Counted from the first letter of the stretch, positions 1 through 64,000 are shown. The stretch is DNA of 64,000 nucleotides from a virus (IMGVR_UViG_3300032770_000004:105963-169962), one strand, 5' to 3'. Numbers and translations: made by a program. The notes: generated from the letters alone by a model not told the origin.

Positions 1-890
1 GTCAGAAGCTGGTACGGAAACACCTTGGACTTGACGATTGACTCGCGATCCTTCAACAGATCAGCGATCTTCTTGACCTGAGTTCCGCCGTCCAAATTGA
101 ACACGCCATTGCGCTTCAGCGTGTTGAGATTCATGCGGAGAGTCTGCCAGCCCATCGACTCGGCAAGAACAGCCCACTGATCAGCGGACATCTTGACGTT
201 CGAAAGGAACTGGAAGTTGATCTCAGGAGGCGCACCGGCTGGGTCCTTCTTGAACTTCTCGAAGGCGGCGACCTGAGCGGGGAGCAGATTGACATCATAC
301 TCCTTATCGAGCAGGTAGGCGAACATGTTGTTCATCGCAGGCGTAGTCGCCTTGGGGTGAACCATCTTGATGACATCGGCCAGTGACGGATCGTTTCCGA
401 TCGACTGAGCAAACAGCTTGGAAGGACCCAGGCCATTCAGCATGCGCTGAATTGCCTTCTTGACCGCAGTGCCGAAGCTCTTGCGGCCGACCTTGCCCGA
501 GCGAACAACTTGAACGAAGTTGCGGAGCATCTTGACGTTGTCAATCACGCGGGGAAAAGCCTTCTTGAAGTACACAAGACCGGCATTGCCTTCGCGCTCG
601 ACGGTCAACGATGCGACCAGGAGAGCGGGCATGTCCTTCATGTAGCCGAATTCACGAGCATACACGGCCAGCTTGGCGACGAATTCGGGGCTGCACTTGG
701 AGATCAACTTCAGAGTCATGTCGAGCTGGGTTTCAGCATCGGCGTAGAAGGTGTTGTTGAGGCAGCCAGTCAGCACGTATTGTGCGAGGGCGTGTTCGTC
801 AGTGGTCTGGTAAGCGACACCTCCAGCCTCGTTGACAGCGGTGGTGGCATCTAAAGTACGACCGGGGTTCTTGAAAACGTTCTTGTTCAT
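1..890 (-). CDS. TROVE-domain (Ro60/Rsr-like) RNA-binding protein, 3' end outside window
   Basis: Not in the ORF track because it has no stop in the window. Manual translation from ATG at 890 (SD GAGGAG upstream): MNKNVFK...VNEAGGVAY...LAQYVLTGCLNNTFYADAE...FVAKLAVYAREFGYMKDMPALL...KMLRNFVQVVRSG.VGRKSFG...DPSLADVIKMVHPK, typical of bacterial TROVE proteins. Confidence 0.9.
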   Translation of the reverse strand, partial: MNKNVFKNPGRTLDATTAVNEAGGVAYQTTDEHALAQYVLTGCLNNTFYADAETQLDMTLKLISKCSPEFVAKLAVYAREFGYMKDMPALLVASLTVEREGNAGLVYFKKAFPRVIDNVKMLRNFVQVVRSGKVGRKSFGTAVKKAIQRMLNGLGPSKLFAQSIGNDPSLADVIKMVHPKATTPAMNNMFAYLLDKEYDVNLLPAQVAAFEKFKKDPAGAPPEINFQFLSNVKMSADQWAVLAESMGWQTLRMNLNTLKRNGVFNLDGGTQVKKIADLLKDRESIVKSKVFPYQLL

Positions 891-933
891 CTTACTCCTC
901 CATCTGACTTATGTCAGCAAATTGTTGCGTTAG

Positions 934-959
934 ATTATAGCATCCTGGGTCTGTGTCAA
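934..959 (-). promoter_or_regulatory. sigma70-type promoter for the TROVE gene (extended -10)
   Basis: TGcTATAAT at 942-934. TTGACA at 959-954 lies at a non-canonical 14-nt spacing. Confidence 0.6.
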
Positions 960-1462
960 GCCTTTTTCCGAATACCTGAGGTAATTTCGATGGGCAATCC
1001 ACGAAGAAGTTCGTATAGCGGCTCATTCGCCTTAGGTAGATAAAAATTGCTGTCTTTGGCAACCTTATGGGCTTCTTCGCCCTTACAATACTTGCAATTT
1101 TCTAGTGGCACACGGAAATCTCGATCGGGGACTCGAAAGTCTTCCAGACTTTTCTGATCACCAGCGATATAACCTGTAATCGTTGTGTATCCGTAGGAAA
1201 CACTCAGAAGTGACACTCCTACGATTGGAAACGAAAAGATGTGGGCACTATCATGCTCCCAGTCGGTTACATTTAGAAAGTACGAAGATAAGATCCAAGG
1301 ATTTTCAGGCCTATCGGGCCGCCAAAGCTTGATCTCCCCACACTTGATCCATTCGGCCATATCCCAGCTATGTCCAACTCGAATGACTGTTTCGATTTTA
1401 GATGCCCCACGAGAAAACTTTCGTAGATCATGCAAAAACAAGCTTTCTTTGAGTTTTTCCAT
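956..1462 (-). CDS. hypothetical protein
   Basis: 168-aa ORF co-oriented with TROVE, with a CxxC motif; no recognisable family. Confidence 0.6.
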   Translation of the reverse strand: MEKLKESLFLHDLRKFSRGASKIETVIRVGHSWDMAEWIKCGEIKLWRPDRPENPWILSSYFLNVTDWEHDSAHIFSFPIVGVSLLSVSYGYTTITGYIAGDQKSLEDFRVPDRDFRVPLENCKYCKGEEAHKVAKDSNFYLPKANEPLYELLRGLPIEITSGIRKKA

Positions 1463-1504
1463 GGTACCTTTCTTAGGCTCAATGCCGACCTTTTGTCAAG
1501 CAAG

Positions 1505-1511
1505 GTAATCT
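1505..1511 (+). promoter_or_regulatory. GTAATCT element (putative late promoter) heading the tail module
   Basis: Intergenic copy of the recurring motif, followed by a GGACATCG/CGGTGTCC stem (1521-1553). Confidence 0.55.
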
Positions 1512-1573
1512 GTACCACGAGGACATCGATCGGAGCACTTAGCCCCGGTGTCCAATTCCAACTTGAGGTATCC

Positions 1574-1972
1574 ATGCAGAAAACCGAAGAATTTACCGTT
1601 TCCATTCCCACATCTGACGGAGATACTCTCCGAGGAAAATTCAAAATCAAACTACGCCTGAGTCATCGCGATCGTCTTCAGATGGACGAAATCCGCCGAA
1701 GCCTTCTTGGTACCAAATCCTCCGAAGCAAGTCAAGAGGCTTACGGATTGGCAACAGCGCTAGCCAAGATTCAGGTCCATCTAATTGACGCTCCTAGTTG
1801 GTGGAAGGAGAACTCCAACGGACTTGACTTCGAAGACGATGAGGTGGTTCTACGCGTGCTCGAAGCCCTTACAAAGGTTGAGAGTGACTATCAAGCCAAG
1901 ATAAAGAAGGATGCAGATGAGGCTCGTGGAGATCTCAAGAAGGAAATCCTTGAATCTAAGGAGCCTAAGTAA
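1574..1972 (+). CDS. putative tail assembly chaperone
   Basis: Start moved to ATG 1574 (SD GAGG at 1565). Acidic ~130-aa protein (GKFKIK...DAPSWW...D.EVVLRV) upstream of the tape measure gene. Confidence 0.55.
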   Translation: MQKTEEFTVSIPTSDGDTLRGKFKIKLRLSHRDRLQMDEIRRSLLGTKSSEASQEAYGLATALAKIQVHLIDAPSWWKENSNGLDFEDDEVVLRVLEALTKVESDYQAKIKKDADEARGDLKKEILESKEPK

Positions 1973-2235
1973 TGTACGGCTACAACTACCAATGGGTCCA
2001 GCAAGGCTGGCAATGTCCCGTTTGTCAACGCGTATATTCCCCTTCGACGATGATGTGCCTTATGTGCCCTCCCAAGACAGAGGTTGCCACCACGTCAACA
2101 ACCTATACGCCATTTACACAAGTAGACTTAGACTACACCTGCCCACACGGTAAGGTTCTGGGATCGGGCTGTAATGAATGTGCGAGTGGTTGGTCCTTTA
2201 CTACGACCATAAATGACTCCAATAAAAACAAGTAA
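1972..2235 (+). CDS. small Cys-rich zinc-finger protein
   Basis: GWQCPVCQRVYSP..MMCLMC and CPHG...GCNEC motifs; TAATG overlap with the upstream gene. Confidence 0.65.
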   Translation: MYGYNYQWVQQGWQCPVCQRVYSPSTMMCLMCPPKTEVATTSTTYTPFTQVDLDYTCPHGKVLGSGCNECASGWSFTTTINDSNKNK

Positions 2236-2238
2236 TGA

Positions 2239-2745
2239 ATGTCCTGGATCAACGACCTCAAAGCATTAGCGATGCAATCGGTCCTCAAAGAGGATCTCGA
2301 CTACCTTCTGCGTGATATTTTCCGTTGGTACTCCAAGGAGTTTGTCACTCCTTTACACGTTGTAGAGACACTTCCTTTAGAGGATGTTCTTCGGCACTAT
2401 TATGAGGTTAAATATGCCGAACTATCTGAACATGAACGGCTCGAAGAGATTGACCGTCTACTGTTGACAGAAGAGGCCCTCCGAATTCGCAAAGAACAGG
2501 AGGATGCTGATGATGCCGATGCCTTTGAATATGCTAAGGCAGCTGAAAAGGTAGAGAAGTCTAAGGCACAAGCCAAAGAAGACCTGAAGCCACGTGTTGA
2601 ACCTGAAGCTACGCTACCAAAATTGAAGGACATGAAGGAACTCCCACAAGATATGGAGATCACCTTCATTGATGACAATGTAGATCCAGACGCCCTCTTG
2701 GAGGGCAGCTTCGGGCCGCCGTCCAAAAAGCCTAAGAACGGGTAA
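2239..2745 (+). CDS. putative tail assembly chaperone-like protein
   Basis: Acidic helical protein (RWYSKEF.TPLH.VE.LP) located before the tape measure gene. Confidence 0.5.
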   Translation: MSWINDLKALAMQSVLKEDLDYLLRDIFRWYSKEFVTPLHVVETLPLEDVLRHYYEVKYAELSEHERLEEIDRLLLTEEALRIRKEQEDADDADAFEYAKAAEKVEKSKAQAKEDLKPRVEPEATLPKLKDMKELPQDMEITFIDDNVDPDALLEGSFGPPSKKPKNG

Positions 2746-2748
2746 TCT
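2742..2748 (+). promoter_or_regulatory. GTAATCT element
   Basis: 7 nt before ATG 2756, no SD; overlaps the upstream TAA. Confidence 0.55.
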
Positions 2749-2755
2749 TTGAATT

Positions 2756-3259
2756 ATGTCGCGCATGTCCAAGGAATACAACCGCGAAGCTAATCGTCGC
2801 TATCGAGAGCGTCATGGCGAAGCTCTGAAACAACGCAAAGCGGAATGGTATCAAGCCAACAAGGACCCCGCTAAAGAGGCAGCCAGATATGCTGCCGATA
2901 GAGAAAATCAACGCGCTAAAAGACGAGAATACTACCAAGCCAACAAAGAAAATGTTAAGGCCCAAGTCAAGGCCTACGCTCAAAGAAATCCAGATCTGAT
3001 TGTTCGAAGAAACCTTAAACAATATGGCTTGACTTTAGAGCAGTACCAGAAAATGGAAACCGACCAGAATGGACTATGTGCCATTTGTGGGAAACCACCG
3101 ACAAAAGGCCGTAAGCGTTTAAGTGTGGATCATAACCATACCACCGGTAAGGTCCGTCAGTTGCTTTGTGGTCGATGTAACACTGCTATCGGAATGACAG
3201 ATGAGAGCGTAGAAATACTCCATAAAATCATCGACTACCTCAAGAGACATAATCAATGA
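2756..3259 (+). CDS. free-standing endonuclease VII-family (His-Me) homing endonuclease
   Basis: YGLTLEQY..M...QNGLCAICG...LSVDHNHTTGKVRQLLCGRCN, preceded by a basic repeated N-terminal helix. Confidence 0.85.
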   Translation: MSRMSKEYNREANRRYRERHGEALKQRKAEWYQANKDPAKEAARYAADRENQRAKRREYYQANKENVKAQVKAYAQRNPDLIVRRNLKQYGLTLEQYQKMETDQNGLCAICGKPPTKGRKRLSVDHNHTTGKVRQLLCGRCNTAIGMTDESVEILHKIIDYLKRHNQ

Positions 3260-5700
3260 GTGCAGGTAAAGAGCTGAAATTCCAGTTCATTTTGGATGAA
3301 TCATCGTTCCAACGCGTCAAAAAAGCAATCCAAGACCTTACTAGCGAAATGCAGAAGTTCGCTAAGGCCATGCAACCTGCCCAAGGAGGTGGGTTCGGAC
3401 TTCTTGGTGGCGCGAATGTTGGTCGCCCCGGAACCGCCGCTGCTACTGTCACTCAGGCCGCTGGCAAGTCAGGCTTGAATCCCATCACGCAGGTAGTCGC
3501 AGCTAATGCCGATGCCTTTAAGTCATTGGCTTCAGCCGGTACGACAAGCCTAAAAGGCCTAACAGATGCTCTTAAGAGATCTGTCAATGATCAGCTCCGT
3601 GAAGTTCGTGGACTCCAGCAAGCATTGGATCGTCTTGGCGCTACCTATAACAATCTTGGTGGCAAAGGTACGACTGCCATGGCCGTACAGAACAAGATGG
3701 TCCAGGTTGCTGGTCGTCTCCAAGCAGCTCGTGGCCAACTTGGAACTCTTCAAGGTATGCTGGGTCCTCAGCCCGAGTTGATGCCAGAAATACCAGGACC
3801 AGAAGGTCCGCAGGGCCGCAGCAGGTTTAGTCAGTGGATGTATTCTCCTGCCAATGCCCCAGGCGGCAAAGCTCAATTCTTCGGAGGCGCCATTAAGGGA
3901 ATCGGTCCTACCTCAGCCACTGGTGTCGCTGCCATGGGTGGAATAATTGTGGGCGGAATCATGGCAGCCATGCACGAAGCAATGGCTGGAACTAGAATGT
4001 ACTCTCAAGCCGAAGCGCGCCGAGGTGACTTGGTAGCCGGTGAAATTTCACGTCTACGTAGCGGCGACATTACGCGTATGATCGCTCGCCAGGACATGCG
4101 TCAAGCCGCTGAGCGTCGTGGTGACTTGGATGCCGAAACTGGCTTTCTTGCTAAGGCTACTACCATAAGCGGCGCCGGTCTGTCTGCTGCCAAAAATCTT
4201 ATTGCTATGAAAGGCGGCGCTAGCGGAACTGAAGATTTGACAGATCCTGAAGCCGCGATGTATGCGAATTATCAAAAGAAAGTAGAACAGTATGAACGTA
4301 GCGGCGACTTTATAAACAAGCGTCTTGCTCTTGAGCGATTCAATTCTGAGTTTGGAGCACGTGTCAGTACTGGCCGTATTTTAGGCGCCGGTCTTAATCG
4401 CAAGATAGGCCCAAAAATGACAGGTCTCGGTCTAGTCCCCGGCTTTGGCGGAATGGGTCTCGGCACTACAGCTCAAGATACCTATTTGATGCAAGAAGCT
4501 GGATTGCATCGTCAAGGATACTCGATGGAACAGCTAGCCGGTGCTGTTCAGCAAAGCCGCCAGCTTGGTTTAGGCGGTGCGTATGCTGGTGAAATGATGG
4601 GTGCAGGTGCCATGGGATGGGGACAATGGGGAGCCATTCGAGCCGCCGCCGCTCGTGGTGGTAATGCCAATCTTGCCTTGACTGCCCTGGGAGCTACATC
4701 TAACACCGCAGCTGGAATGGAAATTGGCCAAACAGCTTTTGGATTTGATCCTCGTGGAACTACCAGTGGAATCGGCCTCATGAGAGCCATTCAGGGTGGC
4801 GGATTTGATTTTACTGGCGGCGTCAACGACATGAATCTTGCTGCTCGAATCCAACTCGGAATGGGCGCAGGTGACATGATGGCACAGGGTTTTGACCCCT
4901 ATCAGCGAGGACGCAATCTTGTAAGTGCCATCGGCCTCGGTCGTGGTCTTGGTACATACGGACAAGACTATCTTGGCAATGGAATGTCCTTTAAGCAACT
5001 GATGGATGCTGCCCAAGGCAATATTACTATTACTGGTAAAGCCATGGGTATCACTTCTGGCATGGCTCGCCAGCAACTCCAAAACATGGCCGGAAGTGTT
5101 TTCGAAAGATATGTAGATCAGGGCGAAAATACTCCCATGGCTCACGCAATTCGTTCGTTCCGTCGTAGCGGAAAGAGCCTTAGTGCGTTCTTAAGAACTA
5201 GCGATGCCTCCACGCGTGAAGCAATGGGTGCGTTCCTGGGAAGAGAAACAGGCCAAGGCGAAGAAGCGGGTTTGGGTGCCATTGGGCTTCTTGCTGGTGT
5301 TGGCAATACAAAGTTGCGATCCGGGAAAGTACCATATGGTGCCCTTGGTGAAGTCGAAAAGAGTAGGCTCGGTGCCGAAGCAGATCAAATGATCAAAGAT
5401 GGACAGACCATGGCCGAAATGTTCTCTCAGGCAAAAGAAACATTCAAGCAGATGGGCACAGAAATCGAAATCCAAAAGAAATGGGCTTCGAATCTTGATG
5501 AGACTGCGGAAGCTTTTACAAATGCTTTGCATGACCTCGCCGATACGGTAAATGATACCGTCAAGCAAATCCGTACTGGCCAGCCAGCTGGACCTAGGTC
5601 TAGTACGGTTAAGGCTGAAGCAGCTGCTGCCGCAGAATCTCGTCTGCGAAACAATGGCTATATCGGCCAGCGTACCAAATCGCATCCCGATTGGAAGTAA
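3256..5700 (+). CDS. putative tape measure protein
   Basis: 814-aa Ala/Gly-rich helical protein between the chaperone-like and baseplate genes. Confidence 0.6.
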   Translation: MSAGKELKFQFILDESSFQRVKKAIQDLTSEMQKFAKAMQPAQGGGFGLLGGANVGRPGTAAATVTQAAGKSGLNPITQVVAANADAFKSLASAGTTSLKGLTDALKRSVNDQLREVRGLQQALDRLGATYNNLGGKGTTAMAVQNKMVQVAGRLQAARGQLGTLQGMLGPQPELMPEIPGPEGPQGRSRFSQWMYSPANAPGGKAQFFGGAIKGIGPTSATGVAAMGGIIVGGIMAAMHEAMAGTRMYSQAEARRGDLVAGEISRLRSGDITRMIARQDMRQAAERRGDLDAETGFLAKATTISGAGLSAAKNLIAMKGGASGTEDLTDPEAAMYANYQKKVEQYERSGDFINKRLALERFNSEFGARVSTGRILGAGLNRKIGPKMTGLGLVPGFGGMGLGTTAQDTYLMQEAGLHRQGYSMEQLAGAVQQSRQLGLGGAYAGEMMGAGAMGWGQWGAIRAAAARGGNANLALTALGATSNTAAGMEIGQTAFGFDPRGTTSGIGLMRAIQGGGFDFTGGVNDMNLAARIQLGMGAGDMMAQGFDPYQRGRNLVSAIGLGRGLGTYGQDYLGNGMSFKQLMDAAQGNITITGKAMGITSGMARQQLQNMAGSVFERYVDQGENTPMAHAIRSFRRSGKSLSAFLRTSDASTREAMGAFLGRETGQGEEAGLGAIGLLAGVGNTKLRSGKVPYGALGEVEKSRLGAEADQMIKDGQTMAEMFSQAKETFKQMGTEIEIQKKWASNLDETAEAFTNALHDLADTVNDTVKQIRTGQPAGPRSSTVKAEAAAAAESRLRNNGYIGQRTKSHPDWK

Positions 5701-5703
5701 TCC

Positions 5704-7734
5704 ATGGCTCGATACTATGATGTGCTATACGATTTCGGAGAGTTTCCACAGGACTCTGGTGGTGGCGATCAGTTTACCCCAGACAGTCTGACGACTTCTC
5801 CGTATGCCATCATGGCTGTATATCGCTATCGATACCCAGTGACTTTCAGTCGTGCGCAGGGGGCTAGTTTTGCGACCGGAAGTGATGCCACGAACGCCTC
5901 TGTTCAGCTACGAGAACTCACCCTTATCGTGTGCGATGACATTCAGAATTTGCAAGTACAATTCACTAAGTCTAACCACATTAGCCAACTATCTGCCACA
6001 CTTCTGCCCGGAATGAACTATCTGACCGAAATGTTTCCTGGAGACTGGGTGATGTGTTGGATCGTCAACAACAAAGATTCCTTGACCAGTCTCATTGACA
6101 GGATCAAGAACAATAAAGCATGTAATAAGTTTTATGATGGGTTGAAATTCATTGGGAAGATAACTTCCGTCAGGAAGAACATTCAGCAACAACCTAGCGG
6201 TGTTCGCCATTCGTCCTATCAGGTGAATGCAGCCGGATTCACAGAGTTTGATGCACAGCTCTATTTTGAACCATATCTAGCAGCAACCAATCCCAACATT
6301 GTGACTCAGTGGCTCAAGCAGACAGGCGCTGACATTGACAATCTTATCGCTTCTAATGGCCAGGGAATCAGCATTAACAAGATACTCCCCTCTCTTCTCG
6401 ATGCATTCTACGGTAAAGGTATTCCATCAAACTCTGGAGCTAATGCTGATATTCAAGGCATGCCAAATAACCAGACCGGCATTACGGCCAACTCATTCAT
6501 CATTCCAGCACCCGTAGCAAACGCGCTTGGTATTTCGCAGGGATCCAAACCCAACAATCAAGTAGGATGGAATGATATTTGTGAAGTGTTGCAAGGCATT
6601 CAAAAGTATCAACTCAGCAGCGCATCTCTCCAAGCAAGCATCATTGTTGATCTCCAGAATGGGAAAGAGGGAGCTAATGGAAGATCTGTAGCCGACATCT
6701 TCACGCCAGATGGGGTACCAGATGGTTCACGTCTTCGTAGGCGCGAAACAAAGGATCCGTTATTGGGAGTGTTCCTGCCCAGTCCGCCACAATTTACTGG
6801 CCAAAGGACTGTTTGGTCCATCATGCAACAGTACCTAAATCCCACCATCAATGAGATGTATACCTGTTTGCGAGTGAATCCGGCAGGAGACGTGCTGCCT
6901 ACAGTAGTTACTCGTCAGTTACCCTTTAGCTCGGGCCTGATCAGCGATCTCTATCGTCCCAAGTTTATCAAAGTGGCCACCGCAGACGATAGCGATACCG
7001 AACGAAGTACTACTTCTGGAGAATCAGACACAGAATCTACTGCTCCTCATCAGCTAGCACTTACCAGATTCATGGAACTTCCCCGTTGGCGAATTCATCC
7101 CATCCTCATTCAATCGGTAGACCTGGGACGTAGCGATGCGTTGCGTTTCAATTTTGTTCATGTATACGGCGAAACCGGCCTTCAATCGCAGGATAGAACC
7201 AGTTACATCGTTCGAGATCCTCCCGTTTCAGATGAAATTGACATCAGCCGTTCTGGTCTTCGTCCATACATGCAATCAGTCAACTGCGCACCGACAGATA
7301 CTCTTAATCGCAAGGCGGGTGATTGGATGTACATTATCAGTGACATCATCATGGGCCAACACCTAATGCTGACAGGTACCATGACTACGAAGGGAATCCA
7401 ATCTCCAATTTGTCCAGGAGACAACATTGAATTCGATGGTCACGTACTTCATATTGAGGCAGTTTCCCACAACTTCCAAATGACAGGAGATGGCAAGAAG
7501 TTTTTCCATACATCACTGGCCCTTAGTCATGGCGTAAAGGCAGATCAGGAGCCTGAATATGGAGACTTGTCTCTCTTCACTGGTTCTACACAAGAAGACC
7601 TCACTCGCTTTGATGCACATCCAGCTTCGGAGTATTCCTTCAGTCCAAATCAGCCCAGCGAGCCTTCGTCGGCTACGACGCCAGCCGGTGATTATGAACC
7701 CACCGACGATGGTTCTAATGGTACCTCTGCATGA
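5704..7734 (+). CDS. putative baseplate hub / tail protein
   Basis: 676 aa; C-terminal GTMTTKGI..PICPGDNIEF..HIEAVSHNF resembles the end of a hub (gp27/gpD-like) protein; supported by synteny. Confidence 0.55.
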   Translation: MARYYDVLYDFGEFPQDSGGGDQFTPDSLTTSPYAIMAVYRYRYPVTFSRAQGASFATGSDATNASVQLRELTLIVCDDIQNLQVQFTKSNHISQLSATLLPGMNYLTEMFPGDWVMCWIVNNKDSLTSLIDRIKNNKACNKFYDGLKFIGKITSVRKNIQQQPSGVRHSSYQVNAAGFTEFDAQLYFEPYLAATNPNIVTQWLKQTGADIDNLIASNGQGISINKILPSLLDAFYGKGIPSNSGANADIQGMPNNQTGITANSFIIPAPVANALGISQGSKPNNQVGWNDICEVLQGIQKYQLSSASLQASIIVDLQNGKEGANGRSVADIFTPDGVPDGSRLRRRETKDPLLGVFLPSPPQFTGQRTVWSIMQQYLNPTINEMYTCLRVNPAGDVLPTVVTRQLPFSSGLISDLYRPKFIKVATADDSDTERSTTSGESDTESTAPHQLALTRFMELPRWRIHPILIQSVDLGRSDALRFNFVHVYGETGLQSQDRTSYIVRDPPVSDEIDISRSGLRPYMQSVNCAPTDTLNRKAGDWMYIISDIIMGQHLMLTGTMTTKGIQSPICPGDNIEFDGHVLHIEAVSHNFQMTGDGKKFFHTSLALSHGVKADQEPEYGDLSLFTGSTQEDLTRFDAHPASEYSFSPNQPSEPSSATTPAGDYEPTDDGSNGTSA

Positions 7735-8855
7735 GCATGATTCTAGATGACAATACAGTTATCCCAAGCTATCTAAGCATTCGCCAGCGTGGAGGTGGGT
7801 CGAATGATGGTGGAACCACGCTTACTGACTACACGCTGCGCCTCGGTGAAGTGAAGAAAATCATCTACCATGACGATCCTCTCAGCTACGGCAAGAAGAC
7901 CGTAGAGTATGAAATCGAGGTACAGTATCGAGACGGCAACGGTATTTATACTTCCAGTACCTATCGCGGAGCAACTATCAGTACACTCTTCGGAGGTATT
8001 GCGGATCGCTTCCATGCAACATTCCGAGCCGACAATTCTTCTAAAGATGCGGCAGTTGGAACCGGTAGCAAGGTACTCGTTCTATGTCTCGCTGGCGATC
8101 AACAGAAAGCCATCATCCTTGGCGGCGTAGAAGACCCGACCGGCACGCGGACTGAAGAATCTTCAAGTGGCCACAATCTCTTCTTTGAATTCAACGGAAT
8201 CCAGGCAACCATCGACAAAGATGGTCAGCTCACCCTAAAATTCCGTGGTGCTACCAAACAAGACGGCACGCTAGTAGACGGAGCAGTGACAGATGCCGAA
8301 GGAACGCAAGTTACCATTGACAAGCAAGGAACATTGACCGTCTCAACCCCTAGTCAGGCTCAATATCTACAGCTCGACCACCAGAACAAGAAGCTCAACT
8401 TCAAGGCGGATCAGGAGTGGAATGTCAACATCAACGGCAAGGTGAACGTACAGGCTGGCGACGATGTCACCATATCTACTTCTGGAGGCGCTGTAAATGT
8501 CAATGCGAGCGGTAACGTTGTCATTAAGTCTGCTGGCGTTAAGGTAGGTGCAGCTACTCAAGCCTGGATGATGGGAACAAATTACCGTAATGCCCAACAG
8601 ACTCTTAATCAGACTCTGGCAAACGTTTTCACTGTTCTAGCTACCCTTCATGCTACGGCCGGAGTCTCAATGCAGGTAGCCTCTGGTTTGAACGCAACAC
8701 CAGTCTATGGCGGCATCTTAGCTCTTCCTGGCTTCTCGGCCGCATCGCAGGCAATTATTCAAATGGGTCCTCAGATTGCTCAAGGAATGGCAGCAATCCG
8801 CGCCTTCGAAGCTGGATCCGCCACCTACCTAAGTACCGTGAACACCAACGACTAA
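7731..8855 (+). CDS. baseplate spike (gpV/gp5-like)
   Basis: OB-fold-like N-terminus (GSKVLVLCLAGD..KAIILGG) followed by beta-helix-like repeats (NVNINGKVNVQAG...). Confidence 0.7.
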   Translation: MSMILDDNTVIPSYLSIRQRGGGSNDGGTTLTDYTLRLGEVKKIIYHDDPLSYGKKTVEYEIEVQYRDGNGIYTSSTYRGATISTLFGGIADRFHATFRADNSSKDAAVGTGSKVLVLCLAGDQQKAIILGGVEDPTGTRTEESSSGHNLFFEFNGIQATIDKDGQLTLKFRGATKQDGTLVDGAVTDAEGTQVTIDKQGTLTVSTPSQAQYLQLDHQNKKLNFKADQEWNVNINGKVNVQAGDDVTISTSGGAVNVNASGNVVIKSAGVKVGAATQAWMMGTNYRNAQQTLNQTLANVFTVLATLHATAGVSMQVASGLNATPVYGGILALPGFSAASQAIIQMGPQIAQGMAAIRAFEAGSATYLSTVNTND

Positions 8856-8858
8856 TTT

Positions 8859-9488
8859 ATGGCAACATTTCCAATCAGCGTAGCCGAGCAGACAATGCTC
8901 GATCAAATCAAAGCAGACGGCATTTCGATTAGCTCTCGTGGCGTGGCCGTAGATGTTGATGGTGACGGCACGGGTGATACGCCCTACATTACTGATTTGC
9001 CGATGCCAGTCAAGAACTGGGATACGCTGGTGCCTTCTGGTTCAATCCTTGAAAAGAAGGTAGCCGATGGACTTCGTGTGGCCGCACTTCCCATTGTTCG
9101 TCAGGTGATGCCAATAGGATGGCACGATGAGAATGTTGGTTTCGGCCACTCAATCAGCGGATCCAACGTTACACTCAACAAGTTCAGCATTCCACAGGAC
9201 CAGATTCTCCAGGCCCCCAGACAAGTAATGGCAACCGTATCCTGGTCAGCCTACTCTACAGTGGCGAGCACTGGCGTCAGTTACTTCCTTGACGTAAATG
9301 GCACTCCTACTACATCGATGCCATTCTATTTCAACGAAGCCAACTCGCACAGGTCCATGTCTGGCAACTGGTTGCTTACCATTCCAGCCGGTACAGTAAC
9401 CATCACCTTCTATGCAGTAAGAAGCTCTGGAACGGGTGTTATCACCATGGATTCCAACGACTTCTCATCCCTCACACTGATGGGGTAA
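8859..9488 (+). CDS. putative virion structural protein
   Basis: Beta-rich 209-aa protein in the structural operon, with a DVDGDG motif. Confidence 0.5.
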   Translation: MATFPISVAEQTMLDQIKADGISISSRGVAVDVDGDGTGDTPYITDLPMPVKNWDTLVPSGSILEKKVADGLRVAALPIVRQVMPIGWHDENVGFGHSISGSNVTLNKFSIPQDQILQAPRQVMATVSWSAYSTVASTGVSYFLDVNGTPTTSMPFYFNEANSHRSMSGNWLLTIPAGTVTITFYAVRSSGTGVITMDSNDFSSLTLMG

Positions 9489-9491
9489 TCT
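9485..9491 (+). promoter_or_regulatory. GTAATCT element
   Basis: 8 nt before ATG 9500, no SD. Confidence 0.55.
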
Positions 9492-9499
9492 TTTGACAT

Positions 9500-12055
9500 A
9501 TGGCTATTACTGATGACAAGGTCAGGTTCTTTGGACCTGCTACGCTAGCGGCTAACGAAAATAAGGATCCGTTTGGTGCTGGTGGCACTTTCCAGTCGTC
9601 TACCTCCGTTCCGACCGATCCATTCTGGGATGTCGCATATTCTAGTGAGCTTAAGAATCGTTGGGATAAGGTTTATCCTTACCAGCTGCTTATTCTAGAA
9701 CGCGTTAATGGAAGCTATAGCAATGCCAACATAAAGGCACGCTTCACTCTTCCTATTCCTCCCCAAGAACTGAATATCGATATGCCCTTCGCGATTGAAA
9801 CAACAGTCACTATGGGAGGTGTGATTGAAGAGCATAACGGCGCTCCCCTTAGGACAATTACGCTATCAGGAACGACAGGACTTCTGCCGCTTCGAGGCAC
9901 GGTTGTTAAGCCAGGAATTCTTTCTCAAGCAACGACCATCTTTGCTGGTACATTCAGTGGCGTCAATACTATCACCAACTCTTTCAATCAAGCCGGGAAC
10001 GTCCTTGGATTTGATGGCGTGACTCCTCCGAACGTCATTCCTGAGACAGACTTTGATGGAGATCTAGGCAACTCGACCGGATTCTATCAATTCATGCTCT
10101 TGCAACGATTCCTGGAGTCCTACATCACTCAGAAGAAGACGAACGAGGGTCGAAACCTACGACTCGCCTTCGCCATTTGGAAGGAACAGGAAGTCTACAT
10201 TGTCAGTCCCGTTCTGTTTAGCCGCAGACGCAGCGCTGCGTCTCCAATGGAGTATATGTATACGCTCCAACTTCGAGCTTGGCGACGCATTACACTTGAT
10301 GACAATCAAACGCAACCCTACAACAACTCCGTAGGTATTCGAGACATCAATAAACTTGCGCAGATTGCGAATGCCATCGATACAGGACGCAAAATCCTTG
10401 AAGGAGTACGCAATACTCTTCAGGGTGTTCGTGCTGACATCCAGAACATTCTCTTTACTCCTCTTAGAGAGACTGGTCTCTTTGTCAAAGACATGATTGG
10501 CACCTCGCTTGTGGCTACCGACATGCCTTCCAACATCATGCAGGACTTCCGCGAAGGAATTCTAGAGCTGGTAACTCAAGGACAGGGAATCGACCAGCTT
10601 AGCCGCTCATTCAGTCGTGTGCCGCAGACCTATGAACAGACAGTGAGCGATATTCAAGAAGCCTTCCGAGACCTTGCTATCAGCAGCGGCAAGGCTGATA
10701 CTGGAGCTGGCCAAGACCCAGCCAGCAAGCAAGCTGGTTTGTTCGGTGGAACACAAAATGCGAAGAACGCGGATCGCGCCAACAAGATTGCTGCCAATCC
10801 TCTTGATAACTTTAGCTTTTTCAACACCATTCGTATCTCTGACCTTAATCTACGTCCCGCTACTATCAAGAAAATCGAAGACGAGCGCACACGCGTACGC
10901 AACTATCGCCGCGAGGACTTCGAGAAATTCCGAGATCAGACTCTAACCGTCCTGGCCGACTTCAGCGATTTCGTAGGAGCAGGGAACAGTACCTACACCA
11001 AACTCTATGGACTTCCTACACGCACCACGACTCGAACTCCTACTGATGATGAGTGGGATACCATTCACTCACTGAGTCAGCTCGCGCAGACCTATGACAC
11101 CCTAGCTGCTTCGACGACCATCAACCAAGACGTCATTGATGACATTGAATATGTAGCCGGTCTAGCTACTCGCTCTGGCATCGCATTCCGTGTACCCAAG
11201 AGCAAGTTCGCCGTTCCATTCCCATACGGATATACGCTTGAACAATTGGCAGATCGCTACTTGGGAGACCCATTGCGCTGGCATGAAATCGCCACCCTCA
11301 ATGGTCTCCAGGCACCTTACGTCGATGAAACAGGATTCCAGCTTCCACTTCTTGTGAATGGATCTGGAAACGATATTGTCATCAGCGATGCCAGCAACAT
11401 TTTCGTTGGCCAGTTACTGTGGCTTTCCAGCTCGAACGTTCGTCGCGAGTCTCGTCGTGTTCAAAGAGTCGTTCAGACCGGTTCAGGCCAATTTGTTGTG
11501 ACTCTCGATGGAGATTCGGATCTCGTTAAGTTCACCACAGTCGGCGCTTCGATTGTCCAGGGTTTCCTACCGAACACAGTTAATAGCCAGATGCAGATTT
11601 ACATCCCATCCGACATTGAACCTCCTGAAGAAGACTTCAGAGTCAAGAGCATTCCTGGCGTCGACTATTTCGATCCACTCGTACGTACGGGTGGGGTAGA
11701 CTTATTGCTTACCCAGTCTGGCGACCTTGTCATCACACCCGATGGTGATAGTCGTTTGGCCGTAGGTTTGACGAACTTAATCCAGAAGGTACGCTTGGCG
11801 CTCGCTACACCTCGTGGCAGCTTAATGCATCACCCCGACTATGGTATTGGCATCAAGCCGGGAACGAGTACCGCTGACATTTCAGCAAACGATCTTCTAA
11901 ACAGCGCGGATCAGATGTTCAAGGATGACCCAGGATTTACTGGTGTCCAATCCGCAAGTGTCCGAAAAGACACGAATGCTGTGTATATGAAAATCGTAGT
12001 CGGCATTGCTGGCGGCACGATGTACATCCCAGTAGAAGTCCAAGCCAAACAATAA
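9500..12055 (+). CDS. baseplate protein with LysM-like and C-terminal gp25-like domains
   Basis: GYTLEQLADRYLGDPLRWHEIATLNGL (LysM/tail X-like) and NLIQKVRLAL.TPRGSL.HHPDYG (gp25-like). Confidence 0.75.
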   Translation: MAITDDKVRFFGPATLAANENKDPFGAGGTFQSSTSVPTDPFWDVAYSSELKNRWDKVYPYQLLILERVNGSYSNANIKARFTLPIPPQELNIDMPFAIETTVTMGGVIEEHNGAPLRTITLSGTTGLLPLRGTVVKPGILSQATTIFAGTFSGVNTITNSFNQAGNVLGFDGVTPPNVIPETDFDGDLGNSTGFYQFMLLQRFLESYITQKKTNEGRNLRLAFAIWKEQEVYIVSPVLFSRRRSAASPMEYMYTLQLRAWRRITLDDNQTQPYNNSVGIRDINKLAQIANAIDTGRKILEGVRNTLQGVRADIQNILFTPLRETGLFVKDMIGTSLVATDMPSNIMQDFREGILELVTQGQGIDQLSRSFSRVPQTYEQTVSDIQEAFRDLAISSGKADTGAGQDPASKQAGLFGGTQNAKNADRANKIAANPLDNFSFFNTIRISDLNLRPATIKKIEDERTRVRNYRREDFEKFRDQTLTVLADFSDFVGAGNSTYTKLYGLPTRTTTRTPTDDEWDTIHSLSQLAQTYDTLAASTTINQDVIDDIEYVAGLATRSGIAFRVPKSKFAVPFPYGYTLEQLADRYLGDPLRWHEIATLNGLQAPYVDETGFQLPLLVNGSGNDIVISDASNIFVGQLLWLSSSNVRRESRRVQRVVQTGSGQFVVTLDGDSDLVKFTTVGASIVQGFLPNTVNSQMQIYIPSDIEPPEEDFRVKSIPGVDYFDPLVRTGGVDLLLTQSGDLVITPDGDSRLAVGLTNLIQKVRLALATPRGSLMHHPDYGIGIKPGTSTADISANDLLNSADQMFKDDPGFTGVQSASVRKDTNAVYMKIVVGIAGGTMYIPVEVQAKQ

Positions 12056-12064
12056 TTGGCCGGG

Positions 12065-12071
12065 GTAATCT
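12065..12071 (+). promoter_or_regulatory. GTAATCT element
   Basis: Intergenic, upstream of the endonuclease gene at 12114; does not overlap a stop codon. Confidence 0.55.
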
Positions 12072-12113
12072 ACATTCCATCCTGACAAGTAGTTCCTGAA
12101 GGATATCAATCCC

Positions 12114-12575
12114 ATGGCAGACAAATGGTATCAGACTTGTGTTCAATCAAAGCGATGCCCTAGATGCGGTAAGTCTAGGGGCTCATCGAAGTCGATCTAT
12201 TGTCAAGCCTGTAGCGTCCATAACGCCAAACAAAAAATGATCCGTAAGAACGCGGGAGACTGTCCTAACCACAGGAACGTTAAGCGTCCGTGTGTTCTAT
12301 GCAAATGGAGCATCGCAGAAAGCTCACTTAGAAAATACGGAATTTCCTTAGAGGAGTTTGCTTGGATGGAACACGCACAAAATCGTTTGTGCGCGATTTG
12401 TCAACAGAGACCAGATTCTGGTCGAGATTTAGCCGTGGATCATGATCACGAAACCGGCCAAATTAGAGGACTACTTTGTGATCGATGCAACCCAGGTATC
12501 GGAATGTTCCCTAAGAAGGAAAATCTATTGCGAGCATACGAGTACCTGAAGAAGTTCGGAAAAGAAAATGGCTGA
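12114..12575 (+). CDS. free-standing endonuclease VII-family homing endonuclease
   Basis: KYGISLEE.....QNRLCAICQ...LAVDHDHETGQIRGLLCDRCN, with N-terminal Cys fingers. Confidence 0.85.
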   Translation: MADKWYQTCVQSKRCPRCGKSRGSSKSIYCQACSVHNAKQKMIRKNAGDCPNHRNVKRPCVLCKWSIAESSLRKYGISLEEFAWMEHAQNRLCAICQQRPDSGRDLAVDHDHETGQIRGLLCDRCNPGIGMFPKKENLLRAYEYLKKFGKENG

Positions 12576-15500
12576 TATCCCAACTCCACGAAGCTACTCT
12601 CAGATCCTCGGAGAGATGGTTGACGCTCTTCTTTCGCGCCTCGGCCTTCCGAGTCTGCGAGTTGGCTCGCCTGCGCTTTCGATTCTAGAAGCCGCTGCCC
12701 AATCCGACCTTCGTAGCTCGCAAGACATTTTCAACCTTCTCAATTCCTTGAGTCTAGATCGTGCATCGGGCTTGGCGTTGGATCGCATCGGTGCCGATGA
12801 ACAGGTTCCTCGCCTCGGTCAGACAGCCGCCTCAGGAGCCGTTGACATTAGCGATACTGCCTTCACTAAGATTTCAACGCTCATCTATCAGGGCCTTGGC
12901 TCTCCAATCGTAGGTACCATGACCTTGAATGTAGATGATGCTAGCCTTTTCCCGACTAGCGGCAACATCTACGTCGGTCGTGGCACTACCAATTACGAAG
13001 GACCCATTCCTTACACTGCCACTACCAATGTCGGTAGCTATTGGGCACTGACTCTTGGAACTGGAACCACCAAATTCCACAATCTAGGAGAAGGAGTTGT
13101 ACTTGCACAAGGCGGCAATCGAAACATTCCTGCTGGTACTCTAATGGCAACGCCACAAGGCAATGCTGGTACTGCTGTGCAGTTCTCGACCCTTTATGGC
13201 GCTACTATCCCCGATGGTGAAACACTAGTTCAGAACATTCCATCTGTTGCACGTGTTCCTGGGTCTATCGGCAACGTAATTGCTAACAGCGTTACCACAT
13301 TTGTCTCTCCTCCGTTTACTACCGCTGCCGTCAATAACCCAGCTCCATTCGCCAACGGTCTTGATACTGAGGATGATCAGTCCTACCGTGAACGTATCCG
13401 CTCTGCTCGCAATTCGCGCAGCAAGGGAACAGACCTTGCCATTCAGACTGGCGTTATTGGCATCACTGCCCTCGACGAGAATAAGCGCGTCCTAAGCGCG
13501 AGCATTGTCACACGCGAAGACGAGCCCGTCACTCTCTACATCGACGACGGTACAGGATACGAGCCTATCTCTGAAGGAATCGCCTTTGAAATCATAGTAG
13601 ACGATGCCTTGGGTGGCGAGCAGTATTTACAGCTGGCTAACGGTCGACCGGTTCAAAAAGCATCCATTGTCAGCGCACTTTCGGCTCCTTTTGTGCTTTC
13701 GGATAACTGTCAACTTGCGGTTGAAGTTAGCGGTGTTAGAAGCACACATCAGTTCCCCGCTTCCGACTTCTCTGAAATCACCAATGCTAGCGCATTTGAA
13801 GTGGCAGCATCTATCAACAGCGACCCCGCAATCAGCTGGTCGGCAAGCGCCACCAACAACGGCAATAATGTTCTCATCTTCGCCAAGGCTGACTCGAACG
13901 AGGATCTCCAGGTAGTTGCAGCAGATGCCGGTCTGATTGATGCCAACGACCTTCTTGGCTTCAATACCAATCCCGCCAAGACCCTTTGGCTCTACAAGAA
14001 TGATGTTCTCCTTGAAAAGGATGGCGAGCTGGCCCTTCTTACTACCAAGCCACAAAGTCAGTGGTCTTCTATCGCCACGGGCGCGACTCTGAACATTTCG
14101 GTTGATGGTATTCCATTGACAATCACCATCAACGATGTCGACTTTATCAACGCCGGAACCTCCTACGTCAAGGTAGCTGCTACTAATTCTTTGGCGTCTT
14201 GGGCTCAGGTTTTGAACTATAAGATTCCAGGCGTCACCGTGACGGTTGATGGCGGATCTCTCGACTTTACTAGCAACAGTGGGCGAAGTTCGCGAGCAGC
14301 GATTGCCATCACTGGCGGTTCCATGCAAGGTGCGATGTTTAGCACAATGACTGCCCAAGGCCGCAACAAGGACTATAGTCTGGATCGCAACCTTGGTCAA
14401 ATTAAGCTAGAGACACCACTCATAGCTGAAGATCGCCTAACCGCTGGAAGTCTCAATACTCGTGGTTTCGTGGTAACCCCAGCTTTCACTACCCATAATA
14501 TTGCTTCTGTTGCCACCAGCGTTGCTGGCCAGAATGGCGCAGAACTTTGGGTGGTAGTTGATGGAAATGCTCAGATTGTCAATATCGGAGCTGGCATAGG
14601 TACATCATTAACTGTAACCAATCCCACTTCTCCTACCTGGGGAAAACGCGTACGTTACAACAGTAACGCAGCCGCCAATCTCTTTGGTAACGCTCTAGAA
14701 GGTGACTGGGTTATTGCGACAGACCTTGCATTTAACATTGCTAACCGTGGAGCATACCGTATCGCGGCAGTAGATGCTGGCGGTACCTGGATTGAAGTTG
14801 AACGTCCATCTTCGTGGTCCACTACTCAGGCTGCCTTCAATCTCTTGACGGGCGGAATGAAGGTCGTTCGTACCTTAGTAGAACCACAGCGTGTATTCAT
14901 CACTACAGCCAATAACTATACAGCCCTCAGTCTTGTGACGGCAATGCAGCCACAGCTTGATGGAGCAACCGCCGAAGTCTATCAAACCCAGCAGGTTCTT
15001 CTGCGCACCAATAGCTTTACTGGAGGCGACATTGCGGTCGTAGCAGCCAATGACGAAGGCGTTCTCCTTGGCTTCCCCCTAACCGGAGCTGTGGCTAGCG
15101 GTATTAGCCACCTTGCAAGTATCGTCGCAAGCCATCCTCAGACTGGAACTCCTGGATTCAATAACTACACGGTATTTTCGGTCACTAGCTCAACAGTCAT
15201 CAACTATGGATCCGGTACTGCTCCGAGCAGCAGCGGTATTCTCGTCGGACTCAAGGCTCTTGATGATACTAGCGGTACTAAGTATAGCAACAAGAACCAC
15301 ATTTCCGGTATCGCTTCACAGTCCGGTACTGTGCTGACATTACGTACCCCGGCACTAGAACAATGGCTACCGCAAGACCGCTTCTACGTATCGTCTTCAT
15401 ATGGAATCACTGCCCGAGATCAGATTGCGGTAGTGGTTGATGGCGATGAAATCAGCAAGCGTTATGTGATGAATATGTATCGTCGCGTAACCCCAGGCAG

Positions 15501-18360
15501 CACCACGTATGGTTCGACTAACGACTTCCATGACGCAGACAATGGTGGTGTTAGCTTGGCTGAAGCTTTTGGTACCAACTTCGATTGGTCAGACTTTGCC
15601 GTCCATATGAAAGCACGCGGCAAGGCCAACGGCATTATGTGGCGATACTATCGTCATGGCCCCGAAGGCAACTATGCTCGTGTCCAATACACTTACCCGA
15701 CAGTTGCAAGTCAGGCCACATCAGTGGTGACTGTCAATACACGTCTTGATGATTACGTTGACATTGGCATCAGTCTTAGATCCGGCGCAGCACGTACCGG
15801 TGTTGGAATTCACAACACATCAGCAATCGGCGCCATCGCTACTTCAGGACCGGACGTCAACAATCTTTATACCTACCTGTATGTAATGTACCTAGCAGTT
15901 TCGAGTGGCCAGCGTGTCATTCAGCTGAACTACACGGGCGGTAACGCAAATGTGTTTAGCGGCGTCGTCACGGGTGGCACTTCCGGAGCTACTGCGACAG
16001 TAGTTAGCGACACCCCAGGAGGAACCGGTACTGGCGTGCTTATTCTAACAGGCCCAGTCGGTTCCTTTGTCAATGGCGAAACCATTACAGCTGGTTCTGC
16101 CTCTGCTACCACTAACGGTACAATGTATGGTCTCACTACCCTAACTCTCACGCTTCCTTCGCCGGCTACAGACCATGGTTGGGCCGTTGGTAACATCATC
16201 TGGTTCCAGAGTACCAATGTCAACTTCTCGTCGGGACCATACACTATCACTGCCCGTACAGCATCTAGCATCAGTTTCGTAGACGTTGCCACAACGCAAG
16301 GCGCTACAGCTACGCCTGGGCGTGTAAGTCAGGATACACTTGGAGAAGTCACGCTCAATGGAAGTACAGTGGTCGTAGGCGACATCTTCACGATGACCCC
16401 CTCCCTTTCGATGATTGTTGGAGCGCCTCCAGTATTTCAAACAATCAAGACCTTAACGCTCGGAAGTGACAGCTTTACGGGCCAATCACCTAATGCGGGA
16501 ACTCCTACAACCACGCTTTCGTGGTACTACATTGGAAACACTGCCAATGTCTCGTGGTATCCATTGGATTCAAGTAACACGCTTACGAACATCAATACCG
16601 ACGTTAGCGGATCTGCCAATACGCCAATCTCTGGATACATCTACGGAACTCCTTCGAGCACCATCCTTGCTGCAAGCTATGAAGCTCCTGGCAATGGCGG
16701 TATTGGAAATACCTATCCTTGGTACAACCTCGTTGACGGCATCAACTACGTACTCTCTAACACGATGCCAGGATCGCCTTCGACCCAGGTCAATTTCACA
16801 TTCAAGAATGCTACGGATGGATCTCTATCGACGAATTCAGATTGGATTGATGAAGATGTTCGTCTTGTTCCGACCACCGTCGCAAACATCGTCAACTATC
16901 TCAACAGCGCTGCTATCGGCGGATTGTTTGAGGCAACCGAAATTGCTATTGCCCAAGACGGCCAGAAGCCGCAAATCACCACCATCACAGTTGGAAGCCA
17001 AGGTGACATCAATGTCAGCGGCGGCAATGCCAACAACGTAGCGGTACCCATTGTTGGTAGCGCAGTTGTGGCGGCTGATACCTCCGTGGTTTCCGTCCTT
17101 GCTTCTGAAGCTGATGGACTGAGAGGAAATGCGTGGGTGCGCCTAGAGAATGCTGTGGTTGCTCCAAAGGCGATCATCACCAGTGCGACTGCGTTGACTA
17201 GTATCGACGCCACGGGCGCAATCGTAGTAACGGGTACGAAGCTTTGGAAGTGGAGTGCTGATGGTGGATCCACAGAAGACATTGCATCGGCAAACTGGCA
17301 GATTGAACGTCAAGGAAACTACATGGCTTATGTTTGGACGGGCGCCAGTCCGTATACCAATTTCGCCAATGTAGCCGAAGGTGACTGGGTATACCTTACC
17401 AATTTCACCGGAACGATGAATACCCTCAATACGGGTGTCTTCCGTGTAGTGCGAACCAACGGAGTAGATACTTTCTGGATCGAAAACCCAAACGGAGTAG
17501 AAGAGATTTCGAGTGCGGTTACGATGTTCTTTGACTACAACAGCGCTATCTACAACGATACGCTGATTATAAACACTCCATTGTGGGGTAGCGCCAACGT
17601 TGGTACGTGGACCGTTCTTGCACCAGACCTTACCAATCAATACCGAATTCTTGTCAAAAGCTTGACAGGTCAAGTCCCCGTAGCGGCGGGTCCTGTAGCA
17701 GCTCTTGGAATCAACGCCGGATTGATCCAGGTCTATGAATCGAGCCCTTCACGCCTCACTAAGCAGATCAGTGGTATCGCCCCTAATGGAAGCTCGCTTG
17801 TTGACATCAAATTCACGACTAAGGGCGGCTACCAGAATGTGGGTGCTGCATATGGCACGATTATCAGGGCTCTAGACAAACTCCAGTTTGGTATCGACCA
17901 GACAACGGGAGCCGTACAGTCTATCAATCCAGGTGTCGATGCCTATGTTCACAACGCAGGCCTAATTGCTGAAGCTAACAAGGTTGTCTATGGCGACGAG
18001 AGCGACAGCTCAAGCTATCCTGGAATTGCCGCTGCTGGAGCTAATATCAATATTAGTGGGCCAATTATTCGCAGGATTCAGGTCTCGTTTGCTGTCCGTG
18101 CCGCTACTGGCGTAGATACCCAAGACATTCGAGCCAAGGTACGATCGGCCGTTGCTTCTGTCATCAATCAAGCTGGCGTAGGTGAATCTATCGCTATCAG
18201 CAAACTAATTACCGCAGCCCAGGGCATCAATGGAGTCGTGGGTATCACGGTACTCGCTCCTGTCTATGGAAGCGGCAACGATCTAATCCCAATTCAACCC
18301 TTTGAAAAGGCCTTGGTCTTGGACGTTGAACAAGACATCCAGGTCAGTCTCGTGGAGTAA
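12568..18360 (+). CDS. very large baseplate J/gp6-like wedge protein
   Basis: N-terminal LDRIG...R...TAASG.V and G.D.EDD..YRERI...SKGT motifs; C-terminal VRSAV..VIN...GESIAIS.LI.AAQ.INGV; about 1400 aa of beta-rich insert in between. Confidence 0.85.
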   Translation: MADIPTPRSYSQILGEMVDALLSRLGLPSLRVGSPALSILEAAAQSDLRSSQDIFNLLNSLSLDRASGLALDRIGADEQVPRLGQTAASGAVDISDTAFTKISTLIYQGLGSPIVGTMTLNVDDASLFPTSGNIYVGRGTTNYEGPIPYTATTNVGSYWALTLGTGTTKFHNLGEGVVLAQGGNRNIPAGTLMATPQGNAGTAVQFSTLYGATIPDGETLVQNIPSVARVPGSIGNVIANSVTTFVSPPFTTAAVNNPAPFANGLDTEDDQSYRERIRSARNSRSKGTDLAIQTGVIGITALDENKRVLSASIVTREDEPVTLYIDDGTGYEPISEGIAFEIIVDDALGGEQYLQLANGRPVQKASIVSALSAPFVLSDNCQLAVEVSGVRSTHQFPASDFSEITNASAFEVAASINSDPAISWSASATNNGNNVLIFAKADSNEDLQVVAADAGLIDANDLLGFNTNPAKTLWLYKNDVLLEKDGELALLTTKPQSQWSSIATGATLNISVDGIPLTITINDVDFINAGTSYVKVAATNSLASWAQVLNYKIPGVTVTVDGGSLDFTSNSGRSSRAAIAITGGSMQGAMFSTMTAQGRNKDYSLDRNLGQIKLETPLIAEDRLTAGSLNTRGFVVTPAFTTHNIASVATSVAGQNGAELWVVVDGNAQIVNIGAGIGTSLTVTNPTSPTWGKRVRYNSNAAANLFGNALEGDWVIATDLAFNIANRGAYRIAAVDAGGTWIEVERPSSWSTTQAAFNLLTGGMKVVRTLVEPQRVFITTANNYTALSLVTAMQPQLDGATAEVYQTQQVLLRTNSFTGGDIAVVAANDEGVLLGFPLTGAVASGISHLASIVASHPQTGTPGFNNYTVFSVTSSTVINYGSGTAPSSSGILVGLKALDDTSGTKYSNKNHISGIASQSGTVLTLRTPALEQWLPQDRFYVSSSYGITARDQIAVVVDGDEISKRYVMNMYRRVTPGSTTYGSTNDFHDADNGGVSLAEAFGTNFDWSDFAVHMKARGKANGIMWRYYRHGPEGNYARVQYTYPTVASQATSVVTVNTRLDDYVDIGISLRSGAARTGVGIHNTSAIGAIATSGPDVNNLYTYLYVMYLAVSSGQRVIQLNYTGGNANVFSGVVTGGTSGATATVVSDTPGGTGTGVLILTGPVGSFVNGETITAGSASATTNGTMYGLTTLTLTLPSPATDHGWAVGNIIWFQSTNVNFSSGPYTITARTASSISFVDVATTQGATATPGRVSQDTLGEVTLNGSTVVVGDIFTMTPSLSMIVGAPPVFQTIKTLTLGSDSFTGQSPNAGTPTTTLSWYYIGNTANVSWYPLDSSNTLTNINTDVSGSANTPISGYIYGTPSSTILAASYEAPGNGGIGNTYPWYNLVDGINYVLSNTMPGSPSTQVNFTFKNATDGSLSTNSDWIDEDVRLVPTTVANIVNYLNSAAIGGLFEATEIAIAQDGQKPQITTITVGSQGDINVSGGNANNVAVPIVGSAVVAADTSVVSVLASEADGLRGNAWVRLENAVVAPKAIITSATALTSIDATGAIVVTGTKLWKWSADGGSTEDIASANWQIERQGNYMAYVWTGASPYTNFANVAEGDWVYLTNFTGTMNTLNTGVFRVVRTNGVDTFWIENPNGVEEISSAVTMFFDYNSAIYNDTLIINTPLWGSANVGTWTVLAPDLTNQYRILVKSLTGQVPVAAGPVAALGINAGLIQVYESSPSRLTKQISGIAPNGSSLVDIKFTTKGGYQNVGAAYGTIIRALDKLQFGIDQTTGAVQSINPGVDAYVHNAGLIAEANKVVYGDESDSSSYPGIAAAGANINISGPIIRRIQVSFAVRAATGVDTQDIRAKVRSAVASVINQAGVGESIAISKLITAAQGINGVVGITVLAPVYGSGNDLIPIQPFEKALVLDVEQDIQVSLVE

Positions 18361-18362
18361 TC

Positions 18363-19379
18363 ATGTCTCTTCCTGCACTTAGCAAAACATACTACGCATA
18401 CGGAAACGCTACTGCTCCAGCTACAGATACCGTAGGGCACATTGCTTCATCGAACGCCTTCCTGCTGAAGCAATTTCTCGTTGGTAACGCTGTTGTAGGT
18501 GGCTCGTCATATGGCACCCGCAATCCCAACAGTCTTTGGACCATCATGGGCTGCTGCGATTCTACGCAAGTGAAGACAGATGGTACTGACCTCTGGACCG
18601 ACTACACGAAGGTCGTCTGGGCGAATAGTGGGTCAGCACATTCGTGGATATGGTTGCGTAACACGACGATTGGCCGCGACATCGTGATTGATGCCAACTC
18701 CTCTGCCTTCACGTCTATCCGCATCACTGGCTCACGCACCGCTGACGCTCCGTTCTCTGGTGGCACGACTACGGCTGGGCCGACCAGTACGTACGAGTAT
18801 ACGGCGAAGACTTATAGCAACGGTACGAACATCAACTCTCCGTGGATCGCTGACACGGTGACAAGTGCTACTAATTATGCGCATTTTTGCTGCCCGGGTG
18901 ATGGCACATGGGCCTTCTACACCTCGCGCGGCGGGTCTGGATACTTCAACCAAGCGATCGAGATGGTGCAGACGACCAACGCTGCGTCGGCCGACCACTA
19001 CAACACTTTTTGGATGTTGGACTCGGCCAGTGCCACGCGCGGTTGCTTCGCTGCTGGAAATCTGACGAGCAACAACACGGCGGTCGGCCGCACCTTCAAT
19101 AACGCTACGGGCGCCAACGGCGGACTCAGCGCTGGAAATAACTTCGGCGGTAACGTCCTCAACTCAACGGGGCTCGACGCAGGTACATCGAACTACATGG
19201 CTGTCCCGATCCATATCTACACGTTCACGGGAAGTGCCGCGTATCGAGGCCAGTGGCCGGATCACTACCATGTGGCGAATGCGCCGATTGGTGGAAGCTA
19301 CCCTAGCGCTGCCGCACAAACACACGTAGTAGTTGGTGACGTAGTGTGTCCTTTCCCCGGCGTGAACCTTTTGACCTAA
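18363..19379 (+). CDS. putative virion/tail-associated protein
   Basis: 338-aa T/S/G/N-rich protein in the structural operon; visibly more GC-rich than its neighbours. Confidence 0.55.
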   Translation: MSLPALSKTYYAYGNATAPATDTVGHIASSNAFLLKQFLVGNAVVGGSSYGTRNPNSLWTIMGCCDSTQVKTDGTDLWTDYTKVVWANSGSAHSWIWLRNTTIGRDIVIDANSSAFTSIRITGSRTADAPFSGGTTTAGPTSTYEYTAKTYSNGTNINSPWIADTVTSATNYAHFCCPGDGTWAFYTSRGGSGYFNQAIEMVQTTNAASADHYNTFWMLDSASATRGCFAAGNLTSNNTAVGRTFNNATGANGGLSAGNNFGGNVLNSTGLDAGTSNYMAVPIHIYTFTGSAAYRGQWPDHYHVANAPIGGSYPSAAAQTHVVVGDVVCPFPGVNLLT

Positions 19380-19389
19380 GAGATAAGCC

Positions 19390-20346
19390 GTGACAGACGT
19401 CTCCAATATCGCGCTCTATGGGGATCAGGGTCCTTACTTTGTTCCGCTTGCGCAGATTCAGCCTAACCTTTCAGGAATGTACCTGCTAGGTGCCGTTAAC
19501 AAGCTGAGTCTTGATGCTGTCGTCACGTCTTCCAATCAATTTATAGTAACTCTAGGTGAGCTAGTTACTCGCGCATCGACTAGTGCTTCTGACTATTCTG
19601 TCAGTGGTCCATCAACAATTACGGTGACAGGAGTTACTTGGAACAGCACAGATACGTTCATCACGTGTACCTATACCGGCGCTTTCGTAGCTGGTACATA
19701 CACACTTTCAATTACTGCCGATACCATTTCCGATTTGAACGGAAACTTCAACAGTAACTCTCCTATCCCGCTTCTAAACACGACGTTTTCCGTGCCAACG
19801 ATGACCTATGTCAGTCCTACTGGCGGTGCGTCTACAATACATCTGACCTATTCGTTGCCTCCTTACATTTCTGGAGACGCCGCTGTACCTGCCAATTGGA
19901 TCATCACGGGAAGTGGTGTACCGGTGACAGTCACGAGTGTCACGACATCGGGGAACGACATCGTCTTGGGCGTTACCGAGCAAACCCAGGGGGCTAGCTA
20001 TCAGGTGACAATGCCAGCTGGCATCAGCGGAATTTCAGGCGTTAGCTACATAGCGTTATCTGGATCTTTCGTTGCCAACTTCACCGGAACCGGTATTGCA
20101 CCGACTATCCTAATCGCCTTCCCAGAGAACGATGCATACAAAGTGGACGTAATCTTTAGTGAGGCGGTAGTGGACACCGAAGCTTTGGTTGCTGCTAATT
20201 ACAGCATCAACAATGGGTTGCAGGTGTACTCCGTGGATAAGCTAAGTGATAGCTCCTATCGTCTCCACACAAGCCAGCAAACCGCTGGAGTAGTGTACAC
20301 CCTCATCGTTAGCAACATTCATGATCTCAAGGGGAATCTGATTTAA
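19390..20346 (+). CDS. virion protein with three Ig-like repeats
   Basis: Repeated V.FS..V....A...ANYSI-type modules; GTG start. Confidence 0.6.
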   Translation: MTDVSNIALYGDQGPYFVPLAQIQPNLSGMYLLGAVNKLSLDAVVTSSNQFIVTLGELVTRASTSASDYSVSGPSTITVTGVTWNSTDTFITCTYTGAFVAGTYTLSITADTISDLNGNFNSNSPIPLLNTTFSVPTMTYVSPTGGASTIHLTYSLPPYISGDAAVPANWIITGSGVPVTVTSVTTSGNDIVLGVTEQTQGASYQVTMPAGISGISGVSYIALSGSFVANFTGTGIAPTILIAFPENDAYKVDVIFSEAVVDTEALVAANYSINNGLQVYSVDKLSDSSYRLHTSQQTAGVVYTLIVSNIHDLKGNLI

Positions 20347-20347
20347 A

Positions 20348-23300
20348 ATGCCAGCAACTACTACGTTCACAGGTATTGGAATTTCGCTTCAGTCTGTTAC
20401 TCCACAGACTAACGGATCTTCCTTGCTTGTGCGTTTTACAACAGTTCCACTTCAGGTAAGTCCACTTGGCGCTAATGATGCGTTGAATCCGGCTAACTAT
20501 GCTCTTACGGGTCCTGGTTCTGCTGCCATTTCGAGTGTTTCATCGGTAGCTACGGATTCGCAATCTGTAGCCATCGCATTCAGTTCTCCACTTGCTGCTG
20601 GAACGTGGATACTCACTGTAACGAATATTCAAACCCCCGGGGCCGTTGGCCTGATTCCGCCTACCAGCATGACCTTCTTGGTCACGGTTAGCGCCAATGC
20701 CACCTCATTGGCGGCTGGCGCTAGCAATGATGATGCAGAAAAAATCATTCGTAAGCACCTCAGTCAAGGAATGGCTGGTGACAACTGGAATGCTCTCATC
20801 GCGGGGCTAGCTAGTGGAGACGATGCAAACTGGACCAATGCCGAGCTTGCATTTGATCAGCTCTTTGAGATTTCCGCCAGCGGCGCTTATCTTGACCGTC
20901 TTGGCTCCAATCGCGGTATTGTTCGACCACCCGATGTCGGACTGAGCGATGACCTCTACCGCCAGCTCCTGATCGCCCTTAACAGCAACAAACTGACCCA
21001 CGAAGCTCTCCGTGAAATCCTGGCTATCTTCTATGGCCAGGATGCATTGCGAGCCTGGGCAGAGACCTCGCTTGAGGAGCCATTTGCCCTTAAAGATGGA
21101 TCTACGCTGACCTGGGAACTCGACGAAGATACGGACCTATCTACGACCTTCTCGGCTGAACAATTCACTCAAATCGAAGCCGCTACCGCACTCGAAGTCG
21201 CGTCCATACTAACCAAAGCCATGGCCGATGCTGGTACCTTCGGCTATGCAGCGGCTGTTGTCAATCCAATTACTGGTGGCAAGCGAGTTCGCATCTATAG
21301 CGGCAGCCTGGGCCTTAAGTCTTTCGTACGCATTACTGGTGGAACAGCACAGCCCTTCGTTCGTTTCCCGCTCTACAAAGAGGTCTACAGTGGTACGGTC
21401 ACTTCTGGACTTGGTTACAACTGGTCATATAGCAACCCTTCTCAGGGCGTTACCAGAATCTCGCTTACTACAGTCGGCCAGCCGCTAATCGATATCTCGT
21501 CAATTCAGGCGGGGGACTATGTAGTAATTGGCCCCAACATCAACGTAGCTTCGGGTTCGTACTCCATTACGGCTGTTGATTATTCGTGGAGCGGCACATC
21601 ACTCACGCAATCGTTTGATCTCGATGTCGATTTGGGATTCGTTGGTTCTACTCTTCAAATAGGAAATGACGACTATCGCTTCTTCAACCCTCAGAAACAA
21701 ACAATCCTTAATGGATCCAGAACTGTGGTGGTTGCCCAGGTTCAGCCCGGTCAAGTCGATATTCAAATTCCTGCAACTACCCAGGCTGTCAGTAGAGGAC
21801 CCAGAATCGCTGCATATGGTCGAGATAACGCAACCACATTGGCAGTGGAGAGCTACATCCGTGACACTGACGGAACGGTTACGCTCAATCTCAGCGAGAG
21901 CCTTGGTTCACCGCTCGCCGCCAATTCTCAAATCTTCCTAGAGGGCTTTAGGCCTGCGCTTAGTCGCCCATGGACTAGCCCCGGCGTACCTGGAACATAC
22001 CCTGCTGTAGCTACAGCAAACGCCAGTTATGGCACTTGTTGGACATCTACCCAGACTCCCCCGTCTGCAAATAAGCATTTCAGCAGAATGGTGGCGTTGC
22101 AGAACGATGACATTCTGATTACCGGAGGACTCTCGTTCTCTGGTGGTGTCACTGCCGGTGAATCCGCGAAAGCTAATAGATTCCGTCTTGCATCAACCAC
22201 TACCACGGTCAATGACGGCAGTGAAGCCGATGGAGCATCGAGATTTTCGTATCAGTGGATCGCGACGGCAGATATGAATACGGCACGCCTGGAACACGCA
22301 CAGTCCCTGCTTGCTGATGGGCGCGTATTGGTGACGGGTGGTCAGTCATCAACAGGAAGCGGGATAGTATTCAACGTTATCACCGCTAAGAATTCGCCAG
22401 AGATTTATTCTCCATCTACCAATACCTGGACCAATGTAGCCGCAATGTCTATGAAGCGTACGGGCCATCAACAGGTGACGATGAACAACAACAAAGTCAT
22501 CGTGATTGGTGGCGCCTTTAACATGGGCACGGCCACGAATACTACCGAAATTTTCGATCCGTCAACTGGCGTATGGTCAGCTGGTGCTTCGATGTCCATT
22601 CCCAGATACCAGCACAAAGCGGTTGCTCTCTCTGATGGTCGAATCTTTGTGACTGGCGGACGCACGCTCGGCCAAACAATGGCTACGCCAAATACCTGTC
22701 TAGCGTACTGGACAATGGATGACTCCAGCAATCCTACTTTTGTCAACGATTTAGTTGGTAGTTGGCCGCTGGCTGTGCATGGTAGCCCTACTATCATTGA
22801 TGGAAAGGTTAATTCGGCACGTGACTTCACTGTCTCTGGTTCATGGGCAGATGAAAATGGCTACCTGAATGATCCTACCGCTATTTCCCTGCTAACAGGC
22901 GAATGGACTATCGAATTCTGGCTTCCCGCTGGATCCGGAACAGACGGCGTACTATTCGCGTATGGAGGACCAACCGGCGTCCTTGCAGACAATCTACTTT
23001 TTGAAGTAGGTCTTGCCGGAGGTGCCATTTATTGGAAGTGGCAATATGGTGCTGGTGTGAATGTCACTGCCACGGCTACTACCACTTTGGCTGGATGGCA
23101 ATATGTAGGAACATTCATTGCTGTCAGAAAGAAGTTCAATGGAACTAACTATGACGTTTCTTGGTTTCTCAATGGCGTCGTAATGGACACCTGGACAAAC
23201 CAAACGAATTGTGCAGGCGGTACTAATGCACAATGGTTTATCTGTGCAGATCCTAAAACCTCACCTGTTGTGAATGGTGGATCGCGAGCTATTCTTGATG

Positions 23301-24994
23301 AAGCTCGTATCAGCAACGTCGCTCTTTTAGATTCCGATATCCTTAACGACTACTACACTACCTCAGGTTGGGTTGGTTTCTTGTGGGATATCGAAAACGT
23401 TGAGGGCGTAGCAACAGATAGAACCGCTTTCTATACTCCCGGTACTAATACCTGGACAGAAGGACCCAAAATGCAGTTCGGTAGAGCCCTGCATAACATG
23501 CATCTGCTACCAGATGGGAAAGTTTTGGTCTACGGAGGATATGGCCGCGATCTCACGACAGAACTCCCACCACAACATCAGGATGAAGTCACGACTTGGC
23601 CCAATCTGTCTGGCGTAACAATGTCGGCAGAGTATTGGGATCCAAATACCAATCGTTGGTATGCAACTGAAGCACCTTCACAGCTATATGTTGATGCATG
23701 TTCAGTTTATTTGCCAACTAGCAATCAGATTATAGTCACAAATCCTCGTAACACCGCACAATCAATTGACTATTCCCAAATTGGTGTTTACACTAATTCT
23801 ATTCCTTTTAGGGTTGAGGCGTTCGATTGTACAAATAAGACCTGGAAAGTTCTTCCGATCCAAAATACATCGGATCAATATCTTTCCACCACCTATGGAA
23901 TCCATGCAGGCAGCGATGTCGTACTGATTACAGGTGGAGTGAATGGAAGCCTTGTACCGTATCCTAATGCTACGCTTTTGACTCCAGGTGCCACACAGTT
24001 TGTAGGTGGTGGTCTAAACGGGCTCCATTCAGTCGTATCATCTACCACTGGATCTATCACCATCTCGACTCCGAGCTATCCATTCTTCTCGACCAATTTT
24101 GGAGACGCAGGTTATCAAGGCGGACAAGTTTTCGACACTACCAATTGGACATACAACGACCTATACACGAACTACACCTATCAGATTAGCAATTTTGTGC
24201 GTAGCTCTAACGTGGCGACGTTGACATTAAATACGACTGCCGGGCTCTCTGTCGGCCAGTCTGTATATGTCAACATCAATACCAATGTGCCGATGGGTAT
24301 CAAAACCCTCACGGCTGTAACACCTACAACTATCTCGTACGTTGATACTGGTACTGACATTGGCTCTACACCTACAACAGGCGTAGTTGATATCAATCAG
24401 AATCCCAATGCAGCGATCCGTATCGGCGCAGTAGCAACACAGCCCTCTACTGACCCTGGTCCATACATCTTTGATCCAAAACTCGGACTTTCTGTTCTCA
24501 GCACAGCTACTACTCTTCAAACAGCTATTCTGACCGGCCAACAAGTAGGCACCTTGACGGTAGCAGACAACAGTGCGTTCCCTAACGCCGAAGGATATTT
24601 AGTCATTGACTTCGGAATGTCAACACAGAGCAGCCCCATCCGTTATCTAGGCAAGTTTGGAACAAACATGCTCATCGTTGATTTTAGTTATGTAGCCGAA
24701 CATGACTTCACGGTTGGCTCTACTGTAACCCTTCTACAGGGAAGGAATCCGTTTGTACCTGCCATTCCTTTGGACTCGGCCAACTTCTACATCACCGGCT
24801 CTACTATTGGTCGTATCGCTGCCCAAAACTTCCTCGCTGGTGCTGCTGCGACTGGCATCACTTTGTCAATCGACGTGGTCTATCCAGGAGATCGCGGACT
24901 TGGAGCAGAAGGCTATCCCACCGAAAACGCATCCAAACTGTCAGATGTGGTCAGAATGTTCGGTGGAGATAACCTTGACGAGGAGGGCCTATGA
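20348..24994 (+). CDS. baseplate wedge-like protein with Ig-like, Kelch-propeller and LamG domains
   Basis: ASGAYLDRLG..RGI.RP...SDDLYR (wedge/gpI-like); Kelch blades such as ARLEHAQSLLADGRVLVTGG and PRYQHKAVALSDGRIFVTGG; LamG motifs AYWTMDD, WTIEFW and LDEARISN.AL. Confidence 0.8.
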   Translation: MPATTTFTGIGISLQSVTPQTNGSSLLVRFTTVPLQVSPLGANDALNPANYALTGPGSAAISSVSSVATDSQSVAIAFSSPLAAGTWILTVTNIQTPGAVGLIPPTSMTFLVTVSANATSLAAGASNDDAEKIIRKHLSQGMAGDNWNALIAGLASGDDANWTNAELAFDQLFEISASGAYLDRLGSNRGIVRPPDVGLSDDLYRQLLIALNSNKLTHEALREILAIFYGQDALRAWAETSLEEPFALKDGSTLTWELDEDTDLSTTFSAEQFTQIEAATALEVASILTKAMADAGTFGYAAAVVNPITGGKRVRIYSGSLGLKSFVRITGGTAQPFVRFPLYKEVYSGTVTSGLGYNWSYSNPSQGVTRISLTTVGQPLIDISSIQAGDYVVIGPNINVASGSYSITAVDYSWSGTSLTQSFDLDVDLGFVGSTLQIGNDDYRFFNPQKQTILNGSRTVVVAQVQPGQVDIQIPATTQAVSRGPRIAAYGRDNATTLAVESYIRDTDGTVTLNLSESLGSPLAANSQIFLEGFRPALSRPWTSPGVPGTYPAVATANASYGTCWTSTQTPPSANKHFSRMVALQNDDILITGGLSFSGGVTAGESAKANRFRLASTTTTVNDGSEADGASRFSYQWIATADMNTARLEHAQSLLADGRVLVTGGQSSTGSGIVFNVITAKNSPEIYSPSTNTWTNVAAMSMKRTGHQQVTMNNNKVIVIGGAFNMGTATNTTEIFDPSTGVWSAGASMSIPRYQHKAVALSDGRIFVTGGRTLGQTMATPNTCLAYWTMDDSSNPTFVNDLVGSWPLAVHGSPTIIDGKVNSARDFTVSGSWADENGYLNDPTAISLLTGEWTIEFWLPAGSGTDGVLFAYGGPTGVLADNLLFEVGLAGGAIYWKWQYGAGVNVTATATTTLAGWQYVGTFIAVRKKFNGTNYDVSWFLNGVVMDTWTNQTNCAGGTNAQWFICADPKTSPVVNGGSRAILDEARISNVALLDSDILNDYYTTSGWVGFLWDIENVEGVATDRTAFYTPGTNTWTEGPKMQFGRALHNMHLLPDGKVLVYGGYGRDLTTELPPQHQDEVTTWPNLSGVTMSAEYWDPNTNRWYATEAPSQLYVDACSVYLPTSNQIIVTNPRNTAQSIDYSQIGVYTNSIPFRVEAFDCTNKTWKVLPIQNTSDQYLSTTYGIHAGSDVVLITGGVNGSLVPYPNATLLTPGATQFVGGGLNGLHSVVSSTTGSITISTPSYPFFSTNFGDAGYQGGQVFDTTNWTYNDLYTNYTYQISNFVRSSNVATLTLNTTAGLSVGQSVYVNINTNVPMGIKTLTAVTPTTISYVDTGTDIGSTPTTGVVDINQNPNAAIRIGAVATQPSTDPGPYIFDPKLGLSVLSTATTLQTAILTGQQVGTLTVADNSAFPNAEGYLVIDFGMSTQSSPIRYLGKFGTNMLIVDFSYVAEHDFTVGSTVTLLQGRNPFVPAIPLDSANFYITGSTIGRIAAQNFLAGAAATGITLSIDVVYPGDRGLGAEGYPTENASKLSDVVRMFGGDNLDEEGL

Positions 24995-25419
24995 GAGCAC
25001 GTTCGATAGTCACAGCAGGTGTCATTTGTTACATTAATGGTAAGCCTTTCGGGCGCGTCAAGGACTTTAGATTTGAAAGTTCTACCGGCAAGAAGCCGCA
25101 GTACGCTGTCGACACGCTTGAGCCATACGAGTTGATTCCCACTATTACCAGGGTTACGGGGAGCATGACACTTCAACGTACTGTAGGAGACGCAGGTGCA
25201 GAAGGAGCTGCCTTGACGGTTCGTTTCGAAGACCTCCCACGCGAGCGTTACTTTAGCGTTCAACTCATTGAACGAGTCAGTGATACCCTCATTTTCGAAG
25301 CAAAATACTGTGCAGTTACGCGTCAATCCTGGAGTTTCCCCGAGAAAGGGGTTGTCACCGGATCCGTGGAATTCGAAGCCATCGACTGGTCCAATGAACT
25401 TCGCCCAGCCCAGGCGTAA
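24991..25419 (+). CDS. tail tube-like protein
   Basis: 142 aa with YINGKPFGRV...PYELIPT..RVTG...SW.....GVV.GSVEFEAID, a tube-fold pattern. Confidence 0.55.
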   Translation: MRARSIVTAGVICYINGKPFGRVKDFRFESSTGKKPQYAVDTLEPYELIPTITRVTGSMTLQRTVGDAGAEGAALTVRFEDLPRERYFSVQLIERVSDTLIFEAKYCAVTRQSWSFPEKGVVTGSVEFEAIDWSNELRPAQA

Positions 25420-25446
25420 TCTTTGATCTATCGAGGTTTGATAGAT
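25416..25446 (+). promoter_or_regulatory. GTAATCT element plus RBS-sequestering hairpin
   Basis: GTAATCT at 25416-25422. The hairpin ATCTATCGA-GGT-TTGATAGAT (25426-25446) covers SD GAGG and the AT of ATG 25445. Confidence 0.65.
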
Positions 25447-25843
25447 GAAAATTTGCAAGTGTGGTCAAGAATTTGAAGGAAAATGGAAGTGTGCTAAGTG
25501 CAAATCTCAGTATCAGCACGATTGGTATCAGAAAAACAAACATAAAATTTATATAGATCCTCGTGCTAAAGCAAGCAAAAAGAAATGGCGAAACAAAAAG
25601 GCGGCAGAGTGGACGAAGAAATATCACAATCTTAAGCGCGGACCTTGTGTGGATTGCGGTAAGACTTATCAACCCTGGCAAATGCAATTTGATCATATTG
25701 GTGATGACAAATTCGATAATGTCGCCACAATGGTTCATGATTTCAAGCCCTTTGAAGAAATTGTAGCAGAGATTAAGAAATGCGATTTGGTTTGCGCAAA
25801 TTGCCGTGCTGATCGTACCTATAAACGTTTGCATTCCGAGTAA
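25445..25843 (+). CDS. free-standing HNH endonuclease
   Basis: PCVDCG......MQFDH......V..MV......EI.KCDLVCANC; AT-rich relative to its flanks. Confidence 0.85.
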   Translation: MKICKCGQEFEGKWKCAKCKSQYQHDWYQKNKHKIYIDPRAKASKKKWRNKKAAEWTKKYHNLKRGPCVDCGKTYQPWQMQFDHIGDDKFDNVATMVHDFKPFEEIVAEIKKCDLVCANCRADRTYKRLHSE

Positions 25844-25846
25844 TCT
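25840..25846 (+). promoter_or_regulatory. GTAATCT element
   Basis: Upstream of the tail fibre gene; SD AGGAG follows. Confidence 0.55.
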
Positions 25847-25861
25847 TAGGAGTATTCCCCA

Positions 25862-28459
25862 ATGGCTATCATTAGACAAGAAAATTGGCTGTCACAACAA
25901 AGAGTGGATTTGCCACATCTTCGTTCTATTGAGCTTGGAGTCGCAGGCGACTTCGACTCTCTTGTCGGCCGCGCAATGGCGGGCAGCAAAGCCTTGGTAG
26001 TTCGTGGCTTTTCGATGGCTAATATTGCCACTAGTTCTCCTGCGACAGGTCTTCAGGTATCAACAGCTAACGGCATTCTCTATAATGTCAACGCGACTGA
26101 AGCAGGAAGCATTCTATGGGTTCCGGCCGATCGAGCCGTGGAAATCCTTAACCCGGCCACGAACTCTCGTGTAACAGGCAGCTGGACCCCTTCAGCGGTC
26201 AATTACGTAGGTATTGACTTCACCAGAACAGCCGATGCATCCACGACCGATCTCGTTCAGTTCCTTGATGCCAATACGCTCGTAGAGACACCCAAGTCTG
26301 TTCCACTAGCAAGGACGCTTGACTACCAATTTGTCATCAGCACCATCCCATTCGCTGGTCAGCCAAATCTTGTTCCTCTTGCTATCGTCACCCTGAATTC
26401 CAGCAGCCAAATGACGGCCGTTCAGGACGCACGTCCAATGATGTTCCGTTTGGGTTCTGGTGGCGATGCTCCAAACCGTCAAAACGCCTATCCATTCCCA
26501 GATGGTCGCTTCGAGAATTACTCAACCCTGAGCAATACCCTCTTCAGTGGTGGCGACAAAGCCATTTTGAGCCAGAAAGATTGGTTTGATGCTGCGATGA
26601 CTCGCATCCAAGAAATTGGTGGTGGCGAATATTGGTATTCGGCCACAGCGGATCGCAACGTCAACATGATTACTCACGACTCGCCATTCAGTAACGGCGA
26701 GTACTTCAGCTGGAATCTTGGTACCCAGACAATTTCGTGGCAGAACATTCGGTTTGTCTTTGACAACAGTACCGGATGGTACAACGATGTCCAGGACGGT
26801 AGCCTTTCGCCTTTGGCTGATGGACAATGTATCTACGTCGACCTGGATCGCACCAAGAACGCTGTCGGTCTAATCGTTCAATCCGCTACCTTGACAACCC
26901 TTGGCCCCGGAGCTGTACCCGGTAGTCGCTGGATTCTAGCTTGGCGCAAAGGCAATGACATCTTTACGCGCGGTTGGCGTTATGCTGTAGGCACTACATT
27001 CCAGCCAGCTACCGCTACGAGTCTGGGAGAAGTAGAACTGAATCAGACTCCAGCCAATAGTTTGGCTCCGGTTGTAGTGACTATTGGTGTAAACGGAAGC
27101 GTACTGGTTAACGGAATTACTACTAACGTTGCAGGGGCTGGCTACTATGCCATTTCTGCAATCGGCGGAAACACCTCTGCAAACTCTACGGTAGCTGGTA
27201 CTGGATTGATCGGTTTAGGGGGTAATGATAGCGGCAACACCGGAGGTGGCGGTACAGGCGTTAACGGATTAGGGGGTAATGGTTCTGGTACGAGCATTGG
27301 CGGCTATGGTGTTGTCGGTCAAGGTGGTACTGCGTCTGGAACTGCCAATCAAGGTATCGGCGGATACTTCAGCGGCGCGGCCGGTGCAGGTTCAGGTACG
27401 GCCGTAAACGGCGGTACCGGTGCCGTTGCCATAGGCGGTATCCCTGCTAGTTCAGGGAGTGGCGGCATTGGTCTTATCTCAACTGGTGGAGCTGCTACGA
27501 GCGGGAACGGAGGCTTGGGAGCCGAAATTTCTGGCGGCAATACAGCTACTGGTGTTTCGGCCGGTACTGGTTTGTTGCTCTTTGGCGGCAACGCCACTGG
27601 CGGTACTGGCAACGGCGGAGTAGGTCTTTCCGTAACAGGTGGCTCTACGGCTGGAGGCGTGAGCGGTCACGCTATCGTAGCGGTTGCTCGCACATCAAGT
27701 GGGGCACTTGGCATTCTGGTTCAAGATTTCAGCAGCATCAATAGTAATGTCCTTGCTGAAATTGACGGATACCTCAACATCGCTTCTGGCGCTCCAAGCA
27801 CCAGTGCCAATATCAAGAATTTGATCACATCCAAAAACATCAATAAGATGTGGGCAAATGTCTCTCTACAATCCAATACTTATACGATCATAGATGGTGT
27901 TGGAATACTTAGTTGCACGGTGCATTTGGGAGCCATCGATGTATCTTTCGCTGCCAACATGGCAGATACAAACTATGAAGTCGAGCTTTCGATGGGTCGT
28001 CCGACATACACCGGTATTGGTGGGATCCGCTTCGGAAATCTGCTCGTACCATACGTCATTAGTAAGCACGTAGGATTTGTCACGATCGGCTTCAAGACAA
28101 GCATGGAACTTCATCTAGCGTATACCTCTAGAGGCACAACTGCCTTTGCTGGTGGCGATATCGTTACTGAAGCCACTAGCAATGCCAAGGCTGTGGTGAT
28201 TGCAGACTCCAATGCTGGGGGATCTTTGGCGGCTGCGGGCTATTTGACGGTTATGCCTATAACGGCACTCAGTTTCGCGGGTGGCTTAGCATTAAGTTCT
28301 AGCTCTGGATCTGCAACTAGCACAGCAATTGGTACCATCAGTGGTTTGTGGCCTACATATCCTGGCTACATTGACCCTTCTGCAAATGATCCATTTACTG
28401 GCGCTGCCGCTTTCGGTGGTGAAACCTTCTATATCTCCGTAATGGGAATGCAGGCATAA
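25862..28459 (+). CDS. tail fibre-like protein with long glycine-rich repeat region
   Basis: 865 aa; repeated G.G...GG units at about aa 420-610. Confidence 0.65.
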   Translation: MAIIRQENWLSQQRVDLPHLRSIELGVAGDFDSLVGRAMAGSKALVVRGFSMANIATSSPATGLQVSTANGILYNVNATEAGSILWVPADRAVEILNPATNSRVTGSWTPSAVNYVGIDFTRTADASTTDLVQFLDANTLVETPKSVPLARTLDYQFVISTIPFAGQPNLVPLAIVTLNSSSQMTAVQDARPMMFRLGSGGDAPNRQNAYPFPDGRFENYSTLSNTLFSGGDKAILSQKDWFDAAMTRIQEIGGGEYWYSATADRNVNMITHDSPFSNGEYFSWNLGTQTISWQNIRFVFDNSTGWYNDVQDGSLSPLADGQCIYVDLDRTKNAVGLIVQSATLTTLGPGAVPGSRWILAWRKGNDIFTRGWRYAVGTTFQPATATSLGEVELNQTPANSLAPVVVTIGVNGSVLVNGITTNVAGAGYYAISAIGGNTSANSTVAGTGLIGLGGNDSGNTGGGGTGVNGLGGNGSGTSIGGYGVVGQGGTASGTANQGIGGYFSGAAGAGSGTAVNGGTGAVAIGGIPASSGSGGIGLISTGGAATSGNGGLGAEISGGNTATGVSAGTGLLLFGGNATGGTGNGGVGLSVTGGSTAGGVSGHAIVAVARTSSGALGILVQDFSSINSNVLAEIDGYLNIASGAPSTSANIKNLITSKNINKMWANVSLQSNTYTIIDGVGILSCTVHLGAIDVSFAANMADTNYEVELSMGRPTYTGIGGIRFGNLLVPYVISKHVGFVTIGFKTSMELHLAYTSRGTTAFAGGDIVTEATSNAKAVVIADSNAGGSLAAAGYLTVMPITALSFAGGLALSSSSGSATSTAIGTISGLWPTYPGYIDPSANDPFTGAAAFGGETFYISVMGMQA

Positions 28460-28460
28460 A

Positions 28461-29000
28461 ATGGCTGATTTTGAAGATGCAATCGGTGTCATACTAGCGC
28501 ATGAGGGTGGCTGGTGTTCTGTTGCTGCGGATCCTGGTGGCGAGACCAATTATGGTATCAGCACCCTCATTATCGAACGCGAAGGCATCACCAATGAGCA
28601 ACTTGGATTACCGCCAGGAAGAGATCCTGGTTGGATGAAAGCCATGTCCGTAGATGCAGCCAAGATGATCTACCAGAATCTATTTTGGAACAAATGGGAA
28701 TATGGCGCTATTTCGGATCAGACAGCAGCTACCAAGCTCTTTGACTGTTCCGTCAACTGTGGGCCCAATAGAGCCCATTTAATGGCCCAGAAAGCCGCCA
28801 ACGCCTGTGGCCAGAATATCGCTGAAGATGGAATTTTGGGACCCGCCACGGTCGCTGCTATTAACGCTTGCGATCCAAAGGCTTGGGTAACCGCGTTCGC
28901 CCAGGAAATGACAGACTACTACACTAACCTTGTCAAGGCCCGTCCAAGTCTCGGGATCTTCTTGAAAAATTGGCTGCACCGAGCTTCTTGGGGCGTGTAA
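28461..29000 (+). CDS. endolysin, glycoside hydrolase family 108
   Basis: HEGG......DPGGETNYGI catalytic motif, DGILGP.T, and C-terminal FLKNWLHRA (PG-binding 3). Confidence 0.92.
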   Translation: MADFEDAIGVILAHEGGWCSVAADPGGETNYGISTLIIEREGITNEQLGLPPGRDPGWMKAMSVDAAKMIYQNLFWNKWEYGAISDQTAATKLFDCSVNCGPNRAHLMAQKAANACGQNIAEDGILGPATVAAINACDPKAWVTAFAQEMTDYYTNLVKARPSLGIFLKNWLHRASWGV

Positions 29001-29003
29001 TCT
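28997..29003 (+). promoter_or_regulatory. GTAATCT element
   Basis: Upstream of the gene at 29022 (SD AAGGAG). Confidence 0.55.
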
Positions 29004-29021
29004 TATTGGAAGGAGAAAACC

Positions 29022-29369
29022 ATGGCAGGACGTCTAATCTCAGCTCTACACCTTACCATTACTGGTGCTACTAGTGGCGGCCAACTAACCATGGCTTCGA
29101 CTGTTGGCCTTTACAAGAATGCCAAGGCGTGGATTAGCAATACCGGTCAGACTAGTCGATTGGTGACGATCGCCCAGATAGTCGATTCCACACACGTTTT
29201 GGTCCGATTTGATTTGGATCCACACGGTGGTGGCGTCGGTTCGACTCCTAACGACACCATTGGCATCTATCCGAACTACGGGTATAGCGACGTTTCGGCG
29301 TATAACGGCGGAACGCTTGATCAGATGGATCAGTTCATCTACAACCCCAACGACGAGCCGCTGAGCTAA
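29022..29369 (+). CDS. hypothetical (probable virion) protein
   Basis: 115 aa, strong SD, last gene of the + strand module. Confidence 0.7.
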   Translation: MAGRLISALHLTITGATSGGQLTMASTVGLYKNAKAWISNTGQTSRLVTIAQIVDSTHVLVRFDLDPHGGGVGSTPNDTIGIYPNYGYSDVSAYNGGTLDQMDQFIYNPNDEPLS

Positions 29370-29717
29370 TTACTCATCGCTGTAGTCGTCGTCGTATCCC
29401 CAATCCTTCTCGAACTCGTACCAGTGATCGGCGCCAGCGCAGTCGCGCAGTGCGTCAAGAGCCCAATCCATCGGCGCATGGAGTACTTCAGATTCAGTTG
29501 GGAAAGCTGATTCGACCCGCATGAAAACGTCGTTGTTGTCGTTGAATCGAACCCCGGTGTAGTAGCGGCTATCGCCCTGGAGTGAGTTTTGGGTCATGAA
29601 GACGCGGAATCTCTCACGGGCATAGGGGAGGACAGCCAGAAGCGCCTTCTTCGTCTCTTCCGAGAGAAAAGGCGCCTGATAGTTGACTCCATTGCACCGC
29701 TTGAGGAAGTTGATCAT
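29370..29717 (-). CDS. hypothetical protein (own promoter, leaderless)
   Basis: Start moved to ATG 29717, 7 nt after a consensus -10. Confidence 0.65.
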   Translation of the reverse strand: MINFLKRCNGVNYQAPFLSEETKKALLAVLPYARERFRVFMTQNSLQGDSRYYTGVRFNDNNDVFMRVESAFPTESEVLHAPMDWALDALRDCAGADHWYEFEKDWGYDDDYSDE

Positions 29718-29724
29718 GATGTAG

Positions 29725-29753
29725 ACTATACGCTTACTTCTTCGTATTGTCAA
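29725..29753 (-). promoter_or_regulatory. consensus sigma70 promoter
   Basis: TTGACA-17 nt-TATAGT. Confidence 0.85.
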
Positions 29754-30174
29754 CACCCGCATCTGGCACAGAAATTTCCACCTTCTCCAGGTGCATCATC
29801 ATGTCGATGCCGATGAAGAACGGGCCAATCTTATGCCAATCGGTGTCACCCTCGCGCGCGTAGATGACGGCCATCTGTCCGTCGTCATTGCCAACGTTGA
29901 CAATGATCGTATCTTCATTGTCATCCTTGTCAGTAGAAAGACTAAAGAAGACGTTGTTAATCTTCAAACCGTCTTTCTCTTCCATCTTCTGGAAGAGAGG
30001 ATTGGTATCAAGCGACTGAATGAACTTGGCACGCCACTGGTCCCTGGTGAGATGTTGCTTGGCCTTAGGATCGTTCTTGGCGGCCTTAAGGACCACAGAA
30101 GACTTAGTGGTGGTCGTGGTCGGGGTGGTAGGCGTCCCAGTAAACAGGACAGCAAGGAGGGGAAGGAGGATCAT
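29734..30174 (-). CDS. secreted/membrane-anchored hypothetical protein
   Basis: Hydrophobic N-terminus MILLPLLAVLF, then a Thr/Pro linker; ATGA overlap with def. Confidence 0.65.
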   Translation of the reverse strand: MILLPLLAVLFTGTPTTPTTTTTKSSVVLKAAKNDPKAKQHLTRDQWRAKFIQSLDTNPLFQKMEEKDGLKINNVFFSLSTDKDDNEDTIIVNVGNDDGQMAVIYAREGDTDWHKIGPFFIGIDMMMHLEKVEISVPDAGVDNTKK

Positions 30175-30671
30175 TTGATTTTACCTGACTTTTTGAGTTT
30201 GAGGATCGTACCCATGATGCGAGATCGATCCGCTGGTTTAAGGTGTTCTACGAAAATTTTCCCGTCAAGGTGTTCTAGCTCGTGCTGTAAACATTGTGCT
30301 CGAAGCCCAGTGGCGTGACACAATCCAGATTCCATCGTGTCGAGTTGGTATTTTACCACAACCTCTGGATACCTGTAAATCGTTTCGAATTGACCGGGTA
30401 CACTCAGGCACCCTTCGTTCATTGGAACTTTCTTGCCGATAAATTCTGTAATTACTGGATTGACATATACTTCGCGACCAATACCAACGTCTACGATGAC
30501 AATCCGTAAAGGAATTCCGACTTGAATGGCGGATAGCCCAATTCCACCAGCCTTCTTCATGGTAGCGTATAGCTCATTCAGAAAATCCTGATCAGGTTTG
30601 TCATCAACTTGTTTACTGACCTCTTTGAGCATTGGGTGGGGCCAGATCAAGATTTTGAGCGGTTCACCCAT
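30171..30671 (-). CDS. def: peptide deformylase
   Basis: All three PDF motifs: GIGLSAIQVG, EGCLS, QHELEHLDG. Confidence 0.96.
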   Translation of the reverse strand: MGEPLKILIWPHPMLKEVSKQVDDKPDQDFLNELYATMKKAGGIGLSAIQVGIPLRIVIVDVGIGREVYVNPVITEFIGKKVPMNEGCLSVPGQFETIYRYPEVVVKYQLDTMESGLCHATGLRAQCLQHELEHLDGKIFVEHLKPADRSRIMGTILKLKKSGKIK

Positions 30672-30770
30672 GGTTATCTTCCTTGCTGTTCGAGCCCTCC
30701 TTGAGAATGCGCGAGGCGGCCTTCGCGTCTTCGACGGCAGGAAGATGCAGCCGCTTGGCGATGGTGGAAA

Positions 30771-30854
30771 TCACGGCGCCTTCTCCTGTTCGAGCACCTT
30801 GCGCGCGGCTTCGATGGCGGCATCTGTCACTCACGGCGCCTTCTCCTGTTCGAG
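30771..30854. repeat. 24-bp exact direct repeat, 60-bp period
   Basis: TCACGGCGCCTTCTCCTGTTCGAG at 30771-30794 and 30831-30854. Confidence 0.95.
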
Positions 30855-31124
30855 TTTGTCTGCTGCCCACGCGAGGCCCGCCGTTATCACAGACGGATCG
30901 CGCAGCCATGCCACCACCCGCGCCCGAAACTCGCGCTCCCGCTCGGCCTTCTCACGCTCGTCGATCAGTTCCTCATTGCGTGCGGCGAGGTCGTGCTCGT
31001 TTCGCAGCGCGACCTTCAGCTCCCGCTCGGCCCGCTTCCTGGCTGCGCGCTCGGCCGCAAGGGCGCGCACGGTGGCGAGCAACAACTCTTCTTCTGTGTA
31101 CGGTTTTGGCGCGTCGTCGCTCAT
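30831..31124 (-). CDS. GC-rich coiled-coil hypothetical protein
   Basis: ATGA-coupled to the upstream gene; MSDDAPKPYTEEELLL...LEQEKAP. Confidence 0.65.
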   Translation of the reverse strand: MSDDAPKPYTEEELLLATVRALAAERAARKRAERELKVALRNEHDLAARNEELIDEREKAEREREFRARVVAWLRDPSVITAGLAWAADKLEQEKAP

Positions 31125-31828
31125 CGATCCTCCAGAGTGGGCTTCAGCCACAGCTTACCCGTAAAGATGGCTTGTTGAAACTCGATGCCCATGTTGTGTA
31201 GAAAGTCCAAAGTACCGATCGTGTCATGGGCCAAGCATCGAGTCAGCTCTTCTTGCTTCCTTTCGACGGAGATCTTGGTCTTCAGATTCTCCAGGACATG
31301 AAGATCCCACATAGCCAGCTTGGTCTCTGAATGGATGCGGAATCCCTTAGTCAGAGAGAAACGCATCGCACGCATCACCCGCAGCGCATCCTCAGTAAAG
31401 CGGTCCAGAGGATTCCCGACGCAGCGTAGAACCATGGCCTTCAGATCGGCCATGCCGTTGTGGGGGTCGATGAAGTTTCCATTCGAGTCCTTGGCAATAG
31501 CATTGACGGTGAAGTCACGGCGTGCCAGATCGTCCAGAAGAGTACCAGCCTCGACCTTGTCGGGGTGCCGACCGTCCGTGTAGCCGTATTCCTTGCGACA
31601 CAGAACGAAATCAGCTGGTTGGTGACCCTTCAGATGGGCTCGAATGGTGAAGTGCTGAGGAGACTCCAGAAACACCTTGCCGTTGGCCTGTACCCACTCC
31701 AGCATGTGGGTGTAGGAATCGGCCTCGACAGCATAGTCGATATCCTTGGACCTCTTGCCCAGCAGCTCGTCGCGCACGGCGCCGCCAACCATGTAGAGCT
31801 TAACTTGCTTATCGTGATGGTCGCTCAT
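31121..31828 (-). CDS. cca: tRNA nucleotidyltransferase (CCA-adding/poly(A) polymerase family), compact
   Basis: VGGAVRDELLG...DIDY, DLARRDFTVNAIA, F.ED.LRVMRAMRF and ISVER motifs. Confidence 0.9.
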   Translation of the reverse strand: MSDHHDKQVKLYMVGGAVRDELLGKRSKDIDYAVEADSYTHMLEWVQANGKVFLESPQHFTIRAHLKGHQPADFVLCRKEYGYTDGRHPDKVEAGTLLDDLARRDFTVNAIAKDSNGNFIDPHNGMADLKAMVLRCVGNPLDRFTEDALRVMRAMRFSLTKGFRIHSETKLAMWDLHVLENLKTKISVERKQEELTRCLAHDTIGTLDFLHNMGIEFQQAIFTGKLWLKPTLEDR

Positions 31829-31944
31829 TACATGATCTCCGGATGGGGAATGTTAAAAACGTGACAGGCGACATGCAAACAGGTGCGAATCGCCCAAAGA
31901 ACTTCCGGAGTGGTATAGGCGGCAAGTCGCATCAGGGAGTTCAT
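31828..31944 (-). CDS. 38-aa small protein (not in ORF track)
   Basis: MNSLMRLAAYTTPEVLWAIRTCLHVACHVFNIPHPEIM*; TAATG-coupled to cca; directly downstream of promoter motifs. Confidence 0.55.
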   Translation of the reverse strand: MNSLMRLAAYTTPEVLWAIRTCLHVACHVFNIPHPEIM

Positions 31945-31952
31945 ATATCGGG

Positions 31953-31982
31953 AAAGTATCATGTCGGTAGATTACCTGTCAA
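31953..31982 (-). promoter_or_regulatory. sigma70-like promoter with embedded GTAATCT element
   Basis: TTGACA-18 nt-TACTTT with an extended TG; GTAATCT (31975-31969) lies in the spacer. Confidence 0.6.
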
Positions 31983-32006
31983 GTGGGTCTATACAGATGG
32001 GTACTA

Positions 32007-32027
32007 GTGTAGTAATCTCAACTACAT
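32007..32027 (+). promoter_or_regulatory. GTAATCT element within a hairpin
   Basis: GTAATCT at 32012-32018, 9 nt before ATG 32028; TGTAGT/ACTACA stem. Confidence 0.6.
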
Positions 32028-32504
32028 ATGGACCAAAAAACTTGCAAAAAATGTGGACAACTTAAACCCATTGATCGTTTTTCCACTTTTAAAGGCCGAG
32101 ATGGAACTATGCGTCCTCGCGGTACCTGTTGGGATTGTAGAGACAATAAAAATCGATACACAGCCGACATCCTAATTGCTTACAGGAAAAACTACAACCA
32201 GAAGAAACGTTCGCTAAAACGAGAACGAGACGTCCAAAGAAGGCTAGAAGGGAAAAAATATGTAGATCAGCAGAAAGCTAAACCTTGTATGGATTGCGGA
32301 GTTCAATGGCCTCCGGTAGCAATGGATTTCGATCATGTTAGAGGTCACAAATCCAGAAACGTAGCACAAATGGTTTCTGGAGCACTCAAACTGGATCTGA
32401 TCAAAGAGGAAATCGCCAAGTGTGACTTAGTTTGTGCTTGCTGCCATAGACTTCGAACGGCTGCTCGCAAGGAAAATTTGAGTCCTACAGCCAACAGATC
32501 TTAA
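32028..32504 (+). CDS. free-standing HNH endonuclease (opposite strand to neighbours)
   Basis: KTCKKCG finger and PCMDCG......MDFDHVRG.K...V..MV......EIAKCDLVCACCH; same family as 25445-25843. Confidence 0.87.
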   Translation: MDQKTCKKCGQLKPIDRFSTFKGRDGTMRPRGTCWDCRDNKNRYTADILIAYRKNYNQKKRSLKRERDVQRRLEGKKYVDQQKAKPCMDCGVQWPPVAMDFDHVRGHKSRNVAQMVSGALKLDLIKEEIAKCDLVCACCHRLRTAARKENLSPTANRS

Positions 32505-33750
32505 GCTTTTTTTTGCTTCGAGTTATTGCCGTATAGCACCATCTTCTGCCCTCTAAAGAATTCAGTCTGATTGTAGGTTCCATGACCACTAGGACGTTTC
32601 CAAATTCAGATCCCTGGCTCTTGTGGGCCGTAAGAGCGTATCCGAGATTGGCATTCAGGTAGACTGGGCGCTTACCGTCAGTGTCTTCCTTGTCGGGATG
32701 ACCATACCACGTATCAATCAACTTACGAGCGGCCTTCTTGCTCGCATAGACGCTCACGTCACCCATGGTACCAAAAGCCTCCTTGTCGGCGATCAGGACA
32801 TTCTTTTTACCCCATGGTGTCATGATCTCGGTAATGTAGTAGTCGATGAACGTGCTTGCGTTGCGATAGCGATCCGTAACAGGATAGGGCAATCGATTGA
32901 GCTTGAAGGGCTTGAGCAACATCGGCATGATTTCGCCGTTGTAGACATCCAGCGCATAGTTGTTCTTGGTTACCAGGAGAGGTTCGTGGAGCTGAGGAAC
33001 ATCAGGAAAGCCCTTTATCTTGCGGATCCCGTTATTGATTTGGTGGCGAGTAATGTTGCGATGGCTGATGGTGGCACCCTCGTTCTCCCAGACTGTCAAC
33101 GCCTCGGGATAAAGTTGGCTCGGTACGACCGTCTCCAGTTCTCCTAGGGCATCTTCAGCAAAGTTCTCGGTACGAACCTTCATACTAACGCGAATGATCG
33201 GACTGTCGAGCGCCTGACGCAAGACCTCAGTGAGTTGTACCTTGAAGTTGGCTGGAAAATCGGGACTGAAGACGCTGAATTTCTGCTTGATGACCTCTGG
33301 CTCTACCGGAGGAAGCTGAAAGCCATCGCCGATCAGCACGATGTTGAGCTGGAGGCGCTTGGCGTAGCTGTATAGGTCGCTGAAGACATCGAAACCGACC
33401 ATGGAGGCTTCGTCGATAATCAGAACGCCACTACTGGGGATCTCAACGGTGCCTATCTCACGATGCTTGAAGGTGACGTCTCCAGTCTCTTCGTCTTCCT
33501 CGGGCTCATATTGCCATCTGTGGATGGTTTTAGCTTTTAATCCCGTAGCCTCTCGGACTCTAACGGCCGCTTTGCCAGTAGGCGTAAGAACGAATTGATC
33601 GTCCCATTCATCTCCAAGAATCTTTATGAGGGTGGTCTTACCAGTACCAGCATAGCCGCTTATGACACCAACACCGCCGCCTTCGGGATGTGTTTTCTTA
33701 AGATCCCTCACTGCTTGAATCGCAGCTTCTTGTCCTGCGGTTAATTTCAT
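32485..33750 (-). CDS. Dda/RecD-like SF1B DNA helicase
   Basis: GYAGTGKT, TPTGKAA, TIHR, IIDEASM, IGDGFQLPPV, YALTAHKSQGSEF and YTAITR motifs. Confidence 0.93.
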   Translation of the reverse strand: MKLTAGQEAAIQAVRDLKKTHPEGGGVGVISGYAGTGKTTLIKILGDEWDDQFVLTPTGKAAVRVREATGLKAKTIHRWQYEPEEDEETGDVTFKHREIGTVEIPSSGVLIIDEASMVGFDVFSDLYSYAKRLQLNIVLIGDGFQLPPVEPEVIKQKFSVFSPDFPANFKVQLTEVLRQALDSPIIRVSMKVRTENFAEDALGELETVVPSQLYPEALTVWENEGATISHRNITRHQINNGIRKIKGFPDVPQLHEPLLVTKNNYALDVYNGEIMPMLLKPFKLNRLPYPVTDRYRNASTFIDYYITEIMTPWGKKNVLIADKEAFGTMGDVSVYASKKAARKLIDTWYGHPDKEDTDGKRPVYLNANLGYALTAHKSQGSEFGNVLVVMEPTIRLNSLEGRRWCYTAITRSKKKLKICWL

Positions 33751-33803
33751 TGTGAAGAGCCATGGCGACGCAGATACTCTACGCGAGACTTGTTTGTGTC
33801 CAT
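33747..33803 (-). CDS. 18-aa translational-coupling mini-ORF
   Basis: MDTNKSRVEYLRRHGSSQ*; TGATG overlap upstream and ATGA overlap downstream. Confidence 0.45.
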   Translation of the reverse strand: MDTNKSRVEYLRRHGSSQ

Positions 33804-34552
33804 CAAATTTCTACCTTGATGCGGTTCCAGAAGTTGGGGTTCGCACCTTCGTTGGGGTAGCCCCCAGGATTGCAATATACGCGGAACCCAAAAACAGACT
33901 GATAGTCAAAAGGATCATGCGTATGCCCGTGGATCCAAAGCCTGGGAAGAGTTCCGGCTTTCTGCCATTCAAGGAGCTTGTCTTTGATATACGCACAAAA
34001 GAAAATATTCCCAGAGCTGTCTTTCCATTTGGCAGCGATAGATTCATCGGTTGGGAAATGGTGGGAGACCACGATGTCGCCTGGGCTTGTTGCCAAAAAG
34101 GCTTTATGCTGAATGTCAATCTGAGTTTCAGCATCGTGGATCAGACGATAGTCGATGAATGATTTCTTGGCGTATTTGTCACCGCAATCTGGATACCAGA
34201 GAGTACCGCCAGTGAAAGTCAGCCCTTCAAAGGGAATGCGATCTCCAGGTAGAAGAACATTCAGGTTGGGGATCTTGATGCCTGACTTCAAGAAGATGTT
34301 GGCGCCAACAATGCTTCGATAAAAGTACTCGTGGTTTCCCGGAGTATAAAACACCCAATGGTAGCGATTACAGAATTTTTGTAAGACGTCTATCATCGTA
34401 GCTTCGGTCTTGAGACTTCCGATGTCTCCGGCGAGCACGACAGCTCGGGGCTTGTCAGTCACAATCTGTCGATCAAGCTCTGCCCACCACGCCTGCTTTT
34501 GACCGGGTGCCATGAACTCGAAATGTAGGTCACTCATTACATGTAGAATCAT
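33803..34552 (-). CDS. calcineurin-like metallophosphoesterase
   Basis: SDLH, LAGDI, PGNHE, VSHHFP, HGHTH and NPGGY motifs; start moved to MILHVMSDLH. Confidence 0.9.
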   Translation of the reverse strand: MILHVMSDLHFEFMAPGQKQAWWAELDRQIVTDKPRAVVLAGDIGSLKTEATMIDVLQKFCNRYHWVFYTPGNHEYFYRSIVGANIFLKSGIKIPNLNVLLPGDRIPFEGLTFTGGTLWYPDCGDKYAKKSFIDYRLIHDAETQIDIQHKAFLATSPGDIVVSHHFPTDESIAAKWKDSSGNIFFCAYIKDKLLEWQKAGTLPRLWIHGHTHDPFDYQSVFGFRVYCNPGGYPNEGANPNFWNRIKVEI

Positions 34553-34653
34553 CGGATGTGCCACCAAACGAGAACCCAATAGCATAGGTATCCCAAAAAA
34601 GCCATAATCGCTACTGACAACAACATCAAGCCAGTTTCTTTGAAGGAATTCAT
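34549..34653 (-). CDS. 34-aa single-pass membrane peptide (not in ORF track)
   Basis: MNSFKETGLMLLSVAIMAFLGYLCYWVLVWWHIR*; ATGA-coupled at both ends. Confidence 0.6.
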   Translation of the reverse strand: MNSFKETGLMLLSVAIMAFLGYLCYWVLVWWHIR

Positions 34654-35732
34654 GGAGTTCCAGGACTACTGCCGATCAGATTGATTGGAAGGTACTTACA
34701 GCTGAGCCCGCCGTCTTCGCCCGAATCGGCATCAATCTCACCAGCATACCACACTTCTTTGATGTTGGTGAAGAGGTGAGTACCCGTAAAGACTACGGTT
34801 CCACCGCAAGTGATGGTGAGAGTGCCGGTAGGCAGGTCGGTGGATCCAGGCAGGTCGTACCAGTGAACAGCCACATAGTATGGATGGGTATTCACGGGTT
34901 GTACAATCTGGGTAATTTCAGGACCGGTGTCATAAATGTCATCATGGTTCAGGTGCGGATCATTGAAGCCGCCATCATCCCAGGTTGGATTGGACCCGCT
35001 GGTGCAATTCGCATAGTAGCAATCGTGCGTCCAATCGGTGAACCAGCTGGTATAGGAACCACCGTTGTCAAGCGGGATACCTAGATGTAGGTCGAGATCT
35101 TCGTTATAGAGATCCCATGTTAGCGTGGCGACAAGATCGCATCCTTCATCGATGATGCCATTACAGTTGTTGTCAATACCATCACAAATTTCGGGCGTTG
35201 GAGTCACAGCACCTTCGCAATCACCATAGCCGCCGTCTTCGCAAAACTGCGTACCATACCGACAAGCGGTGTTGGGGTGTTCCAAATCTTGTGGATTCCC
35301 TGGATAGCAAGGCTGAGCTGGGATATTCTCGTCGATCAACCCATTGCAATTATCATCCCTGCCGTTACAGACTTCGGGCTGATTGAACTCCTCCGGGTGT
35401 GTTTGACAGACTTCCCAATGGCTGTCTCCGTCGCAGTCCTGCCAAGATTGAAAACCGCACTGATCACGGCACGCACGAGGAGCTGCGTTCCCAACTACGC
35501 CGTCACAGTCTAAATCCTGGTTGCCACAAGTCTCGGTGGTCGGCAAAACAGCGCCAATACAGGCGCTTGCTTCGCAATCGAACCAGCCGGGCTTACAGGC
35601 GCCACGTTCTAGGTTCTCGACGGTGATGTTTGGATCTGGGGAACAGGCCTGTCCACAATAGACATCGGGCCCAAGCTTCGAAGGTCGACAGCTAAAGAGA
35701 ATCAGCAATAGAATGCTAATCCTTTTTACCAT
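34650..35732 (-). CDS. Cys-rich lipoprotein with MopE-type (ExCDGxDNNCNGxxDE) repeats and YfaP/DUF2135-like C-terminal domain
   Basis: Signal/lipobox MVKRISILLLILFSC; repeats ETCGNQDLDCDG, EVCNGRDDNCNGLIDE, EICDGIDNNCNGIIDEG; C-terminal LTWD....DLDLH...L..DD....GPE. Confidence 0.85.
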   Translation of the reverse strand: MVKRISILLLILFSCRPSKLGPDVYCGQACSPDPNITVENLERGACKPGWFDCEASACIGAVLPTTETCGNQDLDCDGVVGNAAPRACRDQCGFQSWQDCDGDSHWEVCQTHPEEFNQPEVCNGRDDNCNGLIDENIPAQPCYPGNPQDLEHPNTACRYGTQFCEDGGYGDCEGAVTPTPEICDGIDNNCNGIIDEGCDLVATLTWDLYNEDLDLHLGIPLDNGGSYTSWFTDWTHDCYYANCTSGSNPTWDDGGFNDPHLNHDDIYDTGPEITQIVQPVNTHPYYVAVHWYDLPGSTDLPTGTLTITCGGTVVFTGTHLFTNIKEVWYAGEIDADSGEDGGLSCKYLPINLIGSSPGTP

Positions 35733-36027
35733 CGATAGCTCCTTCCAGCGCTCCGGTTCCGACCAGCACCTCGCCCTCTGAATCTAGAATCTTTTCCTCA
35801 GTAGCGCAGACCGAGCAGATGTGGCCGTAGTCTCTTACTTCCCAAGCATCGTGCTCGGCTGCCTCAGCGAAAGTTCCAGGGAAGACTCCACGAATCGCCA
35901 AGACCACCTTCTCGCCGGGCTGAAGCTTCATCCCCAGAGTCTTGACCCAATCTTCGGGGACTTCAAAGGTTTTATTGGGATCCTGGCCAGGATTGCACTT
36001 GTCGCAGAATGTGGTTGTAACTTCCAT
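35716..36027 (-). CDS. zinc-binding hypothetical protein
   Basis: FCDKC...HICSVC motifs. Confidence 0.65.
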   Translation of the reverse strand: MEVTTTFCDKCNPGQDPNKTFEVPEDWVKTLGMKLQPGEKVVLAIRGVFPGTFAEAAEHDAWEVRDYGHICSVCATEEKILDSEGEVLVGTGALEGAIDGKKD

Positions 36028-36323
36028 TAGGCTTTACCTCTGTACCCGCATTCCTTGCATACTAACATATTTCCGAACGGAAGTCGAATGACGCTGACCG
36101 AAGTCTGCTTACAATCTGGGCATTCCAGTGGGTCTGGACGCTTAGGGAAGCCCTCAAGATCTTCTGCAACCTCAGTTTTATCCAGTATTTTCTGGATGGC
36201 CTTCTGGAGGCGCGATATCTGACGCTTCAGCTGATGATTCTCGCGCTTGGTTTCGGCAAGTAGCTTGTTGCGCTTCTTTTCTTCCTTTTGTTCCCGGTGC
36301 TGCGTACTGCGATACTTAGGCAT
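36027..36323 (-). CDS. coiled-coil plus zinc-ribbon protein
   Basis: Basic coiled coil followed by CPDC...CKECG; start moved to MPKYRS. Confidence 0.7.
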   Translation of the reverse strand: MPKYRSTQHREQKEEKKRNKLLAETKRENHQLKRQISRLQKAIQKILDKTEVAEDLEGFPKRPDPLECPDCKQTSVSVIRLPFGNMLVCKECGYRGKA

Positions 36324-36324
36324 C

Positions 36325-36564
36325 TTACGCTCCTGTTGCATCCATCTCGATGATCCACTTTTCTCCGTCGTGCCACATCTTCATGGATTGGAAAGGGAGA
36401 TTGCCACAATCCATCAATCCTGGGGTTGATGTCAAAGTCTTCAATAGCTCGTACTGTCGCATCCTTGCTCCCATTGTCTTGGGGGTCGAAGGTTCATCCT
36501 CGATCCGAACGACAAAGCGGCTTTCGGAGTCGTTGATGCGAACTTGCTTGAGCGTTTTGTTCAT
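36325..36564 (-). CDS. hypothetical protein
   Basis: 79 aa, TAATG-coupled. Confidence 0.6.
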   Translation of the reverse strand: MNKTLKQVRINDSESRFVVRIEDEPSTPKTMGARMRQYELLKTLTSTPGLMDCGNLPFQSMKMWHDGEKWIIEMDATGA

Positions 36565-36758
36565 TAGAACACCAAGTCTTCTGGAATGTCATCGTCTTCG
36601 AATTCTTCTTCGTCGACCTCAATCAGGCCGCGCTCAATAAGCTCGGTGACGACCTCCTGGACGATCTCTTGTCTAACTGGTTTAGTTACTACCTTCGGTG
36701 GTAAGTATTCAGCAAAAACATCTTGGACTGCTTCTTCGAATTCTGCACGTGTTGCCAT
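36564..36758 (-). CDS. small acidic hypothetical protein
   Basis: 64 aa, coupled to both neighbours. Confidence 0.6.
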   Translation of the reverse strand: MATRAEFEEAVQDVFAEYLPPKVVTKPVRQEIVQEVVTELIERGLIEVDEEEFEDDDIPEDLVF

Positions 36759-37756
36759 TAAAAACTCCCTGCGTATGCCTCGTTGAAATTTTGCACTGCT
36801 TGCTTGATGATGTCGTTGGATTGACCGGTCGAGATCCGATAGAAATTTGGAGGGCCACCAAACGCAGTGCCATTGACCATCATAACCTTGGAGTCCTTTA
36901 GGGCCTTAGCAAATTTCTCAAGAGAAACGACTCCGATCCATTGAAACATGCCAACGGTTTTTTGACAGTAACTGCCACGACCAGCGAGCCAAACAATTTC
37001 ATTCGCGTTGTCAATATGTTGGGAATGAACTTTCTCGAAGATTTGGTCTCGAATTAGATGGGTGTTACGAAGAGTAGCCGCAACATGGTATTGACTGATG
37101 GTAGGTACGCCACTGGTAGTCATTTCTACATACCGGCTAGCATGATCAGCCAAGAATTGGTCTTCAGTTACAAGCCAACCTAGACGGACACCGGGCGCTC
37201 CGAGCATCTTTCCAGCACTCCATACTGAAATCTTAGCGGGTACTGGAAGATCCGAGGGCCATCCGTACGCCCTATGTGCATAGGCAGCATCCCAAATGTC
37301 AACGGGCTGTGTGAAGTTCTTGACCAGAAATCGAAGCGACAGTTTGCCATCTGGATTGTTTGGAGAAGTGATTACTTTAATGCTATGATCCCAGAACTTC
37401 TTGGGCTTATTGAAGCGCAATCCATGAAGGCTAGCGATCGTCGGATAGGTCGGCCAGTATGGTACGTCCATGCTCATGTTGTCAATCTTGGGGTCTTTCT
37501 GCTTGAGGGCGTAGACAGCAGCATGAAGGGCGTGCTTGGCCCCTAGAGCGATGACAATCTTCTTACCGGGATGAAGCTTTTCTAATTCGGCTAGAAGCTC
37601 TTCAGATGGCTTGATGTCTGGATAGGACAAGTCAGGAGGATAATGGCGCGGGTAGTACTGCTTCATCGCGTTGCGAAGTACAACCGGTTCACCGATGGCG
37701 AGGTTAATACCGTCGTGTGATCCCCTAACTAGCTGCTTATCGCCTTCCCAGTTCAT
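36758..37756 (-). CDS. PLP-dependent class I/II aminotransferase
   Basis: INLAIGEP, GAKHAL, TSPNNPDG, WDAAY and SAGKMLGAPGVRLGW (PLP lysine), YRIS. Confidence 0.88.
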   Translation of the reverse strand: MNWEGDKQLVRGSHDGINLAIGEPVVLRNAMKQYYPRHYPPDLSYPDIKPSEELLAELEKLHPGKKIVIALGAKHALHAAVYALKQKDPKIDNMSMDVPYWPTYPTIASLHGLRFNKPKKFWDHSIKVITSPNNPDGKLSLRFLVKNFTQPVDIWDAAYAHRAYGWPSDLPVPAKISVWSAGKMLGAPGVRLGWLVTEDQFLADHASRYVEMTTSGVPTISQYHVAATLRNTHLIRDQIFEKVHSQHIDNANEIVWLAGRGSYCQKTVGMFQWIGVVSLEKFAKALKDSKVMMVNGTAFGGPPNFYRISTGQSNDIIKQAVQNFNEAYAGSF

Positions 37757-38358
37757 TACCAAGTCGCCTTCAGGTTAAGGTCGACCTCGACACTACGAGG
37801 AGACCCACCTGGGAGTCTTAGCATAGGACCAGCACTGAGTCCAAGGTAAAACGGGCCGAAAATGCGGCGATCAACTTCGGCAGCTACGTGAAGGTCAGGA
37901 AGTGAAGTGATTCCGCTTACATTACCGCCTACCTGGACTCCAAGAAGCCAATCAGGACGTGGACTTTCAACCTTCACGTCGACCTGCTTTTCGACGATTC
38001 GATCGACATATTCAGTCTTGGTGACTACCTGCGTTACAACTTTCTGTTCCTGAGTCTTCGACTTTTCTATGTCTTGAACATCAGTAGTAGTCTTCTGGAG
38101 CTTCGTACCGTTAGGCTTGGTGACAACGACGGTGACGGTATGGGTCTTGAAGTTCTTCTGAAACTCTGCCACACGTTTGTCTACTTCAGCTTGCACCATC
38201 TGCTCGTCGACCACCTTCTGCACCTGGGTGACCACCTTCTCTTGAATCTGAACAGAAGGCTTTGGAGCCGAATAGCGACCCACAAACAGGCCAATCAAAA
38301 GGAGGGCCATCATTGCTAGATATTTCCAGTACTTTTTCAAAAATTCAATGTAGGTCAT
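37756..38358 (-). CDS. membrane-anchored protein (spanin-like or unknown)
   Basis: N-terminal TM helix, K/V/T/Q-rich repeats, amphipathic beta-strand C-terminus ending in W. Confidence 0.6.
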   Translation of the reverse strand: MTYIEFLKKYWKYLAMMALLLIGLFVGRYSAPKPSVQIQEKVVTQVQKVVDEQMVQAEVDKRVAEFQKNFKTHTVTVVVTKPNGTKLQKTTTDVQDIEKSKTQEQKVVTQVVTKTEYVDRIVEKQVDVKVESPRPDWLLGVQVGGNVSGITSLPDLHVAAEVDRRIFGPFYLGLSAGPMLRLPGGSPRSVEVDLNLKATW

Positions 38359-39854
38359 GCAATCTTATCCTGAAGGGCGCCGAATGGAACCTCTTTGTCC
38401 TTGAACTGTTCCAATAGTCCTTCAATTCTCTGCGGCATTGTATCAGACCCTCGATAGCATGTCGATAGCATGTCAGGAGCATGTGTTAGAGCATGACCGA
38501 AGTCGCTGCGGCATACAACAGCCCAGCCGATTTCGCTGGATCGCGACTTACATACGTAAAATGTGATGCGATTGGCTGCCATATCCTGGGGACTGCGGTT
38601 CACGGTGATAATGTTGGTTGCTGACATTGCGATAGCGAATGCTTCCGAAACGTACTCGAATGTCAACAGGCGAGAATCGCTTCCAGTCGAGCGATTAATC
38701 TTGCTGCCTTCACGGTTTGTCTGGGCGGCCAGCAAAGCGTGGAACTTCTCTTCCAGAGCTAGCTGTACGAATTGGCGATAGACATAGTCCTGAATCTGTC
38801 GGACTTCCAACATGCCAGAACGAGCCATTTCTGTGGTTAGAATCTGAGGATAGTCAACAACTAGCAGGTCGAATCCTTTCCCGGTCTGTGCTCGCTTACG
38901 CATCTGATGGGTACGAATGACACCGATGACCTCTTCTACAGTCAAAAGGGGTTTGTTCATACTGAGATACGTTAAATGCTTGCTCATTTTCGTTTGTGCT
39001 TTGTCAACATCAGGGTGATCGGCAAGAGTCATTTCACGGAAACGCGCCTTAGATACCCGTAAGTAGCTGCAATAGAACTTCTCCATGATGTCAAGCTGGC
39101 GTCCTTCTAGAGAGATAAATAACACATCCTTCTCGGCATCGAAATTATGACGCGCAATGGTAATCATGGTCGTAGTTTTGCCGATATTGACAGGCGCGAT
39201 TAATACTGTGGTGTCTCCAGGAAGCATACAGCCTTTAATAGGCTTAGTAGGATCACTCACAATTTTCGAGTCCAAAAGCGGACTACCAGTAGTGAGGGCG
39301 TTTTCTTGATCTTGCGTCTGAGCATCCACTAGGTCTTTAGCATTCGAAAAATCGGCGGGCGGCTGTCCATCAAAACGAGTAGTTTGAAAGTCCTTAACGG
39401 CTTTCTCTAGAACGACGACCGCTTTGTTGACTTGCTTCTGGTTGAAGAGCTTGGCAGACTCACTAACGCTATCGTGGTAAATACGGCAACGAAGCCAGTC
39501 GGTCAATTCCCTAGAAATTACGTCCTCACCGTACTTCAGGGCCTGCAAACAACAGAGATCGTACACCTTAAGGAATTTCATATGATCTGGGGCATTTCTA
39601 AACCTAAGCGAACTATGACCCAAAAGTTCTTCTTTGGTCGGCATCCTTCCGAATTCTCGATGGAATTCTATGTAAGCAGCGAAAAGGTCACGAACATAGG
39701 GTTCTTTTATCCATTGAGGCTGGATTCGGTCTTTCACTTGTTTGTAAAACCCTTCGTTCTTGATCACGTGGCCCATAAAGGCAGCTTGTCGATCTTCCTC
39801 AAAGGGCAAATAGGTTGCCCGTTCTGGATCTAGTTGTAGGTCATTTGATGGCAT
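38355..39854 (-). CDS. dnaB: replicative DnaB-like helicase
   Basis: APVNIGKT, FISLE, VVDY, AAQTNR and KSR motifs. Confidence 0.88.
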   Translation of the reverse strand: MPSNDLQLDPERATYLPFEEDRQAAFMGHVIKNEGFYKQVKDRIQPQWIKEPYVRDLFAAYIEFHREFGRMPTKEELLGHSSLRFRNAPDHMKFLKVYDLCCLQALKYGEDVISRELTDWLRCRIYHDSVSESAKLFNQKQVNKAVVVLEKAVKDFQTTRFDGQPPADFSNAKDLVDAQTQDQENALTTGSPLLDSKIVSDPTKPIKGCMLPGDTTVLIAPVNIGKTTTMITIARHNFDAEKDVLFISLEGRQLDIMEKFYCSYLRVSKARFREMTLADHPDVDKAQTKMSKHLTYLSMNKPLLTVEEVIGVIRTHQMRKRAQTGKGFDLLVVDYPQILTTEMARSGMLEVRQIQDYVYRQFVQLALEEKFHALLAAQTNREGSKINRSTGSDSRLLTFEYVSEAFAIAMSATNIITVNRSPQDMAANRITFYVCKSRSSEIGWAVVCRSDFGHALTHAPDMLSTCYRGSDTMPQRIEGLLEQFKDKEVPFGALQDKIA

Positions 39855-40854
39855 AGTGATCCTTCAAGTAAAGATATAGAAATCCCTTGGTAATCCTCGG
39901 CGCCGACAGATACAGTTGTCGGACCTGTTCGACAGACATGGCTCCAAGATCTCCAAACTGAGAAGGTGGGCGCATGTCGTAAATTTCAAAATCGTCACCC
40001 ATCAGATTGAGAATCTTGGTCGATTCAACAAAAGCATCCGGGTCTAGAGCTATGTACAGCTTGGTAATCCCGCTATTCCGAATGAGATTCAGTTGCTGTC
40101 GACTGACAGCCTTACCCATTGCAGCGACATTACCGCCACAGGCATGGGCCTTAATGGCATCAATCGGACCTTCACAGAGTATAACATGGTCTTCGGTGAT
40201 TCTATCTGCGAACATCAATACGTGGTCGCGCTTGAGACCAATGGACGTTATAGCTTTGGGAATCGTGACTTGAATCCGAAGCTCTTCATCGAAGTAACTC
40301 GTCTGCTCGATGTAGCGATCCTGCCATCCGAGAAGCTGACCGTGGCTCTTGACGGGGAAAACAACCCGCTTCTTTTTGGGCCAGTACATGATTCCGTATT
40401 CCAGAGCTAGAGACAATGGGATACCGCGAGATTCGAGATATGCGCGTCCATCTTTACCGGCTTCAGAATCGATAGCTCGAAAGTCAGGGTCCGGTTCGAT
40501 CACCGGTAACGGCTCAATGAACTCTGGAATCTCATCTTCTTCATCATCAAAAAAGTCGATGAGCTGAAGATCTAGATACAAGCCCTTGGTTTTTTGTGAT
40601 TCGTTTCCATAGAGCTGTTCTTTGACTTCTTTAACATTCTGTCCTAACAGCTCTGCAAGGACCCATTCTGGTGAACCTGTAAAGCCATCAGAATCGCGGC
40701 ATACCCAGCAGACAAAACGTCCATCATTCTTGCGAATGTATAGTTTCTCGCGTTTCTGACAACGAGGGCAGGTAAGGATAAAAGACTTGCTGTTCGTCTT
40801 GTAATCGATACCACCCTCGTCTAGAACTGATTTGATAGTCGCTTGAAGACTCAT
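39841..40854 (-). CDS. dnaG: DNA primase (Zn finger + TOPRIM)
   Basis: CPRC...CWVC, YLESRGI, ILCEGPIDA and IALDPD motifs. Confidence 0.9.
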   Translation of the reverse strand: MSLQATIKSVLDEGGIDYKTNSKSFILTCPRCQKREKLYIRKNDGRFVCWVCRDSDGFTGSPEWVLAELLGQNVKEVKEQLYGNESQKTKGLYLDLQLIDFFDDEEDEIPEFIEPLPVIEPDPDFRAIDSEAGKDGRAYLESRGIPLSLALEYGIMYWPKKKRVVFPVKSHGQLLGWQDRYIEQTSYFDEELRIQVTIPKAITSIGLKRDHVLMFADRITEDHVILCEGPIDAIKAHACGGNVAAMGKAVSRQQLNLIRNSGITKLYIALDPDAFVESTKILNLMGDDFEIYDMRPPSQFGDLGAMSVEQVRQLYLSAPRITKGFLYLYLKDHYAIK

Positions 40855-41972
40855 TCGTCAGAGCTTTCCTCGTCGTCACTTATGCCGCCACCTACCGTGA
40901 ACTTCCCTTCCAAATCCTTCTTACGTACATCCATAAGGATGGCTTCACAGAGATTAGGATCGTTCTTTAGGACTTCCAAAATGGCAGGCTTGCCACGATA
41001 GTCTTTGCCGCCGTACGAATAGGTCAGGTTATTGGGCTTACTGATGACATTCCAGCCCTTCCCCAGACGGAAGACTTCTTCGTGAGTGTTGATGATACCG
41101 CGATGGTAGTCAAGGGTGAATTCCCCGTTACGTTCCTTCGGGCCCATCGAGCTATCGACCATCTTGACCTTGATTTTGTGGGCAAGCTTTTCACCTTTGT
41201 CTGCTAGGTCTTTGACCTCTTCGCTGATGAATTTCTGTTTCAGCTCATCCACCTTACCTTCAGCGCTCCTATTGGGTTCGACCCACATGGCGTATTCAGC
41301 CACATGGAGAGATCCAAACGAAAGAGCGGGTCGGAATTTATTGCCGCGCATCTGCTCGGCAATGTCCATCTGGGCTCGGATGTGTGAAGTGAGAATGAGA
41401 GCGAAGCCCATCTTGCGTTGGATGGGGAGAATGCGCTTTAGACCTTCTTGAATAGTCAGAGCGTTGTCACCAATCTGTTGAGTCATGATGGTATCTGCGT
41501 TCATTCCACGACGTCCCTGAATTTGGGTAACCGAGTCGACGATGACTAGTTTAAGCTTCATACCCTCGTCTGCAAGAGCGGCGAACTCCTTTTCGATTCG
41601 ATCAAAGATTTGATCTGGACGATTAGTCTCGTAGGCAATATAGCGATCGGGATCGATACCCCACATATGCATCTGGTCATCCGAAAGCTGTCCTGTTTCG
41701 CGGAACTCAGTGTTAAATTTAACCACCCATGCGTCAGGATCATCTTTCATCAGCTGCCCGGCCATAGCGTTGCAGATAACGGACTTGCCACCCTTAGGCG
41801 GACCATAAAGGACCATGCTATAGCCACCGGGGAGGCCCCATCCGTTGCCAAATGTATGGTTCAATGAAGGGCTCGGACTACGTACAACATAGAGGTGTGG
41901 ATCCTTTCGTTCAGCGACAGCGCCATCAAGCGCCATCAGCTTTTCCATAATACGTTGATTCTTGGTAGCCAT
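40851..41972 (-). CDS. recA: RecA/UvsX-like recombinase
   Basis: SPSLN...G..GLPGG...LYGPPKGGKS, FNTE and IVDSV motifs. Confidence 0.88.
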   Translation of the reverse strand: MATKNQRIMEKLMALDGAVAERKDPHLYVVRSPSPSLNHTFGNGWGLPGGYSMVLYGPPKGGKSVICNAMAGQLMKDDPDAWVVKFNTEFRETGQLSDDQMHMWGIDPDRYIAYETNRPDQIFDRIEKEFAALADEGMKLKLVIVDSVTQIQGRRGMNADTIMTQQIGDNALTIQEGLKRILPIQRKMGFALILTSHIRAQMDIAEQMRGNKFRPALSFGSLHVAEYAMWVEPNRSAEGKVDELKQKFISEEVKDLADKGEKLAHKIKVKMVDSSMGPKERNGEFTLDYHRGIINTHEEVFRLGKGWNVISKPNNLTYSYGGKDYRGKPAILEVLKNDPNLCEAILMDVRKKDLEGKFTVGGGISDDEESSDE

Positions 41973-41981
41973 ATGTTCTCC

Positions 41982-42581
41982 TTAGTAAGTAGCCTTGCCA
42001 ACGCGATAGCCATTCTGAGATTGTCGAGCGTTGGATTCTCGACGTAGACGGTCACTCTCTTCCAGGGCTTCTTCCATACCGGAAGTGCTCAGGTTAGGGT
42101 TGGAACGGTATTGAATTGCGTTCATGATTTCAGCTGCTCGTTTGACAGCATTGAGAGCGCCTTCCATGTCTCGAAGTTTACGTTCCACGTAAATCAACGC
42201 TGCTTCCGTTTCTGCTTCTGCAACTGTTGCATCGCTATATTCAGGATCCAACGTCAGAAGTGCCTGGCGATTAGTTTCGTTCGAGCCGAGCTTCTTTTGT
42301 TCGAGTTGAGTAGGAATGACATCTACGATGAGAACCGCCTTGCGATCCTCTGTTCGCTTTTCTGCCATTCGATGTTGAAGGAATAGGTCTGCTGCGTATC
42401 GACCGAGAGTAAAACATGCTTGGCTGAACGTTGCCATTAACTCTGGAGCCTTAGCTGGGGTTACGATAGCGATTTCGTGGACACGAGATTCAGCCGTTGC
42501 GACATTGGACATGTCATACTTAATTGGTGTCCCAGTCTTTTTAGGATTGGGGACCGTGATTTCAAATGAGGTAATTTCCAT
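41982..42581 (-). CDS. putative UvsY-like recombination mediator
   Basis: All-helical protein (LTLDPEY...) between the SSB and RecA genes; mainly a synteny call. Confidence 0.45.
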   Translation of the reverse strand: MEITSFEITVPNPKKTGTPIKYDMSNVATAESRVHEIAIVTPAKAPELMATFSQACFTLGRYAADLFLQHRMAEKRTEDRKAVLIVDVIPTQLEQKKLGSNETNRQALLTLDPEYSDATVAEAETEAALIYVERKLRDMEGALNAVKRAAEIMNAIQYRSNPNLSTSGMEEALEESDRLRRESNARQSQNGYRVGKATY

Positions 42582-42586
42582 ACAAT

Positions 42587-42620
42587 AAACCCCTACCCAG
42601 CAGAAGCCGGGCAGGGGTCT
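42587..42620 (-). terminator. 15-bp hairpin (terminator/attenuator) after the ssb-like gene
   Basis: AGACCCCTGCCCGGC-TTCT-GCTGGGTAGGGGTTT; the G-U pairs work only on the - strand transcript. Confidence 0.7.
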
Positions 42621-42632
42621 CCAAGTGATGTT

Positions 42633-43649
42633 TTACTTCTGGAAGGTCTTCAAAAAGTCTTCCATGCCGCCAGCAGTATTAGATTGCTTACGGGCTTCTT
42701 CGAGCAAACGCTGCATTTCGCTGCGTAGCTGATCAGGAACTTCCGGCTTGCGGACATGCTCAGGAACTTCGGGCTTAGTCTCGTGCTTCTCTTCCGGTAC
42801 TTCAGTTTGCGTTGCTGAAGCGGCGGGTAGATTCATGACGGCACGAACGGTCTTCTCGTCGCCTCCGGACCTTACTAGGGCTTCGATACTCTCGTAAGAG
42901 AGTTTACGACCGAAGTCAGGAAGGTCAGGAAGGTTTTCTAGTTGGGCTAGATCGCTGTCAGTGAGAGTGTCGTACTTCTTGCGGAAGTCGCCATTCTCCT
43001 GTTCTTCCATGTAAACCTCTACAGTGTCAACGATGTCGTTGAACTTGCTACCACTGCGAGTAAACTTGAACCACAGACCCTTTTCTGCGCCCAACGGGTC
43101 CTCGTTCTTGTCAGCAAGCTTCTTGAGGAGTTCATAGAACAGCTTGCCGCAAGAATAGCTGATCATCAGAACGCCCCATGTACCGGTCTGGTCCTTTGCC
43201 AGCATCCACCACTTCTTGTCGAGATTGTGGTCTCGAAGCCAGAGGGCGAGATGCTTAGTAGCAACGGTGATTTCTTCGTCGGTCTTTCCGGCTGCTTTCA
43301 GCTGGGCCTTCTTCGATTCCAACTGCTCAACGCGAGTCTTACGTTCGACACATTCAGGACAGTCTACCTTGATTGTGCCATCGCGCTCCGTCTCTTCGAT
43401 GCAGTCGAAGGTCTGTGGAATGGTGTACTTCTTACCGTTGTTAGCGGTGACTTCGAGTCCGTATCCAAAGTGAACCTTGCGGAACAATCTGAATCCAGTA
43501 CCAAAGTTAACCATCTTCCCCTTTGGAGGCGCAACTCGAACGACGATGGTACGGTCCTTTTCTTCCTTGTGTCCTAGCTTATAGAACTTCAACTTGTCTT
43601 GATTACTGCCACTACCAGTGTAATTTGCTTTTCCTAATTGTACAGTCAT
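42633..43649 (-). CDS. gp32-like single-stranded DNA-binding protein
   Basis: VRVAPP, HFGY, C.E......DCPEC, DPL.AEKG..FKFTRSG motifs; acidic/aromatic C-terminus. Confidence 0.7.
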   Translation of the reverse strand: MTVQLGKANYTGSGSNQDKLKFYKLGHKEEKDRTIVVRVAPPKGKMVNFGTGFRLFRKVHFGYGLEVTANNGKKYTIPQTFDCIEETERDGTIKVDCPECVERKTRVEQLESKKAQLKAAGKTDEEITVATKHLALWLRDHNLDKKWWMLAKDQTGTWGVLMISYSCGKLFYELLKKLADKNEDPLGAEKGLWFKFTRSGSKFNDIVDTVEVYMEEQENGDFRKKYDTLTDSDLAQLENLPDLPDFGRKLSYESIEALVRSGGDEKTVRAVMNLPAASATQTEVPEEKHETKPEVPEHVRKPEVPDQLRSEMQRLLEEARKQSNTAGGMEDFLKTFQK

Positions 43650-43655
43650 TGTTAC

Positions 43656-44390
43656 TTACCTTTGTTTGTTGATTGATTGATCCTTCAGGAGATGCTTAAT
43701 CTCTTTGAAGGCTTTGAGAACGGTATTGGTATCGGTTGTTTTCGGTGCCTCTACCGTTACATGTTTGCCACCGAAAATCCGAGAAGCGAGAGGTTCGATC
43801 ATGTCTTCCGGAACACCAGTAATTATAACTGGGATGGCCTTGGCGTTGTCGCCAGTAAGTGTTTCAGCACTTCGTACGGCTGCACGCTCCAAGAGCGGGC
43901 CGAGAACCTCATTCAAGAAGTACTTGTTGAGATAGGAGTCTACTACAGTATCTACATCAGATGCCGCAGGTACTACCTTCACTCCGTCAAACTCAGGAAC
44001 AGGAATGCTTGTCATGCCCAGGTCGGCTGCTGTATGGCGCACTTCACGGAGAAGTACTCCTAGGGAGTGAGGGCCAAATTCACGGTTGTTGCCAATGCTT
44101 AGCTTGGTAGCTTCGCGAATGGAACCTGTCGCCTGTCGGTAATCTACCGTAGCTATTTCTGCCTGTTCCTTAGCTAGCTTGATGAATTCATCGGTACCGG
44201 GTCCTGTTACGAATACCGGGAATCCAATCTGCTTGAAAAGGCGGCTAAACTCGCGCACCAAATTGGGGATCGCAAAAGCAGCGGCCTTACGGGCAGCCTC
44301 ACGACCAGGACGCGTACGAAAGTCGCCAGATACTGGCGTTTCCGCGAGGGTACGCGCATCACGGAGTTTGGTTAGGGCTTCTTTAAACAT
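43656..44390 (-). CDS. hypothetical protein, possibly a degenerate P-loop fold
   Basis: Start moved to MFKEAL. PVFVTGPGT and PVIITG strands, but no GKT/S. Confidence 0.6.
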   Translation of the reverse strand: MFKEALTKLRDARTLAETPVSGDFRTRPGREAARKAAAFAIPNLVREFSRLFKQIGFPVFVTGPGTDEFIKLAKEQAEIATVDYRQATGSIREATKLSIGNNREFGPHSLGVLLREVRHTAADLGMTSIPVPEFDGVKVVPAASDVDTVVDSYLNKYFLNEVLGPLLERAAVRSAETLTGDNAKAIPVIITGVPEDMIEPLASRIFGGKHVTVEAPKTTDTNTVLKAFKEIKHLLKDQSINKQR

Positions 44391-47300
44391 CACTGCTTTC
44401 CTCTTTCTCGCTATTGTTTTTAAGTGGTGGGGCCAATACGGCAACGTCAGCGAGGAAGAAGTTGTCGCTATTATTGCCCCGGATGAATCTGCATGCTACC
44501 ACACTTCCCTTTAGATTCTCATTGAACGCCTCGGGAAGACCTTCTTGGCCGGGCCAGCGCACTATGTTAAGTCTGATTCCGTCAACGTCAAGTGCTAGTT
44601 CAGAAGCAACTTTCTGATCTCCGGTCGTCTTCTGGACATAATCGAAGCGTCGATCTTCAACGACGTATGCAAGGACCGCGACTTCCATAGTATTCATAGG
44701 CAAGAGGTCGATACTCTCTAGAGTCTCGAATTCACGTGCGTCTACTACCTTCACTTCCTCGTTCACCCATGTCCACATGCCATCAAGTAGTACTTTCTTA
44801 TGGTACACATAGTACACATGATCGCCATCAATCTTGATTCTGTCTGGAGCGGCTTCCATTGCAAGAGGGGCGATAGGCTCAGAATAGGCTGGAAGCACAT
44901 TCTTTCGAAGTTGGTAACGAATCAAAGGAGACTGAGAGAAGAACTTCGCAGCAGTACCAGCAGCTGTTTTCTTGCGACCCAACTTTGTTGAAATATTTTC
45001 ATACATATACAGACGATCAGTCACGCTCATGGGAAGTCCGAACTTATCTTTCTCGGGAAACAGGCTATCAAGAGCACCACTAACAATCAGGTTCCTTATC
45101 ACAGAGCTGTTCAAGGCTGTAGTAGCGGGTTTGGGTCGCATTTCTTCCATACCGGTTTTCTTGTTCTTGTATGGGGCCAATTTGGCATTAGCGATCTGCC
45201 AGTTCTTGATACGAGTCAGAAAATCGGTAATGTCTGTAACACCTACCATCAATTCTAGTTGTTCCTTAGCCTTTTCCCCAAGACCTCGAAGAAGACTGAG
45301 AGGGGCGCGAATTTTGCCACCCTGGATTTCCCAGGTAGGTCCACTGAGGCGGATATCGGGGAGCGCCACGTATTGACCACAATAGCGCCAGAAACGACTA
45401 TCGATTTCGTTACGATCTGCGTTTTGGAGCACAGCCGTCCACCACTCAAGGGGATAGTAGTGCTTCAACCATGCACATGCGTAGGCCGTAATGACGTAAC
45501 AAACAGCGTGCGACTTGTTGAATCCATACTGGCCGAATGTTTCCATTTGGCCCCACAAAACATCAGCCACTTTACCTAGCCTCTTGACTGCATTCTTCAT
45601 GAAGAGCGGCCTATCAATGGAATTGACGTCGACCAATTTCTTCTTAGAGATACGTTGGCGAAAGTTATTGGCTTCGATAGCAGTGGTTTCTCCGACGTCT
45701 TGGAATACGGCCTGAAGTTGTTCTTGATAGACGATGATGCCAAAGCTCTCCTTAAGCTTCTTGTTTAGGACTTCAAGGTCTCCAACAGGCTTCATACCCT
45801 TAGCACGATTGGCGTACTCTACGAGCATGTTGTGCTGAGATTCGCCTTCGCCCACCATGGCGTCCAAGGGACCTGGGCGGTCCAGGGCGGTGAAGGCAGC
45901 TAGATTCTCGATGTTCTTTAGGGGGAGCTTCCCCTCATGGGCACGAAAGTGCGAAAGACCTTGCTTGGCTGCTGGGGCATCAAGCTGGAAGACTGTCTCG
46001 ACTCGACCTTCAGCGATGTCCTTATAGACTTCTAGGTCGTCCGGTAGGTCATAGATATCGAACATCTCGCCCTTCAAAGGGACAATTCGGATCGATGGAA
46101 CTTTCTTGCCGTTGATGATCTGGTATCCACCATTTTCATCTGGAATCAGTTCGATTGGATTCCTTTTTTGAATGAGCTTGATGGCTGTGCCTACATCCTT
46201 GAGACTATTCACCACAAGAAAGTCCATCTTGAGGCCGCCCGAAGCTTCTACGGTAGGTGCAGTAAATTGAGTAACACGCACATTGCCGACCGTGGTCAGT
46301 GGGATGAAGTTCTTGATGGGTTCATCGCTGATTACATACGCACAGGCATGGCGTGATTTTTGACGCGGGAGACCAAGTAGCTTGATGACAATTTCCCATT
46401 GCTTGGGATACTTTGCCATGAAGTCCTTAAGGGTAGCGTTAGTGTTCACGAGACCTTCAATCCAGTGCCCGTCGTTATCCTTGTACCCGAATACGTAATC
46501 GCGATCTGTGATGCCCTGAGGAGGTGCAGGAAGCTTTTTGCAAATCTCTTCGATAGCAGGAGGTACCAATCCAAGTTGTGCTCGAAACACGTCCTTGATG
46601 GAACTCTTAAGCTTCATGGTGGTATCTGTCGAAATCTGTGCAACGCATTCACCAAAGCGTTCCTTTAGCCAACCCTTATTGTCGTCGTCTGGGTCAACCA
46701 GAAGGTCGCGGTTAGGAAGGTCTTGGTCGATATCGGGCAATTTGCCGGTCTGGATTCTATCCAGGGTCATAAAGCGATCCATTGAGAGTCCGTACTTTAG
46801 AGGATCCGCATGCGTGATGCCCAAATAGTATGCCAACGAGAGACCGGCTGCACTTCCTCGACCGGGTCCAGTAAGCTGACCGTTCTTCAAATACAGAGAA
46901 CAGACTTCCTCGTCAATCATGAAGTACGGCAGAAGGTCGACCGTGCCATTATTGTGAAGTAGCTCGATTTCTTTGCGGAGGCGCTCGACGCGTTCCTTGT
47001 CGTTCCAATCCATGCGACCGTGTTTTTCAATCAGCTTCATAGTATGGCGAAGCGTGTCGGTCGGATAGAACTTGGTAGGTAGAGTCTTCCTGTTGGTGAA
47101 CTTGAATCCCTTGAACTTTTCGGCCCAGGCGTAAGTATTCTCGACATAGCCTTCATATTCAGCCTCGCTCATGTTGAACTGGATTTTGAAGTAGCTGAAA
47201 GCCTCATCACTACTGAAACGGTGATGGCTGTTAGCGAATCTCCAATTACCCATCTGAGCTAGACGAATGTCTTGTACGATCCGTTCGTCGGGAAAAGCAA

Positions 47301-48267
47301 AGTGACTATCATCACTAATAAGGATTGGATCCTTGTAGTGCTTAGCCATCGCAATCATGAAGCGATTGGTTCCTAGCTGTACATCGCCATTCGGACACCA
47401 GCCGCGACATTCATTCATCAAGAACCCTTCCCTCTTTTCTACGTCTGCAAGGACAATAGGGGTCTCCAGAACTTTCCACTGGCGATTCTCCATGACTTCT
47501 AGAATGGAACCATGCTCTTTAGTGGCCTTCTCTTTGTTTCTCTTGAAGGCATCAGCAACCTGTTCGAGCTTCACCTCGCCCTTATTTGTCTTCACCTTAC
47601 GCCATGTGGGGAACTTAGTTTTCATTCCACCGATATCGGTGACGAAGATGGCTGCTTCCCAATTGCGATCACACACATGCGGGAAAATCTCGACATAGAA
47701 GTTCCCCGGCTTGAACACACTACGGAGCTTCTCGTAATACTTCTTGGCTGTATAGGGGTCGTTATTGGCCAGAATGTGGCGTGACACCATGCCAATCAAA
47801 CAACCACTGGTACCGGTGATATTGTAGGAGCCAAGCTCTTCGAGGTTCTTCCAGGTGAAGAGCGGCTTCCTTTCGGATCCGTGCTTCTCTGCTCGAAGGT
47901 CGGCATCACTTAGGACCCTACACAGAGCACTAAATGCGGTCTCATCTTGTGCATGGAGTGTCAGGTGCATGTACTTCAGATGTTCACGGTATGTTCCGTC
48001 CTTATCCTTGGCAATGCCCTGCGCTGCGTATATTGGGCAGTTATCATCGCGGAAGTAGCCTTCGAGGCCAAGAATAGGCGTAAGACCTTTATAGGCCTTC
48101 TTTTCCTTGGTCAGGTCGTAAACCTGTCTGGTTGCTTCTAGGGTGCCGTGGTCTGTTACAGTGACATACCCAGTTCCAAGCTCAAGCTCTCGTTTGGCGA
48201 ACTGTTCTGGGGTACTTGCTGAATCTAGACTCTTAACGTGACAATGCGGCGTAACAAAATTCTTCAT
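44383..48267 (-). CDS. dnaE: DNA polymerase III alpha subunit (family C)
   Basis: PHP motifs PHCH..SLD and TDHG; GPGRGSAAG, PDIDQD, KMDFL and YGFNKSHA. Confidence 0.95.
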   Translation of the reverse strand: MKNFVTPHCHVKSLDSASTPEQFAKRELELGTGYVTVTDHGTLEATRQVYDLTKEKKAYKGLTPILGLEGYFRDDNCPIYAAQGIAKDKDGTYREHLKYMHLTLHAQDETAFSALCRVLSDADLRAEKHGSERKPLFTWKNLEELGSYNITGTSGCLIGMVSRHILANNDPYTAKKYYEKLRSVFKPGNFYVEIFPHVCDRNWEAAIFVTDIGGMKTKFPTWRKVKTNKGEVKLEQVADAFKRNKEKATKEHGSILEVMENRQWKVLETPIVLADVEKREGFLMNECRGWCPNGDVQLGTNRFMIAMAKHYKDPILISDDSHFAFPDERIVQDIRLAQMGNWRFANSHHRFSSDEAFSYFKIQFNMSEAEYEGYVENTYAWAEKFKGFKFTNRKTLPTKFYPTDTLRHTMKLIEKHGRMDWNDKERVERLRKEIELLHNNGTVDLLPYFMIDEEVCSLYLKNGQLTGPGRGSAAGLSLAYYLGITHADPLKYGLSMDRFMTLDRIQTGKLPDIDQDLPNRDLLVDPDDDNKGWLKERFGECVAQISTDTTMKLKSSIKDVFRAQLGLVPPAIEEICKKLPAPPQGITDRDYVFGYKDNDGHWIEGLVNTNATLKDFMAKYPKQWEIVIKLLGLPRQKSRHACAYVISDEPIKNFIPLTTVGNVRVTQFTAPTVEASGGLKMDFLVVNSLKDVGTAIKLIQKRNPIELIPDENGGYQIINGKKVPSIRIVPLKGEMFDIYDLPDDLEVYKDIAEGRVETVFQLDAPAAKQGLSHFRAHEGKLPLKNIENLAAFTALDRPGPLDAMVGEGESQHNMLVEYANRAKGMKPVGDLEVLNKKLKESFGIIVYQEQLQAVFQDVGETTAIEANNFRQRISKKKLVDVNSIDRPLFMKNAVKRLGKVADVLWGQMETFGQYGFNKSHAVCYVITAYACAWLKHYYPLEWWTAVLQNADRNEIDSRFWRYCGQYVALPDIRLSGPTWEIQGGKIRAPLSLLRGLGEKAKEQLELMVGVTDITDFLTRIKNWQIANAKLAPYKNKKTGMEEMRPKPATTALNSSVIRNLIVSGALDSLFPEKDKFGLPMSVTDRLYMYENISTKLGRKKTAAGTAAKFFSQSPLIRYQLRKNVLPAYSEPIAPLAMEAAPDRIKIDGDHVYYVYHKKVLLDGMWTWVNEEVKVVDAREFETLESIDLLPMNTMEVAVLAYVVEDRRFDYVQKTTGDQKVASELALDVDGIRLNIVRWPGQEGLPEAFNENLKGSVVACRFIRGNNSDNFFLADVAVLAPPLKNNSEKEESSDV

Positions 48268-48563
48268 TCCTTTCGACCATTTCCTCGCTTCTCTTTTGCA
48301 AGGATCTTAACGTTGAAATACGGTTGATGCTGAATCGATACAACATAACGCAGATTACACTTGACACAAGTCAATGAAGATCCGCCATTGTCGAATTCAA
48401 GCTCGTTGTGGGGACATTTCTTTGGATCTACAGATTCCTCTTTCTTCTTTTCCTTCTCCGTATCTTTGAGGCTCTGTTTGATCATTTTGACATACTTAGG
48501 ACCAAACCCTTTCTCGACACGCTTCAGGAATTCCTTCAGCCAATCTTCATTGTTCTTAGCCAT
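48264..48563 (-). CDS. zinc-ribbon hypothetical protein
   Basis: CPH...CVKC motifs. Confidence 0.65.
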   Translation of the reverse strand: MAKNNEDWLKEFLKRVEKGFGPKYVKMIKQSLKDTEKEKKKEESVDPKKCPHNELEFDNGGSSLTCVKCNLRYVVSIQHQPYFNVKILAKEKRGNGRKE

Positions 48564-48780
48564 CTACTTCGACCTTCAGAGCTGCTCGCAGCTTCAAGAC
48601 TACTTGTTGATACAACTCCTCAACTTCCTCTTCTGTCATCAGAAGCGCCTGTGCAATTGCTTTAGGGGGCGCTCCATCGGGATAACGTTCAAGCATCTTC
48701 TTGAGGCTGTTGTCAAAACGTTTAACATTGACAAAATCAGGATCTTCAGCAATCTTACGTCTCGTTTCTTCCACTGTCAT
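48556..48780 (-). CDS. stand-alone sigma70 region 4-like HTH protein
   Basis: GAPPKAIAQALLMTEEEVEELYQQVVLKLRAAL matches the region 4.2 pattern. Confidence 0.6.
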   Translation of the reverse strand: MTVEETRRKIAEDPDFVNVKRFDNSLKKMLERYPDGAPPKAIAQALLMTEEEVEELYQQVVLKLRAALKVEVDG

Positions 48781-49171
48781 TTCGTTTGAACTCCAATATC
48801 TTAGCTGTGGTTCTAGGTGGTGATTCTACCTTCTTGAGTTGATCCTGCAAAGCTTTTCTTGCTATAGCAAGATCAGACTCGGTATCCTTCAGAAGCTTAC
48901 GAACCGTCTTCAGCTCCTCTGTTGTTGTTTTGAGACGCTCTTGAGACCTTTCCAGCGCTCTTAATGCAGTAAGGTATTCTGTCATTTTCACAACAGGTGC
49001 TTCTTTCTTGAGGTAGCGAAGATTCTTCCTAGCAGTATCTACTGCCACCTTGGCATTATCTGTGGCTACTGCCTGTTTCTTGGCTAGCTCTTGATAGTTA
49101 TTGAGATCATGCACTAAGGTATCGATTAGGAACTCTAGTGCTTCAACATCATTATCTGGAACGTCTGCCAT
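48755..49171 (-). CDS. coiled-coil hypothetical protein
   Basis: 138 aa with a heptad pattern. Confidence 0.65.
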   Translation of the reverse strand: MADVPDNDVEALEFLIDTLVHDLNNYQELAKKQAVATDNAKVAVDTARKNLRYLKKEAPVVKMTEYLTALRALERSQERLKTTTEELKTVRKLLKDTESDLAIARKALQDQLKKVESPPRTTAKILEFKRNDSGRNET

Positions 49172-50420
49172 TGGCCACCTTGCCGAATTCGGCTGGGCCC
49201 GGAAAAGGCTTGACGATATTGTCTAGAGAAGCGTCTCTGTCGGTCTTCTCGTCAACGAGGATTTCCATTCGGTGACCGATAATGATACCGGGAACGGATT
49301 CCCAAATCTGCTGGCAACATGCTGTCTGCATGATTCCGATAGCCTGTGCATACTCATCACTGGGTACAAGGCAACCATTAGTCAGAAGCACTACATTGTT
49401 TGGCAGGCGAGTCGATGAAGCTACATGGACATGGCCAACGCCGAATAGCTGAGCCTTTTCGAGGGTGTTGATTTCGTTGATTTGCTTGCGTACATGCTCA
49501 ACATTGATTGACTTGTTTGGGAAGCCTACATTGAGCACGGTATCGCCGTGAGTCATGAACCCGCGCTGATCGAATGCCTCGTATATGTAGTATGGCTTAA
49601 GAGGAATATCTACGCTGACATTCGGAGTGTCCTTAAGAGCCATCTTGAGGGCGGCGTAAATCATGTTCTCGATGCTATCCCATTTCTGGTTGATAGCTCG
49701 GTCTGGATGGCGATCTCCACGTCGACCGTGATTACCGGGAGACGTGAATACCTTAACCTCTTTGAACTGACTAGAAAGGAAGCGTATGGCCTGTTCCAGA
49801 TTCCAAAGAGCCCTCTGAAACTGTTCGGCTAGAGGAGCGTTGGCTTCCTTATCGTGAAGCTTACCCTGAATGACATCGCCAATCAGGTGAACATAGAGAA
49901 CGGTTTCATCGCGGTATTGAGGCTTCCAATCGGCTGCTGTCTTTACTACAGCAGCGGTTCTGCGAGCCTCTTCTGTGACTCCGTATTGGTAACCAGTCTC
50001 AGGAGCGATCAAATCCGATCCATAGTGTAGGTCTGAAAGCATCAGATTCAAGATTCGAGCCGTCTTGACGTTCTTCTTGCCTTTGTATGGAATCGCTGGA
50101 GGTAGCGGGTGCTTCTCCATTAGGGCATCTAAGCTTCCAAGGAAGATTTGATTGCGTACCAGTACATTGGCAGCCGTACGGCCCCTTTTGACATCATGCA
50201 TCTGAATCTGTTCATCTGCACGCTCCTCAAGGATCTCTTTAATCTGTCTGTTTTCTTCTTCTCGAATACTGGCCCTATGTGCTCTGCGCTTGTCATCATT
50301 GCAAGCCTTGCAATCGTTGTTTAGACCATCTGCGTGCGACCTGTGTCGATAGAAGAAGTCTGTCGTTGCGGGAAAGTCTTCCCCACAAACAGTACACGTT
50401 TTAGTTTTTTGAATCATCAA
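49152..50420 (-). CDS. metallophosphoesterase with N-terminal zinc finger
   Basis: KTCTVCG...FFY......GLNNDCKAC finger; SDLHYG, IGD, PGNHG, THGD and GHVH motifs. Confidence 0.85.
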   Translation of the reverse strand: MMIQKTKTCTVCGEDFPATTDFFYRHRSHADGLNNDCKACNDDKRRAHRASIREEENRQIKEILEERADEQIQMHDVKRGRTAANVLVRNQIFLGSLDALMEKHPLPPAIPYKGKKNVKTARILNLMLSDLHYGSDLIAPETGYQYGVTEEARRTAAVVKTAADWKPQYRDETVLYVHLIGDVIQGKLHDKEANAPLAEQFQRALWNLEQAIRFLSSQFKEVKVFTSPGNHGRRGDRHPDRAINQKWDSIENMIYAALKMALKDTPNVSVDIPLKPYYIYEAFDQRGFMTHGDTVLNVGFPNKSINVEHVRKQINEINTLEKAQLFGVGHVHVASSTRLPNNVVLLTNGCLVPSDEYAQAIGIMQTACCQQIWESVPGIIIGHRMEILVDEKTDRDASLDNIVKPFPGPAEFGKVANGRRSR

Positions 50421-51010
50421 TTCGCCTCGGGCACCAAGGGTCCAACGGTCTCGGTCTTGGCTTCAACTGGCGCTGTATTCTCAGAAGATCCTTCGGTTTT
50501 CAGTGCCACATCTTCCTTGGCTACGATCTCGTAGACTTCCTGGACGGTAAATGTATTGCCTGCTGGCGAGGTGATGACAGTCCCAGCACCCTTACCAGTT
50601 AGCTGCTCACGGAATTGAGGCTGAAGTTGCTCAAACATAAACTGGACTCGCGAAACAGGTTCAGTGGGCTTACCATCAGGAGTCTGTTCCTTAAACACTA
50701 CGAGAGTGCGTTCGCCAACTACTGAAACAGGCTTCATGACGCCCTGTTCAATAAGGGTAGCCATCTGCTTCTGTTCTTCTTCAGACTTAGTGATGGCCTT
50801 CTGACGACGATTGGCGATCACGGTGTTCTCTACTACCTCAACACCAAAGTTCTGTACCAATGCATCCAGAATCTCTACGGATTGGCTGAATTGCGACTGA
50901 AGGTTTTGAACCATTCCAATGAGCTGAGGAACTACTTGTTCGAGCGCGGTTACGCGCTGCATTGCATCACGGGCATTCTTTCGGGCTAGATTTGCGATTG
51001 TTTCTGACAT
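50417..51010 (-). CDS. coiled-coil protein with FKBP/GreA-C-like domain
   Basis: C-terminal LVVFKEQTPDGKP...PQFREQLTGKGAGTVI...FTVQEVY. Confidence 0.45.
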   Translation of the reverse strand: MSETIANLARKNARDAMQRVTALEQVVPQLIGMVQNLQSQFSQSVEILDALVQNFGVEVVENTVIANRRQKAITKSEEEQKQMATLIEQGVMKPVSVVGERTLVVFKEQTPDGKPTEPVSRVQFMFEQLQPQFREQLTGKGAGTVITSPAGNTFTVQEVYEIVAKEDVALKTEGSSENTAPVEAKTETVGPLVPEAN

Positions 51011-51013
51011 ATT

Positions 51014-51955
51014 TTATCTCTTAGGGAAGACGCTGGTCGGCGAGAATATACTACCACTTGCGACCGGGTCTTGGTTTTCTGCCACTTTTGCATGAGCAGC
51101 AGCAACCATGGCCATTGCTGTGCTGTTTAGTCTAGGAACCGGCCTAATTACATTCGGGCCGGAAGCTCTTGATTCTCCAAGAGAGACGTTCTTCCAGAAG
51201 AGAGCGCCTTCTGCTCCACCGGCTATGATGAACTTTTGTCCTTCAGGGCCGATGAAGTGCTCGCCTCTTTTGTCAATGGCACGTGAATACTTGCGTTTGT
51301 CTTTAGGTTCACGCCAGATCTCATCGCCATTTTCGGTTACGTCTCTCTGTTTGAAGCTTACTAGATGCTCTCCGTTCTCGTCAAGAACTCGCTTGTACTT
51401 GATATCACCAACAATCAGTTCCTCTGGTAGATCGGGCAGATCTACCGTCTTCTTGAGACGACCACGAGGTTTTGGCTGGGCGGGAGCCGCTTCGGTTTTC
51501 TTTAAAGGCTTGGTTTGAACTCGTGGCGATGCGACCTTAGTAGTAGGGGCTGTAGGGCCCTGTACAGGCTTAAACGAAGGCTCCTTGGGTTCTGCCAGTT
51601 CTGGCTTCTTCAAGAGCTTGGCTACGAGCTGCTTTAGGACCTTAGTTTCCTCTTGGGTGAACGCATTCGCAGAGCCATTAGATGTTGGTTTTTCAGATTC
51701 TACCCCCAACAGTACCTTGAGACGTTGACGAGCGAACTCGCGATACTCTTGAGCTACTTCCAATGCGAGATCGCTGAAATCGTTGTCGAAAAGCTCGGCA
51801 TTGATGATTGTACGATGATATTGAGCTTTGGCAAAACGTCTCTCTGCCTCGCTCATCTCTTCGTCAACGGTCTTCTCTAGTGTTTCTACCGCAGGCTCGT
51901 CTTGGGTTATCTGTTCCAATACGTCATCTGGGGAATCAAAATCATACTTTGGCAT
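51014..51955 (-). CDS. hypothetical protein
   Basis: 313 aa; acidic helical N-terminus and a P/K-rich linker; TGcTATGCT extended -10 upstream. Confidence 0.7.
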   Translation of the reverse strand: MPKYDFDSPDDVLEQITQDEPAVETLEKTVDEEMSEAERRFAKAQYHRTIINAELFDNDFSDLALEVAQEYREFARQRLKVLLGVESEKPTSNGSANAFTQEETKVLKQLVAKLLKKPELAEPKEPSFKPVQGPTAPTTKVASPRVQTKPLKKTEAAPAQPKPRGRLKKTVDLPDLPEELIVGDIKYKRVLDENGEHLVSFKQRDVTENGDEIWREPKDKRKYSRAIDKRGEHFIGPEGQKFIIAGGAEGALFWKNVSLGESRASGPNVIRPVPRLNSTAMAMVAAAHAKVAENQDPVASGSIFSPTSVFPKR

Positions 51956-51994
51956 CTACAATACCTTCAATTGCCTTACAGCATAGCACATCTT

Positions 51995-52441
51995 TTACTT
52001 AGTGCCAGTACTGCCGAAGCCACCTGATCCACGTGAGGTATCTGAAAGCTCGGAAACCTCTACCAATTCAGTCCTTGGAACTTCGCATACAACCATCTGC
52101 GCGATGCGATCTCCAGGTTTAATGTTGATGATTTCTTCAAGCGATCCCAGCTGTGTGCTCTTAATTAGAGCTACCTTCACTTCGCCTCGATAGTCACTGT
52201 CAATCGTACCAGGGGTATTGACAACAGTGATGCCTTGTTTGACGGCAAGGCCGCTGCGAGGACGAATTTGAATCTCATAGCCGGGCGGCACTTCCATTGC
52301 CCAGCCAGTAGAGACCAACGTCACGGTGTGGTTGCGAACAGAAGCTTCTTCTGCCGCATACAAATCATACCCAGAAGAGCCAGGGGTAGCCTGGGTAGGG
52401 AGTTTGGCTGTTTCCTTCAACTTCTTTAGTTTTACTTGCAT
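51995..52441 (-). CDS. dut: dUTPase (trimeric)
   Basis: SGYDL, RPRSGLA, GTIDSDYRGE, GDRIAQ and RGSGGFGSTG motifs. Confidence 0.97.
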   Translation of the reverse strand: MQVKLKKLKETAKLPTQATPGSSGYDLYAAEEASVRNHTVTLVSTGWAMEVPPGYEIQIRPRSGLAVKQGITVVNTPGTIDSDYRGEVKVALIKSTQLGSLEEIINIKPGDRIAQMVVCEVPRTELVEVSELSDTSRGSGGFGSTGTK

Positions 52442-52452
52442 TTAGATTCTCC

Positions 52453-55089
52453 TTACCCACAAGATCCTGCCTTGCTGATTTCACAGATATCCGTACCTTC
52501 GACAAAGACTTCACCGACGTGTTTAATTGCGGTTGAATATTTGACTGGGGATAACGGCTGGCCACCACGTGCTCCATCTGGGTAAACAGTCACTCCACGA
52601 AGCTTCGGGAGGTACTTGATGAGCATTGTACCAAATTCGCGAACCTTACTGTCGTTGTTCAACTCGGATCCCCATGAAGGTAGATTGATAGTCGAGCTAA
52701 TTCCGTGGTCGACATACTGCTGAACCCAAGCCTGGAATGCCACGCGGCGTTCCACATTTTCTGCAAGAGTGTAGGCATCTTCGATGATGTCAGGATTCAC
52801 ACCAGAATCAATCAAACGCTGTGCGGTTGGATCCACAACATACTGATACTGAACCAGCTGGCCCTTTAGATAGCGACGCTTATAGGCAACGCAAAAAATG
52901 GGCTCAATTCCAGTAGTGGTCTCGGCAACGATGCCGATTGTTCCCGTGGGGGCAATAGCACGAGTCTTGACAGGAACAGAGAGGTCCCATTCCTTGGCGT
53001 ACTTCTTTGCGTAGACATCAGAGGTGGCATAAATCTTAAGGTACTCTTCCAAATCTGGATCCGGGCCATATGTCTTACCATGCATCAATAGCCACTCGTG
53101 AAGGCCCATTAGACCCAAACCAAGGCGACGATTTTTAGTGCGGATTTTGTCAACTAGAGGGTAGGGAACATCCGAATAGACACTTCCAGCTAGAAGGAAA
53201 GCGGTTGCCAATTCCACTGCGCGTTTCATTTCTTCCAAGGACTCAATACGCGAGAGATTAATACTGCCAATGTTACAGATGTCACTATCGTCAGAACTGG
53301 TGATTTCAGTACAATTGGCAATGACAACGCCTTCCGCAACAAAGGAGTGCTCTGGAACACCTACATCACAACAGTAGACATCCTGATCCACATCAGATGT
53401 GACCGAAACGACCTTGATGGTAGTAGAACGGTAAGGTGTGTGTGGATTTGGCTTGATGCGAACAGTCGGAATCAGCTCAATGAATCTGTTGACAGAACTT
53501 TCGTTGACGGTCAGATTCCATCCTTGATGGTTGCCAAACGTAGAAATACCAGCAGCAGAAATACCAGATTGGATACCCAAGGTTTCAAGCGCCCTACGAG
53601 CACCTTCCAAAAAAGACCTATGTACAGACGACAATCGAATTCTGTTTTGATCCTTATCGTAGGACCCGTCTGAGTCAAAAAGACCTGCGATAAAGGACGC
53701 TGTAGATGTCACACGATCACACTGTTCGTTAAACATGTCCATGGATTCTGGATAGATTTCTTTGGTTCGACCTCGAAATACCTCATCCTTAAGGTACATT
53801 CTAGTATAGCCACGCCCATCTCTTTCGGTTACCGACTGAATTAGCGGACTACCTGCCATAGCGCTTACGCACTTTTTGGATTCGTCTGTACAGAAAGTGA
53901 TTTCGGCACGATTTTCGTAGCGCTTACAGAAGCTACCGTCTCCATACGTGTATCCTAAGACGTATGACTCACGGTCTCGGTTACCTACCTTGACTGAAGG
54001 TAGAGACACTGCCAAAACGTCACCTTCTTCAAGAAGCCCGGCAGGAATGCGTTCTGTCTTGACGAGTTTTCTACGCTCACCAGCGCCTTCGTATCGTTCT
54101 ACTAAAAACTCATGAGTAGGATCGGCAACGATCTCGCGACCACCAGTCATTGTCACCCTAACCGTAGCAGCCATCTCTTTGGTGCGCTTAAATTCTGTCG
54201 TAGCCCATTGTGAACCGGTCCAGACTGTCACCTTATGGCCAACGATAGCACCTACCTGACGGTATCCGGTAGAAGTCAATACCCAAGTATCGGCGGCCAC
54301 TGGAGCGTTGCGAAGGTTCTCCTTCACGTTCTTACCGATATCGATACTGAATCCAGGCTCAGCTGTCTTGAGCATTTGACGCACTGTCGCCCAGTACACT
54401 GATTGTGCATATCCATGCTTTTCGTGTTTAGAGTCGTGATATGCCTCGAAGAATTCATCATCAAGGATGACCGAAATGTTGGTGCCGTCCATTGTGGCTG
54501 GGAAGTTGTAGTCTTTTTCCTTCAGAGCACGGACTTCGGGGATCCAATTTTTGAGGGTGATGAACTTCTGGCTATCAGCATGGCTCCAATGAAGGCCCGC
54601 CCAAATGGCTGAACGGCGAGAGCCGCCTTGCATAATGCCTCTACCAGCTTCATTGACCATCTGCATTAGAGCAAGCGGGCCAGTAGCAAATCCACCAGTC
54701 TTACGAATGGGTTTGCCTTCAGCTCGAACATCCGAATACACTATGCCAATCCCGGCTCCAGTCATAAGAGCCATAGAGGATTTATGCATCAAGTCAGCCC
54801 AACCCTCGCGGCTATCTTCAGCACGCATCAGGAGGCAGTTCTGGGTCTGATGGAATGGACGACCAGAAGCATAAAGATATCGGCCTCCAGGCATGAATTT
54901 GCGATCAGCGATCAGCTTCTCGATTTCTTTCACGAGAGGCTTTGGTGCATTGACAGCACGCATGACTGCATGAGATACACGCTTAGCAATTTCTTCCCAT
55001 GTTTCTTTTTTACCATCAGCAAGAGTATGAGAATACTTCTGGAGCATAATCGCGTGCGCGAATGGAGAAAACGACTTAGGGTCTTTCAT
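52453..55089 (-). CDS. nrdJ: ribonucleotide reductase, probably class II (B12-dependent), intein-containing
   Basis: FMPGGR, NC, QGGSRRSA, NA|CTE, CNIGSINL, RRLGLG, IAPTGT, GIEP and ISSTINL motifs; no ATP cone and no nrdB in the window; start moved to MKDPKSF. Confidence 0.88.
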   Translation of the reverse strand: MKDPKSFSPFAHAIMLQKYSHTLADGKKETWEEIAKRVSHAVMRAVNAPKPLVKEIEKLIADRKFMPGGRYLYASGRPFHQTQNCLLMRAEDSREGWADLMHKSSMALMTGAGIGIVYSDVRAEGKPIRKTGGFATGPLALMQMVNEAGRGIMQGGSRRSAIWAGLHWSHADSQKFITLKNWIPEVRALKEKDYNFPATMDGTNISVILDDEFFEAYHDSKHEKHGYAQSVYWATVRQMLKTAEPGFSIDIGKNVKENLRNAPVAADTWVLTSTGYRQVGAIVGHKVTVWTGSQWATTEFKRTKEMAATVRVTMTGGREIVADPTHEFLVERYEGAGERRKLVKTERIPAGLLEEGDVLAVSLPSVKVGNRDRESYVLGYTYGDGSFCKRYENRAEITFCTDESKKCVSAMAGSPLIQSVTERDGRGYTRMYLKDEVFRGRTKEIYPESMDMFNEQCDRVTSTASFIAGLFDSDGSYDKDQNRIRLSSVHRSFLEGARRALETLGIQSGISAAGISTFGNHQGWNLTVNESSVNRFIELIPTVRIKPNPHTPYRSTTIKVVSVTSDVDQDVYCCDVGVPEHSFVAEGVVIANCTEITSSDDSDICNIGSINLSRIESLEEMKRAVELATAFLLAGSVYSDVPYPLVDKIRTKNRRLGLGLMGLHEWLLMHGKTYGPDPDLEEYLKIYATSDVYAKKYAKEWDLSVPVKTRAIAPTGTIGIVAETTTGIEPIFCVAYKRRYLKGQLVQYQYVVDPTAQRLIDSGVNPDIIEDAYTLAENVERRVAFQAWVQQYVDHGISSTINLPSWGSELNNDSKVREFGTMLIKYLPKLRGVTVYPDGARGGQPLSPVKYSTAIKHVGEVFVEGTDICEISKAGSCG
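53314..54303 (-). mobile_element. 330-aa intein with LAGLIDADG homing endonuclease, starting with Pro
   Basis: PVAADTWVLTSTGY...ADPTHEF...LGYTYGDGS...IAGLFDSDGS...VYCCDV..HSFVAEGVVIAN|C; removal restores NACTE. Confidence 0.9.
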
Positions 55090-55436
55090 TTCTTTTCCTT
55101 GGGCGGCTTCCAAACGGTGTCATCTTTGGGCCGGATCGATTCATAGTTTTGGAGATAGTCTGCGACTCGTTGGGCTCTACGTACGTTAATGCCCCTACCC
55201 ACAAAGGTCGTATTACAACGAAAACAAAGCAGCCCGCGCACGTAAAGTTTACGTTGCTCGGGCGGCATTTTCTTCCATTTCTTGACATGGAAGTGGTCTA
55301 TACAAAGACGGCCCTTGGTTGGTTCTTGTTCGCAAACGAAGCAGACGCCACCTTGGCGATCCAAAATTGCTTGCCATTCTTCAAGAGACAGGCCGTATTT
55401 CTTCAGCGTGGCTGGTGAAGGAGCAAGTACTTTCAT
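55086..55436 (-). CDS. endonuclease VII-family nuclease (possible Holliday junction resolvase)
   Basis: KKYGLS.......QGGVCFVC......LCIDHFH....VRGLLCFRCN. Confidence 0.85.
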   Translation of the reverse strand: MKVLAPSPATLKKYGLSLEEWQAILDRQGGVCFVCEQEPTKGRLCIDHFHVKKWKKMPPEQRKLYVRGLLCFRCNTTFVGRGINVRRAQRVADYLQNYESIRPKDDTVWKPPKEKK

Positions 55437-55451
55437 TTGCGTTACAGCTGA

Positions 55452-55458
55452 AGATTAC
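55452..55458 (-). promoter_or_regulatory. GTAATCT element
   Basis: Intergenic, 15 nt before ATG 55436. Confidence 0.55.
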
Positions 55459-55461
55459 GCC

Positions 55462-55827
55462 TTAGCTCTTGTAAGGATTGTAAGGATTGGCCTTTACAGC
55501 GGCGACCAGAGAATCTACGGTGGGATTCTCGATAGCGGTTGGATCATTTCCCTTATCTTCGAGTACCTGTCGGCAGTATGCCAGCTTTATTTTGGTAGCC
55601 TTCTTGCTATCGGAATAGACCTTACTGGCAGTAGCAAAGGCACTCTTCGCTTCTTGGTAGTGCTGATCTTCCTTTTGTGCTTCCATTAGAGCTGCATGTT
55701 CAAGAACGAGGCTTGCTACTCGTTGCTTGATCTCAGTAGGCGAAGACTGAGCGACAGCATCTTTGAATTCTGTGGTGAGGTTGTCAAAAACATCTTTGTT
55801 CTTTTTGATAGTGAATTTTTTGCTCAT
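55462..55827 (-). CDS. helical hypothetical protein
   Basis: Start moved to MSKKFT, 9 nt after a TATAAT. Confidence 0.65.
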   Translation of the reverse strand: MSKKFTIKKNKDVFDNLTTEFKDAVAQSSPTEIKQRVASLVLEHAALMEAQKEDQHYQEAKSAFATASKVYSDSKKATKIKLAYCRQVLEDKGNDPTAIENPTVDSLVAAVKANPYNPYKS

Positions 55828-55837
55828 AGTCCGAGCA

Positions 55838-56086
55838 TTATACACCATCAAGTCGAGGATGGAAGTAGGATCCGCAGCGCTTTCTAGAAATGAGATCTGA
55901 CGATGCCATAAGCCAACAAAGTGCAACTCTCTCTGATTCTGTCATGTAATGTTGGCCCGGAAGAGTGGCGTTGACGTTTATCGTAGTGATGTAATGACGA
56001 GCACGCATTCGTAAGAAGTCTAGATCTTCTTTGGTGAACTCGACTTCTACGGGCAGGGAAGCAGGAGCATCAACTTCATCGAACAT
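55838..56086 (-). CDS. hypothetical protein
   Basis: 82 aa, TAATG-coupled to sbcC. Confidence 0.55.
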   Translation of the reverse strand: MFDEVDAPASLPVEVEFTKEDLDFLRMRARHYITTINVNATLPGQHYMTESERVALCWLMASSDLISRKRCGSYFHPRLDGV

Positions 56087-57909
56087 TAGACCACCACGCT
56101 TTGGCCGTTGGCGTATACGACGTCAATGACCTTTAGGAAGTTCTCTTTGAACTCGCTAGCGTGATCGATTACCAGTACGAGGCGCGTCTCCGCAAACTCG
56201 CGAAGTACTTCGAGGGCGGTTTCGAAGGTCACCTGACCTACGCCAACGAAGACTTCATCTAGGCAGAGCCAGCCTATGGTCTTGCCTGCACGGCGGCTGA
56301 TGACAGTGATGACAGCAAGATCTACTTGCTGCTCTACACTAGTCTGCATACCTCCGCTTAGACCTGACTTCAACTTAGCTTGATTGCCGTTGACATTAAC
56401 GACTGCATTGATTTGACGTCGGCCTATGCCCTTGCCACTTACCTTCTCGGTCTGGAATCCGATCCGGACATTGGTGACATTAGCCATGTTGGCGAGGCGA
56501 GCGTTAGCCTCATCTGCAATCTCACGTAGCACATCATCAAAGATTACGCCGAGAAAGCCTTCACGGCCCATCATACTGACAAAATCCCTCTCAGCACGAT
56601 ATTCTGCGTCTAGTTCGTTTACTTGAATTTGCAGATTGTCAACATCCTGCTGTTCCTTTTTGAAGCGAGCCTCTTCTCTGGCTAGATTCGACAGGAGGAT
56701 TTCCTTCATTTTGATGTCATTGGCGACATCCCTCTTAAGGAGTGCCAACTCGTGCTTCCTCTGTGTGAAGTTAGGATCCATCTTCGTCTGGAGCAGCTGA
56801 TCTCGAACCTCTTCCAGCTTTTTGATGTTGGGATCCGTAGTGAAGACCTTCTCCTTGATGGCTCGTTGAACTTTGGCTAGTTCTTCGTTCCAATGGCCAA
56901 TGGCATTTGCCTGGGTGGTGTACATCCGAATTTCTTTTTGAACGATGAGTTGCTCGGCCGTATTGTCATCGTTCTCCCAGACCTGATCGCAGGTATAGCA
57001 GCGATTGTTACGGAGCACCTTTAAGCGCCCTTCGAGAGTCTTAATCTCTTCGAGAGCGTGTTGGCAATCTAGGATAGCCCTAACAAACTGCGGTTCCTGT
57101 GCATGAAGAACAGCAAGCTCTTTGTCATGGATTCGACGGCGATCAGCATCGTTCTTTTTGGCGACTTCCAAGAAGGCTTCAGCTTTGGCAAGCTTATCCT
57201 GGAAGTCCTTCACCTTGTAGGTCTTGTCGAGCTGCTCTAATTCGCTATCGATAGCCACCTGTTTTACCAGAAGAGCCTGAAGTTCTTCTTCGAGTTTGGT
57301 GCGATCAGAGGCGAGGATGGGAGTAAGCGTTTTACGTTTGAATTCCAAGGTCTCACGGAAGACCTGAAGACGCACGTCAATGTCGGCAGCCTTTTTTTCG
57401 GCAGAGTCAACCGCTTTCTCAATTGCTTCTAAACCGAGCACTGCCGTCAAGAACTCAATCTTTTCGGCAGGAGCCAAACTGAGAAACAAGCCTGGAGTCT
57501 TCTGGGCTCTATATGTCAACGCCTTGAGGATGTCTGGCGTGAACCCGAAAAGCTTGACTTGTTCTTCAGCTATGGCTGCTGATCCGGTTATGGTGCGTTC
57601 ACCAATTTTGAGAAAGTTCTTCTTTCCACGTCCGATTATAACCTCTTGACCGTCTGCTTCAAGAGTCAGAGTTACTTGCATCGGTACTTTCGAACCCCAC
57701 GTTTGAAGGTCGGTAGCCGAGAACTCGGAAGGAAGGATATCCAAAGCGTAAGCAATCGCCAGCAGAATACTTGACTTACCAGCTCCACTTGGGTCTCCTG
57801 TTTCTGGATTTTGACCTCTGATCAGAACAAGGCCTTTGTCAGGAAACTTGATGTCAGCATCGGCAAAGCTTCTGAAGCTTTGCATTTTGAGTTCCTTTAG
57901 TTTGACCAT
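56086..57909 (-). CDS. sbcC: SbcC/Rad50/gp46-like ATPase
   Basis: GAGKSS, coiled coil with CYTC zinc hook, LSGG, LCLDE and IDH motifs. Confidence 0.9.
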   Translation of the reverse strand: MVKLKELKMQSFRSFADADIKFPDKGLVLIRGQNPETGDPSGAGKSSILLAIAYALDILPSEFSATDLQTWGSKVPMQVTLTLEADGQEVIIGRGKKNFLKIGERTITGSAAIAEEQVKLFGFTPDILKALTYRAQKTPGLFLSLAPAEKIEFLTAVLGLEAIEKAVDSAEKKAADIDVRLQVFRETLEFKRKTLTPILASDRTKLEEELQALLVKQVAIDSELEQLDKTYKVKDFQDKLAKAEAFLEVAKKNDADRRRIHDKELAVLHAQEPQFVRAILDCQHALEEIKTLEGRLKVLRNNRCYTCDQVWENDDNTAEQLIVQKEIRMYTTQANAIGHWNEELAKVQRAIKEKVFTTDPNIKKLEEVRDQLLQTKMDPNFTQRKHELALLKRDVANDIKMKEILLSNLAREEARFKKEQQDVDNLQIQVNELDAEYRAERDFVSMMGREGFLGVIFDDVLREIADEANARLANMANVTNVRIGFQTEKVSGKGIGRRQINAVVNVNGNQAKLKSGLSGGMQTSVEQQVDLAVITVISRRAGKTIGWLCLDEVFVGVGQVTFETALEVLREFAETRLVLVIDHASEFKENFLKVIDVVYANGQSVVV

Positions 57910-58088
57910 TACGCTGCCTCACCGTGCCAGACCAAAACCGGTTGATTCTTGGTTGGGCACACCCAGAACCACCAAAAGAGAATACCACCGTATTGAGTTT
58001 TGGCATCAACAGGATTCCCCATCTGACTGAACTCTTGGTTTCCATGAGTCTCTCCGCAGCGTGGGCACTTTTTGATGTCAATCTTCAT
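57909..58088 (-). CDS. 59-aa zinc-binding protein (not in ORF track)
   Basis: MKIDIKKCPRCGETHGNQEF...WFWVCPTKNQPVLVWHGEAA*; coupled at both ends. Confidence 0.65.
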   Translation of the reverse strand: MKIDIKKCPRCGETHGNQEFSQMGNPVDAKTQYGGILFWWFWVCPTKNQPVLVWHGEAA

Positions 58089-58333
58089 ATGATTTCTGGA
58101 TCCTTCTTGTCTTTGGCATGGTCCTTAGTTAGTTCGACCGCATCTCGATTGCGTTCTAATGCACGTGGCATCAGACCATTGTCAAGACGCTCCATTACGG
58201 TAGCGGAGCCATTATTCATCATGGTCATCGGCTGACCGCACTCGCATACTATTGATCCACTCTTCGGCAGCTCCGGGAGTAGCTTCCGTTTCGATCTCCC
58301 GCAGCTCGAACAGTTCCATTTGTACAGGGCCAT
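58085..58333 (-). CDS. FmdB-like zinc-ribbon protein
   Basis: MALYKWNCSSCG...VCECG; start moved to 58333. Confidence 0.7.
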   Translation of the reverse strand: MALYKWNCSSCGRSKRKLLPELPKSGSIVCECGQPMTMMNNGSATVMERLDNGLMPRALERNRDAVELTKDHAKDKKDPEII

Positions 58334-58779
58334 TATCTGTCCTTGTGCGGACAGATACCGCCATTTCGTTGTCGTCCAAGATTGCAGTTGAAACACATGA
58401 TTTGAAACGCATCTTTTGGATATCCTTGTTGTTGAAGCCATCGATACATATGGATCCCAGCACGACGATCTCCCAGAACTTCTTTTCGATGCTTAGTACC
58501 GTTTCCATTTACATGATCTATGGTAAGAAATAATGGGGAGGTTTCCCCGCAACATACACAAGTGCCGCCATAAGCGGCCATTGTCTGTTGTGTGATTACT
58601 TTACGTCTTCGAGCGTTGATCTTAGCGTTAACGCCAGGATGCTCTTTGTTCCATTTGCGTACTCTAGCGTTCTGTTTCTCTCGAAATTTGGAATCGTTTT
58701 TTCTGCGTATTCTACGAGCTGCGTTGATCTTGTCGCGATTTTTTTCTCGGTATCTGCGTGCTTGTTCTTTGGTAGCCAT
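58333..58779 (-). CDS. free-standing HNH endonuclease
   Basis: YGGTCVCCGE....FLTIDHVNGNG...FQIMCFNCN...CPH. Confidence 0.85.
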   Translation of the reverse strand: MATKEQARRYREKNRDKINAARRIRRKNDSKFREKQNARVRKWNKEHPGVNAKINARRRKVITQQTMAAYGGTCVCCGETSPLFLTIDHVNGNGTKHRKEVLGDRRAGIHMYRWLQQQGYPKDAFQIMCFNCNLGRQRNGGICPHKDR

Positions 58780-58786
58780 GGACAAT

Positions 58787-58793
58787 AGATTAC
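58787..58793 (-). promoter_or_regulatory. GTAATCT element
   Basis: 7 nt before ATG 58779, no SD; overlaps the groEL TAA. Confidence 0.55.
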
Positions 58794-60619
58794 CCGCGTT
58801 CGTCAGCAGGGTTAGTGTTCGCGTTCCTCAGGAACTCGGCCGTTTCGCGGGCTTCGCTGGTTTCAAGTCCATGGTCACGACGGAATACCACAGTTCCTCC
58901 ACAAGTACCAAGCAAAGAAGCAATGGAAATGCTGTTCTTAATGGCATCGCGAACAGCCGGTAGGCTATCCAATAGGTATGATCCATTCTCAAATGCCTTT
59001 ACGTTCTTCTGTTCTAACAAATCGAAAACAATGCCACTGCTAAGTTTTTCAGTGTGCTTGAGCATTTCTTCGTCGGAATAGCCAGCGTTTGTAAATAGCC
59101 GCTTTATGGGTTCTAGGAGAGCTGGAGCTAGTACTTTCTCAATAATCCACATCTCGTCGAAACTGGGCGACCAACCGTACTTAGCGCTGAACTTAGCGGA
59201 TCCTTCAGTTCCCCACGATGCGAACTCATCGCTCATCAATTTGAGAAAGTAGCCGCCTCCGTAAAGAGCACCATTGGCTAGAGCGCCGCGTACCGCGCAT
59301 ACGGCATCTTCGGCTCGGTCACGGCGTTCTTTGACTTCACCGTTGCTAGAACCATAGACGATAAGCTTGGCGATACCACTGGTCATCTTGGCAATGCGCT
59401 CTCGCAACATTCTCTTCTCCAGCTCGGAGTTGGTTGGATCCTGCTCGCGCTTGGCAATTCGATCGACCCGTTCCAAAATCAGTAGCTCATCACGGAATCC
59501 AATGATGTTAGTTCGAAACCTACTCGCCTCGAATTGCGTGACTCCTACACCAAGAGCTTCGATTTGGAAATTCTGGAACGGGAAATTGATCTGATCCATG
59601 ATGGTTCCACCAGTGATAGCGGCAAGGTCTTGTAGGAAGTCCAGCTGACCTGTTTTGATGGGACTAACCGGAGCAAGAAGTGGATAGACGTTCAGGGTAC
59701 CTTGCATCACAAATCCAGCTGCAAGTTGGGCAAGTACTGTCTCCGAGAATCCAGTCGCTACTATCACCACATTGTGGGTGAGCTTATGTTCGCCAACAGA
59801 CTTACCGTCGCTTACGTGTTGAGCAATTAGGCTTAGCACCGGGTAAATCGTATTAAAGTCATTGATTGTCCCGTGGTACAAAAGAAAACTGGGTCTCTCT
59901 AGTACACAGGTTTGAGTGGCTGGATCGTTAATGAATTTGGGGTAGAACATACGGCACGAATCTTCGTATCCGATTGTTACGGGATAGCCCTCAATCTTTT
60001 GTACTTCGTAGTGTGAAGGACCATTGGCTTCGACGATTGTCACGTTGCCCTCAGAACCGATGATGTCAAAACACTTCATAACGGCATCGGCTAGCGGGCC
60101 ATCACCGTTAGCGCTGATTTTGGCAACACTGCGGCACATAGCCCTTCCTTCTTCGGAAACTAGGTCGGGCTTGACCTTGACATCTTCCATGACTGGCAGG
60201 ATTGCTTTGGCATAGGCATCCTGAAGTACTCGCACCACGCGTTGGGGGCTAACATGTGGATTTTTGTTCGTATACGCGATTGTATGGCGCACAATAGCTT
60301 CGGCAAGAATTGTCGCAGTTGTAGTGCCGTCGCCAGCTTCTGAGGCCGTTCTGATCGCCGCATCACGTGCTGCTTCCATTAGGACATGTGCAGACGCGTT
60401 ATCGAAGCCCAGGGCTCGAAATACAGTAACCCCGTCCTTTGTGATGACCGGAGGGAGATCTACTTCCTGGTGCTCAATTACGACGTTCTGGCCACCAGGA
60501 CCGAGGGTAGCACCGACTAGGTCGCTACAGGTCTTCAGGGTCTCAAGTACCAGCCTTTGGAGTTCCGGACCCTTCCGGGTCATTTCCTTTGCCACGCTTT
60601 TTACTTTTTGGTATTGCAT
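58790..60619 (-). CDS. groEL: GroEL-like phage chaperonin
   Basis: TLGPGG, ITKDGVTV, AGDGTTTAT, ISANGD and KERRDRAEDA motifs; no GGM tail. Confidence 0.93.
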   Translation of the reverse strand: MQYQKVKSVAKEMTRKGPELQRLVLETLKTCSDLVGATLGPGGQNVVIEHQEVDLPPVITKDGVTVFRALGFDNASAHVLMEAARDAAIRTASEAGDGTTTATILAEAIVRHTIAYTNKNPHVSPQRVVRVLQDAYAKAILPVMEDVKVKPDLVSEEGRAMCRSVAKISANGDGPLADAVMKCFDIIGSEGNVTIVEANGPSHYEVQKIEGYPVTIGYEDSCRMFYPKFINDPATQTCVLERPSFLLYHGTINDFNTIYPVLSLIAQHVSDGKSVGEHKLTHNVVIVATGFSETVLAQLAAGFVMQGTLNVYPLLAPVSPIKTGQLDFLQDLAAITGGTIMDQINFPFQNFQIEALGVGVTQFEASRFRTNIIGFRDELLILERVDRIAKREQDPTNSELEKRMLRERIAKMTSGIAKLIVYGSSNGEVKERRDRAEDAVCAVRGALANGALYGGGYFLKLMSDEFASWGTEGSAKFSAKYGWSPSFDEMWIIEKVLAPALLEPIKRLFTNAGYSDEEMLKHTEKLSSGIVFDLLEQKNVKAFENGSYLLDSLPAVRDAIKNSISIASLLGTCGGTVVFRRDHGLETSEARETAEFLRNANTNPADERG

Positions 60620-60923
60620 CCTTCTTCTTTACCTCTGTCAGGGTAAGTACTCTGACACATATTGGGTTTTTGGTAACGGGATCAATGATCCCGCCCACAT
60701 ATTGATAGCTGATCAGTCCTTCGCGGTACATTATAGCAAGGTGCTTGCGAACACACGCGACCGACTTCTCCACGGTTGTGGCAATCTCTTGATTTGTCAA
60801 CATGCCACCGTTACGGGCAATCGTCGAAAGAATGGCAATCCTGGTTATGTCGCCTACATTCTTCCGGTACTCCCGGATCTTGGCACGACGTAGCTTTTCT
60901 TTGGAATCATCGTCGTTTGACAT
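60543..60923 (-). CDS. winged-helix DNA-binding protein
   Basis: ILSTIARNGGMLTNQEIATTVEKSVACVRKHLAIMYREGLISY; adjacent to the repeat locus. Confidence 0.75.
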   Translation of the reverse strand: MSNDDDSKEKLRRAKIREYRKNVGDITRIAILSTIARNGGMLTNQEIATTVEKSVACVRKHLAIMYREGLISYQYVGGIIDPVTKNPICVRVLTLTEVKKKDAIPKSKKRGKGNDPEGSGTPKAGT

Positions 60924-60953
60924 CACGATACCTTACCATGTTCTGAAATACCC

Positions 60954-61330
60954 GTCTAGGTAGCACCCATGCTACCAAGATAAATGTAAAGAAGATGGAC
61001 ATTTTTAAAAAGGGCGTCTAAATAGCAGGGGTGCTACTTAGACAGAGGGAGAACGATTTTTGGAGGGGGGATTCGACCCCCCTGGGGGGTGCTACTTAGA
61101 CCTCAACGAGAATTCGAGGGGTTAACATGACTCGATGAAACATAGGGCTCTCCAATTTTGCTTATGGAAACAGAAAATGGGGGAGGGGGTCGGACCCCCT
61201 TTTTGGGTACTTTTCGATTTTAAGTATTTGATTTCGTTCATAATTGCTCTATCGATGTGCTACTTAGACGGGTCTAAGTAGCAGGGGAGGGGGGATACCC
61301 CCCATATGACATTAGAGGTCTAAATCGCGC
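60954..61330. repeat. iteron-like 12-13-bp repeats, consensus (G/C)TGCTACTTAGAC
   Basis: + copies at 61031, 61089, 61257; - copies at 60954, 61016, 61272; degenerate copies at 60970 and 61318. Confidence 0.9.
61221..61233 (-). promoter_or_regulatory. IHF-binding consensus site
   Basis: AATCAAATACTTA is an exact match to WATCAANNNNTTR, in an AT-rich tract between repeats. Confidence 0.6.
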
Positions 61331-61468
61331 AGAGGTCCCAGTTACATGGGCCACCGTTACGGTGGCCCCCGTTAACTAGTTATTACATTAGATCTAACGT
61401 TAGATCTATCAGTAAGTAACAAAAGATTAATAGGAGGGGAATGTCAACACAGGGAAAATTCATGATCT

Positions 61469-61477
61469 TGATATACT
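61469..61477 (+). promoter_or_regulatory. extended -10 promoter for the helicase/sigma unit
   Basis: TGaTATACT, 6 nt before ATG 61484. Confidence 0.6.
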
Positions 61478-61483
61478 CGGAGG

Positions 61484-62989
61484 ATGAGGATCAAGGAACC
61501 TACCAAGCTAATCATTGGACCAGTGTCATCAAGTGCTGTACTGGACCAACTGAAAGCAGGATTGACATATACCGACAAGAAGGTAGAGCAAGAATTAATC
61601 AGATTCAAGAGGAATGGAGCTAGATGGTACGGAGAGGAAGAGTACAAACTCAAACTAGCTGAGATTAAGTCAAGAATCCCTAAGTGCTTACTCTTCGAAG
61701 GCGAAGAAGGATACTGGACGTATAGTGGACTGAGTCAATACGTACAGAGCAAAACTAAATACACCCTAGTCAATGAGGTGGTCTATCCTGAGCCTAAGTT
61801 ACTCCCATGGGATCAGAAGCCATCTTATGAAATGTACCCATACCAAAAGGAAGCGATGGAAAAGCTCCTAGAAGCAAAGCATGCAGGAGTAGAAATGGGT
61901 ACAGGTCTAGGAAAGAGCTTCATCATCGCTAATGTTGTCAAACAGCTAGGTCTCAAAACCATCATCATGACTCCTAGTGCTAACATTACTGAAAAGCTAC
62001 TAACTGACTTTACTCGATGGTTCGGCAAGAAGAACGTTGGAGCTTTCTTCGATGGGAAGAAAGAAACCAAGAAACTAATCACTATCGGTACTGCCCAGTC
62101 ATTCACTAGAGTCAAAAAGGGATCCGTTCTATGGAAGGAACTACAAGCAACTAAGGTATTCATTGTTGACGAAAGTCATCAATGTCCTGCCAAGACTCTT
62201 GCTTCTGTATGCTTCGGACTAGTCAAGGACGTTCCTTACAGATTCTTCTTCTCAGCTACTCAGTTTAGGAATGATGGATCTGATCTCCTCCTTGATGGAA
62301 TCACTGGCCCTATTGTCTACAGAATGACTGTTCGTGAAGGTGTTGACAAAGGATTTCTAGCCAAGCCAATCTTCAAGATGTTCAATGCTCCTATGAATGG
62401 AGACTATTGGAGTAATGATCCACTAGACATGACTCGCCATCACCTCCTCTACAATCCCTCCATAGCTAAGTCCATCGGAACGATGGCTAACTATGCAGTA
62501 AAAGCAGGGTTTCCTGTTTTGATCCTAATCGAAGAGGTAGAACAGTTTACAAAGCTACTTCCATGGCTAAGTTATGAGGTTGGATTTGCTCATGGTTCTC
62601 TGACTGAGGACAATCGAGGAAAGGTGCCTATGGAATTTCACAAATCTGATCCTACAGAACTTGTCAAGAGATTTAACGAAGGTAAACTGCCAATTCTCGT
62701 AGGAACATCATGTATTTCTACTGGTACTGACATTCCTGTCGTTAAGTTTCTGGTATACTGGCAGGGTGGATCTAGTGAGATCCAGGTGAAACAGGCTATC
62801 GGACGTGGTACCCGAATCACCTCTAACAAGAATTTTTGTCACATAGTTGACTTTAAGGTGGATGACAGACACATGGATTCAAATGGTCGATGGAAGCGAG
62901 GTCCCGTAGGACGCCATGCTGACATTAGGAAAGAGATCTACGATGACTTGTATGGTCCTGTCACCATGGCGGAACTGATGAATGGCTAA
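61484..62989 (+). CDS. uvsW: UvsW-like SF2 DNA helicase
   Basis: YPYQ, GTGLGKS, VDESH, FSAT, STGTDIP and QAIGRGTR motifs. Confidence 0.88.
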   Translation: MRIKEPTKLIIGPVSSSAVLDQLKAGLTYTDKKVEQELIRFKRNGARWYGEEEYKLKLAEIKSRIPKCLLFEGEEGYWTYSGLSQYVQSKTKYTLVNEVVYPEPKLLPWDQKPSYEMYPYQKEAMEKLLEAKHAGVEMGTGLGKSFIIANVVKQLGLKTIIMTPSANITEKLLTDFTRWFGKKNVGAFFDGKKETKKLITIGTAQSFTRVKKGSVLWKELQATKVFIVDESHQCPAKTLASVCFGLVKDVPYRFFFSATQFRNDGSDLLLDGITGPIVYRMTVREGVDKGFLAKPIFKMFNAPMNGDYWSNDPLDMTRHHLLYNPSIAKSIGTMANYAVKAGFPVLILIEEVEQFTKLLPWLSYEVGFAHGSLTEDNRGKVPMEFHKSDPTELVKRFNEGKLPILVGTSCISTGTDIPVVKFLVYWQGGSSEIQVKQAIGRGTRITSNKNFCHIVDFKVDDRHMDSNGRWKRGPVGRHADIRKEIYDDLYGPVTMAELMNG

Positions 62990-64000
62990 GATTGAGATTG
63001 ACAAACACTTCAAACTTTTCGCATCGAATCTCGAACAAGCCCTAGAGAAGTACGAGGCCGTTGAGGATGAGGCACTTCTAGCCCATCAACGTGAACAGAT
63101 CAGAAGACTGGTCTCGCTAGAAACCAAGCTACGAGAAGTATTGATCAAGCATCCATGGGGTCCTGGAGTCTATAAGGACTTCATCAAATTCATTCGCGAC
63201 AAGCGAAAGAATGTATTGGCAGCACGTCCCTATTTTCGTGAACGTCAAGGGGTCTTCACTCGCCATATCAGTGTCGCTCTGATGAACAGAAATGACAAGG
63301 CTCTGTATCGCTATCGATTTAACTGGTCGTTCGTAGACTACGTGTTAAACGCACGTAAATGGCCTCAGGGAGGAAAAGTCGCCTCGTTGGCTAGGGAGAT
63401 AGCCTCCGCACGTCAGGAGCTGCTAGAACAGAATTTACCGCTTGCTATCAGTCAAGCTCGAATCTTCTGGGCAGGTACTCCTAAGAGTCATTTGTCATAC
63501 ATGGACGTAGTGCAGATCCAATGTCAAGCCCTCCTATTGGCAATCGACAAGTTTGTTCCTCCTAATGACAAAAGAATGTCCGAGAAGGCTAGCCTAGCGG
63601 CATTCCGTGTCTTTAGGGCTGTAGCTATTGGCATCATGCGCAGAGATCGCGTGAACGCCTATAGCGAAACGTTGATCCACTTCTATCCCAAAGACAAAGC
63701 CATCATCTATCGAGCGCTGAAGATTCTCCGCAAGACAGTAGGCGATGTCGATTACGACAAGCTAGCTAAAGAAGTGAACAAAGAACTTGACAACGAGAAG
63801 ATTAAGACCAATGGCAAGGAGGTAGCCGGTCTAGTAGCGGGGGCGAGTACAATCAGTGCTGACTTTAGCCCGGATCCAGATGGCGAGACCATCATCGATA
63901 CGTACCCTGAAGAACACGAAACTCGGCCTGATACAATGATGGAGGAGCATCAAGCGCTGACTACTATGAGAGTAGCCTCTGAAAATCTCAGCTTGCTTGA
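62982..64000 (+). CDS. phage sigma70-family factor, 3' end outside window
   Basis: Not in the ORF track because it has no stop in the window. Manual translation gives ARQELLEQNLPLAISQARIF......LSYMDVVQ.....LLLAIDKF (regions 2.1-2.3), a region-3-like segment, and ends ...ASENLSLL. Confidence 0.8.
   Translation, partial: MAKIEIDKHFKLFASNLEQALEKYEAVEDEALLAHQREQIRRLVSLETKLREVLIKHPWGPGVYKDFIKFIRDKRKNVLAARPYFRERQGVFTRHISVALMNRNDKALYRYRFNWSFVDYVLNARKWPQGGKVASLAREIASARQELLEQNLPLAISQARIFWAGTPKSHLSYMDVVQIQCQALLLAIDKFVPPNDKRMSEKASLAAFRVFRAVAIGIMRRDRVNAYSETLIHFYPKDKAIIYRALKILRKTVGDVDYDKLAKEVNKELDNEKIKTNGKEVAGLVAGASTISADFSPDPDGETIIDTYPEEHETRPDTMMEEHQALTTMRVASENLSLL

What the first reader, a model, noticed from the sequence alone, without database searches (positions are those of the whole stretch)
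1505..58793. GTAATCT regulon: candidate -10-only late promoter found in front of every free-standing endonuclease gene
Seen: GTAATCT lies within about 65 nt upstream of a start codon at 11 sites (+1505, +2742, +9485, +12065, +25416, +25840, +28997, +32012, -31975, -55458, -58793). These include all 6 HNH/EndoVII genes, on either strand, and several tail genes. At 2756, 9500, 32028 and 58779 the ATG follows at 7-9 nt with no SD, which is where a transcript would start after a TANNNT-type -10. Six copies overlap the upstream TAA and five do not. About 8 copies of any 7-mer are expected by chance over both strands; I saw only four intragenic copies by eye (20149, 44139, 48352, 56541). Known: T4 late promoters are a single -10-like element read by gp55, and T4 homing endonuclease genes carry their own late promoters. 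Inference: this is the target of the sigma factor at 62982 and defines a late, partly leaderless transcription system.
Basis: partly seen in the sequence, partly recalled or inferred. Interest (0 to 1): 0.8.

Follow-up and report, generated by a model that had tools for sequence, protein, structure and literature searches.

The report
Phage late promoter GTAATCT, often leaderless
The 7-base word GTAATCT in this uncultured relative of Myxococcus phage Mx1 is almost certainly a compact, -10-only promoter, placed before tail genes and nearly every homing-endonuclease gene, often so close to the ATG that the message has no leader; it is a well-supported new example of a known phage strategy.

Summary
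All 15 copies are where stated (about 6.4 expected). Eleven lie 6-62 nt before a start codon, including all six HNH/EndoVII genes of the window. The window is the last 64 kb of a 170-kb Mx1-like phage genome that holds 40 copies. Of these, 32 lie outside gene interiors (17% of the DNA; p~1e-17). GTAATCT is the top 7-mer for being followed by ATG at 6-10 nt.

- There is no -35 partner, and one-mismatch variants are not enriched.
- Copies 7-10 nt from the ATG never have a Shine-Dalgarno (0/15). Copies 15-62 nt away nearly always do (12/13).
- Two copies sit 6-7 nt before mature tRNA 5' ends.
- Antisense copies inside genes are depleted (1 vs 10.5 expected), while sense copies are not. This marks a DNA-level promoter.
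- The core AATCT recurs at orthologous late-gene junctions in about 20 relatives.
- The ORF at 62982 is a divergent sigma70-family protein that ends before region 4.2, the -35 reader. It is the likely reader of the motif, but this is untested.

Endonuclease genes either brought the promoter with them (GroEL junction) or landed behind an existing one (baseplate-wedge junction). This scan found the same motif before, in this genome and in other Mx1-like genomes. I found no published study of it.

The parts
1505..1511 (+). GTAATCT copy in the divergent gap that heads the rightward tail block. It lies 62 nt before the ATG at 1574 (tail-assembly-chaperone-like gene, with SD).
2742..2748 (+). GTAATCT overlapping the TAA of gene 2239-2745. 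It lies 7 nt before the ATG of the EndoVII gene 2756-3259, with no SD (leaderless type).
9485..9491 (+). GTAATCT overlapping the upstream TAA, 8 nt before the ATG of baseplate-assembly gene 9500-12055, with no SD. The arrangement is conserved in Mx1 (ACAATCT-N7-ATG) and in IMG/VR relatives.
12065..12071 (+). GTAATCT 42 nt before EndoVII gene 12114-12575 (with SD), which overlaps the 1930-aa wedge gene. In 15 of 21 relatives this gap holds an AATCT element and no endonuclease gene, so the promoter was there before the insertion.
25416..25422 (+). GTAATCT on the upstream TAA, 22 nt before HNH gene 25445-25843 (with SD).
25840..25846 (+). GTAATCT on the TAA of the HNH gene, 15 nt before the 865-aa gene 25862-28459 (with SD).
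28997..29003 (+). GTAATCT on the TAA of the endolysin gene (28461-29000), 18 nt before the 115-aa gene 29022-29369 (with SD).
31969..31975 (-). GTAATCT in a divergent gap, back to back with the copy at 32012. It lies 6 nt before a 44-aa ORF whose end overlaps the ATG of the tRNA nucleotidyltransferase gene (31121-31828).
32012..32018 (+). GTAATCT 9 nt before the ATG of HNH gene 32028-32504, with no SD.
55452..55458 (-). GTAATCT 15 nt before EndoVII gene 55086-55436, with no SD. It sits inside the leftward replication/repair block, where the neighbouring genes lack the motif.
58787..58793 (-). GTAATCT on the TAA of the GroEL-like gene, 7 nt before HNH gene 58333-58779. Four relatives lack both the HNH gene and the motif here. 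In this genome the last GroEL codon (Pro in relatives, Gly here) supplies the G of the motif.
20149..20155 (+). Intragenic sense copy, 192 nt before the 1548-aa gene. It may be tolerated or may act as an internal promoter.
44139..44145 (+). The only antisense intragenic copy in the whole genome.
48352..48358 (-). Intragenic sense copy, 84 nt before the 1294-aa gene.
56541..56547 (-). Intragenic sense copy inside the SbcC-like gene.
62982..63998 (+). Divergent sigma70-family gene, the candidate reader of the motif. The full protein is 351 aa, and the last 12 aa lie past the window end, across the 127-bp terminal repeat. It has regions 1.2/2, 3 and 4.1 and ends before the region 4.2 helix-turn-helix.

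Best explanation
GTAATCT(W) is a single-element, -10-type promoter of this Mx1-like phage. In sigma70 numbering, TAATCT fits TANNNT at about -12 to -7, with an extra G at -13 and no -35 box. Transcription should start 7-8 nt downstream of the motif.

At about half of the sites that position is the A of the ATG, or the first base of a tRNA. Those messages would have no leader and no ribosome-binding site. At the other sites a short leader carries a normal Shine-Dalgarno.

The motif heads the tail, baseplate and lysis-side genes. It also serves almost every free-standing HNH/EndoVII gene, wherever that gene sits. This gives the endonucleases phage-late expression, as is known for T4 homing endonuclease genes.

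The most likely reader is host core RNA polymerase carrying the phage's own sigma (ORF 62982). That sigma keeps the -10-reading region 2 but lacks the -35-reading region 4.2.

Shown: the motif statistics, its geometry, its conservation and the sigma's identity. Inferred: the start sites, the late timing and the pairing of this sigma with this motif. My separate odds are about 0.85 that it is a promoter, about 0.6 that the phage sigma reads it, and about 0.65 that it is late.
For: - Enrichment: 15 copies vs 6.4 expected in the window. The genome has 40, vs 20 for the reversed control. 32 of 40 lie outside gene interiors, which make up 17% of the DNA, and this is the top 7-mer (p~1e-17).
- Spacing: it is the top 7-mer for ATG at 6-10 nt (18/40, p~8e-10).
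- Specificity: the flanks carry no information, so there is no -35. One-mismatch and NNAATCT variants are not enriched in this genome.
- Spacer versus SD: 0/15 have an SD at 7-10 nt, 12/13 at 15-62 nt.
- tRNAs: copies lie 7 and 6 nt before mature tRNA-Gln and tRNA-Met.
- Strand asymmetry inside genes: antisense copies 1 vs 10.5 expected (0/300 codon shuffles); sense copies 7 vs 6.9.
- Stop control: 10/100 TAA stops carry the motif vs about 1 expected.
- A separate host-type promoter class, TTGACA-N16-18-TAnnnT, has varied -10 hexamers.
- Conservation: AATCT is the top 5-mer 5-10 nt before the first ATG of ORFs of at least 400 aa in 21 related loci (11/102). It is present in the baseplate-wedge gap of 15/21 relatives and before the baseplate gene of Mx1. 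GYAATCT is about 4-fold over control in the two closer complete relatives.
- Sigma: the profile hits only sigma factors in the PDB (41 sequences, E down to 1.7e-6). The top 50 Foldseek matches listed are almost all primary sigma chains. The model ends after two region-4.1-like helices. Mx1 has a homologue.
- No RNAP beta-like gene is present in the genome.
Against: - No transcript 5' ends or expression timing exist for this phage or for Mx1. The Mx1 genome announcement, PMC10720576, says nothing on promoters or a phage sigma.
- Nothing ties this sigma to this motif beyond co-occurrence and the missing region 4.2.
- Two copies, those before the tRNAs, have a good TTGACA at -35 distance. Two host-type promoters use ATAATCT as their -10. 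Host sigma-A may therefore read at least some copies.
- In Mx1 and some distant relatives the exact word is barely enriched and only the AATCT core is kept.
- Many downstream genes have no known function, so 'late' rests on the tail/baseplate/lysis subset.
- My gene model is a home-made coding-potential caller.
Confidence: 0.62

Rival explanations
1. The motif is a -10-only promoter, but it is read by the host primary sigma. A small phage protein may disable -35 recognition, as P23-45 gp39 or T4 AsiA do. The phage sigma would then have another target.
For: - TAATCT satisfies TANNNT.
- Two copies have TTGACA at the correct spacing, and host-type promoters with ATAATCT exist.
- Host-type promoters in this genome are also flush against ATGs, so leaderless starts do not need a special sigma.
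- There is precedent in Thermus phages and T4 (PMC4124052).
Against: - All seven positions are invariant, including the inner -10 bases and a G at -13. Host-type promoters of the same genome vary freely at those positions.
- A phage sigma lacking region 4.2 is encoded here and in Mx1.
Confidence: 0.2
2. GTAATCT is the binding site of a phage activator or repressor placed over the -10 region, and is not itself the sigma contact.
For: It is short, invariant and asymmetric at a fixed distance from start codons. Nothing here separates a sigma contact from another DNA-binding protein.
Against: - The word has the TANNNT form.
- It sits exactly where a -10 must be for starts at the ATG or at tRNA 5' ends.
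- No other promoter-like element accompanies it.
- A 7-bp asymmetric site is unusually short for a typical regulator.
Confidence: 0.06
3. It is an RNA-level signal in the transcript (GUAAUCU): either a processing site that trims leaders or a non-SD ribosome-binding element.
For: The 7-8 nt spacing to AUG resembles SD-to-AUG spacing. The motif is strand-specific with respect to genes.
Against: - Thirteen copies lie 15-62 nt upstream, and 12 of these have their own SD.
- Two copies precede tRNAs.
- Copies head divergent gaps.
- Sense copies inside mRNAs are not depleted while antisense copies are. This is the reverse of what an RNA signal predicts.
Confidence: 0.04
4. It is a homing-endonuclease recognition site, or the end of a mobile cassette, and not an expression signal.
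For: About 14 of the 34 non-coding copies precede endonuclease genes. At the GroEL junction the motif is present only together with the HNH gene.
Against: - About 20 copies precede non-endonuclease genes or tRNAs.
- The same core sits before late genes in relatives that have no endonuclease gene there.
- There is no homology beyond the 7-mer.
- The geometry relative to ATG and SD is that of a promoter.
Confidence: 0.03

Closest known systems
phiEco32 gp36-dependent middle/late promoters (PMC12276001)
   Same: A phage-encoded sigma directs host core polymerase to a single short element (AATGTA centred at -11.5) with no -35 box. Early genes use host sigma70 promoters.
   Different: The sequence differs (GTAATCT). 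gp36 is a two-domain protein, sigma2-like plus sigma4-like. The sigma here has an N-terminal extension, regions 2 and 3, and only region 4.1. No gp79-like partner was identified. Leaderless placement is not reported there.
Phage T4 late transcription (gp55 sigma, TATAAATA at -10) and T4 homing-endonuclease genes with their own late/middle promoters (established knowledge)
   Same: Both have a -10-only late element and a sigma without a -35 reader. In both, free-standing endonuclease genes scattered in early and late regions each have a late promoter.
   Different: gp55 is a minimal sigma that needs gp33 and the sliding clamp, and none of that was tested or seen here. The motif differs. T4 late mRNAs have leaders.
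Thermus phage late/middle promoters (P23-45 and, by citation only, phiYS40) and '-10 adjacent to ORF' leaderless genes of Deinococcus-Thermus (PMC4124052, PMC12340547)
   Same: Both have -10-only promoters for late phage genes. In both, the -10 box lies a few bases before the ATG, giving leaderless mRNA.
   Different: There the host sigma-A reads extended -10 promoters after a phage protein (gp39) disables -35 use. Here a phage sigma is the likelier reader and the element is not a TG-extended -10. The phiYS40 paper (PMC1885378) is not held, so I could not check it.

Membership tests
sigma70-type -10 promoter element (TANNNT) | T at -12, A at -11 and T at -7 of a hexamer | tested here: met
   TAATCT is present in all 40 copies. 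The clade-wide core AATCT keeps the A(-11) and T(-7) equivalents.
sigma70-type -10 promoter element (TANNNT) | Transcription starts 6-9 nt downstream of the hexamer | not testable with these tools
   This is only indirect. ATG lies at 7-10 nt without an SD at 15 sites, and mature tRNA 5' ends lie at 6-7 nt at 2 sites.
-10/-35 (host-type) promoter | TTGACA-like element 16-18 bp upstream of the -10 | tested here: not met
   No information content from -45 to -1 across 34 sites. Only 2 sites have TTGACA.
Leaderless mRNA genes | No Shine-Dalgarno, with the promoter -10 abutting the start codon | tested here: met
   0/15 flush sites have GGAG/GAGG/AGGA, compared with 12/13 of the distal sites.
Leaderless mRNA genes | The mRNA 5' end is the A of the AUG | not testable with these tools
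   No transcript data exist.
sigma70 family (ORF 62982) | Region 2 (core binding, -10 recognition and melting) | tested here: met
   The profile hits 41 PDB sigma sequences (E down to 1.7e-6). Foldseek's listed top hits are almost all sigma chains (prob 1.0 for the best). Pfam Sigma70_r2 scores only 13.7 bits, below the 24-bit cut-off.
sigma70 family (ORF 62982) | Region 4.2 helix-turn-helix that reads the -35 box | tested here: not met
   The alignment ends at the 'LLRMKG' equivalent of region 4.1. The model's last helices are 316-334 and 338-346 of 351 residues.
phiEco32 gp36-type system | Two-domain (sigma2 + sigma4) phage sigma with a gp79-type co-factor | tested here: not met
   The domain layout is different. 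A gp79 homologue was not searched for.
T4 late system | gp55/gp33 homologues and clamp dependence | not tested
   No search for gp55 or gp33 homologues was made. Clamp dependence needs biochemistry.
Free-standing homing endonuclease genes | HNH/EndoVII nuclease domain in a small stand-alone ORF, sporadically present between conserved genes | tested here: met
   Domains are shown. The genes are absent from relatives at the GroEL junction (4/4) and at the baseplate-wedge junction (21/21). Nuclease activity and homing are untested.

The most novel reading that the evidence does not exclude
A whole, largely uncultured clade of 170-kb Mx1-like phages runs its late programme with a sigma that keeps regions 1.2-3 and 4.1 but has naturally lost the -35 reader. 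It reads a 7-bp box so compact that it can overlap the preceding stop codon and start the RNA on the ATG or on the first base of a tRNA. The box also acts as a portable or capturable expression signal that lets homing-endonuclease genes spread to any position in the genome.
Probability: 0.4. Interest if true: 0.6.

Novelty: new member of a known kind. Interest (0 to 1): 0.45.

Why it matters
It gives a testable transcription map for a large phage group that has one cultured member (Mx1, on Myxococcus xanthus) and no published transcription study. The map has host-type early promoters and a 7-bp late box, both often producing leaderless messages. It offers a natural sigma factor without region 4.2 for studying -10-only initiation. 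It also shows how selfish endonuclease genes obtain late expression: by carrying the box, or by inserting behind one. For annotation, the box fixes start codons for SD-less genes that gene callers miss or extend, including several HNH genes that my coding-potential caller missed.

Tried and rejected
- Megablast of 20 kb against GenBank phages gave no match. A protein search was needed to find Mx1.
- A first greedy longest-ORF gene model was too noisy. I replaced it with a coding-potential model, which still missed several endonuclease genes.
- One-mismatch and NNAATCT variants are not enriched in this genome.
- No upstream partner element was found.
- The pooled 5-mer non-coding enrichment across relatives was swamped by AT-rich words, because GC ranges from 34 to 66%. 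I replaced it with a start-anchored test.
- The top non-coding word of Mx1, GGATCT, is the spacer of its sigma70-type early promoters and is unrelated to this motif.
- The exact GTAATCT is only weakly informative in Mx1.
- The search for a single-subunit RNAP (PF00940) is uninformative because its controls did not ring.
- No promoter could be assigned to the sigma/helicase operon.


Full report
**What the window is.** The window is bases 105963-169962 of a 169,962-bp virus record whose ends repeat over 127 bp. Its 851-aa baseplate protein is 41% identical to the 'baseplate assembly protein' of Myxococcus phage Mx1 (OR576727.2, 169,621 bp), the only GenBank phage hit. The plus-strand block from about 1570 to 29370 holds tail, baseplate-wedge and endolysin genes. 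The minus-strand block from 29370 to 60620 holds replication and repair genes: a tRNA nucleotidyltransferase, an SbcC-like gene and a GroEL-like gene.

**The observation.** All 15 copies lie at the stated coordinates, where shuffles give 6.4 +/- 2.7. The six endonuclease genes are real: three Endonuclease_7 and three HNH.

**Genome-wide statistics.**
- The genome has 40 copies, against 20 for the reversed word.
- With a coding-potential gene model, 32 of 40 copies lie outside gene interiors, which make up 17% of the DNA. GTAATCT is the most non-coding-enriched 7-mer (p~1e-17), ahead of the tRNA T-arm word.
- It is also first of all 7-mers for being followed by ATG at 6-10 nt (18/40, p~8e-10). 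Nine copies have exactly 7 nt.
- The TAA embedded in the word does not explain the enrichment. Ten of 100 TAA stops carry the full context where about one is expected, and 24 non-coding copies touch no stop.
- The 45 bases upstream carry no information, so there is no -35 partner. Only the base after the word is biased, towards A or T.
- No one-mismatch variant and no other NNAATCT word is enriched in this genome.

**Promoter or something else.** Four results point to a DNA-level transcription signal.
1. Spacer versus SD. The 15 copies that lie 7-10 nt before the ATG of an ORF of at least 87 aa never have a Shine-Dalgarno. Of the 13 copies at 15-62 nt, 12 have one just before the ATG. A start site about 7 nt after the box predicts this split. 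An alternative ribosome-binding site does not.
2. tRNA genes. Two copies lie 7 and 6 nt before the mature 5' ends of tRNA-Gln and tRNA-Met, so translation cannot be the point.
3. Strand asymmetry inside genes. Codon-order shuffles predict 6.9 sense and 10.5 antisense copies. The observed counts are 7 and 1, and none of 300 shuffles goes as low for antisense. Selection removes copies that would fire against genes and tolerates co-directional ones. An RNA signal predicts the opposite.
4. Position. Copies head divergent gaps: window 1505, the back-to-back pair at 31975/32012, and genome 15551/15555.

**A separate class from host-type promoters.** The genome also has about twenty TTGACA-N16-18-TAnnnT promoters with varied -10 hexamers (TATAGT, TAGGAT, TATACT and others). 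They lie mostly before small genes of early-looking blocks, and many are also flush against the ATG. Leaderless starts are therefore general in this phage. What sets GTAATCT apart is its invariant interior, the G at -13 and the absence of a -35. Mx1's strongest non-coding word, GGATCT, is the spacer of such early promoters and is unrelated.

**Conservation.**
- Before the baseplate gene, Mx1 has ACAATCT-N7-ATG. A 43%-GC IMG/VR relative with 32% protein identity has GTAATCT-N8-ATG.
- In 21 non-redundant related loci (GC 34-66%), AATCT is the top 5-mer at 5-10 nt before the first ATG of the 102 ORFs of at least 400 aa (11 hits; my own estimate of the chance expectation is about 0.6). The overlapping ATCTT comes second.
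- The otherwise unalignable gap between the baseplate and wedge genes holds an AATCT element in 15 of 21 relatives.
- GYAATCT is about four-fold over its control in two complete relatives, less so in a third, and not at all in two more distant ones. The bases before the core therefore drift between lineages.

**The sigma factor.**
- ORF 62982 (351 aa) has no Pfam or PHROG hit above threshold. Sigma70_r2 scores only 13.7 bits.
- Its 12 best single-sequence PDB matches are all sigma-A region 2.
- A 26-sequence profile hits 41 PDB sequences, all sigma factors (E down to 1.7e-6), aligned from region 1.2/2 to the 'LLRMKG' equivalent of sigma70 region 4.1.
- JGI names many of the 394 homologues 'specialized sigma subunit'.
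- The AlphaFold model (pLDDT 76.7) matches primary-sigma chains in nearly all of the top 50 Foldseek hits listed. Its last helices are 316-334 and 338-346 of 351 residues. The -35-reading helix-turn-helix is therefore absent, which fits a -10-only target.
- Mx1 has a homologue at 38% identity.
- No RNAP beta-like gene is present in the genome.
- The pairing of this sigma with this box is an inference. The main rival is host sigma-A redirected to -10-only promoters by a small phage protein, as in P23-45 or T4.

**Endonuclease genes.** Genome-wide there are seven EndoVII genes, seven HNH genes and two phrog_4645 endonuclease genes. About 14 have an exact copy just upstream. One has only GCAATCT, one has none and is translationally coupled, and one has the copy inside the gene, just before the nuclease domain. 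Two routes are visible.
- At the GroEL junction, four relatives have neither the HNH gene nor any AATCT element. In this genome the last GroEL codon (Pro in relatives, Gly here) supplies the G of GTAATCT-N7-ATG-HNH. The box came with, or arose with, the insertion.
- At the baseplate-wedge junction the box is ancestral (15 of 21 relatives) and no relative has an endonuclease gene there. The EndoVII gene at 12114 therefore inserted behind an existing promoter.

In the minus-strand replication block, only the endonuclease genes carry the box. This parallels the late promoters of T4 homing-endonuclease genes (established knowledge).

**Literature and earlier scan notes.** The Mx1 genome announcement says nothing on promoters or a phage sigma. 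I found no transcription study of Mx1 in the held library. The closest documented analogue is phiEco32: a single AATGTA element at -11.5 read by the phage sigma gp36, which is built differently. Earlier notes of this scan reached the same reading on another window of this genome and on other Mx1-like genomes. I tested their claims independently.

**Verdict.** This is a real, strongly supported promoter motif and a new member of the known kind 'phage single-element late promoter with its own sigma'. It has frequent leaderless placement and a clear link to homing-endonuclease genes. Still untested are the start sites, the timing and which sigma reads the box.

Noticed in passing
window 60620-61484: An 860-nt non-coding region lies upstream of the helicase/sigma operon. 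It has several copies of GCTACTTAGAC in both orientations, G-rich hairpins followed by T runs, and an AGATCTAACGTTAGATCT palindrome near 61390. It has no GTAATCT and no clear sigma70-type promoter. It may be an origin, a packaging region or a regulatory region.
   Followed up: partly
genome 18.6-40 kb (+) and 101-107 kb (-); window 959 (-) and 1499 (-): About twenty host-type promoters (TTGACA-N16-18-TAnnnT) are present. Many have the ATG 5-7 nt after the -10, so early genes also look leaderless.
   Followed up: partly
Mx1 (OR576727.2) 86-118 kb, minus strand: Mx1 early promoters share a conserved GGATCT word in the spacer between TTGAC and a TAGTAT-like -10. There are 62 non-coding copies.
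   Followed up: partly
genome 39980-39994 and 47532-47545: The box, with a TTGACA at -35 distance, sits 7 and 6 nt before the mature 5' ends of tRNA-Gln and tRNA-Met. These tRNAs may be made without a 5' leader, and so without need of RNase P.
   Followed up: partly
window 31828-31962 (-): A 44-aa ORF starts 6 nt after the box, and its last codons overlap the ATG of the tRNA nucleotidyltransferase gene. It may be a leaderless upstream ORF coupled to that gene.
   Followed up: no
genome 15545-15561 and 96468-96494: Two unusual arrangements occur: a back-to-back divergent pair, AGATTAC-gtt-GTAATCT, and a tandem pair 20 nt apart. The second copy of the tandem pair lies 7 nt before a 37-aa ORF.
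   Followed up: no
genome 92327-92785: An EndoVII gene carries GTAATCT inside the reading frame, 5 nt before the start of the nuclease domain. This may be a remnant of a fusion with an upstream ORF, or an internal start.
   Followed up: no
window 50238-50417 (-): A weak HNH-like stretch (phrog_2255, 27.6 bits) lies inside a 422-aa ORF that has no box upstream.
   Followed up: no
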